This document shows, piece by piece, positions 1-64,000 of a stretch of DNA of 64,000 nt (its first letter is position 1; every line of letters begins with the position of its first letter). The stretch is taken from the NCBI GenBank assembly GCA_963740355.1, contig CAVUDW010000003.1:2304001-2368000 (forward strand). The letters run 5' to 3'. Below the pieces are notes generated by a model that ran no database searches, had not been told where the DNA came from, and saw nothing but the letters and a program-made list of their open reading frames with translations. The stretch is from an uncultured Gemmatimonadaceae bacterium (GTDB lineage Bacteria > Gemmatimonadota > Gemmatimonadetes > Gemmatimonadales > Gemmatimonadaceae). The position numbers and the translations under genes were made by a program.

Positions 1-44
1 GGACTCGGATTCCGTGTACCACGTTGCTGGTTTGCGGGACGGCA

Positions 45-521
45 TCAGAGCGCCAGCTCCATTCGTATCTCCGCCCGCGCATAACCCGTGTCCGGCGGCA
101 AAGGCACGAGACGAAAGCCAAGCTTCTCGTACAGGTGCAACGCCGGGCGGAGCTTGGAGTGTGTGAGCAGGATCAGCGTATGCGCGCCTGCCTCGCGCGC
201 AAACCCGATCACCGCCTCGACCAGCAGCTTCCCCACGCCACGCCCCTGCGCTTCCGGCTCCACGGCCATCTTCGCCAACTCGAATACTCCCGCGGCCGTC
301 GGAAGCGCCGCCACGGTGCCGATCACTCGCGTGCCGTCGAGCGCGAAGTAGACCTGCCCGCCAGGGGCGAGGATCGCGCCTTCGGGATCACTCAGCACCG
401 CGATGTCCGGCGCTTCGAGCGTGAAGTATTCCGTGATCCATCGCGTGTTGAGTCGCGCAAAATCGGCAGCATAGTGCGCGGCATACGGCACGATCGTGAC
501 AGCGTCGGGTGAGACAGTCAT
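45..521 (-). CDS. GNAT family N-acetyltransferase
   Basis: Acetyl-CoA motif FELAKMAVEPEAQGRGVG and ALHLYEKLGF; ATG at 521 chosen. Confidence 0.9.
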   Translation of the reverse strand: MTVSPDAVTIVPYAAHYAADFARLNTRWITEYFTLEAPDIAVLSDPEGAILAPGGQVYFALDGTRVIGTVAALPTAAGVFELAKMAVEPEAQGRGVGKLLVEAVIGFAREAGAHTLILLTHSKLRPALHLYEKLGFRLVPLPPDTGYARAEIRMELAL

Positions 522-592
522 GGGGGCCGACAGATGGTTGCAACGCAGGGTGGCAGCGGTGCGTGAAGACGCCGTGCCTGGCACCGGACCAC

Positions 593-1972
593 TCACTTCC
601 AGCCGACCAACCCCTTCACCGACGCGAACAGCTTCGCACTGTCGTAGCCAACGCCGCGCTTGAACACCAGCTGCATGCGCGTGATCGCGCCGGCGTCAGT
701 CACAGGGTTGCCATCCAGGATCACGAGGTCCGCATCCTTGCCAGTGGCAATCGAGCCGGTGCGTTTGTCGATACCGAGGAATGCCGCTCCATTCAGCGTT
801 GCGATGTGAATCGCCTCGACCGCGGAGAAGCCTGCCTCCACCAGGAGCTGAATCGCGCGCTGGTTGGCGTAACCCGGCACGACGCCGCCGTAGCCGGTAG
901 GGTCGGTGCCCAGCACGAGGCGACCACCAAGTCGAACGAACTCCCGCTCCAGCTCCAACATGCGAGTGTATTCCCGCCTGGCACTGCTGTTCGTGTCGCG
1001 CGAGATACGCTCCCAGGTCGCTTCATACTGTGCGCGTACCTGCGGCAACATCGATTCCAGCGCGCCAAGAGGGGCCTTGGGCTGACCGGGAACACTGATT
1101 TCCATCACGGTCGGTGTCGACGTCAGCGTCACGCCTTTGGACACCAGGTGCTTCAGCAGTTGCTGCACGTCCGGGTCGCGCACATCACGCGACGCGAGCG
1201 CCCTTTTCCCCGCAGGACCTGCCGGACACTGATCCACCACCTTGCCCGGTGCAAAATCGGTCGACGCAAAGAAGCCATGCTCGAGATTGTCGATGCCGAT
1301 GTCGGCGGCTTCCCGATATGTGACCGAACACAGGTGTCCCGTCACCTTGATGCCGCGTGCGTGCGCCACTGCCACGATCGCCGCCAGCTCCGGGCGCGAG
1401 ATCTGCATGTAGGCCTTGAAACTCGTGGCGCCTTCATCGGCCCAGTAGGTCGCCATCCGGGATGCGTCGGCCGAATCGCGGAGCCCCTTCACGCCCGGAA
1501 TCGGCAACCCCGGTCCGTTGAAGTAGGGAGCGGTGACGAAGATATCCGGCCCGGGAATCCGGCCCGATTCAATGTTGCGCGCGACGTTGAAGTCGGTGTA
1601 CCCGCCCATGTTGCCCGCGGTGCGCATCGTAGTCACACCACCACCCAAGTACAGGCGCGGAAAACTCTCGGCATGCGTCGGATATGCGCCGCCGCCCGCG
1701 ACGTAGAAGAGGTGCTCGTGCAACATCACCAGGCCGGGGATCACCGTCTTGCCCGTCAAGTCTCGCACGGCCGCCCCTGCGGGCACCGGGGTGGAGGCTG
1801 ACGGTCCGTACGCCGCGATCTTGCCGTCGCGCAGAACGATCGTCTGGCCTTCGCGCGCCGCCGCGCCGGTGCCATCCACGACGCGGGCATTCGTGAGTGC
1901 GATCACCGGCTCGTTTGCCGCGACGAATTGTGCTGGAGATTGCAGCAGGAAGGCGAGCGATAGAATCAGCAT
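593..1972 (-). CDS. Exported amidohydrolase family protein
   Basis: Signal peptide, PGLVMLHEH metal motif, C-terminal GSIATGKDADLVILDGNP. Confidence 0.9.
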   Translation of the reverse strand: MLILSLAFLLQSPAQFVAANEPVIALTNARVVDGTGAAAREGQTIVLRDGKIAAYGPSASTPVPAGAAVRDLTGKTVIPGLVMLHEHLFYVAGGGAYPTHAESFPRLYLGGGVTTMRTAGNMGGYTDFNVARNIESGRIPGPDIFVTAPYFNGPGLPIPGVKGLRDSADASRMATYWADEGATSFKAYMQISRPELAAIVAVAHARGIKVTGHLCSVTYREAADIGIDNLEHGFFASTDFAPGKVVDQCPAGPAGKRALASRDVRDPDVQQLLKHLVSKGVTLTSTPTVMEISVPGQPKAPLGALESMLPQVRAQYEATWERISRDTNSSARREYTRMLELEREFVRLGGRLVLGTDPTGYGGVVPGYANQRAIQLLVEAGFSAVEAIHIATLNGAAFLGIDKRTGSIATGKDADLVILDGNPVTDAGAITRMQLVFKRGVGYDSAKLFASVKGLVGWK

Positions 1973-2066
1973 GGATCACGGTGACCGACGGTGAACGAAC
2001 GGAGGGCCCTCTTCGCGCTGCCACGAGCGACACGACACGCCGCCTTGCGCACAAGCTATGTACGCG

Positions 2067-2459
2067 TCAGGGTGCCGGTTCGCGGACCTGCAGCACGTTG
2101 CCCTCAGGGTCGTGCCCATCGCAGGCGCGAAATCCCCGTGCCTCCCATTCCGCCGATGCCGGCTTGATCGCTCCACCAAGCGCGAACGCTGCGCTACGGG
2201 CGGCGGCGATGCTCACGACCGGAAAGCAGAACTTCAGGTACGAGTCCTCGCGCACGACGACACCACCCGCGACACCTGCCTGATCCCCGTCACTCCAGCG
2301 CATCGCATGCACGACTAGCTGCATCCCGTGCGTTTCGAGAATCACGTGGTCGGCGGCGTCATGCACCATCACCATGCCGCCGACGCCCTCGTAGAACCGC
2401 GATACACGGTGCACATCAGAGACGAACAACACGACGGCGGCTTGCGGCAGTGAAGGCAT
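2067..2459 (-). CDS. VOC/glyoxalase family protein
   Basis: VLFVSDVHRVSRFYE at the N-terminus and DPEGNVLQV at the C-terminus. Confidence 0.8.
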   Translation of the reverse strand: MPSLPQAAVVLFVSDVHRVSRFYEGVGGMVMVHDAADHVILETHGMQLVVHAMRWSDGDQAGVAGGVVVREDSYLKFCFPVVSIAAARSAAFALGGAIKPASAEWEARGFRACDGHDPEGNVLQVREPAP

Positions 2460-2474
2460 CAGGTGACTCGCGAT

Positions 2475-2873
2475 TCAGGTTGGCGCTGACGCGGCGCTGT
2501 GCATATCAGCGGTCTGCCGTGCGCGAAACCAGCCGCCCGCAACAGCACTCGGCGCCATCAGCAGCAATGCTGCAACCTGACTCCACACCGATCCATGCCC
2601 AAGTGTCGCGGCCAGCGATACCCCCGCGCCAATTGCCAGTAACACCGAGACAGCCACTCCGTGCGCCTGTGGATTGCGGCCTGCGATCACGCCGGCTGCG
2701 TAGCCGCCAGCACACGCGAACAGCATCCCCGACACGATACTCAGCGCCATGAACGACATCGGCGCCGCGGCATGTGGTGCCTGACCCGACACGCGAAAGA
2801 TCGCGAAGGACAGCGCAGCAAAAATGACGTAGCCGACAAACACCGCCAGCATCGAGCGAAGAAACGAGATCAC
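2475..2873 (-). CDS. Small integral membrane protein (about 4 TM)
   Basis: Four hydrophobic segments; GGAG upstream of GTG. Confidence 0.75.
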   Translation of the reverse strand: MISFLRSMLAVFVGYVIFAALSFAIFRVSGQAPHAAAPMSFMALSIVSGMLFACAGGYAAGVIAGRNPQAHGVAVSVLLAIGAGVSLAATLGHGSVWSQVAALLLMAPSAVAGGWFRARQTADMHSAASAPT

Positions 2874-3007
2874 AGGAGTCTCGAGAGGTTCGAATACGAC
2901 GTGGAAAATTCTGGCATCAGGACCAACGCGGTCTCATCGTCATCCCTCCAATGGGCGATGTACGATCGAACCACCATCGCTTCCGACCGACTCGCGCACC
3001 GTTGACG

Positions 3008-3397
3008 TCAGCTCGCCCTCTCGGATGAGAAGACCAACAGAAAACCATCCAGATCTCGCGCGCGAAACACACGGGCACCGAAAGCGTCTGCCGGCTCACT
3101 GGCCAGGACACCGCCGCGCGCCACGATACCGGCGGCCAATTCGTCGATATTCGCTCGGGTGGTGAATTGCATCGAGAACCCGTCGCCCTTCTGTCGATCC
3201 AGCCCCTTCGTTCCATCATCCTGCGTGAGGAGGATCTTCACCGTTCCAGCACTCAGCGAGACGGCGCGCACAACGCCCTCGCGGACGTATTCCTGATGCA
3301 CCGTGAAGCCGACGACGTCACGGTACCAGCCAAGGCTGGCGGCAAGATCGGCGACGGTAAGTGACACGTTCAACGCAACTGCTTCAAATGGGATCAT
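3008..3397 (-). CDS. VOC family protein
   Basis: LTVADLAASLGWYRDVVGF and ARDLDGFLLVF. Confidence 0.85.
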   Translation of the reverse strand: MIPFEAVALNVSLTVADLAASLGWYRDVVGFTVHQEYVREGVVRAVSLSAGTVKILLTQDDGTKGLDRQKGDGFSMQFTTRANIDELAAGIVARGGVLASEPADAFGARVFRARDLDGFLLVFSSERAS

Positions 3398-3510
3398 CGC
3401 GTGATGCTGGGCGTTCTCTCGGAGGGGACGTCATGATCGAGCCCAAGCTACGATGAGCGCGCTGCCTTGTGCCACTCAGCCCAGTCGGCACTCGCGACGC
3501 GGAAGCGCGC

Positions 3511-4251
3511 CTAGACGAGCTCGACGGCCCGCTTCGCGCCGACGCTCCGAAGCCACGCCACAAAGTCGGCATCGCCGCCCTCCAGCGCCACATCACAGGC
3601 CGTCTTGCGGTCATGCCCGATCCAGTTCACGTCTGCTCCACGCTCCATCAGGAGCGTGGCTGTCGCGCGCTGACCGCCACGGCAGGAATGCCAGAGCGCA
3701 TTCGTGAGATCGCGAGTGTCAGGCGCGGGGGTCGATGCCATCAGTGCTTGCACACGCTCGACCAACCCGAGCGCTGCCGCCTGCCAGATCGTCGTCTCGG
3801 CGCCGCGCTCGAATAGACGCCGTGCCGCGCGCCACTGCGCGAAGATCACCGCATCCGACATTGCCGGACCACCGGTGAAGACGGCGCCTCCGGCCTCGAT
3901 CTCGGCGCCGTGATCGAGCAACGCGTCCAGGACCGCCACATCATCACTGCTGGCTGCCGCGTGCAACGCGGTCTCAGGCGACCCCGACTTGGCCGCGTGA
4001 ATCAGCGGCGCGCTCATCTCCGCCCCTGCCGCTGCCAGGACAGCCACCGTCGCCGCACCGTTCGGGAAATGCCCCGGCCAATCCGCCACGATATGCGCCA
4101 GCGTGCGCGACACACCCTTGTCGTCGACGATCCGCGCCGTCGCCAATGCAGGTCGCGCCTTCAATTGTTGTTCGAGTGACGCCGTGTCACCGCCCTGAAT
4201 CGCGGCCACGATCGCTCGTGCACTCGCATCACTCGCTGGAATCTTCAGCAT
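3511..4251 (-). CDS. Ankyrin-repeat protein
   Basis: ETALHAAAS...LLDHGAEIE and LLMERGADVNW repeats. Confidence 0.85.
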   Translation of the reverse strand: MLKIPASDASARAIVAAIQGGDTASLEQQLKARPALATARIVDDKGVSRTLAHIVADWPGHFPNGAATVAVLAAAGAEMSAPLIHAAKSGSPETALHAAASSDDVAVLDALLDHGAEIEAGGAVFTGGPAMSDAVIFAQWRAARRLFERGAETTIWQAAALGLVERVQALMASTPAPDTRDLTNALWHSCRGGQRATATLLMERGADVNWIGHDRKTACDVALEGGDADFVAWLRSVGAKRAVELV

Positions 4252-4759
4252 CGCGCCTCATCGCTTTCGTCTTGTCCATCCACACGCCCCACGTCGCCCG
4301 CCCAGCATCGGCATCGCGCACCGGCTGACCCGCCAACTTCATCGTCAACTTGATCTGGCCATGATGATAACCCTCATGCCAGATCATGTGTTGCAGCATG
4401 AGCACTGGATGATCGTAATGCAACTCCATTGCGCGACCAGATGCTATGCGTGATTGCACCGCATCCCGTACAACTTTCGCACTTTCGTTCAGCATCTGTG
4501 CAATGCGGGCCGGATCTCGCTCGTGCAGCCACTCGATCGGAGGCACGGTCGTGGCGCGCTCCGGCACATCCTCCGCCACCGAGATCAGGCGCACGTAGTG
4601 CATGTGCGTGAACAGCTCGGCTATCGTCGCACTGCCATCCATCGATCGCACCTCGAGCGCATCCGGCGGCAGCAGGGCGAGCAAGTTGACGAGGATGGTG
4701 TTGTTGCGATCCCACGAGTCGAGCAGGGCGTCGAGAAGGCTCTGGTCAGATTCCGTCAA
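4229..4759 (-). CDS. DinB family protein
   Basis: HMHYVR and WHEGYHHGQI His motifs; TTG start with upstream GGAG inferred. Confidence 0.85.
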   Translation of the reverse strand: MTESDQSLLDALLDSWDRNNTILVNLLALLPPDALEVRSMDGSATIAELFTHMHYVRLISVAEDVPERATTVPPIEWLHERDPARIAQMLNESAKVVRDAVQSRIASGRAMELHYDHPVLMLQHMIWHEGYHHGQIKLTMKLAGQPVRDADAGRATWGVWMDKTKAMRRDAEDSSE

Positions 4760-4805
4760 GATGTCGCCGCTCCACGTCGTGGATGACGCCAACGGACGAG
4801 GGTGC

Positions 4806-5378
4806 TCACGCCGGTGGCAGGTAGAACAGCAGGTCGAGCGACGGTGGCTTGATCCCCTGCGTCCGCAACAGCACACAGATCTGGGCCGTATGCCGCATCT
4901 CGTGAATCATCACATGCCACATCAACCCGTCCAGCGTGTATCGCTCCGACGGTGCATCGTGCAAGCTCACGACGCGACTCAGCTCGTCGTCGGTGAAGGT
5001 CGCGAGGTGCGCCAGCGTGTTGCGCTCTACCGCGCGCCAGTAGTCCAGCAACGCGTCGAGTCGCATGCCGGAGTAGTCGTCACCCGACTGGTGATCCCGC
5101 AACGCCGGTATCGACTCCCACACCGGCGGCACGCAGAGGATGTCTTCGTTCACCCATCCATCTTCCACTGCCGGAATGTGGAAGACGAAATCCTTGATGC
5201 TGCGGAATCGGTCTCCACGCAACAGGGGCTTGGCCAGCACCTCCTCCGGGATGGCCGACAGCGCGCTCCAGAGATCTCGACGCGCTCGGCCGAGGTAGTC
5301 GTATGCTGCTGCGATGTTCACCGGGTCTGCTCCGAGATGGCGTAGGATGTCGATGTCGGCGCGTGCGGGCGATGCCAT
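4806..5378 (-). CDS. DinB family protein
   Basis: SIKDFVFHI and WHVMIHEMRHTAQI. Confidence 0.85.
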   Translation of the reverse strand: MASPARADIDILRHLGADPVNIAAAYDYLGRARRDLWSALSAIPEEVLAKPLLRGDRFRSIKDFVFHIPAVEDGWVNEDILCVPPVWESIPALRDHQSGDDYSGMRLDALLDYWRAVERNTLAHLATFTDDELSRVVSLHDAPSERYTLDGLMWHVMIHEMRHTAQICVLLRTQGIKPPSLDLLFYLPPA

Positions 5379-5497
5379 ACGACTCCCCATCTGTCGTACT
5401 GCACCGCACGTCGCGCGCGGTCACGATACGCGCCCAGTGTCACAGCCGGCAAGTCGTGGCGCTGTGACCCAATCTGGTAGCCCGCACGCGCCGGATG

Positions 5498-5950
5498 TCA
5501 CGTGTTGGACACCGCCAGCACGGCAGCCGATAGGGACATGATCGCACAGAGCGGCGTGAACACTCGCGTATCCCACGTTGCGAACGGTGTCCCGTGCACG
5601 CGCTTGAACAGGCCGACATAGCGGAATTCGCCGATTGTCCGCGCACCAAACGCGAGGGCCACGCCCCAGATTCCCGTACGCTGCACCACGACCGGCAGGT
5701 GCACGCCCAGCAGGTGCGCACTGCCAAGTACGATGATGCCGGCCAGCGAAAGCGCGATCGCAACGCCGACCGTCGTAATTCGGCCAGGGCGGAAGAGCGG
5801 GCGACCATCGAGGCGCGTCGGCACCGCTGCGCCAGAGCTGGCACCACGGACCGCCCAGTGGACGTGCAATGCCGCCAGCACGAACAGGATGACCGAAAGG
5901 CACGACGCAAGAATCTTCACGAATGGCGCAATTTGAGGTGGCATAAACAT
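5498..5950 (-). CDS. DUF3995-like membrane protein
   Basis: LAALHVHWA, RTIGEFRYVGLFK and FATWDTRVFTPLC match my recollection of the family; start uncertain. Confidence 0.7.
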   Translation of the reverse strand: MFMPPQIAPFVKILASCLSVILFVLAALHVHWAVRGASSGAAVPTRLDGRPLFRPGRITTVGVAIALSLAGIIVLGSAHLLGVHLPVVVQRTGIWGVALAFGARTIGEFRYVGLFKRVHGTPFATWDTRVFTPLCAIMSLSAAVLAVSNT

Positions 5951-6206
5951 ATCCGCTGCGTCGCTGCCCAATGGAATGCCATCGAGGAAGCGACCGTGAA
6001 TTCGCTCCGCATTTGGTCGCGTTGACGCGGGCGACACCCGCACCGCGCATGGGTCGAATGACCTGTGTTCGAACCAACTTCCAGCGTGTCAGCGCACGTG
6101 TAACCCGCGGCGCCGATCTCCCGTATTTCTCGTGTATTCGCAGCCGCCATTTGTCATGTCTGAAGACAGGCAGCCTTACCCACAGACGATTTGAAACGAG
6201 GAAGAC

Positions 6207-6611
6207 ATGTCGATCGAACTCTCGCAGGATGACCGCGCCGCACTCGAGCGGACTGTCTCCCAACTCGAAGCCGGATGGAATGCTCTCGATGGCGCGGCAT
6301 TCGCCACGCCCTTTGCCGACGATGCCGACTTCGTCAACGTTCGCGGTGAGCACCATCGCACTCGCAACGCCATTGCCGGCGGACACGAAGGAATCTTCTC
6401 CACCATCTACGCCGGCAGCCGCAACCAGTACACGCTCGAGTCGGCGCGCCTGCTGCGTCCCGATGTCGCCCTCGTACACGTGCGATCGGCGCTCGATGTC
6501 CCGCAAGGGCCGTTGGCCGGTCATCTCAGCGCGCTCTTCTCGATGGTGCTCACCAAGGAGCCTGATGGATGGCGCATCGCGACCTTCCACAATACGCTCA
6601 CCAATGCCTGA
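6207..6611 (+). CDS. SnoaL-like/NTF2 (SgcJ/EcaC-type, DUF4440) protein
   Basis: AGWNALDGAAFATPFADDADFVNVRG and GWRIATFHNT. Confidence 0.85.
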   Translation: MSIELSQDDRAALERTVSQLEAGWNALDGAAFATPFADDADFVNVRGEHHRTRNAIAGGHEGIFSTIYAGSRNQYTLESARLLRPDVALVHVRSALDVPQGPLAGHLSALFSMVLTKEPDGWRIATFHNTLTNA

Positions 6612-6685
6612 CGTCGTTGCGATCGTGGCGTTGATGCGCCACGGCGCCGCGGCGCAGTGAAGGCGTTCGCGCAGTCAGCGCCGCA

Positions 6686-7108
6686 TCACATCGCGTCCAG
6701 GCGTTGCTGAAGTCGCTCCATTCCGCCACGCACCATGTCCGCGTAGCCGCCATCTGGCAGCGCATCCACGACATCGCGGCCGCGGCGGGCGAGTCGGCGC
6801 GCCTCGTCGATCCGCCCGGCGACTCGGTACGACTCCGCGAGGTTCAGGCAGAGTGACGGCAATAACTCGACCATCCGCGCGTCGGTGAGGGCGTCGGCAT
6901 GGTGGAGGGCGACTTCGTTCCAGTGCAGTGTCAGTTCCGGCGCACCCTGCAGTCTCGCGAGGTAGTGCGCCGCAATGCTGGCATCGAAGTCATCAGTGCG
7001 CGCAGCCCATGCCTGCTCGTACAACGCAAGCGCCTCGGCGCGATTGCCTTCCACCTGGATGCCCGCGATGCAGAGCGCCACGACGGAATTGTTGGTGTCG
7101 AAGATCAT
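6686..7108 (-). CDS. Small helical TPR-like hypothetical protein
   Basis: ALALYEQAW, IAAHYLAR and PSLCLNLAESY; ATG at 7108. Confidence 0.7.
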   Translation of the reverse strand: MIFDTNNSVVALCIAGIQVEGNRAEALALYEQAWAARTDDFDASIAAHYLARLQGAPELTLHWNEVALHHADALTDARMVELLPSLCLNLAESYRVAGRIDEARRLARRGRDVVDALPDGGYADMVRGGMERLQQRLDAM

Positions 7109-7274
7109 CGGACCTCGTCTACGGCAACCAGCGCAGCGACGATCACCGCCCGGGATTCTGCCTGCTGTGTGTCGCGCGTGATGGTGGCGCTGCAATCGTC
7201 GAGCTGTCGGTCGTATGACCCGAACTGCGGGTCCAAATGCATCAGGCCAGCCGTGTCTTGGAACGTAACGCAAC

Positions 7275-7721
7275 TCACGCGCCGCGTGCCCACCACAGAT
7301 ATACCAGCGCCAACGCGATATCCGGCGTCGCCTGAAAGGCCATCGTAGTCGGTACATCGCCGCGGAGCGCATACGCCGCCGTCAGGAAGAAGAATCCAGC
7401 CTTCCCGATCGCACCTACTACGATCAGCGGCCGGTTGAGCGTGCGCTGCATCGCCTGCCACCCGTATACGATTCCAAACAGGGCGATCGTAAACGCGATC
7501 TGCCCGGCGTAGTACGGCGGCGCCGCGATCGGCCACATCAGCGAGGGTCGCCCGATCGCGAGTGGTGCAAGGATGAACACGCCAAGCGCGTTGAGCGCAA
7601 CGCTGCTCCACAACGCACCGCGGATGATCTGATCTCGTGACATCGGCGCGAGAAGTGGGAATACAGCATGCATGGCCGTGCGGTCCATACGAATCGAGGG
7701 CATGCGGGTTTCGTGCGACAC
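7275..7721 (-). CDS. Membrane hypothetical protein
   Basis: About 4 hydrophobic segments; true start probably at a downstream ATG. Confidence 0.65.
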   Translation of the reverse strand: MSHETRMPSIRMDRTAMHAVFPLLAPMSRDQIIRGALWSSVALNALGVFILAPLAIGRPSLMWPIAAPPYYAGQIAFTIALFGIVYGWQAMQRTLNRPLIVVGAIGKAGFFFLTAAYALRGDVPTTMAFQATPDIALALVYLWWARGA

Positions 7722-7754
7722 ACTCCCTGCAGCAGCGTTGACGTCACGCAGCAG

Positions 7755-8168
7755 TCACCGCCACGTCGTGGCGGCGCCGGAACGACCGACCAGCCACCAT
7801 TCGCTGGCAACGGCCACCCCCACCCCCACAGCGTACGCCAGCAGATCGCGTGGGTCGAACCCGCTGCCGAGCACCAGGCGCCCGAACAGCGTGCCACGTA
7901 AGGCGTCGAGCGCCGGCGTGTGGAGGAGCTGGCTCAGTTCCACGGCGACACAGATGGTCAGTGCTGCCACTCCGCGGCTCGTGCGTGTGGCGGCTGGGAA
8001 CAGCGCGCTGATCCACCACACGATCATCACCGCCCAGAGCGCGTCACCAAGTACATCCTGCGCCGCCGCACCGAGCGCCGCGCCTCGCAGATGCACCACA
8101 AGTCCTGCCACAATCGTCGCCAGCGCGAGCCCAGCGTACGTCACCCGCGCGCGAAGCATGGAGGGCAT
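7755..8168 (-). CDS. DUF2809 (YjgA-like) membrane protein
   Basis: GDALWAVM, VELSQL and LVLGSGFDPRDLLAYAVG. Confidence 0.85.
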   Translation of the reverse strand: MPSMLRARVTYAGLALATIVAGLVVHLRGAALGAAAQDVLGDALWAVMIVWWISALFPAATRTSRGVAALTICVAVELSQLLHTPALDALRGTLFGRLVLGSGFDPRDLLAYAVGVGVAVASEWWLVGRSGAATTWR

Positions 8169-8172
8169 GGAC

Positions 8173-8652
8173 TCAAGTACGAAGTGGAATCGGTTGCAGC
8201 AAGTAGTAGACGTCTGTCCTCAAAAGCGAGGGATCGGCGTGCCAATGCCCATACACCTCCCACGACGGTCCTGCGTACTGGCGATCATTCGTGCGGCACC
8301 AATCGAGAATCGCAGCGTGTGCGGCGCCCAATCCGGTATAGTCACCGACGTGCACTGCCGTCGCTGCGATGCCAGCGGGCGTCGACATCGGCACGACCAA
8401 ACCACGCGCTGTAAACGGCGACGTCACACCGACGCAGAAGTCGACCTGCAGCGACCCATCATCCTGCTCGAGGTAGATGAAGATGTTCTGCCCGTCGAGC
8501 GCCGCCACACCGTCGCGACCTGCGGCATACACCTGGTCGAGGTGCGCCCTGAACGTTCGGGAAACTTCGCCACGGCCACCGCGCACACGAACACCGGCCA
8601 CCGCCCGCGCCTCGACCGCCACCTCCGCTACGCCGTAGTGTTTTCCCGCCAT
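8173..8652 (-). CDS. GyrI-like small-molecule-binding protein
   Basis: VHVGDYTGLGAAHAAILDW and WEVYGHW. Confidence 0.8.
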   Translation of the reverse strand: MAGKHYGVAEVAVEARAVAGVRVRGGRGEVSRTFRAHLDQVYAAGRDGVAALDGQNIFIYLEQDDGSLQVDFCVGVTSPFTARGLVVPMSTPAGIAATAVHVGDYTGLGAAHAAILDWCRTNDRQYAGPSWEVYGHWHADPSLLRTDVYYLLQPIPLRT

Positions 8653-8791
8653 CGTTCGCTCCGATTGCGTCGTCGTACGCAACGTGACGAGTACACAGAC
8701 CCGCGTCGAGAAACAGCAGGAATCAGGTCACAAACCGAAGTACGACGATCCTCGACCGACAAGTGTCTTCCACAACCTGCCCAGCCAACAG

Positions 8792-11452
8792 CTAGAACGT
8801 CCCGCCCAAAAACACCGCGTTCGCAAAAATCGGCAACTGCCCGCGGAACATGTCGCGGTACACGGGATCCTGCGTAAACGCGATCACTCGACCACGCCCC
8901 ACGCGCTCGGTCCAGAGATAGGGCGTCAAGCCCAGCTTGTCGGCCGCCTCGGGCCAGTAGTAGCCCGCCAGGCGAACACGACCCGCCGGCGCAAACCGAA
9001 TCACCGCCTCTCCCGCCGCCAGATCCTTCGGCACGGTGAATTGCCGGTCCCCGTTCACGAACACGGGAATTTCACGCGCATTCACACCGGACAGCAGCGG
9101 CGAAAGTGTGTCGATCGTCGCCCGCGCCAGCACACCGGGAAGTCCACCAGGCAACGGCGCGCCACCCGCCGAATCAGCGCGCGTCGAGTCGCGTCGCGCC
9201 CGCAAGCGAAGCAGGCCGTTCGGTTGCGCCGCCCAGGACGTCGCCGCTTCCGTCGTGATCAGCACACCACCGCTTCGCACCCATTCCGCCAACCGTGCCT
9301 TGCCCGCATCGCCCAGGATGCGATCCAGCGCCCCGCCCTGCACCGACGGGATAATGAGCACCGTGTACCGCCGCATGTCGCCATTCGCGAGGTATGATGC
9401 ATCGATCACCGTCGACGGATATCCAAGTCGCTGGTCGAGCGCATACCACACGAACCCGAATGGCGTGCCCGACACCGGCGCGCCGCCGAGTACCGCCACT
9501 GTCGGTGCACGCACCGGAACCACCGAGTTACTTCCCAGGTCGGTGCCCTCCGTCACACCGGCCGAGGCGATCGGTGCCACCTGTGCGCCAGCCGCCAGCG
9601 CCAATGCCGATACCCGTCCGTGCACCGACGCATCGTTCATCGCCACACGCACCACATAGGCACCGTGCGGGAACTTCGCACTGCCGGATGTGAACGGCAT
9701 CGGCGCATACCAGACACGAATCGAGTCTCCCAACAGCGACGACAGCAGCCGGATCGACGACTCGCTCCCCGGCGCGAACGCGTACCCATACTGCGCGATC
9801 GACATCGTGGTTGCGACCGCCCGCGGCAACTCCGTAACCGCGGTCACGCCCGCCGGAATCGCCCGCACCGCATACGCCTGCACGCGCCACGCCATGGGCA
9901 GTGACCACGCCGTCACATCGTAGAATCGGTTCCGGCTGCCGGTGCGGCGAAGTTCGAGCTCGAACTTGAGGAACGCCGAATCGAGTGCCGCATCCGGCTC
10001 GAGCAGCGCCTTCGCCAGGTGCCCCTGCGGTTGCGCGTAGTCCACGACATAGGCGCCCGCACGCACCTTCGTCGTCAGCACCGACGACGACGTGCCATAC
10101 GCCGTCGCGTTCATCAGGTCGGCGTCCGCGTTCAGCCGCGAGACATCGATGCCGTTGGCACGCAGCGACATCGCCAGCGAATCGGCACGCCCCTGATCGT
10201 CTCGCACGAACACCACGCCGCGATTCACATCCTTTGCGTGGCTGCTTATCGCATCCGCACGCGCCTGCGCGTAGTCACGCAGCAGTTCGGTCCGCCGACG
10301 CGCTGACGTCCGCACCGTCGCCCACTCCGCCGTGTAATGCTCCCACGCCGCCTGGCGCAACGTGCGCAGCGTGCCGTCATTCCGCATCACGGCGCCGCCC
10401 GCGCTGGATGCCGCCTCGAACAACATGCCGATGCTGCCGGTGAGCATCGGCCATCCCTCGCCATAGCCGGGATAGAACGAATCGTAGCCCTCGCGACGGA
10501 AGTACGACCAGCCGTGCGTGTCAAAGTCTGCACCATGCGCCGCTGCGAAGATGTCGAACCACTTCGGCAGGTTCTTCGGATTGTTCGCGTTGTCTGGCTC
10601 TCGCGGTGGCGCGAAATAGAACGACGAACTCGAGCCCTGCTCATGCAGGTCGACAGCGACCTGCGGCATCCAGGTCAGGAAGGTCTTCACGCGACCCTTT
10701 GACTCGGGGTGCGACTGCGTGAACCAGTCGCGATTGAGGTCGAAGTAGTAGTGCGAGGTGCGCGGCCCGGGCCAGCTGCCGGCATTGTTCAGCGCCTGCG
10801 GATCGCTGGCGATGCCGGCGCTGCTCGTCATGCGCTCGAGGTCGTGCGTGAAACGCTCACGTCCATCCGGATTTTCGTTCGGATCGATCAACACCACCGT
10901 GCTGTCCAGCGCCATCAGCGTCTCGGCATCCGTTCCGGCCGCCAACTGGTAGAGCAGCGCCAACCCCGCTTCGGCCCCCGACGCCTCGCCACCATGCACT
11001 GAGTGCGCCAGCCAGACGATCGCAGGTGTCCGCTTGATCGCTGCCTCCACCTCACCGGCCGTCGCACCGCGCGGATCGGCAATGCGACGTGCATCGCGCG
11101 AAATGTCAGCCAGTCGAGCCATGTTGGCTTCACTCGACACCGTGATCACGAGCATCTCGCGACCCTCGAACGTGTGCGACACCGTGTCCACCTTCACACG
11201 CTTCGACGTCGCCGCGATCCGCTCGATGTAGCGCATCATCAACCGCTGCGGCGTGAAGCGGGCGCCATTTTCGTAGCCAAGGATGCTGCGCGGCGTCGGT
11301 ACCCGCGGATCGTAGGTCCGCGCCGGCGTGCCGGTGGCCTCGGTGAATCCGTGCTGCGCGCGTGCGGTGAGCGGCAGGAGGGCGCTGGCGGCAAGCAGCA
11401 GGCCGGGAACGACGAAGCGCCGAGGCGCGCGACTGGTGACAATGCGGGGCAT
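8792..11452 (-). CDS. M14 family zinc carboxypeptidase (exported)
   Basis: HSVHGGE, NPDGRER, DLNRDW and DLHEQ motifs; signal peptide. Confidence 0.9.
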   Translation of the reverse strand: MPRIVTSRAPRRFVVPGLLLAASALLPLTARAQHGFTEATGTPARTYDPRVPTPRSILGYENGARFTPQRLMMRYIERIAATSKRVKVDTVSHTFEGREMLVITVSSEANMARLADISRDARRIADPRGATAGEVEAAIKRTPAIVWLAHSVHGGEASGAEAGLALLYQLAAGTDAETLMALDSTVVLIDPNENPDGRERFTHDLERMTSSAGIASDPQALNNAGSWPGPRTSHYYFDLNRDWFTQSHPESKGRVKTFLTWMPQVAVDLHEQGSSSSFYFAPPREPDNANNPKNLPKWFDIFAAAHGADFDTHGWSYFRREGYDSFYPGYGEGWPMLTGSIGMLFEAASSAGGAVMRNDGTLRTLRQAAWEHYTAEWATVRTSARRRTELLRDYAQARADAISSHAKDVNRGVVFVRDDQGRADSLAMSLRANGIDVSRLNADADLMNATAYGTSSSVLTTKVRAGAYVVDYAQPQGHLAKALLEPDAALDSAFLKFELELRRTGSRNRFYDVTAWSLPMAWRVQAYAVRAIPAGVTAVTELPRAVATTMSIAQYGYAFAPGSESSIRLLSSLLGDSIRVWYAPMPFTSGSAKFPHGAYVVRVAMNDASVHGRVSALALAAGAQVAPIASAGVTEGTDLGSNSVVPVRAPTVAVLGGAPVSGTPFGFVWYALDQRLGYPSTVIDASYLANGDMRRYTVLIIPSVQGGALDRILGDAGKARLAEWVRSGGVLITTEAATSWAAQPNGLLRLRARRDSTRADSAGGAPLPGGLPGVLARATIDTLSPLLSGVNAREIPVFVNGDRQFTVPKDLAAGEAVIRFAPAGRVRLAGYYWPEAADKLGLTPYLWTERVGRGRVIAFTQDPVYRDMFRGQLPIFANAVFLGGTF

Positions 11453-11498
11453 ATGACGCGGAAGGGGGGCGAGTGTCGAGACGAGCACGCCCACCAAG

Positions 11499-12110
11499 TT
11501 ACGGTCGAGTCCGCGCTCCACGCACCTCGTAGCGCAGCTCCACCATGCCGTTCTTGTACGCCTTGACCTCTGCCAGATGGAGCGCGATGTCCTGGTCAAG
11601 CCGCTCGAAGAACGGGATCCCTTCACCGATCAGGACCGGCAGGATCGAGTAGCGTACCTCATCCGCCAGTCCAAGCCGGAGACACTCGGCCGCGACCACA
11701 CCGCCACCGGCGAACCAGATGTTCCGGAAGCTCGGACGTAACTGCTCATTCACCAGCTGGCTCAGGTCTCCAGCGTAGAACTCGACATTCGGCCGGCTGC
11801 GAGGAAGGTCACGAGTGGTGAGCACGAACGTCGGCTTGTCACCATACACCCATCCCAGCCCCTGCGCCTCGAAGCGCAAGGCGGTCTCGTAGGTGCGCGA
11901 TCCCATGACGTAGCAGTCGATCGACTTCAGGAACGCCTCGACGTATGCGGGCTCCATGCTGACACCATCGGCAAACTCGTCCGCCGTCTCGAGCCAGTCC
12001 ACGCGTCCATCCTTGCGGGCGATGAAGCCGTCGAGGCTTGCCGCCATGTGCAGCGTAACGCGGGAGTCGGTGGGCGGCATCGGCGACGGCACCGGACGCT
12101 CGAGCGACAT
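11499..12110 (-). CDS. Dihydrofolate reductase-like (RibD C-terminal) protein
   Basis: MAASLDGFIARKDG, MGSRTYE and PVLIGEGIPFF. Confidence 0.9.
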   Translation of the reverse strand: MSLERPVPSPMPPTDSRVTLHMAASLDGFIARKDGRVDWLETADEFADGVSMEPAYVEAFLKSIDCYVMGSRTYETALRFEAQGLGWVYGDKPTFVLTTRDLPRSRPNVEFYAGDLSQLVNEQLRPSFRNIWFAGGGVVAAECLRLGLADEVRYSILPVLIGEGIPFFERLDQDIALHLAEVKAYKNGMVELRYEVRGARTRP

Positions 12111-13798
12111 CACGGCTTCTGGGCCGGCGCGCTCGAAGCGCTGTTCAGTCGATCCAGCGTGACGCGCCCGCCAACAACAGTGAGCAGGCTGGTCGTGCCA
12201 GGCAGCGCTGGCGGCGGGACGATGAAGATGTCCTGCGACAACACCGCGATATCCGCCAGTTTCCCTGCCACCAATGACCCCTTCTCTCGCTCCGCGTGTT
12301 CTGCGTACGCGGACATCAGCGTATATGCGATCACGGCCTGCTCACGGGTCAGCGCGTTCGATGGATTCGCTGGATTGACCGTTGCCAGCAGCACGTTCAG
12401 CCCGGTATTGGCCGGGCCGTCACTACCGATGGCCAGTGGAATGCCGGCCGCCACGATGCTACGCAACGCCTCTGACCGACTCGCGCGTTCGACACCCCAA
12501 CGATCACGGAGCAGCGGCAACGCAAGATGTGTCGGATTCTGCACGACCACGATGCCGAGCTTGCGTGCGTCGTCGAACTGATCCTCCATCAGTTGGTCTC
12601 CGTGCTCGAGACGTGGACGAATCGCACGCCAGACGGAGTCCGGTGCCACCATGCGCATCGCGCTGAACACCAGCGCAATCGTGCTATCCCCAACCGCGTG
12701 CAGGATCGGTTGCTGCTTCCGGCGCACCGCCTCGCGCAGCAGTGTGACAATGCTATCGAGCGAGAAGTTGCTTCGTCCGTACCACCCCGCTCGATCTGAG
12801 TATGGTGCGCGCATCAAGGCCAGTCGCTCGACCGGTGTCCCGTCGAGAACCCATTTCGCTCCCGAGACACGTGTCAGCCCAGCGCTCGCTCGAGCTGCGT
12901 TCCACATCTCAGCGCGGCTGCCGACTCGCGTCATTTCAAACGGAATGACGCGATGCCGCACGTGAAACACGCCAGCGCGCGAGACCGAAGCGAGAAGCGC
13001 TGGCGTGAGACCCGTGGTCATGTCCTGCACCGAGGTGATCCCGAACGCCGCCAATTCCGCATTCTGTGCCGTGAACGCCGCCACCGTCGGCGCACTGCCG
13101 TTTTCCACCGTCAGTCGCTGCAGCAGCGTGAAGTGGAGATACTCATCGATGCGGCCCGTGACGCGTCCGCTCGCGGTGCGTTCGAACCAACCGCCGACGG
13201 GGTCGTGCAACGTGTCGAGCCGTGCAGCCTTGATCGCTGCTGAATTCAGGATCGCGCCATGCCCGGACCAACCCTGCAGGTACACATTGTGACGCGGAGC
13301 CACGCGGTCAAGCGCAGCGCGACGGGCCATGGAATCGCCAAGAATCGTCTCGGCGACCTGCGTGGTGATCCAGGTGCCCGATGGCGTGCGACCAGTGATT
13401 GCCGCGATGGAATCGAGCAGCACGCTGAGCGCGGGATCGGGCGTCGGACTCTCGCCGGTAGCGAAGCTGATTGCCTTGATGCCAGCGCCAAGGTGTGTGT
13501 GGGCATCGTTGAACCCTGGCACGACCAGCTTCCCGTTCAGCGCGATGTGGCGCGTACGTGCAGTCCGTAGCCGCTCGACCTCCGCGTCACTGCCGACAGC
13601 GAGGATCCTGTCGCCTCGTAACGCGATCGCAGTCGCCCACGGGCGCGTTGAGTCGGCAGTGAATATTCGGCCACCGCTCAGGATCATGTCGGCACCGGCG
13701 CGATCACGAATCACTTGCGCACGCGTCGCGGATGCTGAAAACAGGGCAACGGTGACCAGAAAGCCAGCGCAAATGGCGCGACTCGACGCAGACGACAT
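12110..13798 (-). CDS. Amidohydrolase 3 (YtcJ-like) protein
   Basis: PGFNDAHTH, HAVGD, RLEH, GSD and GSLVAGKLADIAVL. Confidence 0.9.
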   Translation of the reverse strand: MSSASSRAICAGFLVTVALFSASATRAQVIRDRAGADMILSGGRIFTADSTRPWATAIALRGDRILAVGSDAEVERLRTARTRHIALNGKLVVPGFNDAHTHLGAGIKAISFATGESPTPDPALSVLLDSIAAITGRTPSGTWITTQVAETILGDSMARRAALDRVAPRHNVYLQGWSGHGAILNSAAIKAARLDTLHDPVGGWFERTASGRVTGRIDEYLHFTLLQRLTVENGSAPTVAAFTAQNAELAAFGITSVQDMTTGLTPALLASVSRAGVFHVRHRVIPFEMTRVGSRAEMWNAARASAGLTRVSGAKWVLDGTPVERLALMRAPYSDRAGWYGRSNFSLDSIVTLLREAVRRKQQPILHAVGDSTIALVFSAMRMVAPDSVWRAIRPRLEHGDQLMEDQFDDARKLGIVVVQNPTHLALPLLRDRWGVERASRSEALRSIVAAGIPLAIGSDGPANTGLNVLLATVNPANPSNALTREQAVIAYTLMSAYAEHAEREKGSLVAGKLADIAVLSQDIFIVPPPALPGTTSLLTVVGGRVTLDRLNSASSAPAQKP

Positions 13799-13878
13799 GG
13801 CAAGAGCTCCGTGTTATGGCGATCGAAAGCCAATGAACGACAACAGTCTACGCGCTGTGGCGAGGCCACCCGCCCTGA

Positions 13879-14265
13879 TCATTCGCCGTCCGGCGGTTGC
13901 CAGAGCTCGACCTTGTTGCCTTCGGGATCGATCACCCACGCGAACTTTCCGTACTCCGAGTCGTCAACCTTGTCGAGCACATTGCAGCCTTCCTCGCGCA
14001 AGGCCTGCACGAGGCCGAGCAGATCGGCGACTCGGTAGTTGACCATGAATGGCGCACTACTTGGCGCGAACTGATCGCCCCCCTCCGGAAAGATCGACCA
14101 CGCCGTCGTACCGGCGACCGGCTTCCCATCGCCATCGGTCCATGGAAACGCTGCCCCACCCCACGGCTGCACGTCCACGCCGAGGTGGCGCTTGTACCAC
14201 GCTTGAAGCGCCGGCGCGTCCTTCGCCGTGAAAAAAATGCCGCCGATGCCGGTCACACGCTTCAT
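13879..14265 (-). CDS. VOC family protein
   Basis: MKRVTGIGGIFF and YGKFAWVIDPEGNKVELWQP. Confidence 0.9.
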   Translation of the reverse strand: MKRVTGIGGIFFTAKDAPALQAWYKRHLGVDVQPWGGAAFPWTDGDGKPVAGTTAWSIFPEGGDQFAPSSAPFMVNYRVADLLGLVQALREEGCNVLDKVDDSEYGKFAWVIDPEGNKVELWQPPDGE

Positions 14266-14360
14266 GGGTCCTTCGCAGTTGGGGGGGGCAGGCTTCTGGA
14301 TCGAATGCACCATCGGTCGTACACAACCTGTCATCCGCGAGCGCCGTCATCGCCTCGCCA

Positions 14361-14729
14361 TCAACCTGGCGGCCCGACCGCCAGCGTCGGCCCCATGACG
14401 AAGATGGTGTTGTCGAATGGATCCTGCAGGCCGAATGTTCGCGCGCCCCACGGCTCGTCCCGTGGCGCCTGCGACACCGTCACGCGAGAAGACCACTCGT
14501 CGTAGTATGCGTCGGCGCTATCAACCTCCAGTGAAACGCACGCCTGGCGGCCATGTCCGTTCATCGGGCAGTCGAGCGTGATCGCAATCCCGCCACGCAC
14601 GACGCCGAGCAGCCCCGTTCGACCGTCATCGCTCGCCTCGAAGCTGACGGAGAAACCAAGCTTCTCGACGTAGAAGTGTCGTGCGACTCGCAGGTCGTCG
14701 ACCGGCAAGACAGGCACTGCGCGTTCCAT
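14361..14729 (-). CDS. VOC/bleomycin-resistance-like protein
   Basis: AVPVLPVDD...FYVEKLGF and EPWGARTFGLQDPFDN. Confidence 0.85.
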   Translation of the reverse strand: MERAVPVLPVDDLRVARHFYVEKLGFSVSFEASDDGRTGLLGVVRGGIAITLDCPMNGHGRQACVSLEVDSADAYYDEWSSRVTVSQAPRDEPWGARTFGLQDPFDNTIFVMGPTLAVGPPG

Positions 14730-14837
14730 GACGACCTCACAGGCAGTGGCGTGGCGCGGCGACTTCAGGGCATGTTGGTGGATTCCGCCATCACACTGTG
14801 GCCCGTGACGGATGCTGGCAAGGTCGGCCCCGCTGGC

Positions 14838-15257
14838 TCACGGAGACTTCCGGAAAAGCCGCACCATCGACTCGGCGTCGATCGCACGCATCTCGACCAG
14901 CTTGAGCGATTTGACCATTTCGGCCGTGGTCGTCTTGTAGCGAAGGAAGTGCGGAGTGAGCAAATGCGCCTCATAGGCGGCGCGGCTGGCGTAGATCTCG
15001 AGAATGCGCACGTGGGTGGGATGCTCTTTCTCGATCATCGGGAAAATGGCAATCACGCCCGGTTCCAGCCGAACGGACGCTTCCGCCTCTTCCTTGAGAA
15101 TGGCCTGATACGCGTCAAGGTCGCCTGGCCCGACCTCGATCTCCGCGACGCGAACCATCGCCATCGCCTCACCGCGCTGCTCGCTTGTGGCTGCCGGATC
15201 GATGAAAAGCATTGCCATCGCGACGACTCCCACCGACGTTCGAAATTGATGCCGCAT
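14838..15257 (-). CDS. Antibiotic biosynthesis monooxygenase (ABM) family protein
   Basis: SVRLEPGVI and ILEIYASRAAYEAHLLTPHF; start uncertain. Confidence 0.8.
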   Translation of the reverse strand: MRHQFRTSVGVVAMAMLFIDPAATSEQRGEAMAMVRVAEIEVGPGDLDAYQAILKEEAEASVRLEPGVIAIFPMIEKEHPTHVRILEIYASRAAYEAHLLTPHFLRYKTTTAEMVKSLKLVEMRAIDAESMVRLFRKSP

Positions 15258-15349
15258 TGATGTTCCGTATCGGTGCAAGGTGCGCGATGCCAGCTCTTCA
15301 TGGAAATAGAGCCGACGGCACCGACTATCGCATCACCCACCGACCGCGA

Positions 15350-16501
15350 CTACGGCGCAAATGTCCAGGCCGTCGCCTGCGGGCCACGATCATCGCCGTA
15401 GCCACCGGTGATCAGGACTTCGCCAGTCCGGAGCAGCGTGGAGGCAGAGAACTGTCCGCTCAGGCGACCACCGCCGTCGACGGACGCGAACGCGTCGCGG
15501 CGCGGGTCGAACAACTCCGCGTCGCGTGCACCACCGGCCATCAGCACCATGCCAGACGGCAGCAGGATCGAACTCCCGTTGTGTTTGTAGCGACCATGAG
15601 TGAGTGCGGGCCCGGCGCGGAAGCTGCCCGTCAACGGATCGAACAGCTCAGTCGAGCGATACACGCCGGCATCGTCGCGCTCGTCGGAGCCACCGGATAC
15701 CAGCACCCGTCCGTCGCGTAGAAGCACTGCATCGTGTTTGTGACGGCGCACATGCATGTCGCCCGTCCGCTGAAAGGTGCCTGTGGTCGGATCATACAGT
15801 TCCGCGGAGGCGTAGAGCGTGATGGACGCTCGTCGACCTTGATGCCCACCAACGATCAGCACTCGTCCGTCGCTCAATCGCACCGCAGCATGGCTCTCGC
15901 GCGCGACCGTCATTGGTCCAGTGGCGGTAAAGCGACCGGTCGCCGGGTCATAGCGTTCGGCACTCGACAAGAACTGCCAGTCCGGCCCCACGCCGCCCGC
16001 AATCAGCACGGTGCCATCCCGCAACGCGATCGCGATGTGCCCAGCGCGCGGCGCCAGCAGCGATCCAGTCGGCGTGAACGTGTTGCGCGTCGGGTCGAAG
16101 ATTTCGGCGGAGGTCACGGTGCGTCCGCCCTCCGCATACCCACCGACAATCAACACCGTGCCATTCTGGAGCAGCGTCGCCGTATGACTGTGGCGCAGCG
16201 TGGTGAGCCGCGGCAGCGCTGTAAATCGCTCGCTGCGGCGATCATAGGCTTCAGCACTGTGCGCCGCATTCTGCTCCGCCGTGAAGCCGCCCACCACCAG
16301 CACGCGACCGTCCAGCAGCGTCGTGGCCGTATGCGCCATCCTCGCCACATGCATCGACGCCGTCGGCTGGACGCGCGGCCCCCCCGTCTCACTGAATCCG
16401 CGCTCCGCCGCGGCACCAGTGTCCCAACGAATGCCGGCCGCGCCAATCAGTGTGAACGCAAGCAGGCAGAACACGCGTCGTGCTCCGTAGACTGGAACCA
16501 T
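15350..16501 (-). CDS. Kelch-repeat beta-propeller protein (exported)
   Basis: Repeated R.xHTATLL.DG.VLxxGG...AExYDP units. Confidence 0.9.
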   Translation of the reverse strand: MVPVYGARRVFCLLAFTLIGAAGIRWDTGAAAERGFSETGGPRVQPTASMHVARMAHTATTLLDGRVLVVGGFTAEQNAAHSAEAYDRRSERFTALPRLTTLRHSHTATLLQNGTVLIVGGYAEGGRTVTSAEIFDPTRNTFTPTGSLLAPRAGHIAIALRDGTVLIAGGVGPDWQFLSSAERYDPATGRFTATGPMTVARESHAAVRLSDGRVLIVGGHQGRRASITLYASAELYDPTTGTFQRTGDMHVRRHKHDAVLLRDGRVLVSGGSDERDDAGVYRSTELFDPLTGSFRAGPALTHGRYKHNGSSILLPSGMVLMAGGARDAELFDPRRDAFASVDGGGRLSGQFSASTLLRTGEVLITGGYGDDRGPQATAWTFAP

Positions 16502-16580
16502 GCCCTCACTCCCGGAAGTCGGTGCGTCACCTCTCGACGATCGACTATGAGTTCCCGCAGCGCGCACGCGGGTTTACCCG

Positions 16581-16694
16581 AATCCGGTGACAGTGCACTC
16601 AATAGCCGCGAAAACTGGTGACAGCGAAATCCGGTGACAGTGCACTCAATTCTTTGAATTGAGTGCACTGTCACCGGATTTCCGCTGTCACCGG
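16581..16694. repeat. REP-like palindromic repeat cluster A (GAAATCCGGTGACAGTGCACTCAATTC)
   Basis: Perfect 27-bp inverted arms at 16626-16652 and 16656-16682, plus a direct copy at 16581-16603 and partial copies. Confidence 0.9.
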
Positions 16695-17332
16695 AAGTCG
16701 CTCCCCTCCGCATCGCCCGAGCTCCCTCGCACCGAAGCTCGCCGCCGGAACTCCCGGCTCACGAGCGCGCAGACGACCGGCAGGATCAGCGCATAGCCCA
16801 CGATGCCAACACGCTGGAGCGGCATCTTTCCAAGCGCAGGACCGACCAGGCCAACCAGACACAGCACACCCGCAATCGCAAACCCAGCGCGTATCGCTCG
16901 GAGTCGAGGCAGGTCCTCGATAGCCATTGAGGTGCAGACGAGCGCGATTCCGAGCAGTGCATCCCACGCGGCAAGTTCCGCGGCGTAGAGCACCGACGGC
17001 CAGACCATCGTCGGCATGCCGAGCTGACGGCCCGCCGTGAGTGCGATCACGTGCACGAGCGTGGTAGTGCCTGCGAACAGCCCCGTGAACGTCAGCGCCA
17101 ACTGACCATAGACACGCCGCTCCCGCCGCGCGTCACTGGCGATCGCCGCGACCATCAGGGTGATCGCAACGGCTGAAAGGACTGTGATGACTTCCATCAG
17201 CGCGAGGATTGGATCACCGATTGGCGCCTCGAGCCCGAACTCGGCAACGCCAGCACCGAGCACCACCAGGTAGAGCGCACCAAGGGCGACGACCGTGTTC
17301 GCCGACCAACGTCCCAGCACTGCGATCTCCAC
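16688..17332 (-). CDS. Multi-pass membrane hypothetical protein
   Basis: About 6 hydrophobic segments; start uncertain. Confidence 0.7.
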   Translation of the reverse strand: MEIAVLGRWSANTVVALGALYLVVLGAGVAEFGLEAPIGDPILALMEVITVLSAVAITLMVAAIASDARRERRVYGQLALTFTGLFAGTTTLVHVIALTAGRQLGMPTMVWPSVLYAAELAAWDALLGIALVCTSMAIEDLPRLRAIRAGFAIAGVLCLVGLVGPALGKMPLQRVGIVGYALILPVVCALVSREFRRRASVRGSSGDAEGSDFR

Positions 17333-17479
17333 GTTTACACCAAAGCAATTGACGCATGACGGCACTGCGTTCTGCAGGACCAGAACTGCACATGGGGAAC
17401 GTACGCCGACGCGCCGACCAGCACTCGCGCAGTCGCCAGCACCATCGCGGACACGCCACGCCGGGGTCGAAACTCCCTT

Positions 17480-17508
17480 TTGACAAGAAACGTTGTCAAG
17501 CCTAGAAT
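17480..17508 (+). promoter_or_regulatory. Sigma70-type promoter with overlapping palindromic operator
   Basis: TTGACA(17480)-N17-TAGAAT(17503); palindrome TTGACAA-N6-TTGTCAA. Confidence 0.7.
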
Positions 17509-17514
17509 CTCCTC

Positions 17515-17685
17515 ATGCTCGCGCTCGGTTCCTTCAATATGGGCGGCGACAACAGCATGGCTGCGTTGAGCTTCTTCCACTACGGCGACCACGCCGCCGA
17601 AACCGCCGCCCGCGAGACGCCGATCTGGCAGGCGTGGATCGACGACCACTTCCCGATGCCGACGGAACCCAGTCCGAGCGCGTGA
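17515..17685 (+). pseudogene. 56-aa gene remnant resembling the C-terminus of an SRPBCC-family protein
   Basis: MLALGSFNMGG...FFHYGDHAAETAARETPIWQAWIDDHFPMP; family resemblance from recall only. Confidence 0.5.
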
Positions 17686-17803
17686 ACTGGTGGCCACGGC
17701 AACGCGGTCGTGTCAACGCGACCGCGCTCCCGGGCTCCCGGTATTAGTCTGCTGAAAGGCGCCGCAAAGCCTTCCCTCACGTTTGTGACTCGCGAGTTTG
17801 CCG

Positions 17804-20245
17804 ATGCCGCTCGACCTTCGGTACGTCCTCCGTTCGCTGGCGCGCGCCAAGGTGTTCACGATCGCCGTCGTGCTCACACTGGGTCTCGGCATCGGCGCCA
17901 ACACCGCCATCTTCTCGGCGGTTCGAGGGGTCTTCCTCCGCCCGCTGCCGCACGCCGATGGCGATCGACTCATGTACCTGCGCCACCACACGGTGAATCA
18001 GGGACAGTCGAACGTCGCGTTCTCGGTGCCGGAGATCAACGACTTCCGCACGCAGTCGCGCACGATGCAGCAGATCGCGGAATACTCGCCGCTGACGCTG
18101 TCACTGATCGAGAAGACGGATGCCTCGCAGATCGACGTCGGACTCGTGACGGGCAACTACCTGAGCGTGATGGGCCTCAAGCCGATCTTGGGCCGCGGCT
18201 TCACAACGGGTGATGACGGTGCCGGGGCGGCGCCAGTCATTCTGCTCAGTAACGCATTCTGGCTGACGCATTTCAACGGCGATCCGAGCATCGTCGGAAA
18301 GACCATGCAGATCAGCAAGCGCGCCGTCGAGGTGATCGGCGTGCTCGAGCCGGCGCCGTTCTTTCCTGGCCGAATCGATGCGCTGATGAACATGTCGATC
18401 AGCGAACATCACGTCAGCGCAATGATGGTGCAGGGCCGGTCGCACCGGATGACGGAGATGATCGCGCGACTGACGCCCGGTGCGACGGTGGATCAGGCAC
18501 GCCAGGAGATCGGCATCATCACCCAGCGCAGGAACGCCCAGTATCCGGAATCGTACGAAAAGGCTGCGCAATACACGGTGGAACTGACGCCGTTCAAGGA
18601 AATCCTCGGGCGTGATGCGCGGCTCATGTTGTGGATGCTGATGGGTGTGGCGTCGCTCGTGCTGGTCATTGCCTGTGCCAATGTGGCGAACCTGACGCTG
18701 ATGCGCGGCGTGCGTCGCGAGCACGAGATGACCGTGCGCGCCGCCCTCGGCGCCGGCGCGTCGCGACTCCGTCGGTTGTTGATCGTCGAAAACCTGGTGC
18801 TCGCGGCTGGTGGAGCATTGCTTGGGCTGTTCGTCGCGTTCGCCGGTGTCGGCACGTTGTCATCCTTCGTCGCGCGGTTCTCGCCGCGCGCGAACGAAAT
18901 TCACGTCGACTGGATGGTGCTGGCGTTCACCGCGCTGCTTGCCGTGCTGATCGCGTTCCTGTTGTCCTTCGTCCCGCGCGTTGGCGCCGAGCACACACTC
19001 GGCGCGGGCCTTGCTGCCGGCAGCGTCAAGACCAGTGGCAGCGGTCGTCGCAAGCGACTGCAGCAGGCGCTCGTGATCACGCAAGTGGCGGTGTCGATGG
19101 TGCTGCTGTCCGGCGCGGGATTGCTGGTGCGCTCCATGCAGCGCCTCGCGGCGGTCGATCCGGGGCTCAACCCCAAGAACGTGCTGACGATGGAAGTACC
19201 GCCCGACTTCACGTCGGCCGACATCGGGCGCGCCGGCCAGCGGATGGAGGAGATGCAACGTGCACTGACGGCGCTGCCTGGTGTCGAGGTGGTGGGAATC
19301 GGGTCGACGGTGCCATTGCGCTCGAGCCAGATCCAGCTCGAGATCAAGGCCGAGTCGCGCACCATCGACAACGGTGCGACGCCGTCTGCGGAATATCGTA
19401 CGGCCGATCCTGGATACTTTCGCGCGGCGGGCATTCCGTTGCTCGCCGGTCGCGAATTCACGCCCGGTGATGCGGCGAAGTCCGGCAAGGTCGTGATCCT
19501 CAACAAGACACTCGCCGATCGACTCTTCGCGGATGTCGATCCGATCGGGCGTCGCGTGGCATGGACCGGTGAAGTACTGAGCTTCATCGGCATCCCGGAG
19601 AACGATTGGCGCACCGTGGTTGGTGTGATGCGCGACACGAAGGACGGCGGCCTCGATGCGAAGCCACTACCCGTCGCGTTCCTGCCGGTGGCGCAAGCCG
19701 ACTTCCCGCCCGGAGGACTCGTCATTCGCAGCACCGTCGATCCCACCGGGCTGACCAACGCAGCGCGCGCGATCGTGCGGTCGATCGCCCCGGATCAACC
19801 GATCAAGAACGTGTTGTCGCTTGAGGCCGTGCGCGACGAAAGCGTCGGCCCGAGACGGCTCAACGCATTGCTGCTGGGCGGATTCGCGCTCCTTGCCCTC
19901 GTCATCGCCGCAATCGGGATCGCCGCCGTCCTCGCGTTCAACGTGAGCGCGCGCACCAACGAGATCGGCATCCGGATGGCGCTTGGTGCGGCACCTGGGA
20001 TGGTGACGACGATGATCTTGAAGGAAGGCTTCCTGTTGGTGGGGCTCGGCCTGCTGGTCGGCGTTGCGAGTTCGCTCGCGTTGTCACGCACCATCGACAG
20101 CTTCCTGTTCGGCGTCGCCTCGCGCGATCCCGCCACGCTACTCATCGTCGCGTTGACGATGACCACGATCGGCTTGGTCGCCTGCTGGATGCCAGCGCGG
20201 CGGGCGAGCCGGATCGATCCGAGCGAGGCGTTGCGCGCGAGCTGA
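17804..20245 (+). CDS. MacB/FtsX-type duplicated ABC permease (ADOP-like)
   Basis: LGLGIGANTAIFS, LVIACANVANL, EIGIRMALGA and PARRASRIDP; no ATPase gene adjacent. Confidence 0.92.
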   Translation: MPLDLRYVLRSLARAKVFTIAVVLTLGLGIGANTAIFSAVRGVFLRPLPHADGDRLMYLRHHTVNQGQSNVAFSVPEINDFRTQSRTMQQIAEYSPLTLSLIEKTDASQIDVGLVTGNYLSVMGLKPILGRGFTTGDDGAGAAPVILLSNAFWLTHFNGDPSIVGKTMQISKRAVEVIGVLEPAPFFPGRIDALMNMSISEHHVSAMMVQGRSHRMTEMIARLTPGATVDQARQEIGIITQRRNAQYPESYEKAAQYTVELTPFKEILGRDARLMLWMLMGVASLVLVIACANVANLTLMRGVRREHEMTVRAALGAGASRLRRLLIVENLVLAAGGALLGLFVAFAGVGTLSSFVARFSPRANEIHVDWMVLAFTALLAVLIAFLLSFVPRVGAEHTLGAGLAAGSVKTSGSGRRKRLQQALVITQVAVSMVLLSGAGLLVRSMQRLAAVDPGLNPKNVLTMEVPPDFTSADIGRAGQRMEEMQRALTALPGVEVVGIGSTVPLRSSQIQLEIKAESRTIDNGATPSAEYRTADPGYFRAAGIPLLAGREFTPGDAAKSGKVVILNKTLADRLFADVDPIGRRVAWTGEVLSFIGIPENDWRTVVGVMRDTKDGGLDAKPLPVAFLPVAQADFPPGGLVIRSTVDPTGLTNAARAIVRSIAPDQPIKNVLSLEAVRDESVGPRRLNALLLGGFALLALVIAAIGIAAVLAFNVSARTNEIGIRMALGAAPGMVTTMILKEGFLLVGLGLLVGVASSLALSRTIDSFLFGVASRDPATLLIVALTMTTIGLVACWMPARRASRIDPSEALRAS

Positions 20246-20266
20246 CGGCGGCGGTAGCAGTTCTAC

Positions 20267-20363
20267 AATCCGGCGACAACAAATCCGGTGACAGTGCACT
20301 CAATTCGAAATCCGGTGACAGTGCACTCATTTTCAGCTAATGAGTGCACTGTCACCGGATTTC
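20267..20363. repeat. REP-like palindromic repeat cluster B (same family as A)
   Basis: Direct copies at 20281-20306 and 20307-20331; inverted copy at 20339-20363. Confidence 0.9.
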
Positions 20364-20366
20364 GTC

Positions 20367-20798
20367 TCACGCTACGCCCGTCTGCGCGATCGCATCCCGT
20401 ATCGCCGCCTTGAGCACATCGACATCGATGTCGCTCAGCGTCTTGAACTTGATGCAGTACCCCGTCACGCTCGCCTTGCCGAGTGTCTTGCCGTATGTGT
20501 CCGCCAGGTACTTCTTGTCCTTGAGACCCATGATGTACACGGAGACCCCGGTGGTATTGCCGCTGATACCAACCTGATAGAACTCCCGGCTGCTGCCATC
20601 GGCGTAGGTCATCATGAGATGTCCATAGCCGATGTTTGGATTGGCGACAGTGCGACCCTCGTCGTTCTTGCCGTCCAGAAACCACAATCGACAGCCTGGC
20701 ATCAATGCCTGGATGATGTCATGCAAGGCCTGAATGTCGCTACGCTTGCGTGCCGGCTGCGCGGCGATGTGGTCTGCGATCTGCTTCTTGACGTTCAT
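20367..20798 (-). CDS. DUF1801 (YdhG-like) protein
   Basis: NPNIGYG and LGKASVTGYCIKFKTLSDIDVDVL. Confidence 0.8.
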   Translation of the reverse strand: MNVKKQIADHIAAQPARKRSDIQALHDIIQALMPGCRLWFLDGKNDEGRTVANPNIGYGHLMMTYADGSSREFYQVGISGNTTGVSVYIMGLKDKKYLADTYGKTLGKASVTGYCIKFKTLSDIDVDVLKAAIRDAIAQTGVA

Positions 20799-20858
20799 GC
20801 CGCGCTCCAGTTGAAGTGGCGCATTTTCGCCGCGGCGAGATTCATGCACCCGCGAGGT

Positions 20859-21398
20859 TCAGCTCGTCTGCGGACTGGGTGGCACCGCCGCATGCAGAAA
20901 TCGGACGAACCCAATCTCGGCCGCATTTTTTGCGAGTTCGACATTCAACCACGCAACCACGTCGCCAAAGGGGCGATTCGTAAATGGCCATCGAGTCTGT
21001 GCGGCAGACGCCAAGTCCGCGTCCGTGAGCGTTTCGAGGTGATGCCGCCATCGCTCGTGGAGTTCGCCGATTCGCTGAGTGACCGCTTCAGCGCTGCCTG
21101 GCCACGGTATGTCATGACGGGTGAGCGTGCTCGGACCGTTGTTGTGCTCCACCACCATCGTCCACCAAAAACAGACATGCCAGGTGAGCCACGCAATGCT
21201 CGATGGGCCAAGTGAATAGCCTTCATGCTCCGGCCAGTCCGCCATCCACGTGCCGTCGGCGAGCTGATGGACATGCAATCCGCGCTCGGCGGGACGCCGG
21301 AGGCACTCAGCAGTGGACAAGCCGTCGAGATGATGCGCTAACAGTTTCCACGCCAGGTCAAACTGGCGAAGCAGATAGCCGCGCGCGTCCTCACTCAT
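20859..21398 (-). CDS. DinB family protein
   Basis: SIAWLTWHVCFWW and NVELAKNAAEIG. Confidence 0.8.
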   Translation of the reverse strand: MSEDARGYLLRQFDLAWKLLAHHLDGLSTAECLRRPAERGLHVHQLADGTWMADWPEHEGYSLGPSSIAWLTWHVCFWWTMVVEHNNGPSTLTRHDIPWPGSAEAVTQRIGELHERWRHHLETLTDADLASAAQTRWPFTNRPFGDVVAWLNVELAKNAAEIGFVRFLHAAVPPSPQTS

Positions 21399-21415
21399 CG
21401 GCGCGGCGTGCGAGC

Positions 21416-21883
21416 TCACGGAGTTGGTCCATGCGTATCCCCAACTGTGCGGATCGTCCACGCACCGTCGATTAGCACGACGCTAGCGCACGCAGGGCCC
21501 CCGTCACGCGCCATGCCATCTACGGCGCCGTCGAGGACGATAGGCGGCGTCACCCCCAGCAACGCGGCGATGTCGATGGTAGCGAGTGGCACCTTCGCCC
21601 GACGGTCCCAGCCCGACATCAAATCGCCGGCACGTTTTCCCGAGTTGACGTAGACGAAGCGAGCAGCGGGCGGCCCTTGTATCGCAGTTCCACGGAGCTG
21701 CAGCGTGCCGCGCTGATTCGGCCCGAGCGTCAACGGTACCTCGAACAGCAGGCGGTCGTGGTCGACATGCACCGGCGCCAGCAACGCATCGCGGCCGAGC
21801 TGCACCGCCCAACGCACGCCCGGCGGCGGCCGCACGATGCTGAGGCGGAGGGTGACGGGAATGTCAGTCTGCGGCGCGCTCAT
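21416..21883 (-). CDS. DUF5990-like hypothetical protein
   Basis: QGPPAARFVYVNSG, WDRRAKVPL and DGGPACASV. Confidence 0.75.
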   Translation of the reverse strand: MSAPQTDIPVTLRLSIVRPPPGVRWAVQLGRDALLAPVHVDHDRLLFEVPLTLGPNQRGTLQLRGTAIQGPPAARFVYVNSGKRAGDLMSGWDRRAKVPLATIDIAALLGVTPPIVLDGAVDGMARDGGPACASVVLIDGAWTIRTVGDTHGPTP

Positions 21884-22119
21884 GCGAGAACCCGACAGTC
21901 GCTGGCACAGGTCGCGCTCGGGAACATGATCTCGGTGATGCCCGGTGTGTTCGCCTTCATGGACTGTCGCCGATCTCCATGATGTTCGATGAGTACGGTC
22001 GCTCGAGATCAGCGGCAGCGGCGCTACGCAATCCACGCCGACACGCGACAAGGTACGCGCCGCGTTCTGCTGCAACAACTCGCGGGATCTCGGACGCCGA
22101 CGATGACGCGAGGCGCCAC

Positions 22120-22701
22120 TTAGCGATGCAGCGTTTCCCTTCGCTGCAGCATGGCGACGAACTCTGCGATCCGACGTGCGCGCGTCTCAGCTTTGACGGC
22201 GGCCTGAATCCGATACAGGATCGCATATCGGTTCGCGCCCTTCAGCGACTCGAAGAACACTCGCGCCTCCGGATGTGCATCGAGTGCCGCGTGCAGGTCG
22301 CTCGGCACACTCATCGTGCGCGCGGAGTCATAGGCGCGGTCCCAACGACCATCGCCCTTGGCGGCTTCCACGGCAGCACGTCCTGCAGCCTGCATCTCCC
22401 CCGCTGCAGTCAGACGCTCGACATGCTCGCGGTTCCGCTTCGACCAGGGGCTGCGCTTCTGTCGCGGCGTGAACTTCTGGAGGAAGGAATCCCCGTCGTA
22501 ACTCTTCTTCTGCCCATCGATCCAGCCGAAGCAGAGCGCGAGGTCGAGCGCTTCCGCATACGTGACGGATCGAAAGGGCGAGGCGGCCTTTGCGATCCGT
22601 AGCCAGAGCCCGGGCTCAGTGGCATGATGAACGCTGAGCCACGTGCGGAACGCGGTCGGATCAGCGAAGAGTACGATTGGGTAGTCGGTCGCCGGCGCCA
22701 C
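22120..22701 (-). CDS. YdeI/OmpD-associated family protein
   Basis: ALCFGWIDG, FTPRQKRSPWSKRN and GRWDRAY. Confidence 0.9.
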   Translation of the reverse strand: MAPATDYPIVLFADPTAFRTWLSVHHATEPGLWLRIAKAASPFRSVTYAEALDLALCFGWIDGQKKSYDGDSFLQKFTPRQKRSPWSKRNREHVERLTAAGEMQAAGRAAVEAAKGDGRWDRAYDSARTMSVPSDLHAALDAHPEARVFFESLKGANRYAILYRIQAAVKAETRARRIAEFVAMLQRRETLHR

Positions 22702-22741
22702 GGTCAGTCACGAAAGAGGTGAGTACGGCGCACGCCAGCCC

Positions 22742-23242
22742 TCAGAGCCTTCGCTCCCAACGCCAGACCGGACCATCGTCGGGATCGACCACGTCGCCCA
22801 CGTTCACAAAACCCACCTTTTCGAGGACGCGGGTCGACGCACTCGACTCCGGAAGAGTATGCGCGACGAGCAGCCCTGCGGCAGCAGGAGCGGATTTCGC
22901 CAGTTGCACCAAGCCAGCGGCCATCGCACTGGCGATGCCTCGACCTTCTTCGCCCGGAAACGTGAAGTAGGCCAGTTCCACCGCTCCAGACGCATCTGGC
23001 CCGCTCTTGAATCCACACGAGCCGACCACGCGGCGCGATCCGCCGTCGAGCGCGAGGTATCCGCCCCACGGTGTCGACACTGGATGCGCGACGAGCATCG
23101 CTGCGGTGGCGCCGGCGATTGCGATAGTCGTCGCCTCGTGCGGCGCCAACGTGATGGCGTGCTGCTGCGCACACGACGCGGGCTCACGTGCGAGATGATC
23201 GGCGGTGTCATGGTCCAACGCGAACAGGGTCAGTTGCAGCAT
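22742..23242 (-). CDS. GNAT (RimJ/RimL-like) acetyltransferase
   Basis: VELAYFTFPGEEGRGIA and ASTRVLEKVGF. Confidence 0.85.
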   Translation of the reverse strand: MLQLTLFALDHDTADHLAREPASCAQQHAITLAPHEATTIAIAGATAAMLVAHPVSTPWGGYLALDGGSRRVVGSCGFKSGPDASGAVELAYFTFPGEEGRGIASAMAAGLVQLAKSAPAAAGLLVAHTLPESSASTRVLEKVGFVNVGDVVDPDDGPVWRWERRL

Positions 23243-23321
23243 GCCTAAGCCTGCACCTCGTCATTACCATCCGCCAGCTCTCCCGACTCGCGCGAATCCC
23301 GATCGACGCGGGCGCCCGTCG

Positions 23322-23876
23322 TCAGCCGCGCTGGTAGTGCATGGCGACCACGCCATTACGAAGCGGCATCGACGAGACCAACTCGAGCCGTCGCGTGCTG
23401 GGGAGCCCCGTCTGATACAAGCTCGGGCCGTGACCGACGATCCTGGGGTGGACGAGGAACTGGTACTCGTCGATCAGGTCCAGACGATCCAGCTCGGTCG
23501 CGAGCGTGCCACTGCCGAGAAGCACGCCGGCGGGAGTTGCATCCTTGAGTTGCTGCACGTTCGCGCGCAGATCGCCGGCAATGTGGTGACTGTTCGCCCA
23601 GGGGAAGTCCGTGCGCGTCGACGATACGACGTACTTCGGCTTCGCATCCAGCTTGACCGCCCACTCGCGCATGCTCGGCGGCGCCGTGACGTCGCCGCGA
23701 GCGACGGCCGGCCAATGGACCTCCATCATCTCGTAGGTGACGCGGCCCCACAGCATCGCCCCGCATTCGTCCAAAAGGCGGGTGAAGAACGCGTGCGTCT
23801 CGTCGTCGGCGATCCCCTCCTGGTGGTCGACGCAGCCGTCCAGGGTGACGTTGAGGCTGAAGGTAAGAAGTCCCAT
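23322..23876 (-). CDS. Dihydrofolate reductase-like (RibD C-terminal) protein
   Basis: NVTLDGCVDH, LWGRVTYEMM and LIDEYQFLVHP; lies just past the last attC. Confidence 0.9.
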   Translation of the reverse strand: MGLLTFSLNVTLDGCVDHQEGIADDETHAFFTRLLDECGAMLWGRVTYEMMEVHWPAVARGDVTAPPSMREWAVKLDAKPKYVVSSTRTDFPWANSHHIAGDLRANVQQLKDATPAGVLLGSGTLATELDRLDLIDEYQFLVHPRIVGHGPSLYQTGLPSTRRLELVSSMPLRNGVVAMHYQRG

Positions 23877-23939
23877 CTCGGGCTCTCAGGGTTGGGCGTT
23901 CCGCTAGAGTCTCGCGTGTCGACGAGGTCTCGTCGCAGC

Positions 23940-24046
23940 GGCTGACGGAACAGGGTTCTGTGAAGATGCGGCGGTCGGGTTTCGATCCTGAAGTTGTCCT
24001 GCTCACAATCTCCGCGCCGCTGTGTCAGCAGCAACCAGGGTGAGGC
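23940..24046 (-). repeat. attC (degenerate, most distal)
   Basis: Family motifs cagggttctg, cctgctcacaat and tcagcagcaaccaggg retained; both cores mutated (GTCAGCC and GCCTCAC). Confidence 0.75.
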
Positions 24047-24097
24047 TGCAGTGCGACACCGAGCGCCGATTGACTGGCAGTCTTCGTGAATTCCGTT

Positions 24098-24327
24098 TTA
24101 GTCGCCGCGCTGCAAGTACTTCTCGAACACTCTCGACTCCGCTCTAGGCCCGCAGTGGTGAGCTCGACGGACTTCGCGCGACCGCGCGGATTGCAGATCA
24201 ATCCCTGCTGCTCGAGGAGTGCCAACACATCCCAGCTGTGCCCCTTCCATGCCCGATTCGTATCGTGCAACGTGAGATGTAGCAATGCAAGCACGAGTTC
24301 CGCCGCCTTCTCTTCGTCATACGACAC
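24098..24327 (-). pseudogene. DUF6429-like protein, frameshifted near the C-terminus
   Basis: VLALLHLTLHD...RAWKG.SWD...NPRGRAKSVELT; adding one base near 24130 restores LFEKYLQRGD*. Confidence 0.65.
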
Positions 24328-25011
24328 ACGGCCTCCGCGATTGACCTGCTGATCGAACGACGTTCCACGACACCACTTATGGAAATGTCATTCCGCTCGC
24401 GTTGCAAGCACAACTATTTGTACAGCGCTGAACTTCGGGCTGTCGGCTGGGTGGCAGAGCGCAAAGGCGACAGAGGCGAGGCGCTGTTCGCTCTCCGCGC
24501 TGAAACTCCGGGGAATGCAAGTCCAAGGCTCGATCAGGCCGCCGCCAAGGCTTGCTCCCGCGTGGAGGTGGGACGTCGCCGGACCATGCGCGCGCTACGA
24601 CGTAGCCGCGCCCGCTGAGGGTGACGATGCCCGCTACGGCGCGCGGAATCCCGTCGCACTCGAACGGCTGACCTACAACTATCCCGACTGCCGACATCGA
24701 CACCGGAATCGAGGACCTGCACCGCATGGCTCTCCTCAATTGTTCGTCGCGTAGATGCGTGCAGGCGCGACGGCGTCGGCGACACGTCGAACAATTCCCG
24801 CGGCGACATCGAGAGCCCGACATCAGCGAGGCAGTCAGACGACGTGGTCGATGGACTGCAGCTCGCGCGAACACGGACGAGGTGCGCCAGAGTGTGGTAC
24901 ACAGACTCAGGTCACGCATGACGGGTGTACACGCATTACGCTTCCGGGGACAGCGGAGCGGTTCCCGGCCCATCGGCCCGTCAATCCTCCGTCCACACGG
25001 AGGCACGTTCC

Positions 25012-25659
25012 ATGCGACGTTTCGTATCACTCCTCGCACTGTGCGCCTGCGTTCCAGCCGCGGCGCACGCTGGTGACCTGCAGCCCGGCCACGGGATTCT
25101 CGAGTCGATCGTCAGTGACGCCCCGGGTGCGTCGGGGTTCGCCTGGCTTCTGGACGACGGGATCGGCGCGTCGAGCGGCCGTCGCACCGGCATCGCGCCC
25201 GAATTCTGCTTGGGCGTCTGCACCTACAACTTCTCGAACAGCTTTGCGAACAGCCTGCTCGCAGGGACCACGAGTTCGGGTGAGTACACGGCGTTTGCAA
25301 GTTTCGTGTTCAGCGGCCCGTCAGTCGAAGCGCGTGCATGCCCGGTGGAATGCCAGCCCGGCGCGTTTGTCTACTCGGCCACCTGGGCAGACGTCCCGAT
25401 CACCATGACGGGCCAGGTGGACCTGGCCTCGAACGTCGATCCGCGCGTGATCCTTCGCTTCGTGATCGCCGGCTCAGGCATGGCACGGGCGCAGACGTTC
25501 CTGTACCCGAATCAGCCAGCCACCTTCAGCTACCGCCAGCTTCGCTACGATTTCAGGTACGACATCGTACCAGAACCACGGGCCATCATGCTCGTGCTCG
25601 TCGGCATGATGGTGCTCGGCGCGTGGCGACTGCGCGTACGCGTGCGCGCGGCCCAGTGA
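25012..25659 (+). CDS. PEP-CTERM sorting-domain protein (paralog 1)
   Basis: GGAGG RBS, AHA signal peptide, VPEPR + TM helix + basic tail. Confidence 0.85.
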   Translation: MRRFVSLLALCACVPAAAHAGDLQPGHGILESIVSDAPGASGFAWLLDDGIGASSGRRTGIAPEFCLGVCTYNFSNSFANSLLAGTTSSGEYTAFASFVFSGPSVEARACPVECQPGAFVYSATWADVPITMTGQVDLASNVDPRVILRFVIAGSGMARAQTFLYPNQPATFSYRQLRYDFRYDIVPEPRAIMLVLVGMMVLGAWRLRVRVRAAQ

Positions 25660-26040
25660 GTCGCTGCTCGCCCCTGACCGGTCGTGTCGGTGGGCGTAGT
25701 GAATACTGGGGCTCGGGCGATTATGTGGTCGCGTTCGCACTTCCCTGACGGTCGCGCCCGCACCCTGCCCCCGTCACGCCCTTTCCGGCTGTAGAACAGC
25801 AGCGGCCGACGTGCTGGCTGCCGCCTGTGTGCAAGGGAAATGCGCACACCCGTGTTTGGGCTGTCTGGAACTTCGTTCAGAGCCAACAACCTCGAGCGAT
25901 GAACGAATGCTCTAGTCGAGTGTGGTGACGCCACGCCATCGCGGGCAGACCGCATCGACATGCGCTACGCTTCAATGACCAACATGCTCGCACGCGCACC
26001 GCGAGCCATGGCGACCACTGTCCACAAGGAGATGCTCCGC

Positions 26041-26688
26041 ATGCGACGCGTCACCGCACTTCTCGCGATCTGCGCCATCCTTCCCGTGGCGGCACATGCC
26101 GGCGATTTTCAGCCTGGCCGCGGGTTTCTGGAGTCGCTTCGGGCTCCATTGCCTCGATACGCATGGTCGATTGCCGATGGGATCTCGTTCACCGACCGTT
26201 ACGGACCCGGCATCGCGCCCGGGGATTGTGTGGGTGTCTGTCCATACAATTTCTCGAATGACTTTTGGGGGGTCACCGAATCGGGTGACTATCAGGTCCA
26301 GGTATTTCTCCACTTCAGCGGGCCGACCGTCACGGCGATCACGAGGTGCGGCCCATACGGGTGTCCGCCCGATCACGTTTTCGGCTCCTACGCGAACGAC
26401 TGGGCGGACGTCCCGATCACGTTGACAGGGGAGGTGCACCTGATCTCGCGCATAGATCCCTTCGTCATCTTCCATTACCTCATTGCAGGATCCGGGACGG
26501 CTCGGGCGGAGACGCGTCAGTTCGCGGTGAATGAGGGCGAGTCCCATGACTACAACCTGCTCCGGTACGAATTCACGTACGACGTGGTGCCGGAGCCGCG
26601 TACCGCAGCGCTGTTCCTCTTCGGCACGATCGCGATCGGTGCCACCAGCCTGACACTGCGACGTCGGCGCGGCGCGGCGCGCGCCTGA
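26041..26688 (+). CDS. PEP-CTERM sorting-domain protein (paralog 2)
   Basis: AAGGAG RBS, AHA signal peptide, VPEPR + TM helix + RRRR; colinear with paralog 1. Confidence 0.85.
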   Translation: MRRVTALLAICAILPVAAHAGDFQPGRGFLESLRAPLPRYAWSIADGISFTDRYGPGIAPGDCVGVCPYNFSNDFWGVTESGDYQVQVFLHFSGPTVTAITRCGPYGCPPDHVFGSYANDWADVPITLTGEVHLISRIDPFVIFHYLIAGSGTARAETRQFAVNEGESHDYNLLRYEFTYDVVPEPRTAALFLFGTIAIGATSLTLRRRRGAARA

Positions 26689-27209
26689 TCGTGTTCGTGC
26701 GTGCGTCGCTCGCGCACCCTGACAGTGCACCGACAGATGTCGTCATTCCGCGGGCGCAGGCAGCCGCCTTGTTCACGCTGATCGGCACGTCGAACGGCTG
26801 ACCTACGACCGAGCCGCCACGGCGGTGACGTACCGGTCGGAGTGGCCGGCCTCGCAGGTTGCGAGCACCGCATCAAGATTGGCCACTCGCGACAGGTCTT
26901 TGTCGATTTTGACCGACATTGGGACTGGTGCGTAGTACGCATCACCACGACGCTGAATCGTGACACCCTTCGTGCACAAACTCGCTACCTTCCCGTCCTC
27001 AACGACGAGAATGCCTAGGTGGTCAAGGTCAAGCGTGAGCGCCTCGCAGTACCCAGCATTGAGGCGTAAAGCTCCTGCGCTAAGCGGCGCGACTCACCAG
27101 CGATCGCCGAGCGTATCAGCTGCGTGCTAGGAACGCGGCAACTCTGCGGGCGTCTGCAATCGGCGTTGACGGCGACCATTGCGCCATCTGGTGGACTTGG
27201 TTGATAGCT

Positions 27210-27305
27210 CGCTAACGAGACAGGGTTCTGCTGCAATGCGGCCACGAGATGGCCCGCCCGCTCACGATATCTCGATCGCATTGTCGGCAGCAACCGGCGT
27301 TAGGC
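27210..27305 (-). repeat. attC
   Basis: cgctaacgagacagggttctgctgc...gcagcaaccggcgttaggc, 96 bp. Confidence 0.9.
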
Positions 27306-27406
27306 GCGGAAGGGGTCATGCCCGCTTCGCCCGGTACCAGAGTAGAACAGCCGCATGAACAAGCGTTGCCAAATCACGTGCGCACTGAGCCCCATCACGC
27401 AGCACG

Positions 27407-28180
27407 TTAGTACAGTCCGGCGAAGGTGTGACCCACCCAAGCGAGGCCGCGGGCGAGCGACTGACCAACGCCAGACGAGGCGCCTAGCCATGCGCTGACC
27501 TCGACAACGAGGCAGATCGCCAACGCCAGCCAGTACGCCCGGTGGACTCGCCGCTCGCGAAAAGCATCGTACCCGATGCCGCCGAGGATGAACATGTTGG
27601 TCGCCAGAATGCCTGCGGGCGTCGCCCAATCCACGGGACCGAACATCGTCATCACGATGCGAAACCCGGCAGCCCCCAGCCCGGCCGCGCCTGCCACCAG
27701 CATCAGCCGCTTGTGGATCGCGCGGTTCCTGCGCAGGACGATCGCTACGGTGTAGAAGCCGATGAAGAGCACGAGCGTCGCAAAGATCATCAGGCCGAAC
27801 GACGACCAGAAGGACGGCTCTGGCGACGCTACCGCCGCTGCCATCTGCACACCGAGAACTAGCGTGCCGGTAGCCGTCATGACCGCCGCGAGCCCGATGC
27901 TGCTCCAGCCCAGCGTGCGATGCGTGCGCACCCGCCGCGCGTGGATCAGTCCGGCCTGGAGCGGCAGGAGGAGATACCACGCGAAGAAACTCCAGCCATG
28001 GAGATGCACGGCGGGCGCGGCCGCCGGATAGGTGCCTCGGATGTTTGGGCCGAAGTACGTGAACCAGAAGCCAAGGTACGCGGTGGCACTCAAGGCCAGC
28101 GCGGTCAGCAGATAGTGCGCCTCCCGCTGCCGGGAGGGAGCGCCCACGACCACGGGCACGGCATCAGTCATGAGCGCCAT
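27407..28180 (-). CDS. Cassette: multi-pass membrane protein
   Basis: VHLHG, HRTLGW, HKRLML and VHRAYW His motifs; about 7 TM. Confidence 0.8.
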   Translation of the reverse strand: MALMTDAVPVVVGAPSRQREAHYLLTALALSATAYLGFWFTYFGPNIRGTYPAAAPAVHLHGWSFFAWYLLLPLQAGLIHARRVRTHRTLGWSSIGLAAVMTATGTLVLGVQMAAAVASPEPSFWSSFGLMIFATLVLFIGFYTVAIVLRRNRAIHKRLMLVAGAAGLGAAGFRIVMTMFGPVDWATPAGILATNMFILGGIGYDAFRERRVHRAYWLALAICLVVEVSAWLGASSGVGQSLARGLAWVGHTFAGLY

Positions 28181-28268
28181 ACGTCACGCAGGCGTGGGGG
28201 GGACGACACATCGGAACATCATCACGAGTGACCTGCGTGGCAAACACGAGACGTCGAGGTGAAGTAGC

Positions 28269-28412
28269 GCCAAACGAAACTGGGTTTTGCTGCACGGAGT
28301 CCTCCACGCGCGTTCCTGTTCACGTCAGGCGTCGTCGCCTCGACGGGTGAATGTCTGCGGCGACTGGACACCGTCCATACGCCCAGTCATCGGTCACCAA
28401 CCGTCGTTAGGG
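28269..28412 (-). repeat. attC (long, divergent, 144 bp)
   Basis: gccaaacgaaactgggttttgctgc...ccaaccgtcgttaggg; overlaps the stop codon of the upstream cassette gene. Confidence 0.7.
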
Positions 28413-28904
28413 GGAGCCCAGAACCGGGAGCGACGGATAGAACCACGCATGTCGGATCAGTCGGTCGCGGACCTCGTAGACGACGAGGCTGGTCTGTCCA
28501 CCGACGCCGGATGACGACGCATCCCATCGTGTTCGTTCGTGCGTCGTCACCCATGGCCCCGTCGCGTCGATCGTGCGCAGCTCCGAGCGCGCTGACGGCA
28601 CGGCACGAAAGTATCCCGAGATCATCCGCCGAAACGCGTCGATGCCGCGTCCTACATCGCTCAGTGAGTCGCCAGCCACGCTCATCCACACCACGTCGCT
28701 CGCGACCACCCTCATCATGGCGTCCAGATCCTTGGCATTGAACGCCGCCACGTACGCACGGACCACCGAGATCGGCGTGGTGTCGCGCGCGCTGTTCACC
28801 GCACGCTGCGCGCCTGCGGCAGCGGTGTGGCCGAGAAGCAGGATGACAAGCAGCATGAGGCGGCCTCGCTCGAGACCATCCAAGAGACAACGTACGTGGC
28901 TCAT
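28407..28904 (-). CDS. Cassette: exported SnoaL-like/NTF2 protein
   Basis: VVRAYVAAFNAKDLDAM and VYEVRDRLIRHAWFY; TAA stop lies in the attC R'' box. Confidence 0.8.
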   Translation of the reverse strand: MSHVRCLLDGLERGRLMLLVILLLGHTAAAGAQRAVNSARDTTPISVVRAYVAAFNAKDLDAMMRVVASDVVWMSVAGDSLSDVGRGIDAFRRMISGYFRAVPSARSELRTIDATGPWVTTHERTRWDASSSGVGGQTSLVVYEVRDRLIRHAWFYPSLPVLGSP

Positions 28905-28910
28905 CGCTCC

Positions 28911-29007
28911 ACCTAACGAGACAGGGTTCTGCTGCACGGCGACCGCACCTTCCTTATTCCGGGACACCAGCCGCCGGTCGCCGTGGCTGCAACAATCAGG
29001 GTTAGGC
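28911..29007 (-). repeat. attC
   Basis: acctaacgagacagggttctgctgc...cagggttaggc. Confidence 0.9.
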
Positions 29008-29032
29008 CGCCCGCAACACGTCCCCGACTGCG

Positions 29033-29233
29033 CTACCGCTCGCGTCGGGCGAGCGCTTGGAAGAAGCTGGGGCTCTGTACCGCGTCAGTGAAGTCGATGC
29101 CAACGATCTCCCACCCATCGGCGCCGAGCTCGTTCAAGTACGCCTCCAGTGCATCTCGTTCCTTGATGCCAAAGAAACCACCGCCCTGCACGTCGTTGGT
29201 GCTGATCAACTTGTACTCCCATCGGCGCGACAT
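29033..29233 (-). CDS. Cassette: DUF4177-like small protein
   Basis: WEYKLI...YLNELGADGWEIV; AGGAG RBS. Confidence 0.8.
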   Translation of the reverse strand: MSRRWEYKLISTNDVQGGGFFGIKERDALEAYLNELGADGWEIVGIDFTDAVQSPSFFQALARRER

Positions 29234-29239
29234 CGAGTT

Positions 29240-29450
29240 CTCCTGTGTTGTTCAACTTTGCGCGGGCGAGCCACCCCGATGCGGCGATGTCCGCACCGTG
29301 AAGATCCGGTATCTACGGTAGAGCGTCCGCGCTGGAGATGCTTGCCGCGGGCAGATCCAGCACTTCGCTGACCCGGATGGGCAGGTCGCGGACGCAAATT
29401 TGCCCACCACACTGGTCGGGGTTCACGGTAATGGGGTCCTTGAGTTCAAC
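29240..29450 (-). pseudogene. DUF433 antitoxin-like pseudogene
   Basis: ITVNPDQCGGQICVRDLPIRVSEVLDL...ALP*IPDLHGADIAA; in-frame TAG at 29313-29315 and no clear start codon. Confidence 0.65.
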
Positions 29451-29535
29451 GGTCTGCCGCGTGCGCCTCGCCCTGGTTGGGAAGGCTGGAAACCTGTCGT
29501 CGAACAAGAGTGCGCAACACCACAGGTGGCTGGCG

Positions 29536-29631
29536 TTCTAACGAGACAGGGTTCTGCTGCAATGCGGCTTCTTGATCCTACGCCTCCTCAACGATGGTCG
29601 GCCGCATTGTCAGCAGCAACCCGGGCTAGGT
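29536..29631 (-). repeat. attC (R'' mutated to ACCTAGC)
   Basis: ttctaacgagacagggttctgctgc...gcagcaacccgggctaggt. Confidence 0.9.
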
Positions 29632-30220
29632 GGCTGGCGGGCTGCAGCGAGATCCGAAACCGTTTGCCGGGCGTGCCACCATGACTCTCGGGTTTGGAAA
29701 AATTTTCGACGAAAATCCCACCATTTGATTCGATCACTCGCTGGGATGCTACGTTCGCGGCATCCGTTGTGAGCTCGACGAACGGGAGGTCAAGCGACAC
29801 GAGTTCGGGCAGCAACAGCGCGAGCGCGCGCGTCGCATAGCCGCGACGCCGTTTCCATGGTACGACCGAATAGCCGATGTGTCCGAGACACGTCGGAGGG
29901 AGCGCCGTCGTTCCTGGCTGCCACCGCACATTGATGGCGCCTGAGAATTCACCGTCCCAGAGCCAGCGCGTGAAGCCAGGAAGCCGAGGCACCGACGAAC
30001 CATCCGGAAGCACAATCGCCGGTCCGCGCGCGGCGCGGTCGACTTGCGCCTCGACGAATTGCGCCGGATCCTGCGCGATGCGCGCCAACTCGTCGTGCGC
30101 GGCGTCCGCCCGTTGCGTATCCGGCGACCAACCTTGGCGGAGTGCCGCGGCGTAGCTCGGTAGAAACTCCGCGGCGGGCCAGACGAGTTCCACGGTGAAC
30201 ACGCGCAGTGGTGAAGCCAC
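29588..30220 (-). CDS. Cassette: GNAT family acetyltransferase
   Basis: GHIGYSVVPWKRRRGYA and NVASQRVIESNGG; GTG start overlaps R' and the 3' end runs into the attC. Confidence 0.9.
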   Translation of the reverse strand: MASPLRVFTVELVWPAAEFLPSYAAALRQGWSPDTQRADAAHDELARIAQDPAQFVEAQVDRAARGPAIVLPDGSSVPRLPGFTRWLWDGEFSGAINVRWQPGTTALPPTCLGHIGYSVVPWKRRRGYATRALALLLPELVSLDLPFVELTTDAANVASQRVIESNGGIFVENFSKPESHGGTPGKRFRISLQPASHLARVAADNAADHR

Positions 30221-30314
30221 CTAACGAGACGGGGTCCTGTTGCAATGCGACCGCACGATCGTTCTCCTGCGCACGATACCTCGGTCGCATTGTCAGCAGC
30301 AACCAGGGTTAGAC
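30219..30314 (-). repeat. attC
   Basis: acctaacgagacggggtcctgttgc...gcagcaaccagggttagac. Confidence 0.9.
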
Positions 30315-30459
30315 CTCAGGCGCACGAATGCCCTCGCTCTCGACGGCGAAGTGAGCATGTGGCGATCAGCCGTACCCACACGTTGCCACAACCTTCCGCC
30401 GCCCAGCTATTGCCGCTGAACTAGTGAGCGGCGCCTTGACCGCGATCCGTTGCCAGCGG

Positions 30460-30807
30460 CTAGAGGTCCCACCCGAGGAAATGACGGACGTCATCTATGG
30501 CGTCGTAGGCGTGCCCAGAGACGTAGGTGTCCGGATCCAGGAGGGCCGAACGGAGGAATGGTTCCACACGCGCCCGGTCCAACTGCCCGAAACGCCGCGC
30601 AAGATGCCCAAAGCCCAGGATGGCGTTCCCCCGCACGTTGAAGTGGGAGTGCGCAGCCAGCCGGAGACAGACTCCCTGAGTCCACTCCAGATTGTCCGAG
30701 TACAGCGATGCGGCAACCGGCACGTAGAGCAACTCTGCCGGGTCATCCCGCAGGATCGCCGCTTCTGCGGCTGCTTCACCGAGAAAATCGAGTGACTCGT
30801 ACTGCAT
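30460..30807 (-). CDS. Cassette: small helical (HEAT-like) hypothetical protein
   Basis: HSHFNVRGNAILGFGHLAR...ALLDPDTYVSG; bounded by attC sites. Confidence 0.75.
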   Translation of the reverse strand: MQYESLDFLGEAAAEAAILRDDPAELLYVPVAASLYSDNLEWTQGVCLRLAAHSHFNVRGNAILGFGHLARRFGQLDRARVEPFLRSALLDPDTYVSGHAYDAIDDVRHFLGWDL

Positions 30808-30829
30808 GGAAGCAATGAGCTTTGCTGAG

Positions 30830-30925
30830 GTCTAACGAGACAGGGTTCTGCTGCAATGCGACCGCACGTTCCTTCTCCTGCTCACGGCACCCCGGTCGCA
30901 TTGTCAGCAGCCACCCGGGTTTGGC
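30830..30925 (-). repeat. attC
   Basis: gtctaacgagacagggttctgctgc...gcagccacccgggtttggc. Confidence 0.9.
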
Positions 30926-30950
30926 GGCCGCGCAAACGCTCGCGGCTTGA

Positions 30951-31493
30951 TCAATCGCAGTCGCTATACCCGGTGTGGCGGCCGCAGTGCAAACAGCGAA
31001 AGATATAGGCCACGGGACTACCCGATGCGTCCATCTCCGCGAACCACGATTCCCAGTCGCTGCCCGACATCTCTGACTCGCGTCGAAGGTCCGGAATCGC
31101 GTCCGGGAAGCGCGTGACGATCTCCTCTTGCCCGGCTGTGCCGAGGTATGCAGCGGCGTCGCCGCAGCAGACGGCCCAACGCTCCTGCTGCCATCCACTG
31201 AACCCGGGCGTTCGAAATGCGACCTCAGCGATCACGTCCGCGGAAGCTACCGGCCAAATGCCGCCGCCAATGCCGTCTGAGTCGGTGCACTCCGCATCAA
31301 ACATCTCGTGTACGGAGCCATCGGCGATACACCACGGACATACCGTGCCATGCAGTTCGTCCACGGCGTAGACCGGGCCGACGTACATAAACCCGCGCAC
31401 CCGATGGCAGCACCGACATGTGTCGCGAGATTGGACAATGCTTCCGGTCGCAATCGGATCCGGATGATGACGGAACGTAGGCAATGCTTCCAC
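30951..31493 (-). CDS. Cassette: CbrC (UPF0167) family protein
   Basis: LPTFRHHPDP, CPWCIADG, RTPGFSGWQQERW and YIFRCLHCG. Confidence 0.9.
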   Translation of the reverse strand: MEALPTFRHHPDPIATGSIVQSRDTCRCCHRVRGFMYVGPVYAVDELHGTVCPWCIADGSVHEMFDAECTDSDGIGGGIWPVASADVIAEVAFRTPGFSGWQQERWAVCCGDAAAYLGTAGQEEIVTRFPDAIPDLRRESEMSGSDWESWFAEMDASGSPVAYIFRCLHCGRHTGYSDCD

Positions 31494-31520
31494 GGGTGCG
31501 CTGCTCAATGATGACTGACC

Positions 31521-31616
31521 GCCTAACGAAACTGGGTTCGGCTGCAATGCGACCGCGCGATCCTTCTCCTGCTCACGATAGCCCGGTCGCATTGTCAGCA
31601 GCAACCCGGGTTAGGG
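31521..31616 (-). repeat. attC
   Basis: gcctaacgaaactgggttcggctgc...gcagcaacccgggttaggg. Confidence 0.9.
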
Positions 31617-31688
31617 CGCACGCTCACGTCCTGCCACACGATCCGCCCCCCCGGCGCCTGCCGCGTAATCGCCCGCCAGCGTCGAGGC

Positions 31689-32087
31689 TCACTGCAGTCG
31701 CCTCTGCAGATCAATGACGGATGCACGCCACGCATCGCCTTCGTCCGACTCAGCCCACAACTCCGCCAGCTCCGAACTTTCGAGCACCAGCGCCACTGCG
31801 CGGCGCGTGTTTTCCACGAGCTCGTCGCCAAGGTCAAACCCGGCCAGTTTTCGCACGTACGCGGCAACATCCGGAGGCAGGTCCAAGGAAGGTCGGCCAC
31901 GGATACCGGCGATGATCTCCGCGGCAGCCAACCCTTCCTCGCATACGGGGGCTTCGAGATAATCGGGCGCGAGATCCAAGATCGCTTGAACCGCGACTCC
32001 CGCCACGATCAGACTTTCGGCCTCAAGACCTGCGAACCAGTCCATGGCGCCGTCGTTCGCGAATGCATCGATGCCCCAAGTACCCAT
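31689..32087 (-). CDS. Cassette: DUF4259-like protein
   Basis: MGTWGIDAFANDGAMDW and SELAELWAES...DLQRRL. Confidence 0.85.
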   Translation of the reverse strand: MGTWGIDAFANDGAMDWFAGLEAESLIVAGVAVQAILDLAPDYLEAPVCEEGLAAAEIIAGIRGRPSLDLPPDVAAYVRKLAGFDLGDELVENTRRAVALVLESSELAELWAESDEGDAWRASVIDLQRRLQ

Positions 32088-32110
32088 AACACTCCGGAAG
32101 GTTGATTGCG

Positions 32111-32206
32111 CCCTAACGAAACTGGGTTCTGCTGCAAAGTGGCCATTAGAACCTTATCCTGCCCACAGGCCTTCGGCCACTTTGGCAGCAGCAACCGGCG
32201 ATAGAC
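32111..32206 (-). repeat. attC (R'' mutated to GTCTATC)
   Basis: ccctaacgaaactgggttctgctgc...gcagcaaccggcgatagac. Confidence 0.85.
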
Positions 32207-32216
32207 CACAGCCGCA

Positions 32217-32672
32217 CTATGAGGCCCAATCCGGCAACGGCGTGTCAGCGAGCACTGGCTGCAACTCCCGAAACGCATTGGATACTTCCGTGTCCCACGG
32301 CCAAAGACCGTCGCGGTTCGGATAGATGAGCTGCAGGGCGCGGAACGCCCGCTCCCCATAGTACCGAAGGGCTGTGCCAAGATACGCGGCGTGCTGGTAC
32401 TCCGGGACGCTGCGAAAGGTGACCGAGTAGCCCTTGAGAATCTCTGAGTAGGCCTCAGCCGCGCCATACGTTGCTCCGCCACGAATGTTGGCGACGACGT
32501 TGTTGAGCACGACCTGCGCCGTCTCCATGCGTAGGCCGACGAGAATCACTTCCGGATGGGCGAACGAGTCTTCGAGTCCGATCGTGTAGGCGAACCCTGG
32601 ACCTTGGTCGTCTGCGTCGATGCGCATCACGATCCATCCATGTGCCGCAATCGTCGCGCGAATATCGTCCAT
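32217..32672 (-). CDS. Cassette: DUF4262-like protein
   Basis: HGW, FAYTIGL...HPEVILVGL and LQLIYPNRDGLWPWD. Confidence 0.85.
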   Translation of the reverse strand: MDDIRATIAAHGWIVMRIDADDQGPGFAYTIGLEDSFAHPEVILVGLRMETAQVVLNNVVANIRGGATYGAAEAYSEILKGYSVTFRSVPEYQHAAYLGTALRYYGERAFRALQLIYPNRDGLWPWDTEVSNAFRELQPVLADTPLPDWAS

Positions 32673-32697
32673 CGGTGATCCAGAGGTTTGTGCTGTG

Positions 32698-32792
32698 GTC
32701 TAACGAGACGGGTTCTGCTGCGCGGCGACCGCACAAAAGGCCTCACGAGCACCGTAGCCCGGTCGCCGCGTCAGTAGCAACCCGGGTTCGCC
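32698..32792 (-). repeat. attC
   Basis: gtctaacgagacgggttctgctgc...gtagcaacccgggttcgcc. Confidence 0.9.
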
Positions 32793-32811
32793 GGCAACCC
32801 GCCCTCGCACG

Positions 32812-34026
32812 TCAGTGTCGACACCGCGGAATTTCGGCGGCGGTGCGCTGCAGCAGCCAGCGTCCGATCTGCTCTGTCGCGATCCCCGCCATGTCACCGC
32901 CGAGATTCTGCAACACGATCACACCGATCTTCTCCTCAGGCCGCAGAAACACGGCGGACGCGTGACCGTCCACGTTGCCGTAGTGCCAGAGCAGCGGCGT
33001 CGCCACCCGCGAATCGAGGGCCACCTCTCGAAACCAGCCGAGGGCCATATCGACGCGATGGGTGCGGTTTGTGGAATCCAGCTGCACTTGCGGTTCGGTC
33101 ATGCGGCGCGCGACCGCCGGGGCGACCACTGCGCGCCCCGCCGCAGTCGTGCCGAGGTGTGCGATCAGAAATGGCGCAAGATCGCGGACTGTGGACGTTA
33201 GGCCGATGAAGCCCGCGACGGCACCATAGCGTGCATGCACTGCTTGCTCGACCCGCGCGTCATCCTGATCCCAGTAGAAGGCCGCTAGCCTCGACGACTG
33301 CGCGGCGGTGAGCGTGATGCCGGAGGCCGTCATGCCAAGAGGCGCGAGCAGTCGGGCACGCACGAGCGGCTCATAGGGCACGCCGGCCACGCGTTCGACG
33401 ACGTGCCCGAGGAGCGCATAGCCATAGTTGGAGTAGTCCATCACGCTGCCCGGACGCGCGCGCAGCGGTGTGGTCGCGAGCGCCTGGTAGAGATCCGCCA
33501 CCTCGTACGCGTCCCAGACGCCCGGATCGATCGTCCCGGTGACGCTTTGATTGCGGCGATTCGGAGGCTGCTTCGGCAGGCCGGCGGTGTGCGTGAGCAA
33601 GTGGCGCGCGGTGATCGCCGTCCCCGACGCGTCGGTGGGGACGTGCACCGTGTCGGGCAGATACCGCGCCACCGGGGCATCCAACTCGAGCCGTCCGTCG
33701 GCGGCCAGTTGCAGTGCAAGCGTCGCGGTGAAGAGCTTGGTCACCGACGCGACGTTGTACGGCGTGTCAGCGGTCGCCAACGTGCGGAGCCGCTTATTGG
33801 CGAACCCGACGCCGTCCGCGAACACAAGCGCGTCGTGTACGACCACGCCGACACTGACACCAGGAATCCCAGCGATCGTCGCATACCCGGCAATTGCAGC
33901 ACGAACGTCCGCCTGAAATTCGCGCGCGAAGCAGCGCGCCGTGGCGGGCGGCGGCACGACTTGACTGAACGCGGGCGTCGCGCACATCGCCGCGACGAGC
34001 AGCCCTCGTCTGACGCGTGGCCACAT
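32812..34026 (-). CDS. Cassette: serine hydrolase (beta-lactamase-like family)
   Basis: SVTK (SxxK), YSN and HYG motifs; LLTHTAGL; signal peptide. Confidence 0.9.
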   Translation of the reverse strand: MWPRVRRGLLVAAMCATPAFSQVVPPPATARCFAREFQADVRAAIAGYATIAGIPGVSVGVVVHDALVFADGVGFANKRLRTLATADTPYNVASVTKLFTATLALQLAADGRLELDAPVARYLPDTVHVPTDASGTAITARHLLTHTAGLPKQPPNRRNQSVTGTIDPGVWDAYEVADLYQALATTPLRARPGSVMDYSNYGYALLGHVVERVAGVPYEPLVRARLLAPLGMTASGITLTAAQSSRLAAFYWDQDDARVEQAVHARYGAVAGFIGLTSTVRDLAPFLIAHLGTTAAGRAVVAPAVARRMTEPQVQLDSTNRTHRVDMALGWFREVALDSRVATPLLWHYGNVDGHASAVFLRPEEKIGVIVLQNLGGDMAGIATEQIGRWLLQRTAAEIPRCRH

Positions 34027-34107
34027 GGGTCGGTGCTCCGTTGCGCGGGAAGGGGAGAGGCGGCGCGGCGCGTGGCGAGAACTCCCAAACACACTTGATG
34101 CTTTGCT

Positions 34108-34204
34108 GGCTAACGGAACGGGGCTCTGCTGCGCGGCGACCGCACAAAAGGTCCGCCTGATCACAATATTCCGATCGCCGTGTCAGCAGCAACCCGGGTT
34201 AGCC
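34108..34204 (-). repeat. attC
   Basis: ggctaacggaacggggctctgctgc...gcagcaacccgggttagcc. Confidence 0.9.
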
Positions 34205-34390
34205 CGCCGCCTCCGTCGGGGCACGACGGAAGAGCCACCACGACCACGCCGTCATCAGCAGCGCCGCGACGGTGGTAATCGCGAACATCGGACTGCGGGC
34301 GACCGACGTCCCTTCTTCTACGACTCGCGCCACGTGAGCGAGCACCAGCAGGAAGTACAACACACCGGATAGCACAAGATACGAGCGCAT
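34199..34390 (-). CDS. Cassette: small 2-TM membrane protein
   Basis: MRSYLVLSGVLYFLLVLAHVAR; GAGG RBS; TAA stop in the attC R'' box. Confidence 0.7.
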   Translation of the reverse strand: MRSYLVLSGVLYFLLVLAHVARVVEEGTSVARSPMFAITTVAALLMTAWSWWLFRRAPTEAAG

Positions 34391-34397
34391 GCTCACC

Positions 34398-34826
34398 TCA
34401 GGCGATGTGATCGAGTGGCCGGCCAATCTCCCAGTGATGGCCGAATGGATCGACGATTCGCCCCAGCAACCAGCCGTTGCGCTCGTCCACGCTGAAGACG
34501 CTCTCCGCGCCAGCCTGCAGCGCACGTGCGACGACATCGTGCGGAGCTGACACAACAAGAACCAGGCGGACCGTGGAGCCCCGCAGCGTTTCGGGACTGA
34601 AATTCTGGTGCTGCGGTGATTCATCCGTCACCCAGAACTCGGCCCCGTGCGCGGAGAGATGGGCCACTACGGCGCCATCGTCCGCGTCGATGCGAAAGAG
34701 CGTCTCCGCACCGAAGGCCTGCGTATAGTATTCGACGGCGGCGGCACCGCGACGCACCGAGAGCATCGGAGCCAGCTGCATGCGATCTACCACGGACGCC
34801 TCCGGTGATTGAAAACTTGCGCGCAC
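34398..34826 (-). CDS. Cassette: VOC (PhnB-like) protein
   Basis: AVEYYTQAFGA and GWLLGRIVDPFGHHWEIGRP; start may be the ATG at 34781. Confidence 0.85.
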   Translation of the reverse strand: MRASFQSPEASVVDRMQLAPMLSVRRGAAAVEYYTQAFGAETLFRIDADDGAVVAHLSAHGAEFWVTDESPQHQNFSPETLRGSTVRLVLVVSAPHDVVARALQAGAESVFSVDERNGWLLGRIVDPFGHHWEIGRPLDHIA

Positions 34827-34843
34827 CCTGGCCGAGCGAGGCG

Positions 34844-34935
34844 GGCTAACGAAAATGGGTTCTGCTGCGTAGCGACCGCACGATACCCACTCCTGCTCAC
34901 CGACCGCCGGTCACAATGTCAGCAGCAGGTTAGGC
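34844..34935 (-). repeat. attC (5-bp deletion next to R'')
   Basis: Ends gcagcaggttaggc instead of gcagcaacccgggttaggc. Confidence 0.85.
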
Positions 34936-35431
34936 GGCGTCGCGCGCGCTCGCAGCATCGAGCAGCTTCGCGAAGATTACCTTCCCGTCACCAACCGCGT
35001 AGAAGTCCGGAATCTGGCCGCACTCGTGGTACCCACGTTGCCGGTAAAAATGACGCGCTCGATCGAGCGGCGGCAGGGCACTCGTTTCGATAATGAGTAG
35101 CCGGCCACCATTTGATGTGACCTGTGCCTCAACGTAGTCGAGTAGCGCGCGCCCGACGCCTTGTCCATGCGATGCCGGGATGACACCGATCCACCACAAG
35201 TTCCACACCTGTTCCGCGTACGCGTCTGGCGCGAAGTACACCCAGCCTTCTGGTGTGCGATCCGCGCCAGCCGCCCAGACAACCACCGCATGACTGGCGC
35301 AAGTGTCCAGCATGGAGATCGGTGAGCACGGTCCCGAGCAGCGCCGCAGCGCTCATAGGCTCAAACAGGCCGGTCGCGACCGCGACGTCGAGTAGCGCAT
35401 CGGTGTCGGATGGAACAGCGCAGCGGAGCAT
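34930..35431 (-). pseudogene. Cassette: GNAT acetyltransferase, frameshifted at about 35300
   Basis: N-terminus (MLRCAVPSD...ATGLFEP) and C-terminus (WNLWWIGV...GQGVGRAL...IETS) lie in different frames. Confidence 0.8.
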
Positions 35432-35573
35432 TTGGTGTGTTGGGCTGAACATGAAATGAGCGACACGACGCTCGCCGTGTACACGCGCATATCCGCACAC
35501 AGCGCTGCCGGTTCCCGTTCCTTGCACGACCACCGCATATGCGCGGCAAGACTACGACCAGCACCCCCAAGCC

Positions 35574-35650
35574 GCCTAACGAGACAGGGTTCTGCTGCAC
35601 GGCGACCACACCCACCCCCCTCCTGCTCACTGACCGCCGGTCGCCGTGAC
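35574..35650 (-). repeat. attC (truncated; L'' and R'' lost)
   Basis: Family match stops after ggtcgccgtg and joins an ORF-like fragment. Confidence 0.8.
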
Positions 35651-35773
35651 AACCGCACTGACGATGGAGACGGCGAGGCAGAAGACCCCGACGAGAATTC
35701 CCGACGCGAGTGACGTGACTGCCACATGGAATTGCGACGAGCGTGGAGGCATTGGACGAATGTCCGGTAAGCC

Positions 35774-35867
35774 TGCTAACGAGCAGGGTTCTCTGCGGTG
35801 CGGCCGACGAATGGTCCGCCTACTCACAATACCCCGGCCGCAGCGTCAGCAGCAACCCGTGTTAGCC
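35774..35867 (-). repeat. attC
   Basis: tgctaacgagcagggttctctgc...gcagcaacccgtgttagcc. Confidence 0.85.
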
Positions 35868-36381
35868 AGCTGCCCACTTCGCGCGCAGACGTTCGGTGGT
35901 AGCGGTGAGCGGGAAGAGTGTTTCACGGGACGAGACCGATGTAAAAAAGCGGCGTCTCAGCGAGATGGTCCTCGAGACCGCGTAACTCCATGTCGTCCCA
36001 ATCCCGATCTGGGCGAAGAAAGCCCACAGTCGCGGCGAAGTCCCGAATAACACCGAGGATCGAGCGGCTCGCAGTCTTGGCGACGACCACCGTGGACATC
36101 GACGCGACTTCTGCGTTGATCCAAGCGTACTCCATGCGAAGCCGCTGCAACCGGAGCCGCACCAACTGCGGCAAGCGCTCTGGCAAGCGGCGCACGTCCC
36201 TGGCGGGCATCACAATTGGCAGGAGGGTCACAGAGCTCACGAGTAGCAGCAGCGGCTGGCGCTGCACGACGATTCGATTCACATACCAATCGCCGAGCGC
36301 CGTGTCGGACGAATCCGGCGCATGCTCGCTAAGCGGCAGGGCTATTGCAAGCTTCTCGGTACGCCGTAGCACAACACTCAC
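35862..36381 (-). CDS. Cassette: DUF6933-like protein, probably frameshifted in the A6 run at 35943-35948
   Basis: LGDWYVN, LLLVSSVTLLPIV and SRSILG; removing one base extends the ORF from the stop at 35923 to the TAA in the attC R'' box. Confidence 0.7.
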
Positions 36382-36394
36382 ATCGTCACTGGCT

Positions 36395-36491
36395 GGCTAA
36401 CGAGACAGGGTTCTGCTGCACGGCGACCGCACAAAATGATCTCCTGCTCACAATAGCTTTGTCGCCGTGGCTGCAGCAACCCGTGTTAGAC
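36395..36491 (-). repeat. attC
   Basis: ggctaacgagacagggttctgctgc...gcagcaacccgtgttagac. Confidence 0.9.
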
Positions 36492-36558
36492 GCCCGCGCG
36501 CCGACCGTCGGATGCACGCGGCCTGCACCTCGACAGAAGTCCCCCCTTTATCCCCGCC

Positions 36559-36957
36559 TCATCGTGATTCGGCGCCGGTCACCGTCATGCGAGCTGACCT
36601 GCGCCAAGACTCTACTGCCACCACAAGCGTGACGACACTGACCGCGCCGACGACCACCGCGAGCGTGTTTCTCGTGTGGCCGCAATCACCGCTAGTCGAG
36701 AACCACCACGCCGGGTGCAGCGATACCGCGCCAATGAGCAGGCGCGAGACGCGCGTGGACCGCGCTTGACGCTTGGGCAATAGATGCCAGACGAGTGCGC
36801 ACAACGCCGACAGCGCCCACGACAAATGTGCGGGGCGATTCATATCCGCAACGAACTGCTGAACGTCGACGCCCTTCGCGAGCGTGCAAGCCGCGGCGAC
36901 ATCAGGCACGGCGACAAGTAGTGCCACGCCGCTCGCTATGATATCGCGTGCGCGCAC
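36559..36957 (-). CDS. Cassette: membrane hypothetical protein
   Basis: GGAGGAG RBS then GTG; signal-like N-terminus, 3 TM, LHPAWW...GDCG. Confidence 0.7.
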   Translation of the reverse strand: MRARDIIASGVALLVAVPDVAAACTLAKGVDVQQFVADMNRPAHLSWALSALCALVWHLLPKRQARSTRVSRLLIGAVSLHPAWWFSTSGDCGHTRNTLAVVVGAVSVVTLVVAVESWRRSARMTVTGAESR

Positions 36958-36969
36958 AACTCCTCCGGC

Positions 36970-37066
36970 GCCTAACGAGACAGGGTTCTGCTGCAAAGCG
37001 ACCGCACAAAAGATCGTCCTGATCACAATACCCCGGTCGCCGCGTCAGCAGCAACCCGGGTTAGGC
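36970..37066 (-). repeat. attC
   Basis: gcctaacgagacagggttctgctgc...gcagcaacccgggttaggc. Confidence 0.92.
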
Positions 37067-37153
37067 CGCTGCGAAATCACAATGCTGACCGCGTCACCGA
37101 GTTCAAGCGCTGTTCTGCTCAGCATCGGACGCGACCTGTCACACGGGGTCCGT

Positions 37154-37630
37154 TCAGCTCCGCCAAATCGTCTTGCGTCGCTTGAATAGGAGGACCACTC
37201 TTTGAGGGCGAACATTTGGTTGAATTCCTGTGACGTAATCGGAATTGCCGAAATTTGGATATGCCGTCTCAGTCTCAAGGTACGATGTTGCCAACTCCCA
37301 ACCGTCCGATCCCAGCTTTGAAATTACCTGTGAATCTGGAGATACGGACGCTGGCCTGAGGGCAGCAGACCCCGTACGATCATGCCCTTCTGCGAGCACC
37401 GAAACAACTTTGTATTCCCAATGCGTTGCCGGGGCGAGCACGGTGGTACCGCCGCCAAGCAGCAGGCCGAGGAGCACTAAAGCGATCAGAACGTGCCCCT
37501 GAAGGCGAGAGATGGCAGCGGAGGCGTGTGTGACTGATGAAGAGGCTCGAGGCGCCGTGGATGCAGTCCCCGCTTCGGATGGGGGTACGCTGCCTGACGA
37601 GGGGCAGAATACACCGACGAGTTTTCCATT
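37154..37630 (-). CDS. Cassette: membrane-anchored DUF4177-like protein (start undetermined)
   Basis: TM helix, then WEYKVV...LGSDGWEL...LLFKR. Confidence 0.6.
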   Translation of the reverse strand, partial: NGKLVGVFCPSSGSVPPSEAGTASTAPRASSSVTHASAAISRLQGHVLIALVLLGLLLGGGTTVLAPATHWEYKVVSVLAEGHDRTGSAALRPASVSPDSQVISKLGSDGWELATSYLETETAYPNFGNSDYVTGIQPNVRPQRVVLLFKRRKTIWRS

Positions 37631-37686
37631 TAGTTCACGTGATCCTATTTGTACGTGCCAGAGCTGTGCACGCCGACTGGGGTGCG

Positions 37687-37783
37687 GCCTAACGAGACAG
37701 GGTTCTGCTGCGCGGCGACCGCACAAACGGCCCTCCTGATCACAATACGCAGGTCGCCGCGTCAGCAGCAACCCGGGTTAGGC
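37687..37783 (-). repeat. attC (most proximal)
   Basis: gcctaacgagacagggttctgctgc...gcagcaacccgggttaggc. Confidence 0.92.
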
Positions 37784-38555
37784 ACTGCGCCCGGACGATC
37801 CTGTACGGACGAGTCGTGCCATCGCCGACGGCATACAGATCGGGCCGGCTGCGCCATTCGTGAGCTATTCCGCGCATCAGCAATGCATTGTCGAGCTCGA
37901 CTGATCCTCGCGGAAAGCGCGTGACATCGGAAAAATAGCGCGAGTAGTGCTCCTGAACGTCGAGTGCCGTCACTGCCCAGTCCAGCGAGTGAAGCTCCAT
38001 CCCGTGGAAGTGATCCGGGTGGTGCGTCGCCGAGTATCCAGTCGCGCCGAGGGAGAAGAAGCCCGCTGCGGCGGTGAGGTTGGAAAAGACACTCGAGGCG
38101 GGGAGCTGATGCGCCACACTTCCGCGAAACGTTACTTCAGGTTCGCCATCGGCGCGCACAATGCGAAGGCCCACGGCATCCAGACTGTCGGTGGACTCGA
38201 AGCGTGCACCCGAGAAGATCCCTGGGAACACACGACCGCCAAGTAGGCGATTAAAGGCAGAGTTGGTGTTTCGCTGCGGGATATAGACGCCCTCGTGGGA
38301 CACGCCGTCGGCGATCCACTCCACCGCTATCCGGTGTGCCGCGTTCTCGGAGCCGAGCCCGAGCCACGCAGGAACGTGACGGGGACGGAGCGCGGCGAAC
38401 CGGATCATGCAGACACCGGCGATACCGGCACCACCGTACAGCTTCGGCCGGAATGGCTTCGGCAAAACGCGCTGCAGAACGTCCGGCGCCACCCGGTAAT
38501 TCAGGAGGATACGCCGGTCGATCGTACCGTGGATCGTATCGAGGAACAGCGACAT
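37740..38555 (-). CDS. Cassette: DUF2071 (YqjF-like) protein
   Basis: IDRRILLNYRV, GVCMIRF and SENAAHRIAVEW; ATG at 38555 is preceded in frame by VRILLDECR. Confidence 0.8.
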   Translation of the reverse strand: MSLFLDTIHGTIDRRILLNYRVAPDVLQRVLPKPFRPKLYGGAGIAGVCMIRFAALRPRHVPAWLGLGSENAAHRIAVEWIADGVSHEGVYIPQRNTNSAFNRLLGGRVFPGIFSGARFESTDSLDAVGLRIVRADGEPEVTFRGSVAHQLPASSVFSNLTAAAGFFSLGATGYSATHHPDHFHGMELHSLDWAVTALDVQEHYSRYFSDVTRFPRGSVELDNALLMRGIAHEWRSRPDLYAVGDGTTRPYRIVRAQCLTRVAADAATCVL

Positions 38556-38582
38556 CCGGCATTCGTCGAGCAGAATACGCAC

Positions 38583-38807
38583 TCAGCCCTGGGCAGCTTG
38601 GGCGACGAGGAGCGCCGTCCCGGCATCGAGCGTGGCCACGGCCTGCTCGCGCGTCACCGACGGGAAGTCCGCGAGAAACGCGTCCAACGTCTCGCCGCTC
38701 TCGAGATAGTCGAGGAGCGTCTGCGCCGGAACGCGTGTGCCGGCGAACACGGCGGTGCCGCCCATCACATCCGGGCTGCGTTCAATTGGGAGGTGCGTGA
38801 CACTCAT
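38583..38807 (-). CDS. Cassette: DUF433 antitoxin (VapB45-like)
   Basis: PDVMGGTAVFAGTRVP...LLDYLE.G...FLADFPSVTREQA; GGAGG RBS. Confidence 0.9.
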   Translation of the reverse strand: MSVTHLPIERSPDVMGGTAVFAGTRVPAQTLLDYLESGETLDAFLADFPSVTREQAVATLDAGTALLVAQAAQG

Positions 38808-38859
38808 CGGATCCTCCATCGGCGTCTGGTTGAGAAACCTACACCGGAGCCTGTCGGGT

Positions 38860-38892
38860 GTCTAACGAGAATTATACGGAACTGCGACTAAC
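38860..38892 (-). other. Candidate attI site
   Basis: Core GTTAGAC (38866-38860) has no attC body upstream; L-like GTATAAT 4 nt upstream; second GTTAGTC at 38892-38886. Confidence 0.75.
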
Positions 38893-39143
38893 TGAAACGT
38901 GCACCCAGGAACCGGTTCTCCACCACCCCCCGCACGCGCGAGAACGAAGCGGGCCGTGGCTCCGGTCGACCAGCTAAGTCGCTGCGGTTCCAGCATTTGA
39001 CGCACGCGGGTGGGCGTGCCTCCGAGGTTGGTTCTGCCGCGGAGAATGCGCGAGAAGCCGGTCTGTGGCACTATGTCGCGCATTCTGTACCGATGACGCG
39101 CTGCCTCGACAGAATTCTGCCGTTGCTCCGGGCGCTCGCACGA

Positions 39144-40193
39144 TCAGAGATGGGGCCGCGGTGCCCGGCCGGGAGGCGCCGGCGCGCCTGCGATTACGGG
39201 AGCGCCGGGAGTCGCCAGCGGCGCGGCCATGTCGACATCCAACGGGCTGCGCACACCCAGGCCGCCTCGGTTCAGGACATGCGTGTACAACATCGTCGTC
39301 GACACGTCGCGATGGCCAAGCAGTTCCTGCACGGTACGAATGTCGTAGCCCGACTCGAGCAGGTGCGTGGCGAAGGAATGCCTGAGCGTGTGACAACCGA
39401 CACGCTGGGCGATGCCAGCCGACCGCGCGGCGTCCGACACGGATTTTTGGAGGAACGTGTGGTGCACATGATGCGTCCGGAGTTGCGCCGTCGGCCCGTG
39501 CCAGTACTCCTGTCGCGACGGAAACAGCCAGCACCACTGCCACGCGCGCATGGCGCGGGACGATTTCCGATCGTACGCCCCCGGGAGCTCGAGATAGCCA
39601 CCACCCCGCGCCGCACGCATCCGAATCAGCCGGCGCGACGCCTCGACCTGCGCCGCCACGCGGTCACGCACCGAGGCAGGCAGCATCGTCACACGGTCGC
39701 GCCCACCTTTCGCGTTCCGGACCAGGATTTCACCGCGATTGAGATCGACATCCTTCAACCGCAGCGAACAACACTCCGCCAACCGCAAACCCGAGCCGTA
39801 GAGCAACATGGCCATCAACTGGGCGGTGCCATGCATCGCGCGCAACACGCGGTCGACATCCGCCCGCGATAGCACATTGGGCAGCCGCTGCGGCTTCTTC
39901 GCCGCAACGACACCGTTGGCCGAGGGCAACGGCAGCTCCAGCACATCGCGATAGAGGAACTGCAGCGCCGCCAAGGCCTGATTCTGCGTGGAGGCCGCCA
40001 CCTTTCGGTCACGGGCCAGATGCGTCAGGAATGCACGCACATGCTCTGGCCCCAACTGCCGAGGGTGACGGCGCTCATGGTACGCCACATAGGCGCGCAC
40101 CCAGCGGGTGTAGGCCTGCACCGTGCGCGGACTGTAGCGCCGCACCAGCGCACGATCCCGCAGCACCTGAAAGAGAGTCGGTGACCCTGACAT
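39144..40193 (-). CDS. intI: Integron integrase
   Basis: LLYGSGLR, KGGRDR, integron-specific insertion (LPGAYDRK...WQWCWLFPS...HH), HTLRHSFATHLLESGYDIRTVQELLGH, TTMLYTHV; catalytic R-K-H-R-H-Y all present. Confidence 0.97.
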   Translation of the reverse strand: MSGSPTLFQVLRDRALVRRYSPRTVQAYTRWVRAYVAYHERRHPRQLGPEHVRAFLTHLARDRKVAASTQNQALAALQFLYRDVLELPLPSANGVVAAKKPQRLPNVLSRADVDRVLRAMHGTAQLMAMLLYGSGLRLAECCSLRLKDVDLNRGEILVRNAKGGRDRVTMLPASVRDRVAAQVEASRRLIRMRAARGGGYLELPGAYDRKSSRAMRAWQWCWLFPSRQEYWHGPTAQLRTHHVHHTFLQKSVSDAARSAGIAQRVGCHTLRHSFATHLLESGYDIRTVQELLGHRDVSTTMLYTHVLNRGGLGVRSPLDVDMAAPLATPGAPVIAGAPAPPGRAPRPHL

Positions 40194-40223
40194 GCGACCA
40201 CGTTGACCCGACGCCCTGAAAAA

Positions 40224-40239
40224 CCGATCACCAGTTCGG
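40224..40239. promoter_or_regulatory. Candidate operator upstream of intI (SOS/Cheo-box-like)
   Basis: CCGATC-ACCA-GTTCGG, one mismatch from CGAAC-N4-GTTCG, about 30 bp before the ATG. Confidence 0.3.
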
Positions 40240-40302
40240 CGCAACGCACAGCATTCCGATGCACGCCCTCACGTGACAGAGCTGGCTCCCCGCCCAGCCG
40301 CC

Positions 40303-41280
40303 TCAGCTACAACAGTCCGGCCCGCAGCAGCTCGGCTCCGCCGAACCCAGCCCGGCAGAGGCGGTCACGCCCAGCGGCTTCAAGACCCGCTTCGGCGACG
40401 AACCAGGCTTGGTGGCCCGGATGAACGCCCCCATGAACCGGCCGTCCACCGCCTGCGAGAACTGCTCGACATCCAGCCCTGTCCCGGCCAGGAATGCCGC
40501 GGCGTCCTCAGCCTTGTAGATCCGCGTGGGCTCGATGCTCGGGTTCTCGAAGCCGACTTCGCGCAGCAGGTCCAGAAACTCCTGCTCCTCGAGCGCGCCT
40601 GCCACGCAGCCGACCCAGAGCTCCATGCTCCGACGCATATCGGCGGGCACCCCCCCACGCACCACGACGTCGCTCACCGCGAACCGACCACCCGGCTTCA
40701 GCACGCGGAACGACTCGGCCAGCACTGCCCGCTTGTCGCCGGAGAGATTCACCACGCAGTTCGAGATGATCACGTCCACCGTATTCGACGGCAGCGGAAT
40801 CTGCTCGATGTGACCACGCAGGAATTCGACGTTGGTCGCCCCGGCGCGCTCCTTGTTCGCATTCGCCAGCGCCAGCATCTCGTCCGTCATGTCGAGTCCG
40901 TATGCCTTGCCCGTCGGGCCGACTCGTTTCGCCGACAGCAGCACGTCGATCCCACCGCCGCTGCCGAGGTCGAGCACGACCTCCCCCGCCGTCAGGTCGG
41001 CCAGTGCCGTCGGGTTGCCACAACCGAGCGACGCCAGCAACGCCTCGGCCGGCACACCGGCGGCCTGTCCTTCGTCGTACAAGTTCGCCGTGATCGGATC
41101 CCAACTCTCCGTGCTCGAGCCGCAACAGCCGCTCGAACCGTCCGCCGGCCCGCAACACGACGCGCCCGCACTCGCGGATGCATCGGTCACGCGCTGCGCC
41201 ACCGCGCCATACCGCTCTCGCACCGTCGTGCGCAACGCGCCGAGGTCTGTCTTCGTCTGGCCCTGCGTGTCATCGGACAT
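40303..41280 (-). CDS. arsM: Arsenite S-adenosylmethionine methyltransferase
   Basis: [34 protein letters not shown] and terminal CC pairs. Confidence 0.93.
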
Positions 41281-41307
41281 GGGACACTCCGTGTAAGGTG
41301 TTCTTGA

Positions 41308-41323
41308 ATCAGAAAATCTTGAT
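41308..41323. promoter_or_regulatory. ArsR-type operator upstream of arsM
   Basis: ATCAAGATTTTCTGAT (minus strand) resembles ATCAA-N6-TTGAT; a related site lies at 41750-41765. Confidence 0.6.
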
Positions 41324-41413
41324 GAATCAGCCAAAAAAAACACGCGATCCGCCGCCAAACAAAAGACTCTCGCATCCTGTCATAGTGCCGATCGTGTCAG
41401 TACTGAATGCGCG

Positions 41414-41737
41414 CTATCCGCAGCAGTTTGAAGAACTTGCGCGTTTGGCTCGTGGACGCAGGCTGGCCAGCATAGCTTCCGCTTCCACGATCGCATCACG
41501 TTCCAGCGTATAGTACGACCAGCGCCCCTCGCGCCGATCCGTCACCAGACCAGCGTCCTTCAGGACCTTGAGATGGTACGACAGGCGCGACTGCGCCGCA
41601 CCAACCACGTCCATGAGGTCGCACACGCACTGCTCACCACCCATCAGCACCGAAACGATCTCGACCCGCGCCTCGTCTGAGAGCGCGTGAAAGAGCTCGG
41701 CCGCGCGAGCAAAATCAGTGGCAGTTCCGGTGGGCAT
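41414..41737 (-). CDS. arsR: ArsR/SmtB family metalloregulator
   Basis: FHALSD, EQCVCDL, QSRLSYHLKVLKDAGLV and REGRWSYY. Confidence 0.92.
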   Translation of the reverse strand: MPTGTATDFARAAELFHALSDEARVEIVSVLMGGEQCVCDLMDVVGAAQSRLSYHLKVLKDAGLVTDRREGRWSYYTLERDAIVEAEAMLASLRPRAKRASSSNCCG

Positions 41738-41744
41738 GAAGATA

Positions 41745-41772
41745 ATCGTACCAGTATTTTTTGATATGTCAA
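41745..41772 (-). promoter_or_regulatory. arsR promoter with overlapping operator
   Basis: TTGACA-N16-TACGAT, 7 nt before the ATG (possibly leaderless); ATCAAAAAATACTGGT in the spacer. Confidence 0.55.
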
Positions 41773-42800
41773 TCCCCACGCCGTCCACACACTCGCACGC
41801 CGGTCACGACCACAGTGGGCACGATCACAGTGGTCATGATCATGCAGGCCATAGCCACGCAGGCCACAGCCACGCAGGCCACAGCCACGCGGGCCACGGG
41901 CACGCCGGTCACTCGCATGCGCCGGCCTCCTTCGGTCGCGCCTTTGCCATCGGCACCGCGCTCAACGTGGGCTTCGTCCTCGTCGAGACGTTCTTCGGAC
42001 TGCGCTCGAACTCCGTCTCGCTGCTGGCGGACGCCGGACACAATGTCAGTGATGTCGCCGGACTGCTGATTGCATGGGGCGCGAGTGTCCTCGCCACCAG
42101 CGGACCCACGGCGCGCCGTACCTACGGACTCCGCAGCACCTCAATCCTCGCCGCCCTCGTCAACGCCACGGTCCTGCTGCTCGCGATCGGCGCCATCGCC
42201 TGGGAAGCACTGACAAGGGTGCGCACGCCGGAAGTGGTGGACGCGACCACGATCTCGTGGGTCGCAGGCATCGGCATCCTCATCAACGGCGCCACCGCCT
42301 TGATGTTCATGTCTGGGCGCAAGAATGACCTCAACATCCGCGGTGCGTATCTGCACATGCTCGCCGATGCCGGTGTCTCGGCCGGCGTGCTGATTGGCGG
42401 CCTCGCCATCGCCGCCACCGGATGGCTCTGGCTCGATACGGCGATCAGCATCACCATCGCCGCCTTCATCGCCTTCAGCACCTGGGGCCTGCTGCGCGAA
42501 TCTGTCAACCTCGCGCTCAACGCGGTGCCTGCCCATCTCGACCCGGCCGAAGTCGAAGTCTACCTGCGCACGCTACCGGGGGTGACGGGTGTGCACGACC
42601 TGCACATCTGGGGCATGAGCACCACCGACGTCGCGCTCACCGCGCACATCATCCGACCCGAAGTCTGTGACGACGATCAACTCCTGATCGACGCCGCCCA
42701 CACACTGCAGACGCGGTTCGGCATCTCGCACCCCACCCTGCAGATCGAACGCGGGCACGGCCCCCACGACTGCCTGCTCGCCCCGGCCGACGTCATCTGA
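41766..42800 (+). CDS. Cation diffusion facilitator (CzcD/ZitB-like)
   Basis: LLADAGHNVSD, AYLHMLAD and VHDLHIW; His-rich N-terminus. Confidence 0.93.
   Translation: MSIPTPSTHSHAGHDHSGHDHSGHDHAGHSHAGHSHAGHSHAGHGHAGHSHAPASFGRAFAIGTALNVGFVLVETFFGLRSNSVSLLADAGHNVSDVAGLLIAWGASVLATSGPTARRTYGLRSTSILAALVNATVLLLAIGAIAWEALTRVRTPEVVDATTISWVAGIGILINGATALMFMSGRKNDLNIRGAYLHMLADAGVSAGVLIGGLAIAATGWLWLDTAISITIAAFIAFSTWGLLRESVNLALNAVPAHLDPAEVEVYLRTLPGVTGVHDLHIWGMSTTDVALTAHIIRPEVCDDDQLLIDAAHTLQTRFGISHPTLQIERGHGPHDCLLAPADVI
41790..41924 (+). repeat. Nine 15-bp coding tandem repeats (HxHxG)
   Basis: HSHAG HDHSG HDHSG HDHAG HSHAG HSHAG HSHAG HGHAG HSHAP. Confidence 0.9.
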
Positions 42801-42821
42801 CGCCGGCCCAGCGGACCGAAG

Positions 42822-43682
42822 TCAAACGTTGCAGAGGTTGTACGCTTCCTTCAGCGAAACCATCGGTGCCCGCACCGGAATGAATTCCTGGGCCACATAG
42901 CCAGTGAAGCCCAACTCCGCGATCGCCTTCATGATCGTCGGGTAGTTCAGCTCCTGCGCATCGTCGATCTCGTGACGACCGGGCACACCACCGGTGTGAT
43001 AGTGACCGATGTACGCGAAGTTTTCGCGGATGGTGCGAATCACATCCCCTTCCATGATCTGCATGTGGTACACGTCGTAGAGCAGCTTGAAGCGCGGTGA
43101 CCCTACGCGCTTCACCAGCTCGGCGCCCCAGGCCGTGTGATCACACATGTAATCCTTGTGATCGACCTTGGAGTTCAGCAGTTCCATGATCACCGTCACA
43201 CCGTGCTTTTCGGCGGCGGGCATGATGCGCTTCAAGCCGACGGCACAATTCGCGAGGCCTTCCGCATCCGACATCCCGGCGCGATTGCCGGAGAAGACGA
43301 TCATCTGCGGAATGCCAGCCGCCGCCACCAACGGCAGCAGCCGCTCCGACTCCGCCACCAATCGATCATGCTGGTCGAGGCGGTTGAAGCCGATCGGGAT
43401 CGTACTCGGCCCGTTCGCCACGGCGCACTTGATCCCGTGCGGTTTCAGCGCATCCCACTCATTCTCGCTCAGCAGGTCGATCGCCTTGAAGCCCATCGCG
43501 GCGACGTCGCGAGCCAGAGTGTCGAGCGGGATCGACTGATAACACCAGCGACAGACGCTCTGGTTGATCCGCCCCGCAGCAGCCACCGGCGCGATCGACT
43601 CAGCCATCATCGGGGTCACCCCTCCCAGAACCTGCGCCGCTGACGCCGCACCCAGCACGGCCAGCATTTCTCGTCGCTCCAT
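42822..43682 (-). CDS. Hydroxypyruvate isomerase family TIM-barrel protein with Tat-like leader
   Basis: INQSVCRWCY, LLYDVYHMQIMEGD and HYHTGGVPGRHE. Confidence 0.9.
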   Translation of the reverse strand: MERREMLAVLGAASAAQVLGGVTPMMAESIAPVAAAGRINQSVCRWCYQSIPLDTLARDVAAMGFKAIDLLSENEWDALKPHGIKCAVANGPSTIPIGFNRLDQHDRLVAESERLLPLVAAAGIPQMIVFSGNRAGMSDAEGLANCAVGLKRIMPAAEKHGVTVIMELLNSKVDHKDYMCDHTAWGAELVKRVGSPRFKLLYDVYHMQIMEGDVIRTIRENFAYIGHYHTGGVPGRHEIDDAQELNYPTIMKAIAELGFTGYVAQEFIPVRAPMVSLKEAYNLCNV

Positions 43683-43767
43683 CACCCCTCCACGAATGAC
43701 CGGTCTGCCACCTTCCCGTACGCTACGCACCTGCACATCTGGCGGCCAGCACCCAGGCGCGTGCCGA

Positions 43768-44826
43768 TCAGCGTTCCCACCACGGGCCCGTCAGCAGCAC
43801 CTCGCAGAGCTCTGACGGTTGGGTGTGATCATCCACATCCACCACCACCAGCGCCCGCATCGGGTCGCCCGGATGCAACACCAGCCCCTCCACCTTCCCC
43901 ACGAACAGCGCATCGTGCTCGTCCCGGATGGCGGTCCAGCGCGCTGGCTTGCTGCGGTCATTCGGGATCACCCCCAGCGCAGAACCGCCTACCTCGCCAT
44001 CACGTGTCGCATCGGGGGATGCCTCTGCGGCCGCCGAGTACATCACCGTCGTACGCTGCACCGGAATCGCATCCGTGAAGCCAAGGGCCACTCCATCGAT
44101 CTCACCCAGTTCGTACTGCGTGACACGTGTCAGTGTTGGCAACGGCTGCCTGTCCGGCTGCTCGATATGGGCGCGCAGTACGTGCCAGTCGAGATCACAG
44201 GTCGCGTCCACAGGATGCAGGTCATCCTTTGCCTCGCCGTTGCCGCGTCCGAAGAGTCGAATCCTTCCATCGAGATAGAGCGCGCCTTCGATGTTCATGT
44301 CGCTGCCGGCGAACAGCGTCTCGTTGCGCAACGCGGCATAGAGCGCGGGTAGGGCGACGAGTGCCGGCTCCGTCGGCACCGGACGCATCGAGCGACCGGG
44401 AAAGTGCACCGTCATCACGTTCTCGCGCCGCTTCTTGGAGCCTGATCCGAACGCCACCAGCAACGTGCCGCCGGTCACCGGCACACGCGCCATCGCCTCG
44501 AGATCGAGCTTGAACTTCTTGTTTCCGCGCCCATCGTCGAACTGCCGCAGGTCGTCCTTCCCTGCCGGCAGCGTAATGGCTTCCGCCAATCCTGACATCG
44601 GGTCGACCAACGCCACGAAATTCACGTCGTCCTGCACCAGCGCCAGCCGATTGCCGATCCACGCCATTGACGACGCCGCGCGCACATAGGCGGGCCGGTC
44701 GATGCTGTCGTCCGCACCAGCCGCATAGTGCATCGGCACCCTCCGCACGATCCGCGCTCCCAGGGCCCGGTCAACCGTGCTGCGAATGCGCTGGGACGTG
44801 GATCTGTCTGCGATGCGGTTGGCCAT
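43768..44826 (-). CDS. Conserved hypothetical protein
   Basis: RAAS, KLDLEA, FGSGS, NIEGA and KVEGL motifs suggest a beta-propeller. Confidence 0.75.
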   Translation of the reverse strand: MANRIADRSTSQRIRSTVDRALGARIVRRVPMHYAAGADDSIDRPAYVRAASSMAWIGNRLALVQDDVNFVALVDPMSGLAEAITLPAGKDDLRQFDDGRGNKKFKLDLEAMARVPVTGGTLLVAFGSGSKKRRENVMTVHFPGRSMRPVPTEPALVALPALYAALRNETLFAGSDMNIEGALYLDGRIRLFGRGNGEAKDDLHPVDATCDLDWHVLRAHIEQPDRQPLPTLTRVTQYELGEIDGVALGFTDAIPVQRTTVMYSAAAEASPDATRDGEVGGSALGVIPNDRSKPARWTAIRDEHDALFVGKVEGLVLHPGDPMRALVVVDVDDHTQPSELCEVLLTGPWWER

Positions 44827-44900
44827 GGACTCGTGTCGTAACTTCAGCAGGAGGGTGCGGTACAAGATACCTCACCGCAATACACCCATCGTCTCCACGA

Positions 44901-45545
44901 ATGATGAAGATCGAGATCTGGTCCGACATCGCCTGCCCCTGGTGCTTCGTCGGCAAGCGCCGATTCGAGCAGGCACTGGCCGACTTCCCGCAGCGTGACG
45001 AGCTCGAGATCGTCTGGCGCAGCTTCGAGCTCGATCCCAATGCCCCGTTGCGGCAGGAAAAGCCGCACGCGGAACTGCTGGCGTCGAAGTACGGGTTGTC
45101 AGCGACGAAGGCGCAGGGAATGCTCGACACCATGACGGCGACCGGCGCCGTCGAGGGGATCGCATTCCGGTTCGATCGCGCGATCAGCGGCAACACCTTC
45201 GACGCCCATCGCCTGATCCACTTCGCCGCTTCGCACGACAAGCGCGCCGCGATGGTCGAGCGCCTCTTCACGGGCTATTTCACCGAAGGCCTGGCAATGA
45301 GTGATCACGACACCCTCATTCGCCTCGCGACCGACGTCGGACTCGACACCGACGCGACCCACACCATGCTCGCCACCGAGGCCTTCGCCGCCGATGTTCG
45401 CAGCGACGAGCAACGCGCACAGCAATTCGGCATCTCCGGCGTCCCCTTCTTCGCCATCGACGAAAAATACGGCATCTCCGGCGCCCAGCCCCCCGCCGCC
45501 ATCACCGCCGCACTCACCGAAGCCTGGTCCGAACGCACCGCCTGA
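44901..45545 (+). CDS. DsbA family (FrnE-like) oxidoreductase
   Basis: WSDIACPWC, SFELDP, GISGVPFF and SGAQP. Confidence 0.92.
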   Translation: MMKIEIWSDIACPWCFVGKRRFEQALADFPQRDELEIVWRSFELDPNAPLRQEKPHAELLASKYGLSATKAQGMLDTMTATGAVEGIAFRFDRAISGNTFDAHRLIHFAASHDKRAAMVERLFTGYFTEGLAMSDHDTLIRLATDVGLDTDATHTMLATEAFAADVRSDEQRAQQFGISGVPFFAIDEKYGISGAQPPAAITAALTEAWSERTA

Positions 45546-45591
45546 ACAGCGAATCGTAGGCTTGCTGAACTGCGCCTCTGCGATTCGCTGT

Positions 45592-46443
45592 TCACCGACC
45601 AGAAAGTGCCGAGATGTCAGTCGGCGGACGCTGCGCGATGATGTCGGAATGTCGCAACTGTACCAGTGGCGTCATCTCGCTGTGCGGCAGGATGTAGAAC
45701 CGCCCATCGTCGATCGCCGCGAACGTGATCGCGGCGATGTCGGGCGCCGTCAGCCGACCGGATTCCACTGATTTCGACGCTGCATCCTGCGCTGCCCGCT
45801 GCGATTGTGTCGGCTCGGTGGCGTTCTTCAGCGCTGCCGGACGATTGCGATCGGAATGTGCGATGCCCGTCGGCACGAAGCCCGGGCACAACACCGACAC
45901 ACCGATCTTCGAGTGAATGATGCGCAAGTCGTTGTACAACGTCTCGCTCAACGCCACCACCGCGTGCTTCGAGACATTGTACACGCCCATGTTCGGCGGG
46001 CTCAACATCCCGGCAATCGATGAGGTGTTCACGATGTGACCCGGTTCGCCATGCGCGAGCATCAGCGGCGTGAAGATCCGGATACCGTGAATCACGCTCA
46101 TCAGGTTCACGCCCAGCACCCACTCCCAATCCGCCGGCGTCGACTCCCAGACGAATCCACCAACCGCGACGCCCGCATTGTTGAACAACAGGTGTACCGC
46201 ACCAAACGCGGCCATCGTGGCGTCGGCCAGCGCCTGCAACTGATCACCGCTCGACACATCCGTCGGCACACCCAGCACCTCGGCGCCGGACGCCCGCAAT
46301 TCGCGCACGATGGCTTCGAGGCCAGCGGCATCGATGTCGGCCAGGGCAACCTTCATCCCGCGCGACACCGCCAGTCGTGCGAACTCGCGCCCGAAGCCGC
46401 TCGCGGCTCCGGTGATCACGGCAACGCGACCAGTCAGTTCCAT
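45592..46443 (-). CDS. SDR family oxidoreductase
   Basis: TGAASGFG, NNAG and YNVSK. Confidence 0.93.
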   Translation of the reverse strand: MELTGRVAVITGAASGFGREFARLAVSRGMKVALADIDAAGLEAIVRELRASGAEVLGVPTDVSSGDQLQALADATMAAFGAVHLLFNNAGVAVGGFVWESTPADWEWVLGVNLMSVIHGIRIFTPLMLAHGEPGHIVNTSSIAGMLSPPNMGVYNVSKHAVVALSETLYNDLRIIHSKIGVSVLCPGFVPTGIAHSDRNRPAALKNATEPTQSQRAAQDAASKSVESGRLTAPDIAAITFAAIDDGRFYILPHSEMTPLVQLRHSDIIAQRPPTDISALSGR

Positions 46444-46497
46444 GTCAGTTCCATGTCAGCCCCAATGTCGATCCGCCCCGACGCGTGGTGGTCATCG

Positions 46498-47676
46498 TCA
46501 CGCAAGCTCGAACAGTCCGGCGGCACCCATGCCACCACCGATGCACATGGTCACGACCGCGTACTTCACACCGCGCCGCTTCCCCTCGATCAACGCATGA
46601 CCCGTCAGTCGCTGGCCACTCACACCGTACGGGTGGCCCACTGCAATCGCGCCACCATTCACGTTCAGGATTGCCGGATCGATGCCAAGGGTGTCGCGGC
46701 AATACAGCACCTGCACCGCGAACGCCTCGTTCAGTTCCCAAAGGCCGATGTCGTTCACCGACAAGCCAGCCCGCTGCAACAGTTTCGGTACGGCGTACAC
46801 CGGCCCAATGCCCATCTCGTCCGGTTCGCAGCCTGCAACGGCGAATCCACGGAATACACCGAGAATCGGCGCGCCTCGCTTCTCGGCCGCAGCACGCTCC
46901 ATCAGCACACAGGCACCTGCGCCATCCGAAAACTGGCTCGCGTTCCCCGCAGCGATGGTCCCACCTTCCACCGCCGGCTTGATCTTCGAAATCCCCTCGA
47001 CGGTCGTGTCGCCGCGAATCCCTTCATCGGCGGTAATCGTCACGTCCTTCGTGCTGATCTCGTTCGTCACCTTGTCCTGCACACCCATCGTCGTCGTCAC
47101 CGACACCAGCTCGGCGTCGAACAGGCCTGCATCACGGGCAGCCGCCGCCTTCTGCTGTGACAGCGCGCCGTATTCATCCATGCGATCGCGCGTGATCCCA
47201 TATCGCGCCGCCACCACTTCGGCCGTCTGCAACATCGGCATGTAGATCGCCGGCTTGTTCTTCTTCAGCCACGACTCGTGCAGCATCTTCGTGTTCATGT
47301 CGTTCTGCACGCAGCTGATCGACTCCACGCCGCCCGCGACGAAGATGTCGGCCTCTCCGCTGATGATGCGCTGCGCGGCCATCGCGATCGTCTGCAATCC
47401 TGAACTGCAGAAGCGGTTCACCGTCACCCCGGATACCGTCACCGGCATGCCGGCGCGGATGGCGATCTGGCGCGCGATGTTCATGCCCGTGGCGCCTTCC
47501 GGATTCGCACACCCCATCAACACGTCCTCGACCTCGCCACCCTCGACGCCGGCGCGCACCAGCGCCGCACTCACTGCCGCGGCGCCAAGTGTCGCACCGT
47601 GCGTCATGTTGAAGGCGCCGCGCCATGACTTGGCGAGGGGGGTTCGTGCAGTCGAGACGATGACGGCTTCGCGCAT
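46498..47676 (-). CDS. Acetyl-CoA C-acyltransferase (thiolase)
   Basis: NRFCSSG, NEAFA, GHPYG and CIGGGMG. Confidence 0.95.
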
Positions 47677-47773
47677 CTGGAAAACTCCGGTATGTGTCCG
47701 GCGCGAAGCATACCCGCCGCGTCGGGGCCGCAATAGGTCAGGCCCGTGCCCGGTGCCCGAATGCGCCCCCTGA

Positions 47774-49492
<1,719 letters not shown>

Positions 49493-49507
49493 CGCCTTCG
49501 GTGCGGG

Positions 49508-50429
49508 TCACCGCACCGACGCGTGCAGCAACGGGTGCTCCATTTTCTTCGGCGTGGGGCGCCCGATCACGACGGTGATGTTGTCGGAACCACCCCCATC
49601 CAGCGCGTCCTGGACCAGTGCCTCACACGCCTGCTTGGCTGACGTCATCGTCCGCAAGCGCTCGGCGATCTGCTCATCGCTCACGTGTTTCGTAAGGCCA
49701 TCGCTGCACAGCAGTCCGACGATGTCCCATGACTGTTCCATCCGCGTCACCACCGGCATCGCTTCCTCACCACCAATCGCGCTCGACAGGACGTTGTTGA
49801 GCGGTGAACGCATCGCCTGTGTTCGCGTCAGACACTCCCGCGTCCACGAGATCCTGCACGATGGTCTGGTCGCGCGAGATTTGCGTCAGCGTGTCGTTGC
49901 GGAAGACATAGCAACGGCTGTCACCAACCTGCAGCAGGTACGCGTACGGCCACACCCCGAGCCACAACGTGAGCGTCGTCGCCATGCCGCGCGCTTCCGG
50001 TGGCCCGTCGGCACGCTCCTTCGCGATGTCGCCGTGTACGCGCATGGCGGCGTCTGCGAGCGCGTTGTGCAACTCCGTATCATCGCCCTCTTCCAACCGG
50101 TAGAAGCACTTCGCGCACGCCGAGACGTAGTTGAGGATGCCCTCCACTGCCTGTCGGCTCGCTTCACCGCCCATCAGGCTGCTGCCGACGCCGTCCGCGA
50201 CCACGGCCAGCAGTGCCAGTCGCTCAGTCGTCGACTGGCTTTCAGCCGGCGGAAGACTCGTCTGGTGCACCACCACGTCCCGTCGCAGAGACGAGATCAT
50301 GAAGTGATCCTGATTCTCCGTGCGGACAAGCCCAGTGTGGGTCATCCCGTACACGTCGAGTTCGGAGTCGAGCGGCTTGCGCGCGGCGAGGGTCGTGGTG
50401 CCACTGGTGGCGGCGGTCTCAGCATTCAT
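49508..50429 (-). CDS. PP2C-family Ser/Thr phosphatase, split by a +1 frameshift at about 49832
   Basis: RTENQD, VADGVG and VGDSR in one frame; LCSDGL and GGSDNIT in another. Confidence 0.85.
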
Positions 50430-50514
50430 CGAACGGCGGGGCTCAGGAGAGAATGATTCTCCTGATCATACACTCGCATCACGTTTCCGATGAGTGGACG
50501 AGCGCTCCAGCCGC

Positions 50515-51033
50515 TCAGAAACTGAGCGTGACCACGGCCGTCGGCCCGGCACGCGTGCGGATCACCGCCGCGCGCACTGGCACCTCGAGTCGCTCCCAGC
50601 TTTCGGATTGCACGAGGGCGCCGATGACGACCCCGCTGATGACACCGCCAAGGACCCCTGCCGCAAAGACTTCACCTCGCGAGGCCGAAGTCCCGGAATC
50701 CGAGAACAGGCCCGACAACAGACCGACGCCACCGCCCCACAATGCTCCTTTCATCGCCCCGCGTGAACGGCTCTTGCCTCGACTGATCTCGACCGCCGTC
50801 AGCCGAGAGAGCGGCAGCTGCAACGGCACGCCGTTCTCCGTTGCAATCGACAGCGAATCGGCTGTCCGGCTCATCACCGTACCAGTGAGACGACCGTTGA
50901 TGGATCCCGGCGCACGAATTCGTGCCCGCACGCCAGGAATCAGGTTGGCCAGCTGCGCTTCCGCACGGCTGACCGGGAGCGATAAGGAGGACAAAAGTGC
51001 CAACGCTGCCACCGATACCGATCGTGCGAACAT
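50515..51033 (-). CDS. Exported hypothetical protein with glycine-zipper segment
   Basis: AEA signal peptide, GGAGG RBS, Gly-rich hydrophobic helices. Confidence 0.75.
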   Translation of the reverse strand: MFARSVSVAALALLSSLSLPVSRAEAQLANLIPGVRARIRAPGSINGRLTGTVMSRTADSLSIATENGVPLQLPLSRLTAVEISRGKSRSRGAMKGALWGGGVGLLSGLFSDSGTSASRGEVFAAGVLGGVISGVVIGALVQSESWERLEVPVRAAVIRTRAGPTAVVTLSF

Positions 51034-51189
51034 CCGCGCCTCCCTCGTATGTGTGATCCATACATGCAGTGGATCATCTCATCGGGGTGTCGGGTGATGC
51101 CGCACACGCTGGTCCGCCATGTTCCGTCAGTGCGTGACCAGCGCGTACTCGCTCCAACGGGGCCAACGCGATCGCGCCGGCCGGCGGCG

Positions 51190-52575
51190 CTACCGCGGTA
51201 CCGGCCCCGCTGCGGCCAGCCACCGCTGCACCTCGGCCCTGTCGGCTGCCGACATCGCGGGCATGGCATTCATCAGCGACTTCCGCAAAGCCGGATCACC
51301 CAGCACGCGCGCGCGAATCACTGGATCGCGAAGCAGTTGCACCGAAAGCGTTTGAGCGACTGGCGCTGGCGCCATGTCGTGCCCTTCGTGCCCCGTCATG
51401 GGCTTGGCCGCGGTGTCGGGCGCGGCACCATGATCCATCCCCTCGTGCGACATGCCGAGCATCTGGCCCACCTTCATGCCCGTCATCTTCCCCGTCCGAC
51501 GATCGTGCAGCATGACCGCGCCCGCCGTGACCGTTGGTGTCGGAAGCGCCGCCGTGAACCCGACGGATGGCCCGCCCATGTTCTCGACACCCATCGCCGC
51601 CGACATCGTCAGCCAGGCCTCGCGCGTCATGACGTACGATGTGTCATCGCGAAAGCGCTGCCCGGCCAGCACGATCTCGGCGCGCTTCCTGTTCCGCGGC
51701 ACCGATGGATTGGTGAGAATGTCGCTCACCACGTCGTGCATCGAGTGCAGGTTGTCGAAGATGATTGCGGCTTCAGGAAACCGGCGCGCAAACTCCGGCG
51801 AGACCGCGGCAGTCATCGGCATCTGGTACGGGAGCGTCTTCGTCGGGTCCTGCAGCATCTGCCAGAACCGCGCGACGGTCGCGCGCACTCCGGCCTGGCG
51901 ATCGACGCTCGTCTTGCCGACGATCAATGGCTCATACAGCCCAACCTGAAACCAGTGGTATCCCCAGATCAGGCCATTGAACTTCGGGTACTTCTGTCGG
52001 AACGCGAGTGAGTAGGGCTGCTCCTGCATCAGCTCCATGCTCTTCGGCTTGCTGCTGAATGCCAGATCCGGTCGCGTCTTGTAGTACGCGATCAGCCGCA
52101 GCACTTCACGATCGCGTGTCGCGTCATCCAGTCGCTCGTCGGCCAGCACGTCATAGATCTGGCGGTGCAGGATGTGCGACCAGTCGAACATCGCCTTCGC
52201 TTCCGGCGCCAGCTGCGCATACATCGGCTCGATAGCCGTTTCCTCGAGCGGTACCCGCGGTGGCCGCACAAGCACCTGCTTGGTCAGCTGATCGTAGATC
52301 CGCTCTTCCAGCACTGATGCCGCGGCGTTCGGCTTGGTCCATAGCGTTTCGTACAGAATCGCATGCCCGAAGTCGAAGGCGTTGAACAGGCGATCGGCGT
52401 GCTGGTAGTTGGTGCGGAATTGCCAGTTGTGCGGCGCCTGCAGATAAAACGTCTCGAAGGTCGTGACCCATTGCGCTCGCACCGGTGTCGTCAGGCCGAG
52501 GAGAGCGACGGCGGTTGCTAGCACGCGAGTGGTGCGCATACTGCTTTTCAGTGAGCTATTCCTTGTGCTTTTCAT
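51190..52575 (-). CDS. Exported His/Met-rich hypothetical protein (copper cluster)
   Basis: Signal peptide ending VRA; FDFGH, WSHILH, WGYHW and DNLHSMHD; tail MSHEGMDH...GHEGHDM; ATGA overlap with the upstream gene. Confidence 0.75.
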   Translation of the reverse strand: MKSTRNSSLKSSMRTTRVLATAVALLGLTTPVRAQWVTTFETFYLQAPHNWQFRTNYQHADRLFNAFDFGHAILYETLWTKPNAAASVLEERIYDQLTKQVLVRPPRVPLEETAIEPMYAQLAPEAKAMFDWSHILHRQIYDVLADERLDDATRDREVLRLIAYYKTRPDLAFSSKPKSMELMQEQPYSLAFRQKYPKFNGLIWGYHWFQVGLYEPLIVGKTSVDRQAGVRATVARFWQMLQDPTKTLPYQMPMTAAVSPEFARRFPEAAIIFDNLHSMHDVVSDILTNPSVPRNRKRAEIVLAGQRFRDDTSYVMTREAWLTMSAAMGVENMGGPSVGFTAALPTPTVTAGAVMLHDRRTGKMTGMKVGQMLGMSHEGMDHGAAPDTAAKPMTGHEGHDMAPAPVAQTLSVQLLRDPVIRARVLGDPALRKSLMNAMPAMSAADRAEVQRWLAAAGPVPR

Positions 52576-53388
52576 CGTGCACTCCAAGGCAGGCCGAACG
52601 CGTACGCGCCACCCGCAGTTACATACCACGCCTGCGCCGGGCCAGTCAGGTTGCGGCCCACACCCGCATCCATCGCCCACCGCGGCGCCAGTTGATAACG
52701 CACGCCGACTCCCGAATTCCACTCGACATCCTCGGTCACGTCGAGTGGCTTGCGTGCGTAAAGTTCGGCGGTCATGAGGATCGAGCGCAAGGCGATCGCG
52801 CGATCCACGGCCCCACCGGCCACCCACCGCGAAAGTTCGATGCTCTGGGCGGCTGCGCCGATCGGTGCCGACGCACTCGAACGTCACACTTTCGCCGAAC
52901 GTGTACTGCGCATTGAGGTGAAATCGCGCCGCTGGGAACGTGCGCGTCATGATGCCTTTCAGGCTCGGATACGCCCGTGTTGGCCCGAAGCGCCCGACAG
53001 GCAGAAGCACTTCACCCGCCAAGGCAAACGCCGGAATGCGCGTCTCGGTGTTGAGGTTGTAGAGCACCGAGAGATCGACGCCGGACACCCCGGTCGCGCC
53101 GCGGCGCCCACCACGCTCGACATAGGCAACGGGCACGCCGATTTCGATCTGCGCGCGCGGTGCAAAGCCGTATGCAAGCTCTGGCTCGACGCCCCAGGTG
53201 TATGCTCCGCCGCGCGCACGCGAGAGCCGCACCGGCGCGACCTGCAGCTCGAGGCCGCGGCGCTCCAGCGCATACGCATCTTCCATCAGCACCGGTCTTC
53301 CGGCGTCGGTGTTGTAGTAGTCCGTCTGCGCATGCACTGGGACGGCCAGCAACGCGGACGCCATCACTGGCAGGAGTCGTGTTTTCAT
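52572..53388 (-). CDS. Putative outer-membrane beta-barrel/transporter, +1 frameshift at about 52881
   Basis: Signal peptide and alternating beta-strand pattern; the C-terminal strands (GVRYQL...DAGVGR...YAF) are in a second frame. Confidence 0.65.
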
Positions 53389-53729
53389 CGAGTGTGTTTG
53401 TACATGAGGTCGACCAGTTCGTCATACATCGCATCGGCCGACGCACCTTCGGCCTTGATCGCCGCCGTCGCACAATGCTTCAGGTGATTGCGCATCAACT
53501 CTCGCGCCACCGCCCGCAACGCCTCGTGCACCGAGGAGATCTGCATCAGCACGTCGGCGCAGTAGCGATCCTCCTCCACCATCTTCTGGATGCCACGCAC
53601 CTGCCCTTCGATCCGGCGCAGGCGCTTCAGGTTTTTCTCCTTCCCCTCTGCGTCGACGCCAACCGCCTTTCGGCCGCAGTGTGCGTCGACTGGCACGTCG
53701 ACCGCCACCTCTGATTCCATCGCCTCCAT
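53385..53729 (-). CDS. csoR: CsoR/RcnR family copper-sensing repressor
   Basis: RLRRIEGQVRGIQKMVEEDRYC and HLKHC. Confidence 0.92.
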   Translation of the reverse strand: MEAMESEVAVDVPVDAHCGRKAVGVDAEGKEKNLKRLRRIEGQVRGIQKMVEEDRYCADVLMQISSVHEALRAVARELMRNHLKHCATAAIKAEGASADAMYDELVDLMYKHTR

Positions 53730-53837
53730 CCGTTCCTCCAGGTGTGCATTCAAGGCCATGCGATCATGACTGTTGCGCCGCTCAAAGTCGCTGCGCCTTT
53801 TCGTCTCTGCGATTTGCTGTCGCTCTTCCAGCCGTGA

Positions 53838-56300
53838 CTACGCGTTCCGCAACCGAAGTGAGTTCGTGACCACCGAGACGGAACTGAACGCCATCGCCGC
53901 ACTCGCCAGGATTGGGCTCAGCAACACACCGAACATCGGATAGAGCACGCCCGCTGCGACTGGAATGCCGATCACGTTGTACACGAAGGCCCAGAACAGA
54001 TTCTGCTTCATCGTGCGCATCGTGCGCCGCGAGAGCGTGATCGCGCGGACCACGCCGGCGAGATCACCGCGCATCAGCGCAATGTCTGCCGCCTCGATGG
54101 CGACATCCGTGCCGGTGCCGATCGCGATGCCGACGTCGGCCTGCACCAGTGCCGGCGCGTCGTTCACCCCATCGCCGACCATCGCCACCACCGCGCCCTG
54201 CTTCTGCTGGGCCGCCACCGCGTCCACTTTCCCGGCTGGCAGCACTTCCGCGATCACTTCCGTGATCCCCACGGCGCGCGCCACGGCCTGCGCGGTCTGT
54301 GCATTGTCACCAGTCAGCATCACGACCTTGAGGCCGAGCTTCTGCAGCGAGGCAATCGCCGCCGCTGACTCCACCCGCACTGGGTCAGCCACCGCGATAG
54401 CGCCCACCAGTGTGCCATCGACCGCGACGAACACCACGGTCTTGGCATCGGCCACGAGCATCGCGACGCGTGCATCCAGCGCCCCGTCGTCGGTGCCGAA
54501 TTCCTCCATCAGCAGCGACGTACCAATCGCCACGAACTGCGAGCCCACCATCGCCGTCACGCCGCGCCCGGCGTAGGACTCGAATGCGGTCGGCTGCACC
54601 AGCGATAGCCCGCGTTCCTTTGCGCGGCGCACGATGGCACCGGCAACCGGGTGCTCACTCAACTGCTCCACCGACGCGACGATTCCCAGCAGCGAGTCAT
54701 CGCTCAACGGTGAGCCAGGGGCATGTACCACATCGGTCGCAGTCGGACGCCCTTCCGTGATGGTCCCCGTCTTGTCGAGCACGATCGTCGTGATCGAGCC
54801 CGCACGCTGCAGTGCCTCGCCACCCTTGATCAGGACGCCCCCTTCCGCACCACGACCCGTCGCGACCATCACCGCCGTCGGGACTGCCAGCCCCATCGCA
54901 CACGGGCAGGCGATGATCAAGACCGCCACAGCCGCCGCGAACGCACGCACCGAAGCCGCGCCACCCCCAGCGCCAGCGTTCCACAACACGCCGAACCAGA
55001 TCGCGAAGGTGAGCAGCGACAACACGATCACCGTCGGGACGAAGATCGCGCTGATGCGATCGGCCAAGCCCTGGATCGGCGCGCGCGACGCCTGCGCATC
55101 GCGCATCAGCATCATGATCTGCGCCAGCACGCTGCGGCTGCCGAGTGTGGTCGCGCGATAGCGAAATGAGCCGGAGGCGTTGATCGTCCCACCGATCACA
55201 CGATCGCCAGTCGACTTTGCCACCGGCATCGACTCACCCGTCAACATGCTTTCGTCCACGGCACTCGACCCGCTCTCGATCACGCCATCGACCGGCAGCC
55301 GTTCGCCGGGGCGAATCACCACCACGTCGTTCGCGCGCACATCGCGCAGCGGCAGTTCGATCTCTGTCTCGCCGCCTTCGGGCGTCGGGCGCATCACCCG
55401 CGCGGTCGTCGGGCGAAGCGAGGCCAGCGCCCGCAGCGCTGCCGCCGTGCTGCGTGTCGCGCGTGACTCGAACATCCGGCCAGTGAGAATCAACGCGATG
55501 ATGAAGATCACCGCCTCGAAGTACACGTCCGGCGCCACGCCATGCGCGGTGAAGAACGACGGCGTCACCGTGGCCAGCAGCGAATACACGAAGGCCGCGC
55601 CGGTACCGACAGCCACCAGTGTGTTCATGTCCGCTGCACCATGGCGGGCGGACTGCCAGGCGCTGACATAGAACTGCCGTCCCGCCCAGACCATCACGCC
55701 GACTGTCATCACCAGCAACGACCAGGTGATCGTCGCGGTCGGAATCGCATACAGCCAGGGCATCACGGATTGCAGCGTCGGTGACAAGGTGCGCATCACC
55801 CAGCGCATGAACGGATCCGCCACCACGCCCATCCCCGCGTGATCGTTCGATGCCATCAAGGGCATCGACACCACCATCGCGATCGCTCCCGCCACACCAC
55901 TCACGATCGCGCGCAGGCGCAGCGACTCGTATTCGTGTGATGTCGTCGCATCCCGCGCCGCCAGTTGCTCGACGACATCGTCGTCCTTCGCCGGCAGTTC
56001 AGCGCCGTACCCCGTGTCGAGCACGACCTTCACCAGCGCCGCTGGACTCGAGACCGCTGGATCGAACGTGACCGTCGCACTGCCCATCAGCAGGTTCACC
56101 GATGCATCCGTCACACCGGGCGCACGGTTCAGCTGCCGCTGTACGCGACTCTGGCAGGCAGCACACGTCATCCCCGTCACGGGGAGCGTCACGGTCTGTA
56201 CGCCCAAAGGCGCGACAGTCCCCTGCGCTGTCATTCCAGCCGCCGGCTCACTCGGCGACACCGCCGCCGCGTCCATTACATCAGGCATCGGACTTTGCAT
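53838..56300 (-). CDS. copA: Copper-translocating P1B-type ATPase
   Basis: [33 protein letters not shown] and MAFSS. Confidence 0.96.
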
Positions 56301-56535
56301 CAGCCTTCTCGGCGGACGCGATGTTCAGCACGCGACCCTTCACCACGTCGTAGCCTGCGGCGTCGATCGCCGCCTCGACGGCCGACAGTGAGCCCGTCGC
56401 CGGATCGATCGACACCGTGGCCGACCCGATCTGCACCTCCTTCACCGTCACACCCGGCACCGCCACCAACGCCTTCTGCACCGCCGCCACGCAATGCGCG
56501 CAGCTCATGCCGTTGATCTTGATCGTTGTGTCCAC
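56281..56535 (-). CDS. copZ: Copper chaperone (HMA domain)
   Basis: GMSCAHC and AGY. Confidence 0.9.
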
Positions 56536-56558
56536 GACTCCCCCTGTGACTGAATAAA

Positions 56559-56605
56559 ATACCCCCTACTGGTATAAAGCATAATAGGGGTAGGGGGTAT
56601 GTCAA
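56559..56605 (-). promoter_or_regulatory. CsoR-type operator and promoter of the cop operon
   Basis: Inverted repeat ATACCCCCTAC (56559-56569) and GTAGGGGGTAT (56590-56600); TTGACA on the minus strand at 56605-56600. Confidence 0.8.
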
Positions 56606-56658
56606 CTGGCCGACCTTCCCGCTTTGACTCATTTTGCTGAGTCTTTTATACTCATCAC

Positions 56659-56925
56659 ATGACTCAGCGCCTCCAAGTCCTGTTCGATGATGAGGAACTC
56701 GACGAAATCCGGCGCTTCGCCGCGCGTCAGCGAATGACCGTGGCCGAGTGGGTACGGCAGGCGCTGCGCGCCGCACGCGAAGGCGTCGCCGTGACTGAAC
56801 CATCGCGCAAGCTCCTCGCCGTGCGCGAGGCGGCCGCGCGCTACTCGTTCCCCGTCAGCGACATCGAGACCATCAACGCCGAAATTGCACGCGGATACGG
56901 CACCATGTCTGCCGACGAGTCGTGA
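56659..56925 (+). CDS. Ribbon-helix-helix antitoxin
   Basis: MTQRLQVLFDDEE...TVAEWVRQAL; GTGA overlap with the PIN gene. Confidence 0.8.
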   Translation: MTQRLQVLFDDEELDEIRRFAARQRMTVAEWVRQALRAAREGVAVTEPSRKLLAVREAAARYSFPVSDIETINAEIARGYGTMSADES

Positions 56926-57323
56926 TCTTCATCGACTCGAACGTGCCGATGTATCTCGTCGGCGCGCCGCATCGAAACAAGGATGCGACACTTGCATGGT
57001 TGGAGCGCGCCATTCGGGACGGTGAACGCCTCGTCACCGATGCCGAAGTGTTGCAGGAGATCCTGCATCGGTATGTGGTAATCCGACGACTCGATGCCAT
57101 CGCTCCAGCGACTGATGCGCTCCTGCAGCTCGTGAGTGACGTATTGCCCGTCACCCGTCAGAATGTCCTCGCGGCACGCGACCTGATTCTCGACGGTCGT
57201 GGTCGACATTCAGCGCGCGATGCAATTCACATTGCCGTCATGCGCGCACACGCGATCCGCCGAATTTTCAGTTTCGACAGCGACTTCGACGGCGTGCCCG
57301 ACATCACTCGGGAGCCGGTGTAG
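56922..57323 (+). CDS. vapC: VapC PIN-domain toxin
   Basis: IFIDSNV, EVLQEI, RDAIH and SFDSDFD. Confidence 0.9.
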   Translation: MIFIDSNVPMYLVGAPHRNKDATLAWLERAIRDGERLVTDAEVLQEILHRYVVIRRLDAIAPATDALLQLVSDVLPVTRQNVLAARDLILDGRGRHSARDAIHIAVMRAHAIRRIFSFDSDFDGVPDITREPV

Positions 57324-57343
57324 CGCGATCTGGCCGCCTGTCG

Positions 57344-59503
57344 CTACGCCTGCCCGCTCCGCAGCCGCCACCCCGGGTTCCCGTAGTGCTGGTACGTCGC
57401 CCACAACGACCCGAACCGCCCTCGCTCCCCGTACAGCGACTGCCGCGCGGCCAGCAGTGCCGCCCCGATCGGCTCGGCTTCCTGCGCTGACGGCACCACC
57501 CGGCGATAGAACACTTCTGCGAATCGTACCGCGCCTTCATCGCTTATCGCGCGCGCCGTCCCGACGAAATTCCGCGCACCGCACTGCAACAGCGCATCGG
57601 CCAGTCCTGGCACGAGCCCAAGTTCACTCCACGATTCGCCCGAGGTCACACCACCCAGCTGCTCCTTCGCCGCCAGCCGAGCAGTGACACAGGCGTTGGC
57701 GACGATCAGTGACGGGGCGCCACTCTCGAGCGCGAGCCGCAATTCATTCGGTCCCAACACACCATCGGCGAACACCCACCCACTCTCGCCAAGGTTCGAC
57801 GGGTCGAACACGCCATGCCCGCAGTAGTGCAGCAGGTCGAACGGTGCCGCGCGGCGCGACAGCAGGTCGATCACGCTCGATCGCGACGCTTCATCCTGAC
57901 CGTCACTGTGGCCAGGTGCCCCCAGCAACAGCTTCACCTGCACGCCAAGTGACTCCAGCAGTGCCTGAACCGCCAACGCTTCGGTGCGCGCACCGGGCAG
58001 CGATTCACCTCGCGCCGGATCACCGGGATCACCGATGACCAGTGCCCGCAATCGCCCACGCATTTGCGGCTCCATGCCGCTGGCGGGGCTGAGCGCCGTG
58101 CGCAGCTGCCGCGAAATCGGGCGCGCGAGGCCAAGATGCGCCACGGGGGCTTCGGCTTGCGTGATGCCGGCCATCAAGTCGTCGCCGTCGACGTGCATCA
58201 CTTCCCATGGCACGGCGGCCATGTCGCGATCCACGTCCATCACCAGTTCACTCGCGCCGGTCAGCAGTGCGCGCAAGTCGGCTGGGACGAGCAGCCGCCG
58301 GAGCAGACGTGCGGCTTGCGTCACCTGATCTTCACTGGCTTCAGGCGCATCGCGTTGCATCATTTCCACCTGCTCACGAATCAGCGCGAAGTCCACTGGA
58401 ATCACGCGCTGCGCCACGGTCGCGAGATCGGTGATGGCGGCCACCCGCACGCCGTCCGGCGCGCGCACGTACGACAACCGTACGGCGGTATCGGCATCGG
58501 TGCCGTCGAATCCCTCGATGCGCACCCGCAGCAGGTCGACCGGTCGCGCTGGTCGCGCCAGCGGCCGACTCGGCACCGTCAGCCCACGCTTCGTGCGCTC
58601 GTCGCTGGCGAGGGTGTCGGCACGCCGTGCATCCAGTTCCTGGAATTGGCGCGCCAGGGTGGCATTCGCGAGGTGCAGCGCGGCAGCCAACTGTGGCACC
58701 GTCACACTCGCGTGTGCATCACTCGCCGCATCGACACTGGCCAGCAATGCTCCGGCAGCTTGGGATCCGTGCTCACTCGAGGCAGTCGCCATCAGCAGCG
58801 CATAGAGACTCGCCTGTGACAGCTGGCCATACGCGTTGTCGGGGTCTGGCACGGCAACGATCTCTGGTGTCACCGTCACGTGCACCCCCTCGGCCTCCAG
58901 CACCGGCGCGTACCACGCCGCACGCGCCACCAGTTCGGCGTGAATCGCGCGCGCCTTTCCCAACTCTCGCTCCACGATGCGCAGCACACGCAACCGCGAC
59001 GGCACCTTGTCATCCAGCGCCGGTGCAAAACTCACCATTGCCGCCAGCAAGCCATCCAGCGCTTCCCACACCCGCATGGTGCCTTCACCGCTGCCGATCA
59101 AGACCATGTTGATGATCGCGACGTCCGGCAGCGACGTGACCTTCACCGCCATCCGCGACATCAGGTCGCGATGTCGCGCGCGGGTGTATGTCCCGGGAAA
59201 TCCCATGCCGACCAGCGTGACCGTCACCGGCGTGCCCATGTCGCCCTGCTGCCGCCCCGGATAGAACTCGACATCGCCGAACGCCGGCGCCAGTTCGCCG
59301 AGGTGCGAGAGCCGCGTCAGCGTCAGCCGCTCCGACCCCCGTCCTTCCTCCGGCAGCCGCGACACCAGCGCCCGATCCAGCGCCAATTCCGCGCCTTGCG
59401 GCTCCACGCCGGTATAGTGCCCCACCACATACATGTCTCCGGGAACGCGTGTGATGTCCCCCCACACGACTTCCAGCGTCAACGGCAGCGGTGTCGGCGT
59501 CAT
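57344..59503 (-). CDS. CHAT (caspase-like) domain protein with Macro-like N-terminus
   Basis: LLHYCGHG and VANAC dyad, VPWEVM, IGDP, YQHYGNP; N-terminal LEVVWGDIT. Confidence 0.85.
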   Translation of the reverse strand: MTPTPLPLTLEVVWGDITRVPGDMYVVGHYTGVEPQGAELALDRALVSRLPEEGRGSERLTLTRLSHLGELAPAFGDVEFYPGRQQGDMGTPVTVTLVGMGFPGTYTRARHRDLMSRMAVKVTSLPDVAIINMVLIGSGEGTMRVWEALDGLLAAMVSFAPALDDKVPSRLRVLRIVERELGKARAIHAELVARAAWYAPVLEAEGVHVTVTPEIVAVPDPDNAYGQLSQASLYALLMATASSEHGSQAAGALLASVDAASDAHASVTVPQLAAALHLANATLARQFQELDARRADTLASDERTKRGLTVPSRPLARPARPVDLLRVRIEGFDGTDADTAVRLSYVRAPDGVRVAAITDLATVAQRVIPVDFALIREQVEMMQRDAPEASEDQVTQAARLLRRLLVPADLRALLTGASELVMDVDRDMAAVPWEVMHVDGDDLMAGITQAEAPVAHLGLARPISRQLRTALSPASGMEPQMRGRLRALVIGDPGDPARGESLPGARTEALAVQALLESLGVQVKLLLGAPGHSDGQDEASRSSVIDLLSRRAAPFDLLHYCGHGVFDPSNLGESGWVFADGVLGPNELRLALESGAPSLIVANACVTARLAAKEQLGGVTSGESWSELGLVPGLADALLQCGARNFVGTARAISDEGAVRFAEVFYRRVVPSAQEAEPIGAALLAARQSLYGERGRFGSLWATYQHYGNPGWRLRSGQA

Positions 59504-59682
59504 ATGGGTTGAACCTGCCACGACGTCACGCCATCGCGCGAGCCCCCAATGGCCGTCCTGAAGCGTTGACCCCGATGCTCCGTCCGTTGCGCGTGCCGCG
59601 CGCTGACGCGGCTCCCAGGTACGCCGTTCCGGAAGTTGCGAGAGGCGTTACCGTTCCCGCTCACTTCGACCGCATGCACGCC

Positions 59683-61026
59683 ATGGCCGCACTACCGAAT
59701 TTTCTGCATCGCGATCACACCATCGCGCCTCCTGGCTTCAATCGGTGGCGCGTGCCGCCCGCGGCACTCGCGATTCATCTGTGCATCGGCCAGGCCTACG
59801 CCTTCAGCGTCTTCTCGCTGCCCCTCTCGAAGGCCATCGGCCTCAGTGTGGCCGCACCGGATGATTGGAAGGTCAGCACCATCGGTTGGGTCTTCAGCAC
59901 CGCCATCGTCTTTCTCGGACTCTCGGCGGCGCTGTTCGGCAGCTGGCTCGAACGAGTCGGTCCGCGTGCGGCGATGTTCGTCTCGGCGCTCTGTTTCAGC
60001 AGCGGTCTCGCGATCGGGGCGGCCGGGATTGCATCACACCAGTTCTGGCTCCTCCTCTTCGGCTATGGCGTGATCGGTGGTGTGGGACTCGGCATCGGCT
60101 ACATCTCGCCAGTCTCGACACTCATCAAGTGGTTTCCCGATCGCCCTGGCATGGCCACGGGCCTTGCGATCATGGGCTTTGGCGGCGGCGCCATCGTCGC
60201 CTCGCCGCTCTCTGTCTGGATGATGGCGCACTTTCGCACGCCCACCAGCAACGGCATCGCGCCGACATTCCTCGCACTCTCGCTGCTCTATCTCGTCGTC
60301 ATGATGTTCGGCGTCCTCACGGTGCGTGTCCCGGCCGATGACTGGACACCATCGGCGAGTATCACGCGTCGCACCGAGAAGGCGACTGCAGCGGCCGCGG
60401 GAAAGACGGTCGGCGAGGCAGTTCGCACCTCACAGTTCTGGCTCCTCTGGACGATGTTGTGCCTCAATGTCACGGCCGGCATCGGTGTGCTTGGTCAGGC
60501 GTCCGCGATGATCCAGGAGATGTTTCCCGGCACGATCACCGTGAAGGACGCCGCCAGTTTCGTGGTGCTGCTCAGTCTCGCCAACCTGGTGGGCCGATTC
60601 GCCTGGTCATCACTCAGTGATCACATCGGCCGGCGCTGGACCTACGCCACCTTCTTCGCACTCGGTGCCGCACTCTACGCCAGCGTGCCGACGATCGGGC
60701 GCAGTGGCAACGTCATCGCCTTCGTGGCCGCCTACGCCATCATCCTCTCGATGTATGGTGGCGGCTTTGCCACGATTCCCGCGTACCTCCGCGACAAGTT
60801 CGGCACGCTGCAAGTCGGCGCCATCCACGGTCGCCTGCTCACGGCCTGGTCCACCGCCGGTGTCCTCGGCCCGGTCCTCGTGAACTACATCCGCGAATAC
60901 CAGATCAATCGCGGCGTCCCGAAAGCCGAAGCCTACAGCGTCACGATGTACCTCATGGCCGCCCTCCTCCTCATCGGCTTCGCCGCCAACCTCGCCCTCA
61001 AGCCCGTCGCCACGCCATCGAGCTGA
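59683..61026 (+). CDS. OFA-family MFS transporter
   Basis: HLCIGQAYAFSVF, KWFPDRPGMATGLAIMGFGGG and HGRLLTAWS. Confidence 0.92.
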   Translation: MAALPNFLHRDHTIAPPGFNRWRVPPAALAIHLCIGQAYAFSVFSLPLSKAIGLSVAAPDDWKVSTIGWVFSTAIVFLGLSAALFGSWLERVGPRAAMFVSALCFSSGLAIGAAGIASHQFWLLLFGYGVIGGVGLGIGYISPVSTLIKWFPDRPGMATGLAIMGFGGGAIVASPLSVWMMAHFRTPTSNGIAPTFLALSLLYLVVMMFGVLTVRVPADDWTPSASITRRTEKATAAAAGKTVGEAVRTSQFWLLWTMLCLNVTAGIGVLGQASAMIQEMFPGTITVKDAASFVVLLSLANLVGRFAWSSLSDHIGRRWTYATFFALGAALYASVPTIGRSGNVIAFVAAYAIILSMYGGGFATIPAYLRDKFGTLQVGAIHGRLLTAWSTAGVLGPVLVNYIREYQINRGVPKAEAYSVTMYLMAALLLIGFAANLALKPVATPSS

Positions 61027-61068
61027 ACTTCCACCGCCGTGCCGGCGAGTCTGGTCCACACTCCAAAA

Positions 61069-61338
61069 CACGCGGAGTCGCGGGGAACGCGGAGCCGCGG
61101 GGGAACAGCGACTGCGCAGACTGTGAAGAGCAACTGTCATTGCCGTACGAAGTGCGAGCGCGGAACGCGTCTTCAGATGTGCGTGTCTAGCAGTAGTTCG
61201 AAAACGTCCGTTGCATGCGTTGCTCGCGTGACGCACACGCAATTCCCAAAGCCCCACTCAAACGCTGTACACACCTCCCGCGCGAAACGCGCGCGACCGC
61301 AGTTCTCCGCGGCTCCGCGTCCCCCGCGGCTCCGCGTG
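61069..61338. repeat. Intergenic inverted-repeat element (CACGCGGAGCCGCGG family)
   Basis: Near-perfect inverted arms of about 37 bp at 61069-61106 and 61302-61338, each with an internal tandem duplication. Confidence 0.8.
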
Positions 61339-61494
61339 AGGAAGTGTTGACCGCCAGCGCGGCACGCGCCCGCAACGTAGGAGCACCGCCATGGTTGCCT
61401 GAGAGAGGCGGCGACCTAACTTCCGGTGACCACGAATCAGCCCTCGCTGCCGCTCTCAGGCCCGGGTGCGCTGGTCCCCGAGCAGGTGCTCTGC

Positions 61495-62544
61495 ATGACG
61501 ATTGGCAACCGACCGACCCCATCCGCCGCACCGGGTAGCGCCGCGCCGAGGCCGACCCTCGTCCGGCACCACGAATCCGCGCCGATCGGCGACCATGTGG
61601 AGCGCAATCCGGGCACGCCACTCGATCTCGACGTCGTGCGCGCCATTCGCGTCAATCGCAGTGCCGTCGAGCGCCGCGCCGCGACCATTCCGACTCGACG
61701 CACCGTCAAGAAGGAGTGGCAGGCCGCGTGGTTGCTGCGCGCCATCACCTGCATGGATCTCACCACGCTCTCCGGTGACGATACGCCAGGCAATGTGCGC
61801 CGCCTGTGCGCCAAGGCCCGCCATCCGCTGCGCGATGACATCAAGGCGGCGCTTGGCGTCAGTCACCTCCGCGTCACCACCGGTGCCGTGTGTGTGTATC
61901 ACTCGTTGGTGGCGACAGCGGTCGAGGCATTGGCGGGGAGCGGAATTCCCGTTGCAGCGGTGTCGACCGGCTTCCCGGCAGGCTTGAGCCCCATCGAAAC
62001 ACGCCTCGCCGAGATCAAGGCCAGCGTGGCTGCAGGTGCACAGGAAATCGACATCGTCGTCACGCGTGCCCACGTGCTTACTGGCAACTGGCACGCACTG
62101 TATGACGAAGTGAAGCGCTTCCGTGAGGCGTGTGGCGATGCGCACATGAAGACCATTCTCGCCACCGGCGAACTCGCCACCATGACGAATGTCGCGCGCG
62201 CCAGCATGGTCGCCATGCAGGCTGGCAGTGACTTCATCAAGACCAGCACCGGCAAGGAACCCGAGAACGCCACCTTGCCCGTCGGGCTCGTGATGGTGCG
62301 CATGATCCGCGCCTACCGCGAACAGACCGGACACGTCGTCGGCTTCAAGCCCGCCGGCGGCATTCGTGCGGCCAAGGGTGCGCTCGACTGGCTTGCGCTG
62401 ATGAAGGAAGAACTCGGCGATCGCTGGCTGCGCCCCGACCTCTTCCGCTTCGGCGCCAGTGGCCTGCTCACCGATATCGAACGACAGCTCGAGCATTTCG
62501 TCACTGGTCGCTACGCCGCTGCGTATCGCCAGCCGATGCCGTGA
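61495..62544 (+). CDS. deoC: Deoxyribose-phosphate aldolase (long type)
   Basis: DLTTLSGDDT, STGFPAG, EIDIV, FIKTSTGK, GFKPAGG and RFGAS; start uncertain. Confidence 0.93.
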   Translation: MTIGNRPTPSAAPGSAAPRPTLVRHHESAPIGDHVERNPGTPLDLDVVRAIRVNRSAVERRAATIPTRRTVKKEWQAAWLLRAITCMDLTTLSGDDTPGNVRRLCAKARHPLRDDIKAALGVSHLRVTTGAVCVYHSLVATAVEALAGSGIPVAAVSTGFPAGLSPIETRLAEIKASVAAGAQEIDIVVTRAHVLTGNWHALYDEVKRFREACGDAHMKTILATGELATMTNVARASMVAMQAGSDFIKTSTGKEPENATLPVGLVMVRMIRAYREQTGHVVGFKPAGGIRAAKGALDWLALMKEELGDRWLRPDLFRFGASGLLTDIERQLEHFVTGRYAAAYRQPMP

Positions 62545-62560
62545 CCTTCTGCCAACACAC

Positions 62561-64000
62561 ATGACATCCGTCGCTGACATCTTCGAGACCATGGCCTACG
62601 GCCCCGCCCCAGAAGGCGATGCGCCCGTGCGCGAGTGGATCGAACGTCACCAGCTCGGCACCTTCGGTCATTTCATCGATGGCGCGTTCACGAAGCACGG
62701 CAACACCTTCGCGGTCAACAACCCCGCCACCGGTGGTGTGCTGGCGAAGGTGACGCAGGGCACCGAAGCCGATGTCGATGCCGCAGTGAAGGCTGCACGC
62801 GGAGCGCTTCCCCATTGGCAGGCGCTCGGTGGGCATGGGCGTGCACGACACCTCTACGCCCTCGCACGTGCCGTGCAAAAACATGCGCGACTGCTCGCCG
62901 TGCTGGAAACGATGGACAACGGCAAGCCGATTCGCGAGACGCGTGACCTCGACATCCCGCTCGTCGCCCGGCACTTCTACCATCACGCCGGCTGGGCGCA
63001 GCTGCTCGACACCGAGTTCGCGGGCTACAGTGGCGCCGGCGTCTGCGGGCAGATCATTCCCTGGAATTTTCCGCTGTTGATGCTGGCGTGGAAGGTCGCG
63101 CCTGCGCTGGCGGCTGGCTGCACCGTGGTCCTCAAGCCTGCCGAGTTCACGCCGCTGACCGCACTCTGTTTCGCGGAGATTGCGCGTGATGCCGGATTGC
63201 CCGCTGGTGTGCTGAATGTCGTCACCGGTGATGGCGAGACCGGCAAGGCGCTGGTCGCCCACAAGGACCTCGACAAGCTCGCATTCACCGGATCCACGGA
63301 AGTCGGCAAGATCATCCGTCGCGCCACCGCCGGCAGTGGCGTGAAGCTCTCGCTCGAACTGGGCGGCAAGAGTCCCTTCATCGTCTTCGATGACGCCGAT
63401 CTCGATAGCGTCGTCGAAGGTGTCGTGGACGCGATCTGGTTCAACCAGGGCCAGGTCTGCTGTGCCGGCTCGCGCCTGTTGGTGCAGGAGGGCGTTGCGT
63501 CGCAGCTGGAAGAGAAGATCCGCGCGCGCATGGAAACCCTGCGCATCGGGTCGCCCCTCGACAAGTCGATCGACATGGGTGCGATCGTCGATCCGATCCA
63601 GCTCGAACGCATCCGCACTCTGGTCGATGCAGGTGTCGCAGAAGGGTCGCAGATGTGGCAGCCGTCGTGGGCCGTGCCGACCACGGGGTGCTTCTACCCG
63701 CCAACGTTGTTCACAGGCGTGTCACCCGCCGCCAGCATCGTGCAGGAAGAGATCTTCGGTCCAGTGCTGGTGTCGATGACGTTCCGCACACCGTCAGAGG
63801 CCGTCGAGCTGGCGAACAACACGCCCTACGGCCTGGCCAGCAGCATCTGGACCGAGAACATCAATCTCGCGCTCGACATCGCGCCGAAGATCAAGTCGGG
63901 CATCGTCTGGGTGAACTCCACCAATCTCTTCGACGCCGCGGCTGGTTTCGGTGGCTACAAGGAGAGTGGCTTCGGTCGCGAGGGCGGCCGCGAGGGGATG
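62561..64000 (+). CDS. Aldehyde dehydrogenase (partial, runs off the window)
   Basis: Read from DNA: IIPWNFP, FTGST, LELGGKSP, NQGQVCCAGSR, EEIFGP and FGGYKESG. Confidence 0.93.
   Translation, partial: MTSVADIFETMAYGPAPEGDAPVREWIERHQLGTFGHFIDGAFTKHGNTFAVNNPATGGVLAKVTQGTEADVDAAVKAARGALPHWQALGGHGRARHLYALARAVQKHARLLAVLETMDNGKPIRETRDLDIPLVARHFYHHAGWAQLLDTEFAGYSGAGVCGQIIPWNFPLLMLAWKVAPALAAGCTVVLKPAEFTPLTALCFAEIARDAGLPAGVLNVVTGDGETGKALVAHKDLDKLAFTGSTEVGKIIRRATAGSGVKLSLELGGKSPFIVFDDADLDSVVEGVVDAIWFNQGQVCCAGSRLLVQEGVASQLEEKIRARMETLRIGSPLDKSIDMGAIVDPIQLERIRTLVDAGVAEGSQMWQPSWAVPTTGCFYPPTLFTGVSPAASIVQEEIFGPVLVSMTFRTPSEAVELANNTPYGLASSIWTENINLALDIAPKIKSGIVWVNSTNLFDAAAGFGGYKESGFGREGGREGM

Follow-up and report, generated by a model that had tools for sequence, protein, structure and literature searches.

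A reverse chromosomal integron in a Gemmatimonadaceae bacterium and its attC family

The integrase gene, attI and the upstream locus

The window (the whole 64-kb stretch of DNA that we analysed) sits on a 2.58-Mb contig and carries an integron integrase gene, an attI site and a cassette array (Table 1). IntI, attI and attC cassettes together confirm that the integron is real. The initial annotation had described an intact, sedentary-type integron with intI and all cassette ORFs on the minus strand. Co-orientation is borne out, intI lying upstream of attI on the same strand as the cassettes; as for the ORFs, the statement holds for most units, but the last, 3.27-kb unit has two paralogous ORFs on the plus strand, both ending in VPEP, a hydrophobic stretch and basic residues. 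An Rfam search of the 64-kb window gave no match.

Table 1. Features of the integron and its flanks
Feature	Position	Strand	Content and basis
arsR-arsM	40303..41772	-	Co-oriented with intI, ends 110 bp before the intI ATG; synteny
intI, integron integrase, 349 aa	39144..40193	-	ATG 40193, stop 39144; TIGR02249 386 bits, cut-off 265 (profile search)
intI-attI spacer, 277 bp	38867..39143	-	No intrinsic terminator found; probable seat of Pc
attI	38860..38898	-	Degenerate L box ending AAT, 4-nt spacer, R box G/TTAGAC; conservation in congeners
Unit 1	37693..38865	-	DUF433 antitoxin gene (38819-38583), toxin stub, in-frame DUF2071 fusion; Pfam
attC1, type copy of the family	37687..37783	-	R'' GCCTAAC, 4-nt spacer, L'', L', 8-nt spacer, R'; z -5.8
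Cassettes 2-4	35774..37692	-	DUF4177; unannotated protein; DUF6933; Pfam
attC2	37066-36970	-	
attC3	36491-36395	-	
attC4	35867-35774	-	
Units 5-6	34844..35779	-	200-bp remnant holding a half attC5 (crossover 35580); GNAT gene with an apparent 5' split and a truncated attC6 (34935-34844)
Cassettes 7-14 with attC7-14	28911..34849	-	Eight units, in order: glyoxalase-like gene and small ORF; beta-lactamase-fold serine hydrolase; DUF4262; DUF4259; UPF0167/CbrC-like; HEAT-like; GNAT; DUF433 remnant and DUF4177; Pfam
Cassettes 15-16	27210..28916	-	SnoaL-like gene, degenerate attC15 (crossover 28275); unannotated 257-aa protein, probably membrane-bound, attC16 (27305-27210)
Unit 17, composite-like, 3.27 kb	23940..27215	-	Two plus-strand paralogues (24925-26688); DUF6429 cassette remnant closed by diverged attC17 (24046-23940)
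Tail, six genes without attC	20312..23876	-	RibD_C, GNAT, YdeI/OmdA, DUF5990, DinB_2, DUF1801; co-oriented with the array, 23876 to 20367

Besides its TIGR02249 match, the integrase scores far under the cut-offs of the XerC and XerD models, and its best relative of solved structure is VchIntIA (PDB 2A3V, E 1.6e-75). Alignment shows a complete catalytic set (R137, K162, H268, R271, H294 and Y303) and the IntI-specific insertion at about residues 193-245. Together with a tree that included no Treponema sequence, these results identify the protein as IntI and not XerC/D. Its closest relatives belong to the Gemmatimonadaceae, which gives the host and bears out the suspicion that it was not a proteobacterium. 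Residue 161, adjoining catalytic Lys K162, is Ala here and Gly in 154 of 165 aligned IntI; this G161A change may reduce integrase activity.

The attI-like site reads TATAAT-TCTC-G/TTAGAC, with the crossover G at 38866, 278 bp beyond the intI stop (the initial estimate was about 280 bp); a second GTTAG 26 bp upstream could form a direct repeat. AATTCTCGTT of attI is kept in congeners and the AAT-N4-GTT pattern phylum-wide. The GTTRRRY crossover heads the array, and in congeners the conserved attI is followed by differing first cassettes. Congeners share little of the spacer between intI and attI apart from its 3' end, and no copies of it were found elsewhere in the genome. Among the sequences behind intI in the sampled relatives a single match of 86 bp came up, close to the 724-734 kb CALIN.

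The upstream genes, arsR-arsM included, form a fixed locus, the same in seven congeners and in L109, while the arrays differ. intI occupies this locus in seven congeners, with a co-oriented array in view in four. Array size at the shared locus differs: G016 has 47 attC-like sites and G014 two, and none was found in the 3.8 kb behind the attI of G006.

A genus-specific attC family and an aged array

A search with a 22-nt motif of the attC right end gave 17 minus-strand matches, from 37710 to 23942, and no plus-strand match anywhere in the 64-kb window; upstream (5') of intI there is no attC, either in the window or at 92 related loci. The 17 related sites first annotated are thus present as co-oriented matches, but four are not intact: attC5 is without R'', 5 nt are missing from the spacer/L'' arm of attC6, attC15 has degenerated, and attC17, at 107 nt, has diverged. 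The remaining 13 are full-length (94-97 nt) and indeed homogeneous, with a mean pairwise identity of 74% (range 58-91%); attC8, 9, 11 and 13 carry single changes in R''. When bottom strands were folded against shuffled sequences, three of five full-length sites gave z = -4.2 to -5.8 and two about -2; none of the four defective sites folded better than shuffles.

The sites have the marks of attC: paired R and L boxes and a hairpin bottom strand with two extrahelical bases 6 bp apart (in attC1 a C and a T, between L'' and L'). The unpaired central spacer usually measures 5-6 nt in each arm (PMC5027507), and up to 10 nt is permitted (PMC7370490); at this locus the two R-L spacers are 4 and 8 nt, outside the usual, not absolute, range. 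The same 4/8 pairing recurs in 39 of 63 congener rows (controls: 5/6 and 5/5), and in the loci seen it is apparently confined to this genus. The 8-nt L'-R' spacer as such is not unique, 5/8 being the commonest combination among Gemmatimonadota attC calls (48, versus 34 for 4/8). We also rejected co-variation of the 4-nt attC spacer with the 4-nt attI spacer, because AAT-N4-GTT is the attI pattern of the whole phylum, including Gemmatirosa with its 5/6 attC. The family is a genus signature, present in 20 of 20 genomes of the genus and 2 of 196 others, and is common to different IntI subclades. The last two bases of R'' match the 5' core of their own cassette in 10 of 14 sites and the downstream core in 3 of 14 (permutation mean 3.1, p = 0.0001); this R''/R' bookkeeping shows the polarity of the cassettes and the GTT crossover.

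Over its first 308-309 bp, unit 1 shares 95% identity with an intact G005 cassette and 85% with the first cassette of G013, both of which hold a whole toxin ORF and an attC. In unit 1 a deletion junction follows only 8 codons of the PIN/DUF5615-type toxin. Judged by these alignments, the unit is a toxin-deleted fusion of two former cassettes that has lost the attC between them; no GTT core follows the junction, so an IntI-made junction is not supported. Since the unit adjoining attI is itself a deletion product, capture need not be recent, a point against the scheme proposed below.

Cassettes are shared between species at 76-95% nucleotide identity and in differing array positions. The cassette 12 protein is 87% identical to one from a G016 cassette, both the G016 array and a CALIN of the host genome hold copies of the SnoaL protein at 88%, and segment 24641-24093 of unit 17 is 81% identical to a G017 cassette. 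Cassette 8 is not a beta-lactamase by our criteria, scoring under all 25 curated cut-offs shown. The DUF6933 protein gave the one PADLOC match among 18 proteins, a weak one (PDC-S63, E 6e-07), so there is no case for a defence-rich array. Beyond the region first annotated, the attC-less tail genes are possibly old cassettes: the G016 array, too, has homologues of DUF5990 and RibD (44%) past its end. A 20-bp perfect hairpin closes the tail, facing a convergent permease gene.

"Intact" overstates the array, with its four damaged or diverged attC and with units 1, 14 and 17, which look like fusions or composites. This copy of the integron has aged, as its damaged attC, fused units and attC-less distal tail attest.

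The reverse layout in Gemmatimonadota and beyond

IntI scores above the cut-off in 128 of 301 sampled Gemmatimonadota genomes, and 45 of the 46 integrases that could be oriented have the reverse layout. In a de novo attC scan of 92 loci (46 with a call), all 141 calls fell 3' of intI and co-oriented with it, as against four canonical control integrons, where attC lay upstream of intI on the opposite strand; 382 kb of shuffled sequence gave no call. The scanner is strict: it recovers 6 of the 17 sites in the window and makes no call for 54 of 100 Gemmatimonadota integrases.

These comparisons bear on whether co-orientation could be an assembly error at 38.9-39.1 kb, or an inversion of intI peculiar to this genome. 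Nothing beyond the departure from textbook integrons suggests this, except that no single public contig in the three contig sets aligned bridges intI and cassette 1. Against it, a public contig is identical to 38884-39150 with zero differences, and misassembly is made unlikely by the seven congeners whose intI sits at this locus, the co-oriented array being visible in four of them. With 45 of 46 phylum integrases co-oriented as well, we regard error or inversion as refuted by the comparative data for practical purposes.

The layout is not supported as a rarity; the initial annotation had ascribed it to a minority group and inferred a little-studied lineage. Reverse, "inverted integrase" or "unusual" chromosomal integrons have been described, in the parts available to us, for the Treponema denticola type, Chlorobium phaeobacteroides and Blastopirellula marina (PMC3607928, PMC7691350, bioRxiv 10.1101/427781); the available text of Cury et al. 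(PMC4889954) has inverted integrases as paraphyletic, and that of PMC2426708 holds no passage on them. The likeness to Treponema-type integrons is one of layout: here the host is a member of the Gemmatimonadota, and the attC family is different and genus-specific. Closer is the integron on the 1.1-Mb replicon of Gemmatirosa kalamazoonensis KBS708, of the same host family, reported as an element with >10 attC in the portion of PMC9024848 available, which does not mention its orientation. We find there a co-oriented intI, an AAT-N4-GTT attI and at least 15 homogeneous attC, but its IntI is 55% identical to ours and its spacers are the canonical 5/6.

Like the sedentary integrons of Vibrio and Xanthomonas (VchIntIA, PDB 2A3V), this one has a fixed locus in its relatives, >10 attC and a homogeneous, taxon-specific attC family, which bears out its description as sedentary and chromosomal; the IntI insertion, TA cassettes and satellite CALINs are further likenesses. 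Unlike them, it has intI reversed instead of divergent from the array, attC spacers of 4/8 and C as the first extrahelical base. Reverse layout is thus already published and is the norm in Gemmatimonadota, and this locus is a good new example, not a new kind of system.

Expression, cassette capture and implications

In Vibrio, intI is under LexA control. A candidate LexA box, TTCGG-N6-TTCGG, deduced from sequence, is found before lexA and recA; a title-level literature search turned up no published Gemmatimonadota motif. The box is absent before this intI (the best match has 2 mismatches and lies inside arsM), and with ≤1 mismatch it precedes 1 of 98 intI of the phylum and is absent from 97, the start codons of relatives being extrapolated. 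This suggests SOS-independent control, and the integrase does not appear to be regulated by LexA.

Since intI lies 5' of attI and points the same way, a Pc inside intI facing the intI promoter is impossible. The stretch from the intI stop to attI yielded no intrinsic terminator, so transcription from intI could read on into the array. However, the Treponema reverse integrons had a separate Pc active in E. coli (bioRxiv 10.1101/427781, as far as available), and by analogy we consider a separate Pc beside attI at least as likely as read-through. No sigma-70 consensus match turned up in a promoter scan of the spacer; a lone TATAAT at 38876-38871, overlapping the attI L box, is a possible -10 element and is not preserved in most congeners.

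It has also to be weighed whether, with otherwise the same anatomy, the array owes most of its expression to read-through from intI, which in turn would depend on read-through from arsR-arsM, in which case arsenic or metal stress would switch on integrase and cassettes together. The missing terminator and LexA-type box agree with this, as does the sigma-70-like promoter before arsR (41772-41745), the only clear match nearby on this strand; in G000, G010, G013 and L109 arsM ends 75-110 bp before a co-oriented intI. Yet in G009 and G016 a distance of 0.6-1.5 kb separates arsRM from intI, and no arsRM was found beside intI in G006, G014 and G018. A weak hairpin with a T run also stands at 40241-40229 (one such site is expected by chance), and the Treponema precedent points to a separate Pc. 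We judge this scheme unlikely.

We hold it highly probable that the system is a sedentary chromosomal reverse integron with a scheme of capture and excision, its recombination chemistry taken over from established IntI biochemistry. IntI would recombine the folded bottom-strand attC of a circular cassette with double-stranded attI, cutting at G/TT (38866); new cassettes would be inserted beside attI, pushing older ones away, and attC x attC recombination would excise cassettes. Most likely, a Pc located in the 3' end of the 278-bp spacer would drive the cassettes, the TATAAT perhaps serving as its -10, and read-through from intI may add to their transcription. On this reading the platform is passed on at a single locus, and its cassettes are replaced over time and travel from one congener to another.

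Alternatively, the platform could be real but frozen, with an integrase that no longer works and an array that is only decaying. G161A, the four damaged attC, the four single R'' changes and the fused units 1, 14 and 17 fit such a relic, and lack of LexA control has been correlated with integrase inactivation (PMC3108266, in the part available). The open frame with all six catalytic residues, the intact attI, the 13 full-length attC and a first cassette 95% identical to a cassette of another species speak against it, and we think it improbable.

The reverse layout is not an oral-spirochaete oddity: in a phylum abundant in soils and sediments it is the standard form of integron, and PCR or software that assumes intI to point away from the array would miss or misread such elements. 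The basic integron mechanism is unchanged by these findings, all of which come from sequence. Three leads come from the genus: its natural attC has a spacer of unusual asymmetry; different integrase lineages share one attC family, which is relevant to the debated origin of cassettes; and its intact integrases show no apparent sign of SOS control. Textbook integrons experience head-on interference between Pc and Pint. As a tentative proposal, more doubtful than not, Gemmatimonadota may have a very common, phylum-wide reverse integron whose putatively active IntI is free of both SOS/LexA control and such interference, while in this genus several unrelated IntI subclades use one host-specific 4/8 attC family. 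If so, another switch must exist, here perhaps read-through from arsR-arsM, and the host rather than the integrase lineage would set the attC signature, making the genus a natural test case for how cassettes are made.

Anatomy and polarity of the integron

The integrase gene is a minus-strand open reading frame whose 349-aa product reaches 386 bits with the integron integrase model TIGR02249, for which the cut-off is 265. With the XerC and XerD models it reaches 152–155 bits, against cut-offs of about 330. The protein carries the IntI insertion, which the two Xer proteins of the genome lack, as well as the catalytic residues R137, K162, H268, R271, H294 and Y303. Its closest solved relative is VchIntIA (E 1.6e-75), and it is the sole TIGR02249 match over the cut-off in the genome. 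It is therefore an IntI and not a XerC/D protein, as the initial annotation had proposed; the integron is predicted to be active in recombination.

The attI core GTTAGAC, directly preceded by TATAAT-TCTC, lies 278 bp beyond the intI stop, where the attI-like site had been placed, and not 5' of the gene. Seventeen attC right ends follow 3' of attI on the strand of intI. In the 64-kb window the plus strand holds none, and neither does the region 5' of intI, the place where a cassette would contradict this layout. Two earlier claims need qualification. The 17 related attC sites are all present as same-strand right ends, but only 13 are full-length (mean identity 74%), while attC5, attC6, attC15 and attC17 show damage or divergence, and their folding is no better than that of shuffled sequences. 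Similarly, intI and the attC are co-oriented, but two plus-strand genes lie in the last unit, so co-orientation is incomplete among the reading frames of the array.

When a cassette has moved as a circle, the R' partner of its R'' is found at the 5' end of that same cassette. R'' could be read in 14 sites, and its last two variable bases match the 5' core of the own cassette in ten of them and the downstream core in three (100,000 permutations, mean 3.1, p = 0.0001). The own core is mismatched only in units 1, 3, 14 and 17, counted outward from attI, and three of these four independently look fused or composite. The first 308–309 bp of unit 1 are 95% identical to a cassette of the congener G005 and 85% identical to the first cassette of another, G013. 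In both counterparts the order is a DUF433 gene, a complete PIN/DUF5615-like reading frame (weak Pfam scores) and an attC; in the window the toxin ends after 8 codons, running into a DUF2071 gene. These data demonstrate the anatomy, polarity and cassette traffic of the window's integron: it is a real sedentary reverse integron (intI upstream of attI, co-oriented with the cassettes), well preserved but aged.

Several local features were noted in passing. A deletion in the attI-adjacent cassette has removed the PIN-type toxin after codon 8 together with an attC, keeping the antitoxin, with the DUF2071 gene now behind it. The two plus-strand genes are tandem paralogues, 46% identical, inserted within the last unit; their C-terminal tails, which we take to be PEP-CTERM-like, have no Pfam or NCBIfam match, and a third relative is encoded elsewhere in the genome. 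Finally, a perfect 20-bp inverted repeat, probably a bidirectional terminator, separates the end of the co-oriented tail from a convergent permease gene.

Coordinates of the features discussed (G000, genome of the window; other G numbers, further genomes; L numbers, single loci)
Feature	Location	Strand
intI	window 40193-39144	minus
attI core	window 38866	minus
Far end of attC array	window 23940	minus
Deletion in attI-adjacent cassette	window 38556-38582	
Exact match to public contig	window 38884-39150	
Tandem paralogues	window 24925-26688	plus
Third relative of the paralogues	C3:943 kb	
Perfect inverted repeat	window 20312-20358	
His-rich repeat run, cation efflux gene	window 41820-41900	
Eleven remote attC-like sites, G000	C3:724756-734218, C3:839414, C2:1421395-1434649, C2:1692398, C2:1978300-1979613	
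attI-like motif heading two remote sites	C2:1979613	
Integrases of 53–59% identity	L109; G005:C168, G012:C414, G017:C112	
Integrase with Asn at catalytic Lys position	L040, G014:C80	
attI reading GTTGAGG	L038, G006:C105	
Candidate LexA box	G000:C2:2522156-2522206 (L248); recA leaders L256-L278	
Lone canonical Gemmatimonadota integrase	L143 (G130:C122)	

A fixed locus with a genus-specific attC family

A relative of the window's integrase was sought in 61 genomes and found in 45 at E <= 1e-40 (our tallies of 61, 301 and 196 genomes each include one unpublished genome, G026, whose sequence underlies none of the conclusions). Using a profile of the 13 full-length attC, we located sites 3' of intI and on the same strand in seven congeners (G005, G007, G012, G013, G014, G016 and G017). 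Genes that precede intI in the window also precede it in G006, G009, G010, G013, G014, G016, G018 and at the locus L109. No public contig compared bridges the whole intI–array junction; one matches part of it exactly. A misassembly or one-off at 38.9–39.1 kb is very unlikely given this exact match, the co-oriented attC of the seven congeners and the shared upstream genes. The integron is thus sedentary and sits at a fixed locus, with variable array contents (47 attC-like sites in G016, two in G014).

Two of the congeneric platforms look inactive or emptied: that of G014, whose integrase has lost the catalytic Lys and for which only two attC were found, and that of G006, where the attC profile found no site in the 3.8 kb behind the altered attI. 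Integrases of 53–59% identity also exist within the genus. One of them, frameshifted, occupies the same arsR–arsM locus at L109 in other attI surroundings, pointing to an exchange of platforms while the site stayed fixed. Eleven further attC-like sites of the window's family lie elsewhere in the window's own genome, distant from any intI.

The window's attC have 4 nt between R'' and L'' and 8 nt between L' and R' (4/8), anchored on two extrahelical bases 6 bp apart (bottom-strand C and T). This differs from the usual attC of Nivina et al., in which, in the portion of that article available to us, each arm holds five to six bases and the first extrahelical base is usually G (PMC5027507); spacers of up to 10 nt are permitted (PMC7370490). 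The 4/8 type accounts for 39 of 63 congener attC (five are 4/7, and 17 were read in part only); 5/8, 5/6, 4/5 and 5/5 occur elsewhere in the phylum, and 4/8 is absent from the 23 and 18 attC calls of two other phyla. Matches to attC1 occur throughout the genus (20 of 20 genomes) and in 2 of 196 further genomes from the same family, for which scoring was limited to four candidates each. Since this family sits behind integrases of 53–72% identity from different parts of the tree, the signature tracks the host genus and not the integrase subclade. Such genus specificity agrees with taxon-specific attC models, from which Gemmatimonadota are absent (PMC8352920). By analogy with IntI1, whose recombination efficiency is affected by spacer shape (PMC2727003), the 4/8 spacer may have a functional role.

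Transcription and probable LexA independence of intI

Neither a sigma-70 consensus nor a terminator was found between intI and attI. Treponema-type reverse integrons have a separate Pc active in E. coli (bioRxiv 10.1101/427781); for the window's integron, the position of Pc is a predicted one. As arsR–arsM end 75–110 bp ahead of intI in four of nine loci, read-through is possible, though not conserved. Beside arsR–arsM lies a cation efflux gene with an N-terminal run of His-rich repeats, whose number differs by a single repeat in one public contig.

The direct repeat TTCG-N7-TTCG precedes 23 of 25 lexA-family and 19 of 22 recA loci of relatives, and the window's genome contains 17 perfect TTCGG-N6-TTCGG sites. 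Four neighbouring reading frames, chosen by the appearance of their translations, encode a Y-family polymerase, a RecA-like protein, an IMS_C protein and a DinB-family protein. On this sequence evidence TTCGG-N6-TTCGG, found ahead of lexA, recA and mutagenesis genes, is likely the LexA box of Gemmatimonadales; our literature search found no description of it as such. Before the window's intI the best match to this candidate has two mismatches, no better than background, and among 98 intI regions of the phylum a match with at most one mismatch occurs in a single region. We infer that the window's intI is independent of LexA. Cambray et al. report that chromosomal integrons of soil and freshwater have as a rule lost LexA control, and that this loss correlates moderately with inactivation (PMC3108266); as far as the available text goes, they sought mainly the E. 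coli-type box, whereas our test used the host's own candidate.

The reverse layout across Gemmatimonadota

Gemmatimonadota supply 70 of the 80 IntI loci closest to that of the window (best identity 72–76%), bearing out the suspected non-proteobacterial host, which from these relatives we take to be a Gemmatimonadaceae. Of 301 genomes sampled from the phylum, 128 encode an IntI above the cut-off. A family-independent attC scanner made 141 calls over 92 loci (46 with a call), all co-oriented with and 3' of intI. The scanner is strict, detecting only 6 of the 17 window sites, and made no call in 382 kb of shuffled sequence. Four plasmid integrons from other phyla, one of them a class 1 element, gave sites upstream and on the opposite strand; a fifth control, which lacked upstream sequence, yielded no call. 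Of 100 different Gemmatimonadota integrases, 45 have the reverse layout, one is canonical (intI divergent from the array) and 54 have no call. Loci from the phyla of G338 and G342, with flanks of mostly only 1.5 kb, gave 7 reverse and 5 canonical, and 3 reverse and 9 canonical, respectively.

A quick ML tree was drawn up from 113 IntI rows, without the 54 unoriented Gemmatimonadota rows or any Treponema sequence; on it orientation changes twice, versus 14.5 times when shuffled. The window's IntI falls in a 46-row group (SH-aLRT 97) containing 44 reverse Gemmatimonadota rows; one reverse locus is placed among canonical loci. The lone canonical Gemmatimonadota integrase, L143, clusters with those of another phylum and is probably a horizontal arrival.

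Judging from the available parts of these sources, reverse integrons are known in Treponema (PMC3607928, PMC7691350), Chlorobium and Blastopirellula (bioRxiv 10.1101/427781); a review names an inverted-integrase group (PMC3575428), found paraphyletic in PMC4889954, and typical Spirochaetota IntIs are termed reverse (bioRxiv 10.1101/2022.02.06.479319). Gemmatimonadota are listed as carrying integrons (PMC8618304), and a Gemmatirosa integron is named (PMC9024848); by our computation its intI is co-oriented with the array, as in the window. In titles and abstract openings of a largely open literature we found no account of integron orientation in Gemmatimonadota; orientation and spacer lengths may be touched on in the supplements of PMC4889954, PMC9024848 and PMC8352920. 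The initial annotation's reverse layout is real, but its little-studied lineage belongs to a layout already described elsewhere. The reverse layout is phylum-wide in Gemmatimonadota, and the window's integron adds an example to a known reverse type.

Follow-up and report, generated by a model that had tools for sequence, protein, structure and literature searches.

The repeats in the window, that is, the whole 64,000-nucleotide stretch of Gemmatimonadaceae DNA that was analysed, are genuine attC sites and form a variant, specific to this lineage, of a system already known, with central spacers of 8 and 4 nt in most complete copies (8/4; spacers are given as R'–L'/L''–R''). Sites of the attC type are recognised by their shape, and the rules describing this shape were derived almost wholly from the cassettes of class 1 integrons and the repeats of Vibrio. 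The arrays described here provide natural, structure-conserved sites with a far more lopsided central spacer, as well as natural substrates for probing the role of this element, and they reveal that spacer geometry varies widely inside one phylum. The general picture of integron function is unchanged by this finding.

Layout of the integron and inventory of its attC sites

The chromosomal integron of this soil-type Gemmatimonadaceae bacterium is complete and comprises an intI gene, an attI junction, and 16 attC sites at 27210–37783 (Table 1). We consider it probable that this part of the Gemmatimonadaceae genome represents the array of cassettes belonging to a sedentary chromosomal integron. 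Most cassettes contain a single gene; they share one orientation, and each is closed by an attC site, with distances of 575–1410 nt between neighbouring sites. Pfam domains were identified in 14 of the 18 tested minus-strand cassette ORFs, including DUF433, GNAT, glyoxalase, PF00144, and SnoaL. Both intI and the cassettes are situated on the minus strand, and the 3' end of intI faces attI, which corresponds to the inverted layout. The attI junction, aligned with the attC R' boxes in repeat family D10, lies 278 nt from the intI stop, and the remainder of attI is presumably located between the two, up to position 39144. The intI gene is intact, with conserved catalytic-region motifs that align to VchIntIA (2a3v), the alignment spanning residues 28–335 (E 1.8e-75). 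The additional domain specific to integron integrases is present; its alpha-I2 region gives an ungapped alignment with VchIntIA in which K209 and W219 are kept, while Y210 is replaced by S.

The repeats are real and are situated where the original prediction had placed them. The 3'-arm pattern with a 4-nt spacer gave 13 matches compared to 0.08 expected, a number reached in none of 100 shuffles, and the 5'-arm pattern with an 8-nt spacer gave 15 matches in the window compared to 0.18 expected; every match to either pattern lay on the plus strand. This strand is the recombining bottom strand; the bulged bases are located on its 3' arm, AAC is followed by G, and the cassette ORFs with Pfam domains are on the minus strand. 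When the 16 sites were parsed from anchors, they comprised 10 complete 8/4 sites, 2 complete 7/4 sites, and 4 damaged sites, two with a damaged 3' arm and two keeping the 5' arm alone. The lengths of 4 and 8 nt were thus kept in most copies (10 of 12 complete sites), with 7 nt instead of 8 in the sites at 32698 and 35774, as had been claimed. Table 1 is based on anchored parsing because a neutral caller, which presumes a distance of 3 bp from spacer to bulge, found no more than 6 of the 12 complete sites at a stricter threshold. A caller based on constrained minimum-free-energy folds was dropped, being noisy, missing most sites, and pairing the spacers inconsistently from one site to another.

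Table 1. Features of the integron in the window. All attC sites are on the minus strand, so that their bottom strand reads on the plus strand; extrahelical bases are those of the bottom strand.
Feature	Position	Strand	Spacers	Extrahelical bases	Details and evidence
intI, integron integrase	39144..40244	-			366-aa ORF from TTG; TIGR02249, 386 bits (cut-off 265)
attI/first-cassette junction	38860..38866	-			GTCTAAC on plus strand (GTTAGAC on cassette strand); repeat family D10
attC 1	37687..37783	-	8/4	C, T	fold -30.5 kcal/mol, z -5.8
attC 2	36970..37066	-	8/4	C, T	anchored parsing, fold
attC 3	36395..36491	-	8/4	C, G	anchored parsing, spacer scan, fold
attC 4	35774..35867	-	7/4	C, T	anchored parsing, fold
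attC, truncated	35574..35660	-	8/–		R', 8-nt spacer, L' and part of stem, without L'' and R''
attC, 5' arm intact, 3' arm damaged	34844..34935	-	8/–		end of L'' box (AAC) and entire 4-nt spacer gone, CAGCAGCAG abutting GTTAGGC; poor fold, z -0.53
attC	34108..34204	-	8/4	C, T	anchored parsing, fold
attC	32698..32792	-	7/4	C, T	R'' GTTCGCC; anchored parsing, spacer scan, fold
attC	32111..32206	-	8/4	C, G	R'' GATAGAC; anchored parsing
attC	31521..31616	-	8/4	C, T	anchored parsing, spacer scan, fold
attC	30830..30925	-	8/4	C, T	R'' GTTTGGC; anchored parsing, fold
attC	30219..30314	-	8/4	C, T	anchored parsing, fold
attC	29536..29631	-	8/4	C, T	R'' GCTAGGT; anchored parsing, fold
attC, 3' arm altered	28911..29007	-	8/–		GCTGCAAC, 7 nt, GTTAGGC; anchored parsing, fold
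attC, 5'-arm remnant	28269..28300	-	8/–		GCCAAAC, 8 nt, GTTTTGCTG; 3' arm not recognisable
attC, last intact site	27210..27305	-	8/4	C, T	anchored parsing, spacer scan, fold
Decayed 8/4-type site	23940..24047	-			outside the originally described range; GAC and GTG replace AAC and GTT

Spacer geometry, fold, and extrahelical bases

The arms of the attC central spacer are usually five to six nt long (PMC5027507), and in the window ten of the complete sites carried 8 and 4 nt and the other two 7 and 4 nt. When four aadA-type class 1 sites were parsed with the same caller, they gave 6/5 spacers with G and T as extrahelical bases, so the 8/4 geometry is non-canonical and the departure from the classical arrangement, already proposed from the sequence, holds. 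An alternative fold or register that would restore 5/6 spacing was looked for, and none gave 6/5. The explicit-register caller scanned spacer pairs of 2–11 by 1–10, and 8/4 was the sole best parse for the cleanest sites, with 13 of 13 pairs formed at 37687.

The bottom strands of 14 sites were folded as DNA, and 10 of them folded better than every one of 200 shuffles. The best folds began with the 7-bp R box and a 4-nt GAGA bulge; next came a lone C-G pair, an A x G mismatch, and a 5-bp helix (GGGTT/AACCC), followed by the bulged C, 6 bp, the bulged T, and the stem. Covariation was assessed in an alignment of 31 8/4 sites drawn from five arrays, in which 90.2% of the cells were paired compared to 85.3% in shuffles, none of 500 shuffles reaching the observed value, while slid registers were paired in only 22–46%. 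The L helix and stem were paired in 96.3% of the cells, the five inner pairs of the R box were formed in 29–31 of the 31 sites, and two-sided changes were found at 8 pairs in the whole structure, 6 of them belonging to the L helix and stem. The two spacer pairs beside the L box were formed in 93.5% of the cells, including a GC-to-CG double change in 4 sequences, whereas the lone pair and its neighbour were each paired in only 45%. For this reason the earlier estimate of 2 versus 6 unpaired central bases is retained: the L helix absorbs 2 bp of the spacers, leaving a 6 x 2 asymmetric loop.

The 12 complete sites carried the complementary inverse core sites RYYYAAC (R') and GTTRRRY (R''), with point changes in some R'' boxes. 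As originally described, the extrahelical bases on the bottom strand were C and T, the first being C, not G, in all 12 complete sites and the second T in 10 and G in 2. The distance between them was exactly 6 bp (CTGCTG/CAGCAG) in 12 of 12, and six bp between the first and last extrahelical base are described as optimal for IntI1, IntI3, IntI2*179E, and SonIntIA (PMC3053210). The class 1 VIM-5 and cmlA cassette sites likewise have C as their first extrahelical base, as do 24 of 26 sites from another phylum. The outgroup was formed by the phylum of the genome bearing locus L084, with only 17 genomes in the genome collection, plus four other genomes, outside Vibrio, Xanthomonas, Shewanella, and all sedentary proteobacterial integrons.

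Comparison with known systems and related arrays

When compared to the classical attC sites of mobile integrons (attCaadA1, attCaadA2, attCaadA7) and VCRs, the sites of the window share the R'/R'' inverse core sites with AAC followed by G, an L helix whose bottom-strand 3' arm carries a bulge, a second bulge (T) at a distance of 6 bp, and a 5' spacer arm exceeding the 3' arm. In contrast to classical attC sites, their spacers are 8 and 4 nt instead of 6 and 5, the first bulge is C instead of G, and the L helix is 2 bp longer, giving the 6 x 2 loop. Departures at the L-box bulge (C) and from T-N6-G exist among characterised sites, and the precedent is attCdfrA1, with the non-canonical extrahelical bases A-N7-8-C; integrases vary in their tolerance of such departures, according to Larouche and Roy 2011 (PMC3053210). 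In attCdfrA1, the bulged bases themselves vary in identity and spacing, whereas in the window the bulge spacing is canonical (6 bp) and the R–L spacers differ.

By layout, with intI on the cassette strand and its 3' end next to attI, the window resembles the inverted integron-integrase group, which Cury 2016 (PMC4889954) names and which includes Treponema; here the host phylum is Gemmatimonadota. The integron on plasmid 1 of Gemmatirosa kalamazoonensis (NZ_CP007129.1) belongs to the same phylum, has the inverted layout, and encodes an IntI 54.8% identical to ours. Its sites also have a first bulged C and 6 bp to the second bulge; unlike those of the window, all 35 strictly called array-strand sites are 6/5.

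A total of 80 related integron loci were surveyed, most relatives being metagenome-assembled genomes on short contigs. All 141 model matches, distributed over 36 loci, were situated downstream of intI on the opposite strand, so that the inverted intI layout was found in 36 of 36 related loci with matches. The site-collecting model (R1) was trained on 6/5 sites and may under-sample odd geometries. Among 140 parsed matches, 110 were unambiguous, 27 ambiguous, and 3 scored too low. The 110 sites comprised 8/5 (33), 6/5 (20), 8/4 (17), 5/5 (13), 5/4 (10), 7/5 (5), 7/4 (5), 6/4 (3), and other geometries (4), with C as the first bulged base in 107. At least ten related arrays combine several geometries. 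Arrays with 8/4 sites were those of the window and of loci L011, L012, L024, L067, and L073; at least five arrays other than that of the window, differing in their cassettes, thus retain the geometry, and the same 8/4 site subfamilies adjoin integrases 53–72% identical to that of the window. Among the matches listed for a separate metagenome sample of 80 loci, at least 18 parsable sites of this L-box type, at least one of them 8/4, were present. With good confidence, 8/4 belongs to a set of spacer geometries that recur in the attC family of Gemmatimonadota integrons with an inverted integrase, a family having a 5' arm of 5–9 nt, a 3' arm of 4–5 nt, and C as its first bulged base.

Explanations of the 8/4 geometry and detection of the sites

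The original prediction regarded these sites as a distinct class co-adapted to this IntI, and its reading of the integrase stretch as AYDRKSS was correct (ALKEKYP in VchIntIA, ALERKYP in IntI1). Under such co-evolution, the altered alpha-I2 (AYDRKSS for ALxRKYP) would reposition the contacts to a bulged base that lies 1 nt closer to the R box. In favour of this view, residues K209 and Y210 of VchIntIA, which touch the extrahelical base of the L box (PMC3053210), have their counterparts in this stretch, and Y210 is S here; in addition, the nearest integrases with arrays (L011 and L012; 72% identity, AFHRKSS) adjoin 8/4 and 7/4 sites, and a 6/5-trained model gives the window sites low scores. 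However, arrays of 8/4 sites are found beside three separate IntI lineages, L067 (ALRAKLG, 59% identity) and L073 (ALDRKYPQAG, 53% identity, with the canonical ALDRKYP) bearing the same site subfamilies, whereas integrases reading AFDRKSA and AFDRKDP (L013, L015) host 6/5 arrays. Of 81 relatives, 58 have another residue in place of Y210, and their arrays cover all geometries; arrays of mixed geometry are frequent. A tally revealed no link between a KY or non-KY motif and array geometry. The position of an array beside an intI is in general no proof that this integrase uses its sites. On a quick IntI tree without bootstraps, the 8/4 class required 3 state changes among 36 rows. No recognisable attC sites were found at L014 (IntI 76% identical) or L019, both with the KSS motif, and these loci speak neither for nor against coupling. 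A special match of 8/4 spacing to this one integrase is therefore not supported, and we regard co-evolution as unlikely.

Still less probable is a fossil array, in which 8/4 would reflect neutral drift, or a founder indel spread by cassette duplication, in sites no longer recombined. Such decay would agree with 4 of the 16 sites being truncated or damaged and a 17th decayed, with the altered GTT triplet of R'' at 29536, 30830, and 32111, and with the resemblance of sites within the array. Against it stand the recurrence of the geometry in at least five further arrays whose cassettes differ, the compensatory changes affecting both L helix and spacer pair, the intact intI, and the exact bulge-to-bulge spacing in every complete site. 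That the geometry is a parsing artefact, other box borders or another fold restoring 5/6, is highly improbable; box borders are indeed conventional and two spacer nt per arm do pair, but the register is fixed by the bulged C, the scan of all spacer pairs favours 8/4 only for the cleanest sites, the same caller returns 6/5 for aadA-type sites, and the unpaired bases count 6 x 2 rather than 5/6.

In the explanation that we consider probable, the plus strand is the bottom strand and its folding gives the hairpin recombined by IntI. The sites keep the features that define attC function (complementary RYYYAAC/GTTRRRY boxes, AAC followed by G, an L helix with one bulged base on the 3' arm, and exactly 6 bp to the second bulge), and their central spacer is lopsided, the cleaved 5' arm having 8 nt and the 3' arm 4 nt. 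A pair of nt in each spacer arm is base-paired, lengthening the L helix and leaving the 6 x 2 loop, and the surplus bases of the 5' arm probably form a flexible bulge beside the cleavage site, which would preserve the bend direction set by the classical 6-versus-5 asymmetry. Integrases of this inverted orientation may tolerate various spacer geometries and share a cassette pool. From conservation alone, we infer that the window sites and this IntI may be active. A bolder reading, which we hold to be somewhat less likely than not, is that the inverted-clade integrases of Gemmatimonadota accept 5–9 nt on the cleaved arm and 4–5 nt on the other, with 8/4 sites marking a cassette pool that moves between integrons whose integrases are about 50–70% identical. 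Should this reading be true, the integrase would ignore the R-to-L distance and read only the side on which surplus bases bulge and the bulged bases of the L helix, thereby loosening the accepted rule that each arm should measure five to six nt.

As for detection, an Rfam scan of the whole window gave 0 matches, an uninformative result because Rfam has no attC family. Judging from surrogate models, covariance models derived from clinical sites may under-call the cassettes of soil phyla. Surrogate R1 detected 13 of 14 window sites. Surrogate R2, for which 20 sites of 6/5 geometry were taken exclusively from other phyla, detects the window sites weakly (at most 28 bits, compared to 39–58 bits for the Gemmatirosa sites), recovering two with default filters (E 0.13 and 0.64) and five at E < 0.01 with filters off.

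Spacer geometry and fold of the attC sites

Anchored parsing of 16 sites in the window confirmed an 8/4 geometry, that is, an R′-L′ spacer (5′ arm) of 8 nt and an L″-R″ spacer (3′ arm) of 4 nt. Ten complete sites were 8/4 and two (32698 and 35774) were 7/4, matching the original prediction, which had described 4 and 8 nt in most copies and 7 nt in two. Two further sites had a damaged 3′ arm (28911 and 34844), and only the 5′ arm was left in another two (28269 and 35574). Shuffled sequence would be expected to yield 0.08 and 0.18 matches to the two arm patterns, whereas the window contained 13 and 15. The first bulged (extrahelical) base was C in 12/12 complete sites, and the second, located exactly 6 bp further in, was T in ten and G in two, so that the predicted C and T pair held apart from these two G bases. 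When all spacer combinations were allowed, 8/4 was the sole best register for the cleanest sites, and no alternative fold or register giving 5/6 was found.

DNA folding yielded a hairpin unmatched by any of 200 shuffles in 10 of 14 sites. The outer part of the clean-site fold comprised the 7-bp R box, a GAGA bulge, a lone C-G pair, and an A x G mismatch, while the inner part was composed of the helix GGGTT/AACCC, the bulged C, 6 bp, the bulged T, and the stem. In an alignment of 31 8/4 sites from five arrays, 90.2% of cells were paired versus 85.3% in shuffles (0/500 reached 90.2%), and slid registers paired 22-46% of cells. The two spacer pairs adjoining the L box were paired in 93.5% of cells, with a GC-to-CG double change in four sequences, and for the lone C-G pair and the pair beside it the figure was only 45% each. 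Since the L-box-side pairs are kept and the lone pair mostly is not, the real loop is about 6 nt versus 2 nt, as had been proposed for the unpaired central bases.

The 8/4 sites keep all of the features by which binding and strand choice are known to be guided, and their surplus bases lie on the arm that is also the longer one in classical sites. According to passages in Bouvier 2009 (PMC2727003) and Demarre 2007 (PMC2095811), how efficiently sites recombine is influenced by the way the UCS bulge is oriented and by the bend it imposes. The 6 x 2 loop may represent an exaggerated form of the classical spacer asymmetry, in which the 3′ arm would run nearly continuously from the R to the L helix, a flexible 4-6-nt bulge would follow the cleaved AAC, and the bulged C would be situated 7 nt from R″, not 8.

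Along the + strand, every site runs RYYTAAC, then G, spacer, GTTCTGCTG, stem/loop, T, CAGCAG, C, AAC, spacer, and GTTAGRY, with single unpaired bases on the 3′ arm and a G right after AAC. Both features are described as bottom-strand marks in parts of Bouvier 2009 (PMC2727003) and Nivina 2016 (PMC5027507); therefore, the + strand is the bottom strand and the cassette strand is the - strand, as had been assumed, and the ORFs agree. At the first junction (38860-38874), the bottom-strand sequence towards attI is AAC-GAGA, and most attC 5′-arm spacers (GAGACAGG) also begin with GAGA, which may reflect chance or a shared cleavage-site context.

Organization of the integron in the window

The region is a sedentary chromosomal integron of about 16 cassettes, whose main features are collected below. 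The intact integrase aligned to VchIntIA (structure 2a3v) over residues 28-335 (E 1.8e-75), and the source names of its nearest homologues were Gemmatimonadaceae or Gemmatimonas. Since intI and the cassettes share a strand, the integrase layout is inverted, with the 3′ end of intI adjoining attI. From the junction down to 27210, a repeat of ~96 nt occurred in 16 copies on the + strand, 575-1410 nt apart. Between the repeats, 14 of 18 tested - strand ORFs had a Pfam match, and the domains were mutually unrelated, including DUF433 with DUF2071, DUF4177, DUF6933, two GNAT, glyoxalase, a PF00144 beta-lactamase-family protein, DUF4262, DUF4259, UPF0167, and SnoaL.

Features of the integron in the window
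Feature	Position	Strand	Remark
intI, intact integron integrase gene	39144-40244	-	TIGR02249, 386 bits (cut-off 265)
attI/first-cassette junction	38860-38866		lone GTCTAAC (as on +), 278 nt below intI stop
First cassette, DUF433 ORF	38583-38819		
First cassette, DUF2071 ORF	37740-38582		
Cassette ORF, 450 aa	32812-34164	-	PF00144 beta-lactamase-family domain, E 2e-65
17th attC, decayed, 8/4-type	23940-24047		GAC and GTG replace AAC and GTT triplets; 3 kb past last intact site

At 35574-35867, the truncated site with only a 5′ arm is followed ~100 nt on by a complete 7/4 site, with no ORF of at least 60 aa wholly inside the intervening segment; this arrangement suggests a deletion or a cassette lacking a gene. 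Two ORFs on the + strand (24925-25659 and 25960-26688) lie between the decayed 17th site and the last intact attC; they are paralogues with about 72% identity over the repeats.

Detection by covariance models

Two home-built covariance models served as surrogates for the IntegronFinder model. R1, built from 38 6/5 sites including Gemmatimonadota sites, found 13 of 14 near-complete window sites, eight of them at E < 0.01; relative to the model, the 13 sites carried 2 extra nt after R′ and lacked 1 nt in the 3′ spacer. R2 was trained on 20 6/5 sites from class 1 cassettes and another phylum only, a set without spacer variation; R2 therefore probably penalises indels more than the real IntegronFinder model does. 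With default filters, R2 reported two window sites at 17.6 and 14.9 bits (E 0.13 and 0.64) and, in three related loci with 8/4 sites, 2 of ~14 (L011), 1 of 4 (L073), and 0 of 3 (L067); Gemmatimonadota 6/5 and 8/5 arrays were found at 24-58 bits in the same run. With filters off on 14 kb, five window sites reached E < 0.01 (17.6-27.9 bits), and eight of the nine other near-complete sites scored 7-16 bits, with 32111 unlisted. Judging from these surrogates, and not from IntegronFinder's own model, it is plausible that standard models would miss 8/4 sites.

Spacer variation and integrase motifs in related integrons

The literature searched contained no account of how attC sites are structured in Gemmatimonadota, and Ghaly 2021 (PMC8618304) only names the phylum as one of the integron hosts. 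Scanning a single genome for each species yielded 80 loci, nearly all from Gemmatimonadota, with IntI 49-76% identical to that of the window, to which the Gemmatirosa kalamazoonensis plasmid integron was added. R1 matched 141 sites, spread over 36 of these 80 loci; every one fell downstream of intI, on the strand opposite to it, so the inverted layout appears to be a trait of the whole Gemmatimonadota IntI clade.

Parsing of 140 matches left 110 unambiguous, 27 ambiguous, and 3 below the score threshold. The 110 were distributed among 8/5 (33), 6/5 (20), 8/4 (17), 5/5 (13), 5/4 (10), 7/5 (5), 7/4 (5), 6/4 (3), and other spacers (4), with C as the first bulged base in 107. At least ten arrays contained mixed geometries, for example L039 (7/5, 8/5, 5/4, and 5/5), and a strict neutral caller by itself returned the same picture. 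In the G. kalamazoonensis plasmid integron, 35/35 strictly called array-strand sites were 6/5. Among 26 sites from another phylum (genomes G001, G007, and G018-G020) and two other genomes, 17 were 6/5, three 7/5, and two 8/5, with C first in 24. Metagenome sites with the window-type L″ box, 18 of them parsable in 80 loci among the matches listed, were 6/5 (5), 8/5 (4), 7/5 (2), 6/4 (2), 8/4 (1), 7/4 (1), and others (3). When the caller that allows all spacer combinations was run on class 1 regions of four plasmids, the four aadA-type sites, after the qacL, aadA1, aadA2, and HAD-hydrolase genes, parsed as 6/5 with G and T, the contrast drawn originally with the window sites; the VIM-5 and cmlA sites were 6/5 with C. 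Across the survey, the 3′ arm was held at 4-5 nt and the 5′ arm varied more. This spread makes 8/4 a recurrent minority form in a continuum; it falls outside the usual spacer range, although that range has never been a hard constraint.

The original prediction held that the sites formed a distinct class co-adapted to an integrase reading AYDRKSS. The motif itself is present in the window, versus ALKEKYP in VchIntIA and ALERKYP in IntI1. According to Larouche and Roy 2011 (PMC3053210), the VchIntIA residues K209 and Y210 make trans contacts with the bulged base of the L box; at the counterparts in the window IntI, K is retained and Y is replaced by S. The 8/4 arrays occurred next to AFHRKSS in L011 and L012, AFARKSP in L024 (8/4 known from one site), ALRAKLG in L067, and, in L073, the canonical ALDRKYPQAG, and 6/5 arrays lay beside AFDRKSA or AFDRKDP (L013 and L015), which breaks the link between motif and geometry. 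Y210 was replaced in 58 of 81 relatives, whose arrays span all geometries, and the 8/4 class required three state changes on a quick IntI tree (36 rows). Co-adaptation to the window IntI is thus not supported by the comparative data, and the distinct class survives only weakly, as a lineage-linked variant of attC. The 8/4 sites of L073:1746-4436 and L067:3876-5014 fall into sequence subfamilies that also occur in the window, with integrases 53% and 59% identical to the window IntI, respectively; this sharing suggests a cassette pool common to divergent integrons, or cassette exchange.

In G020, a genome of a small phylum, 11 above-cut-off integron-integrase family matches were identified (L091-L093, L096, L100-L104, L106, and L107), with both divergent and inverted layouts and attC sites of mostly 6/5 geometry, in which the bulged bases were C and T.
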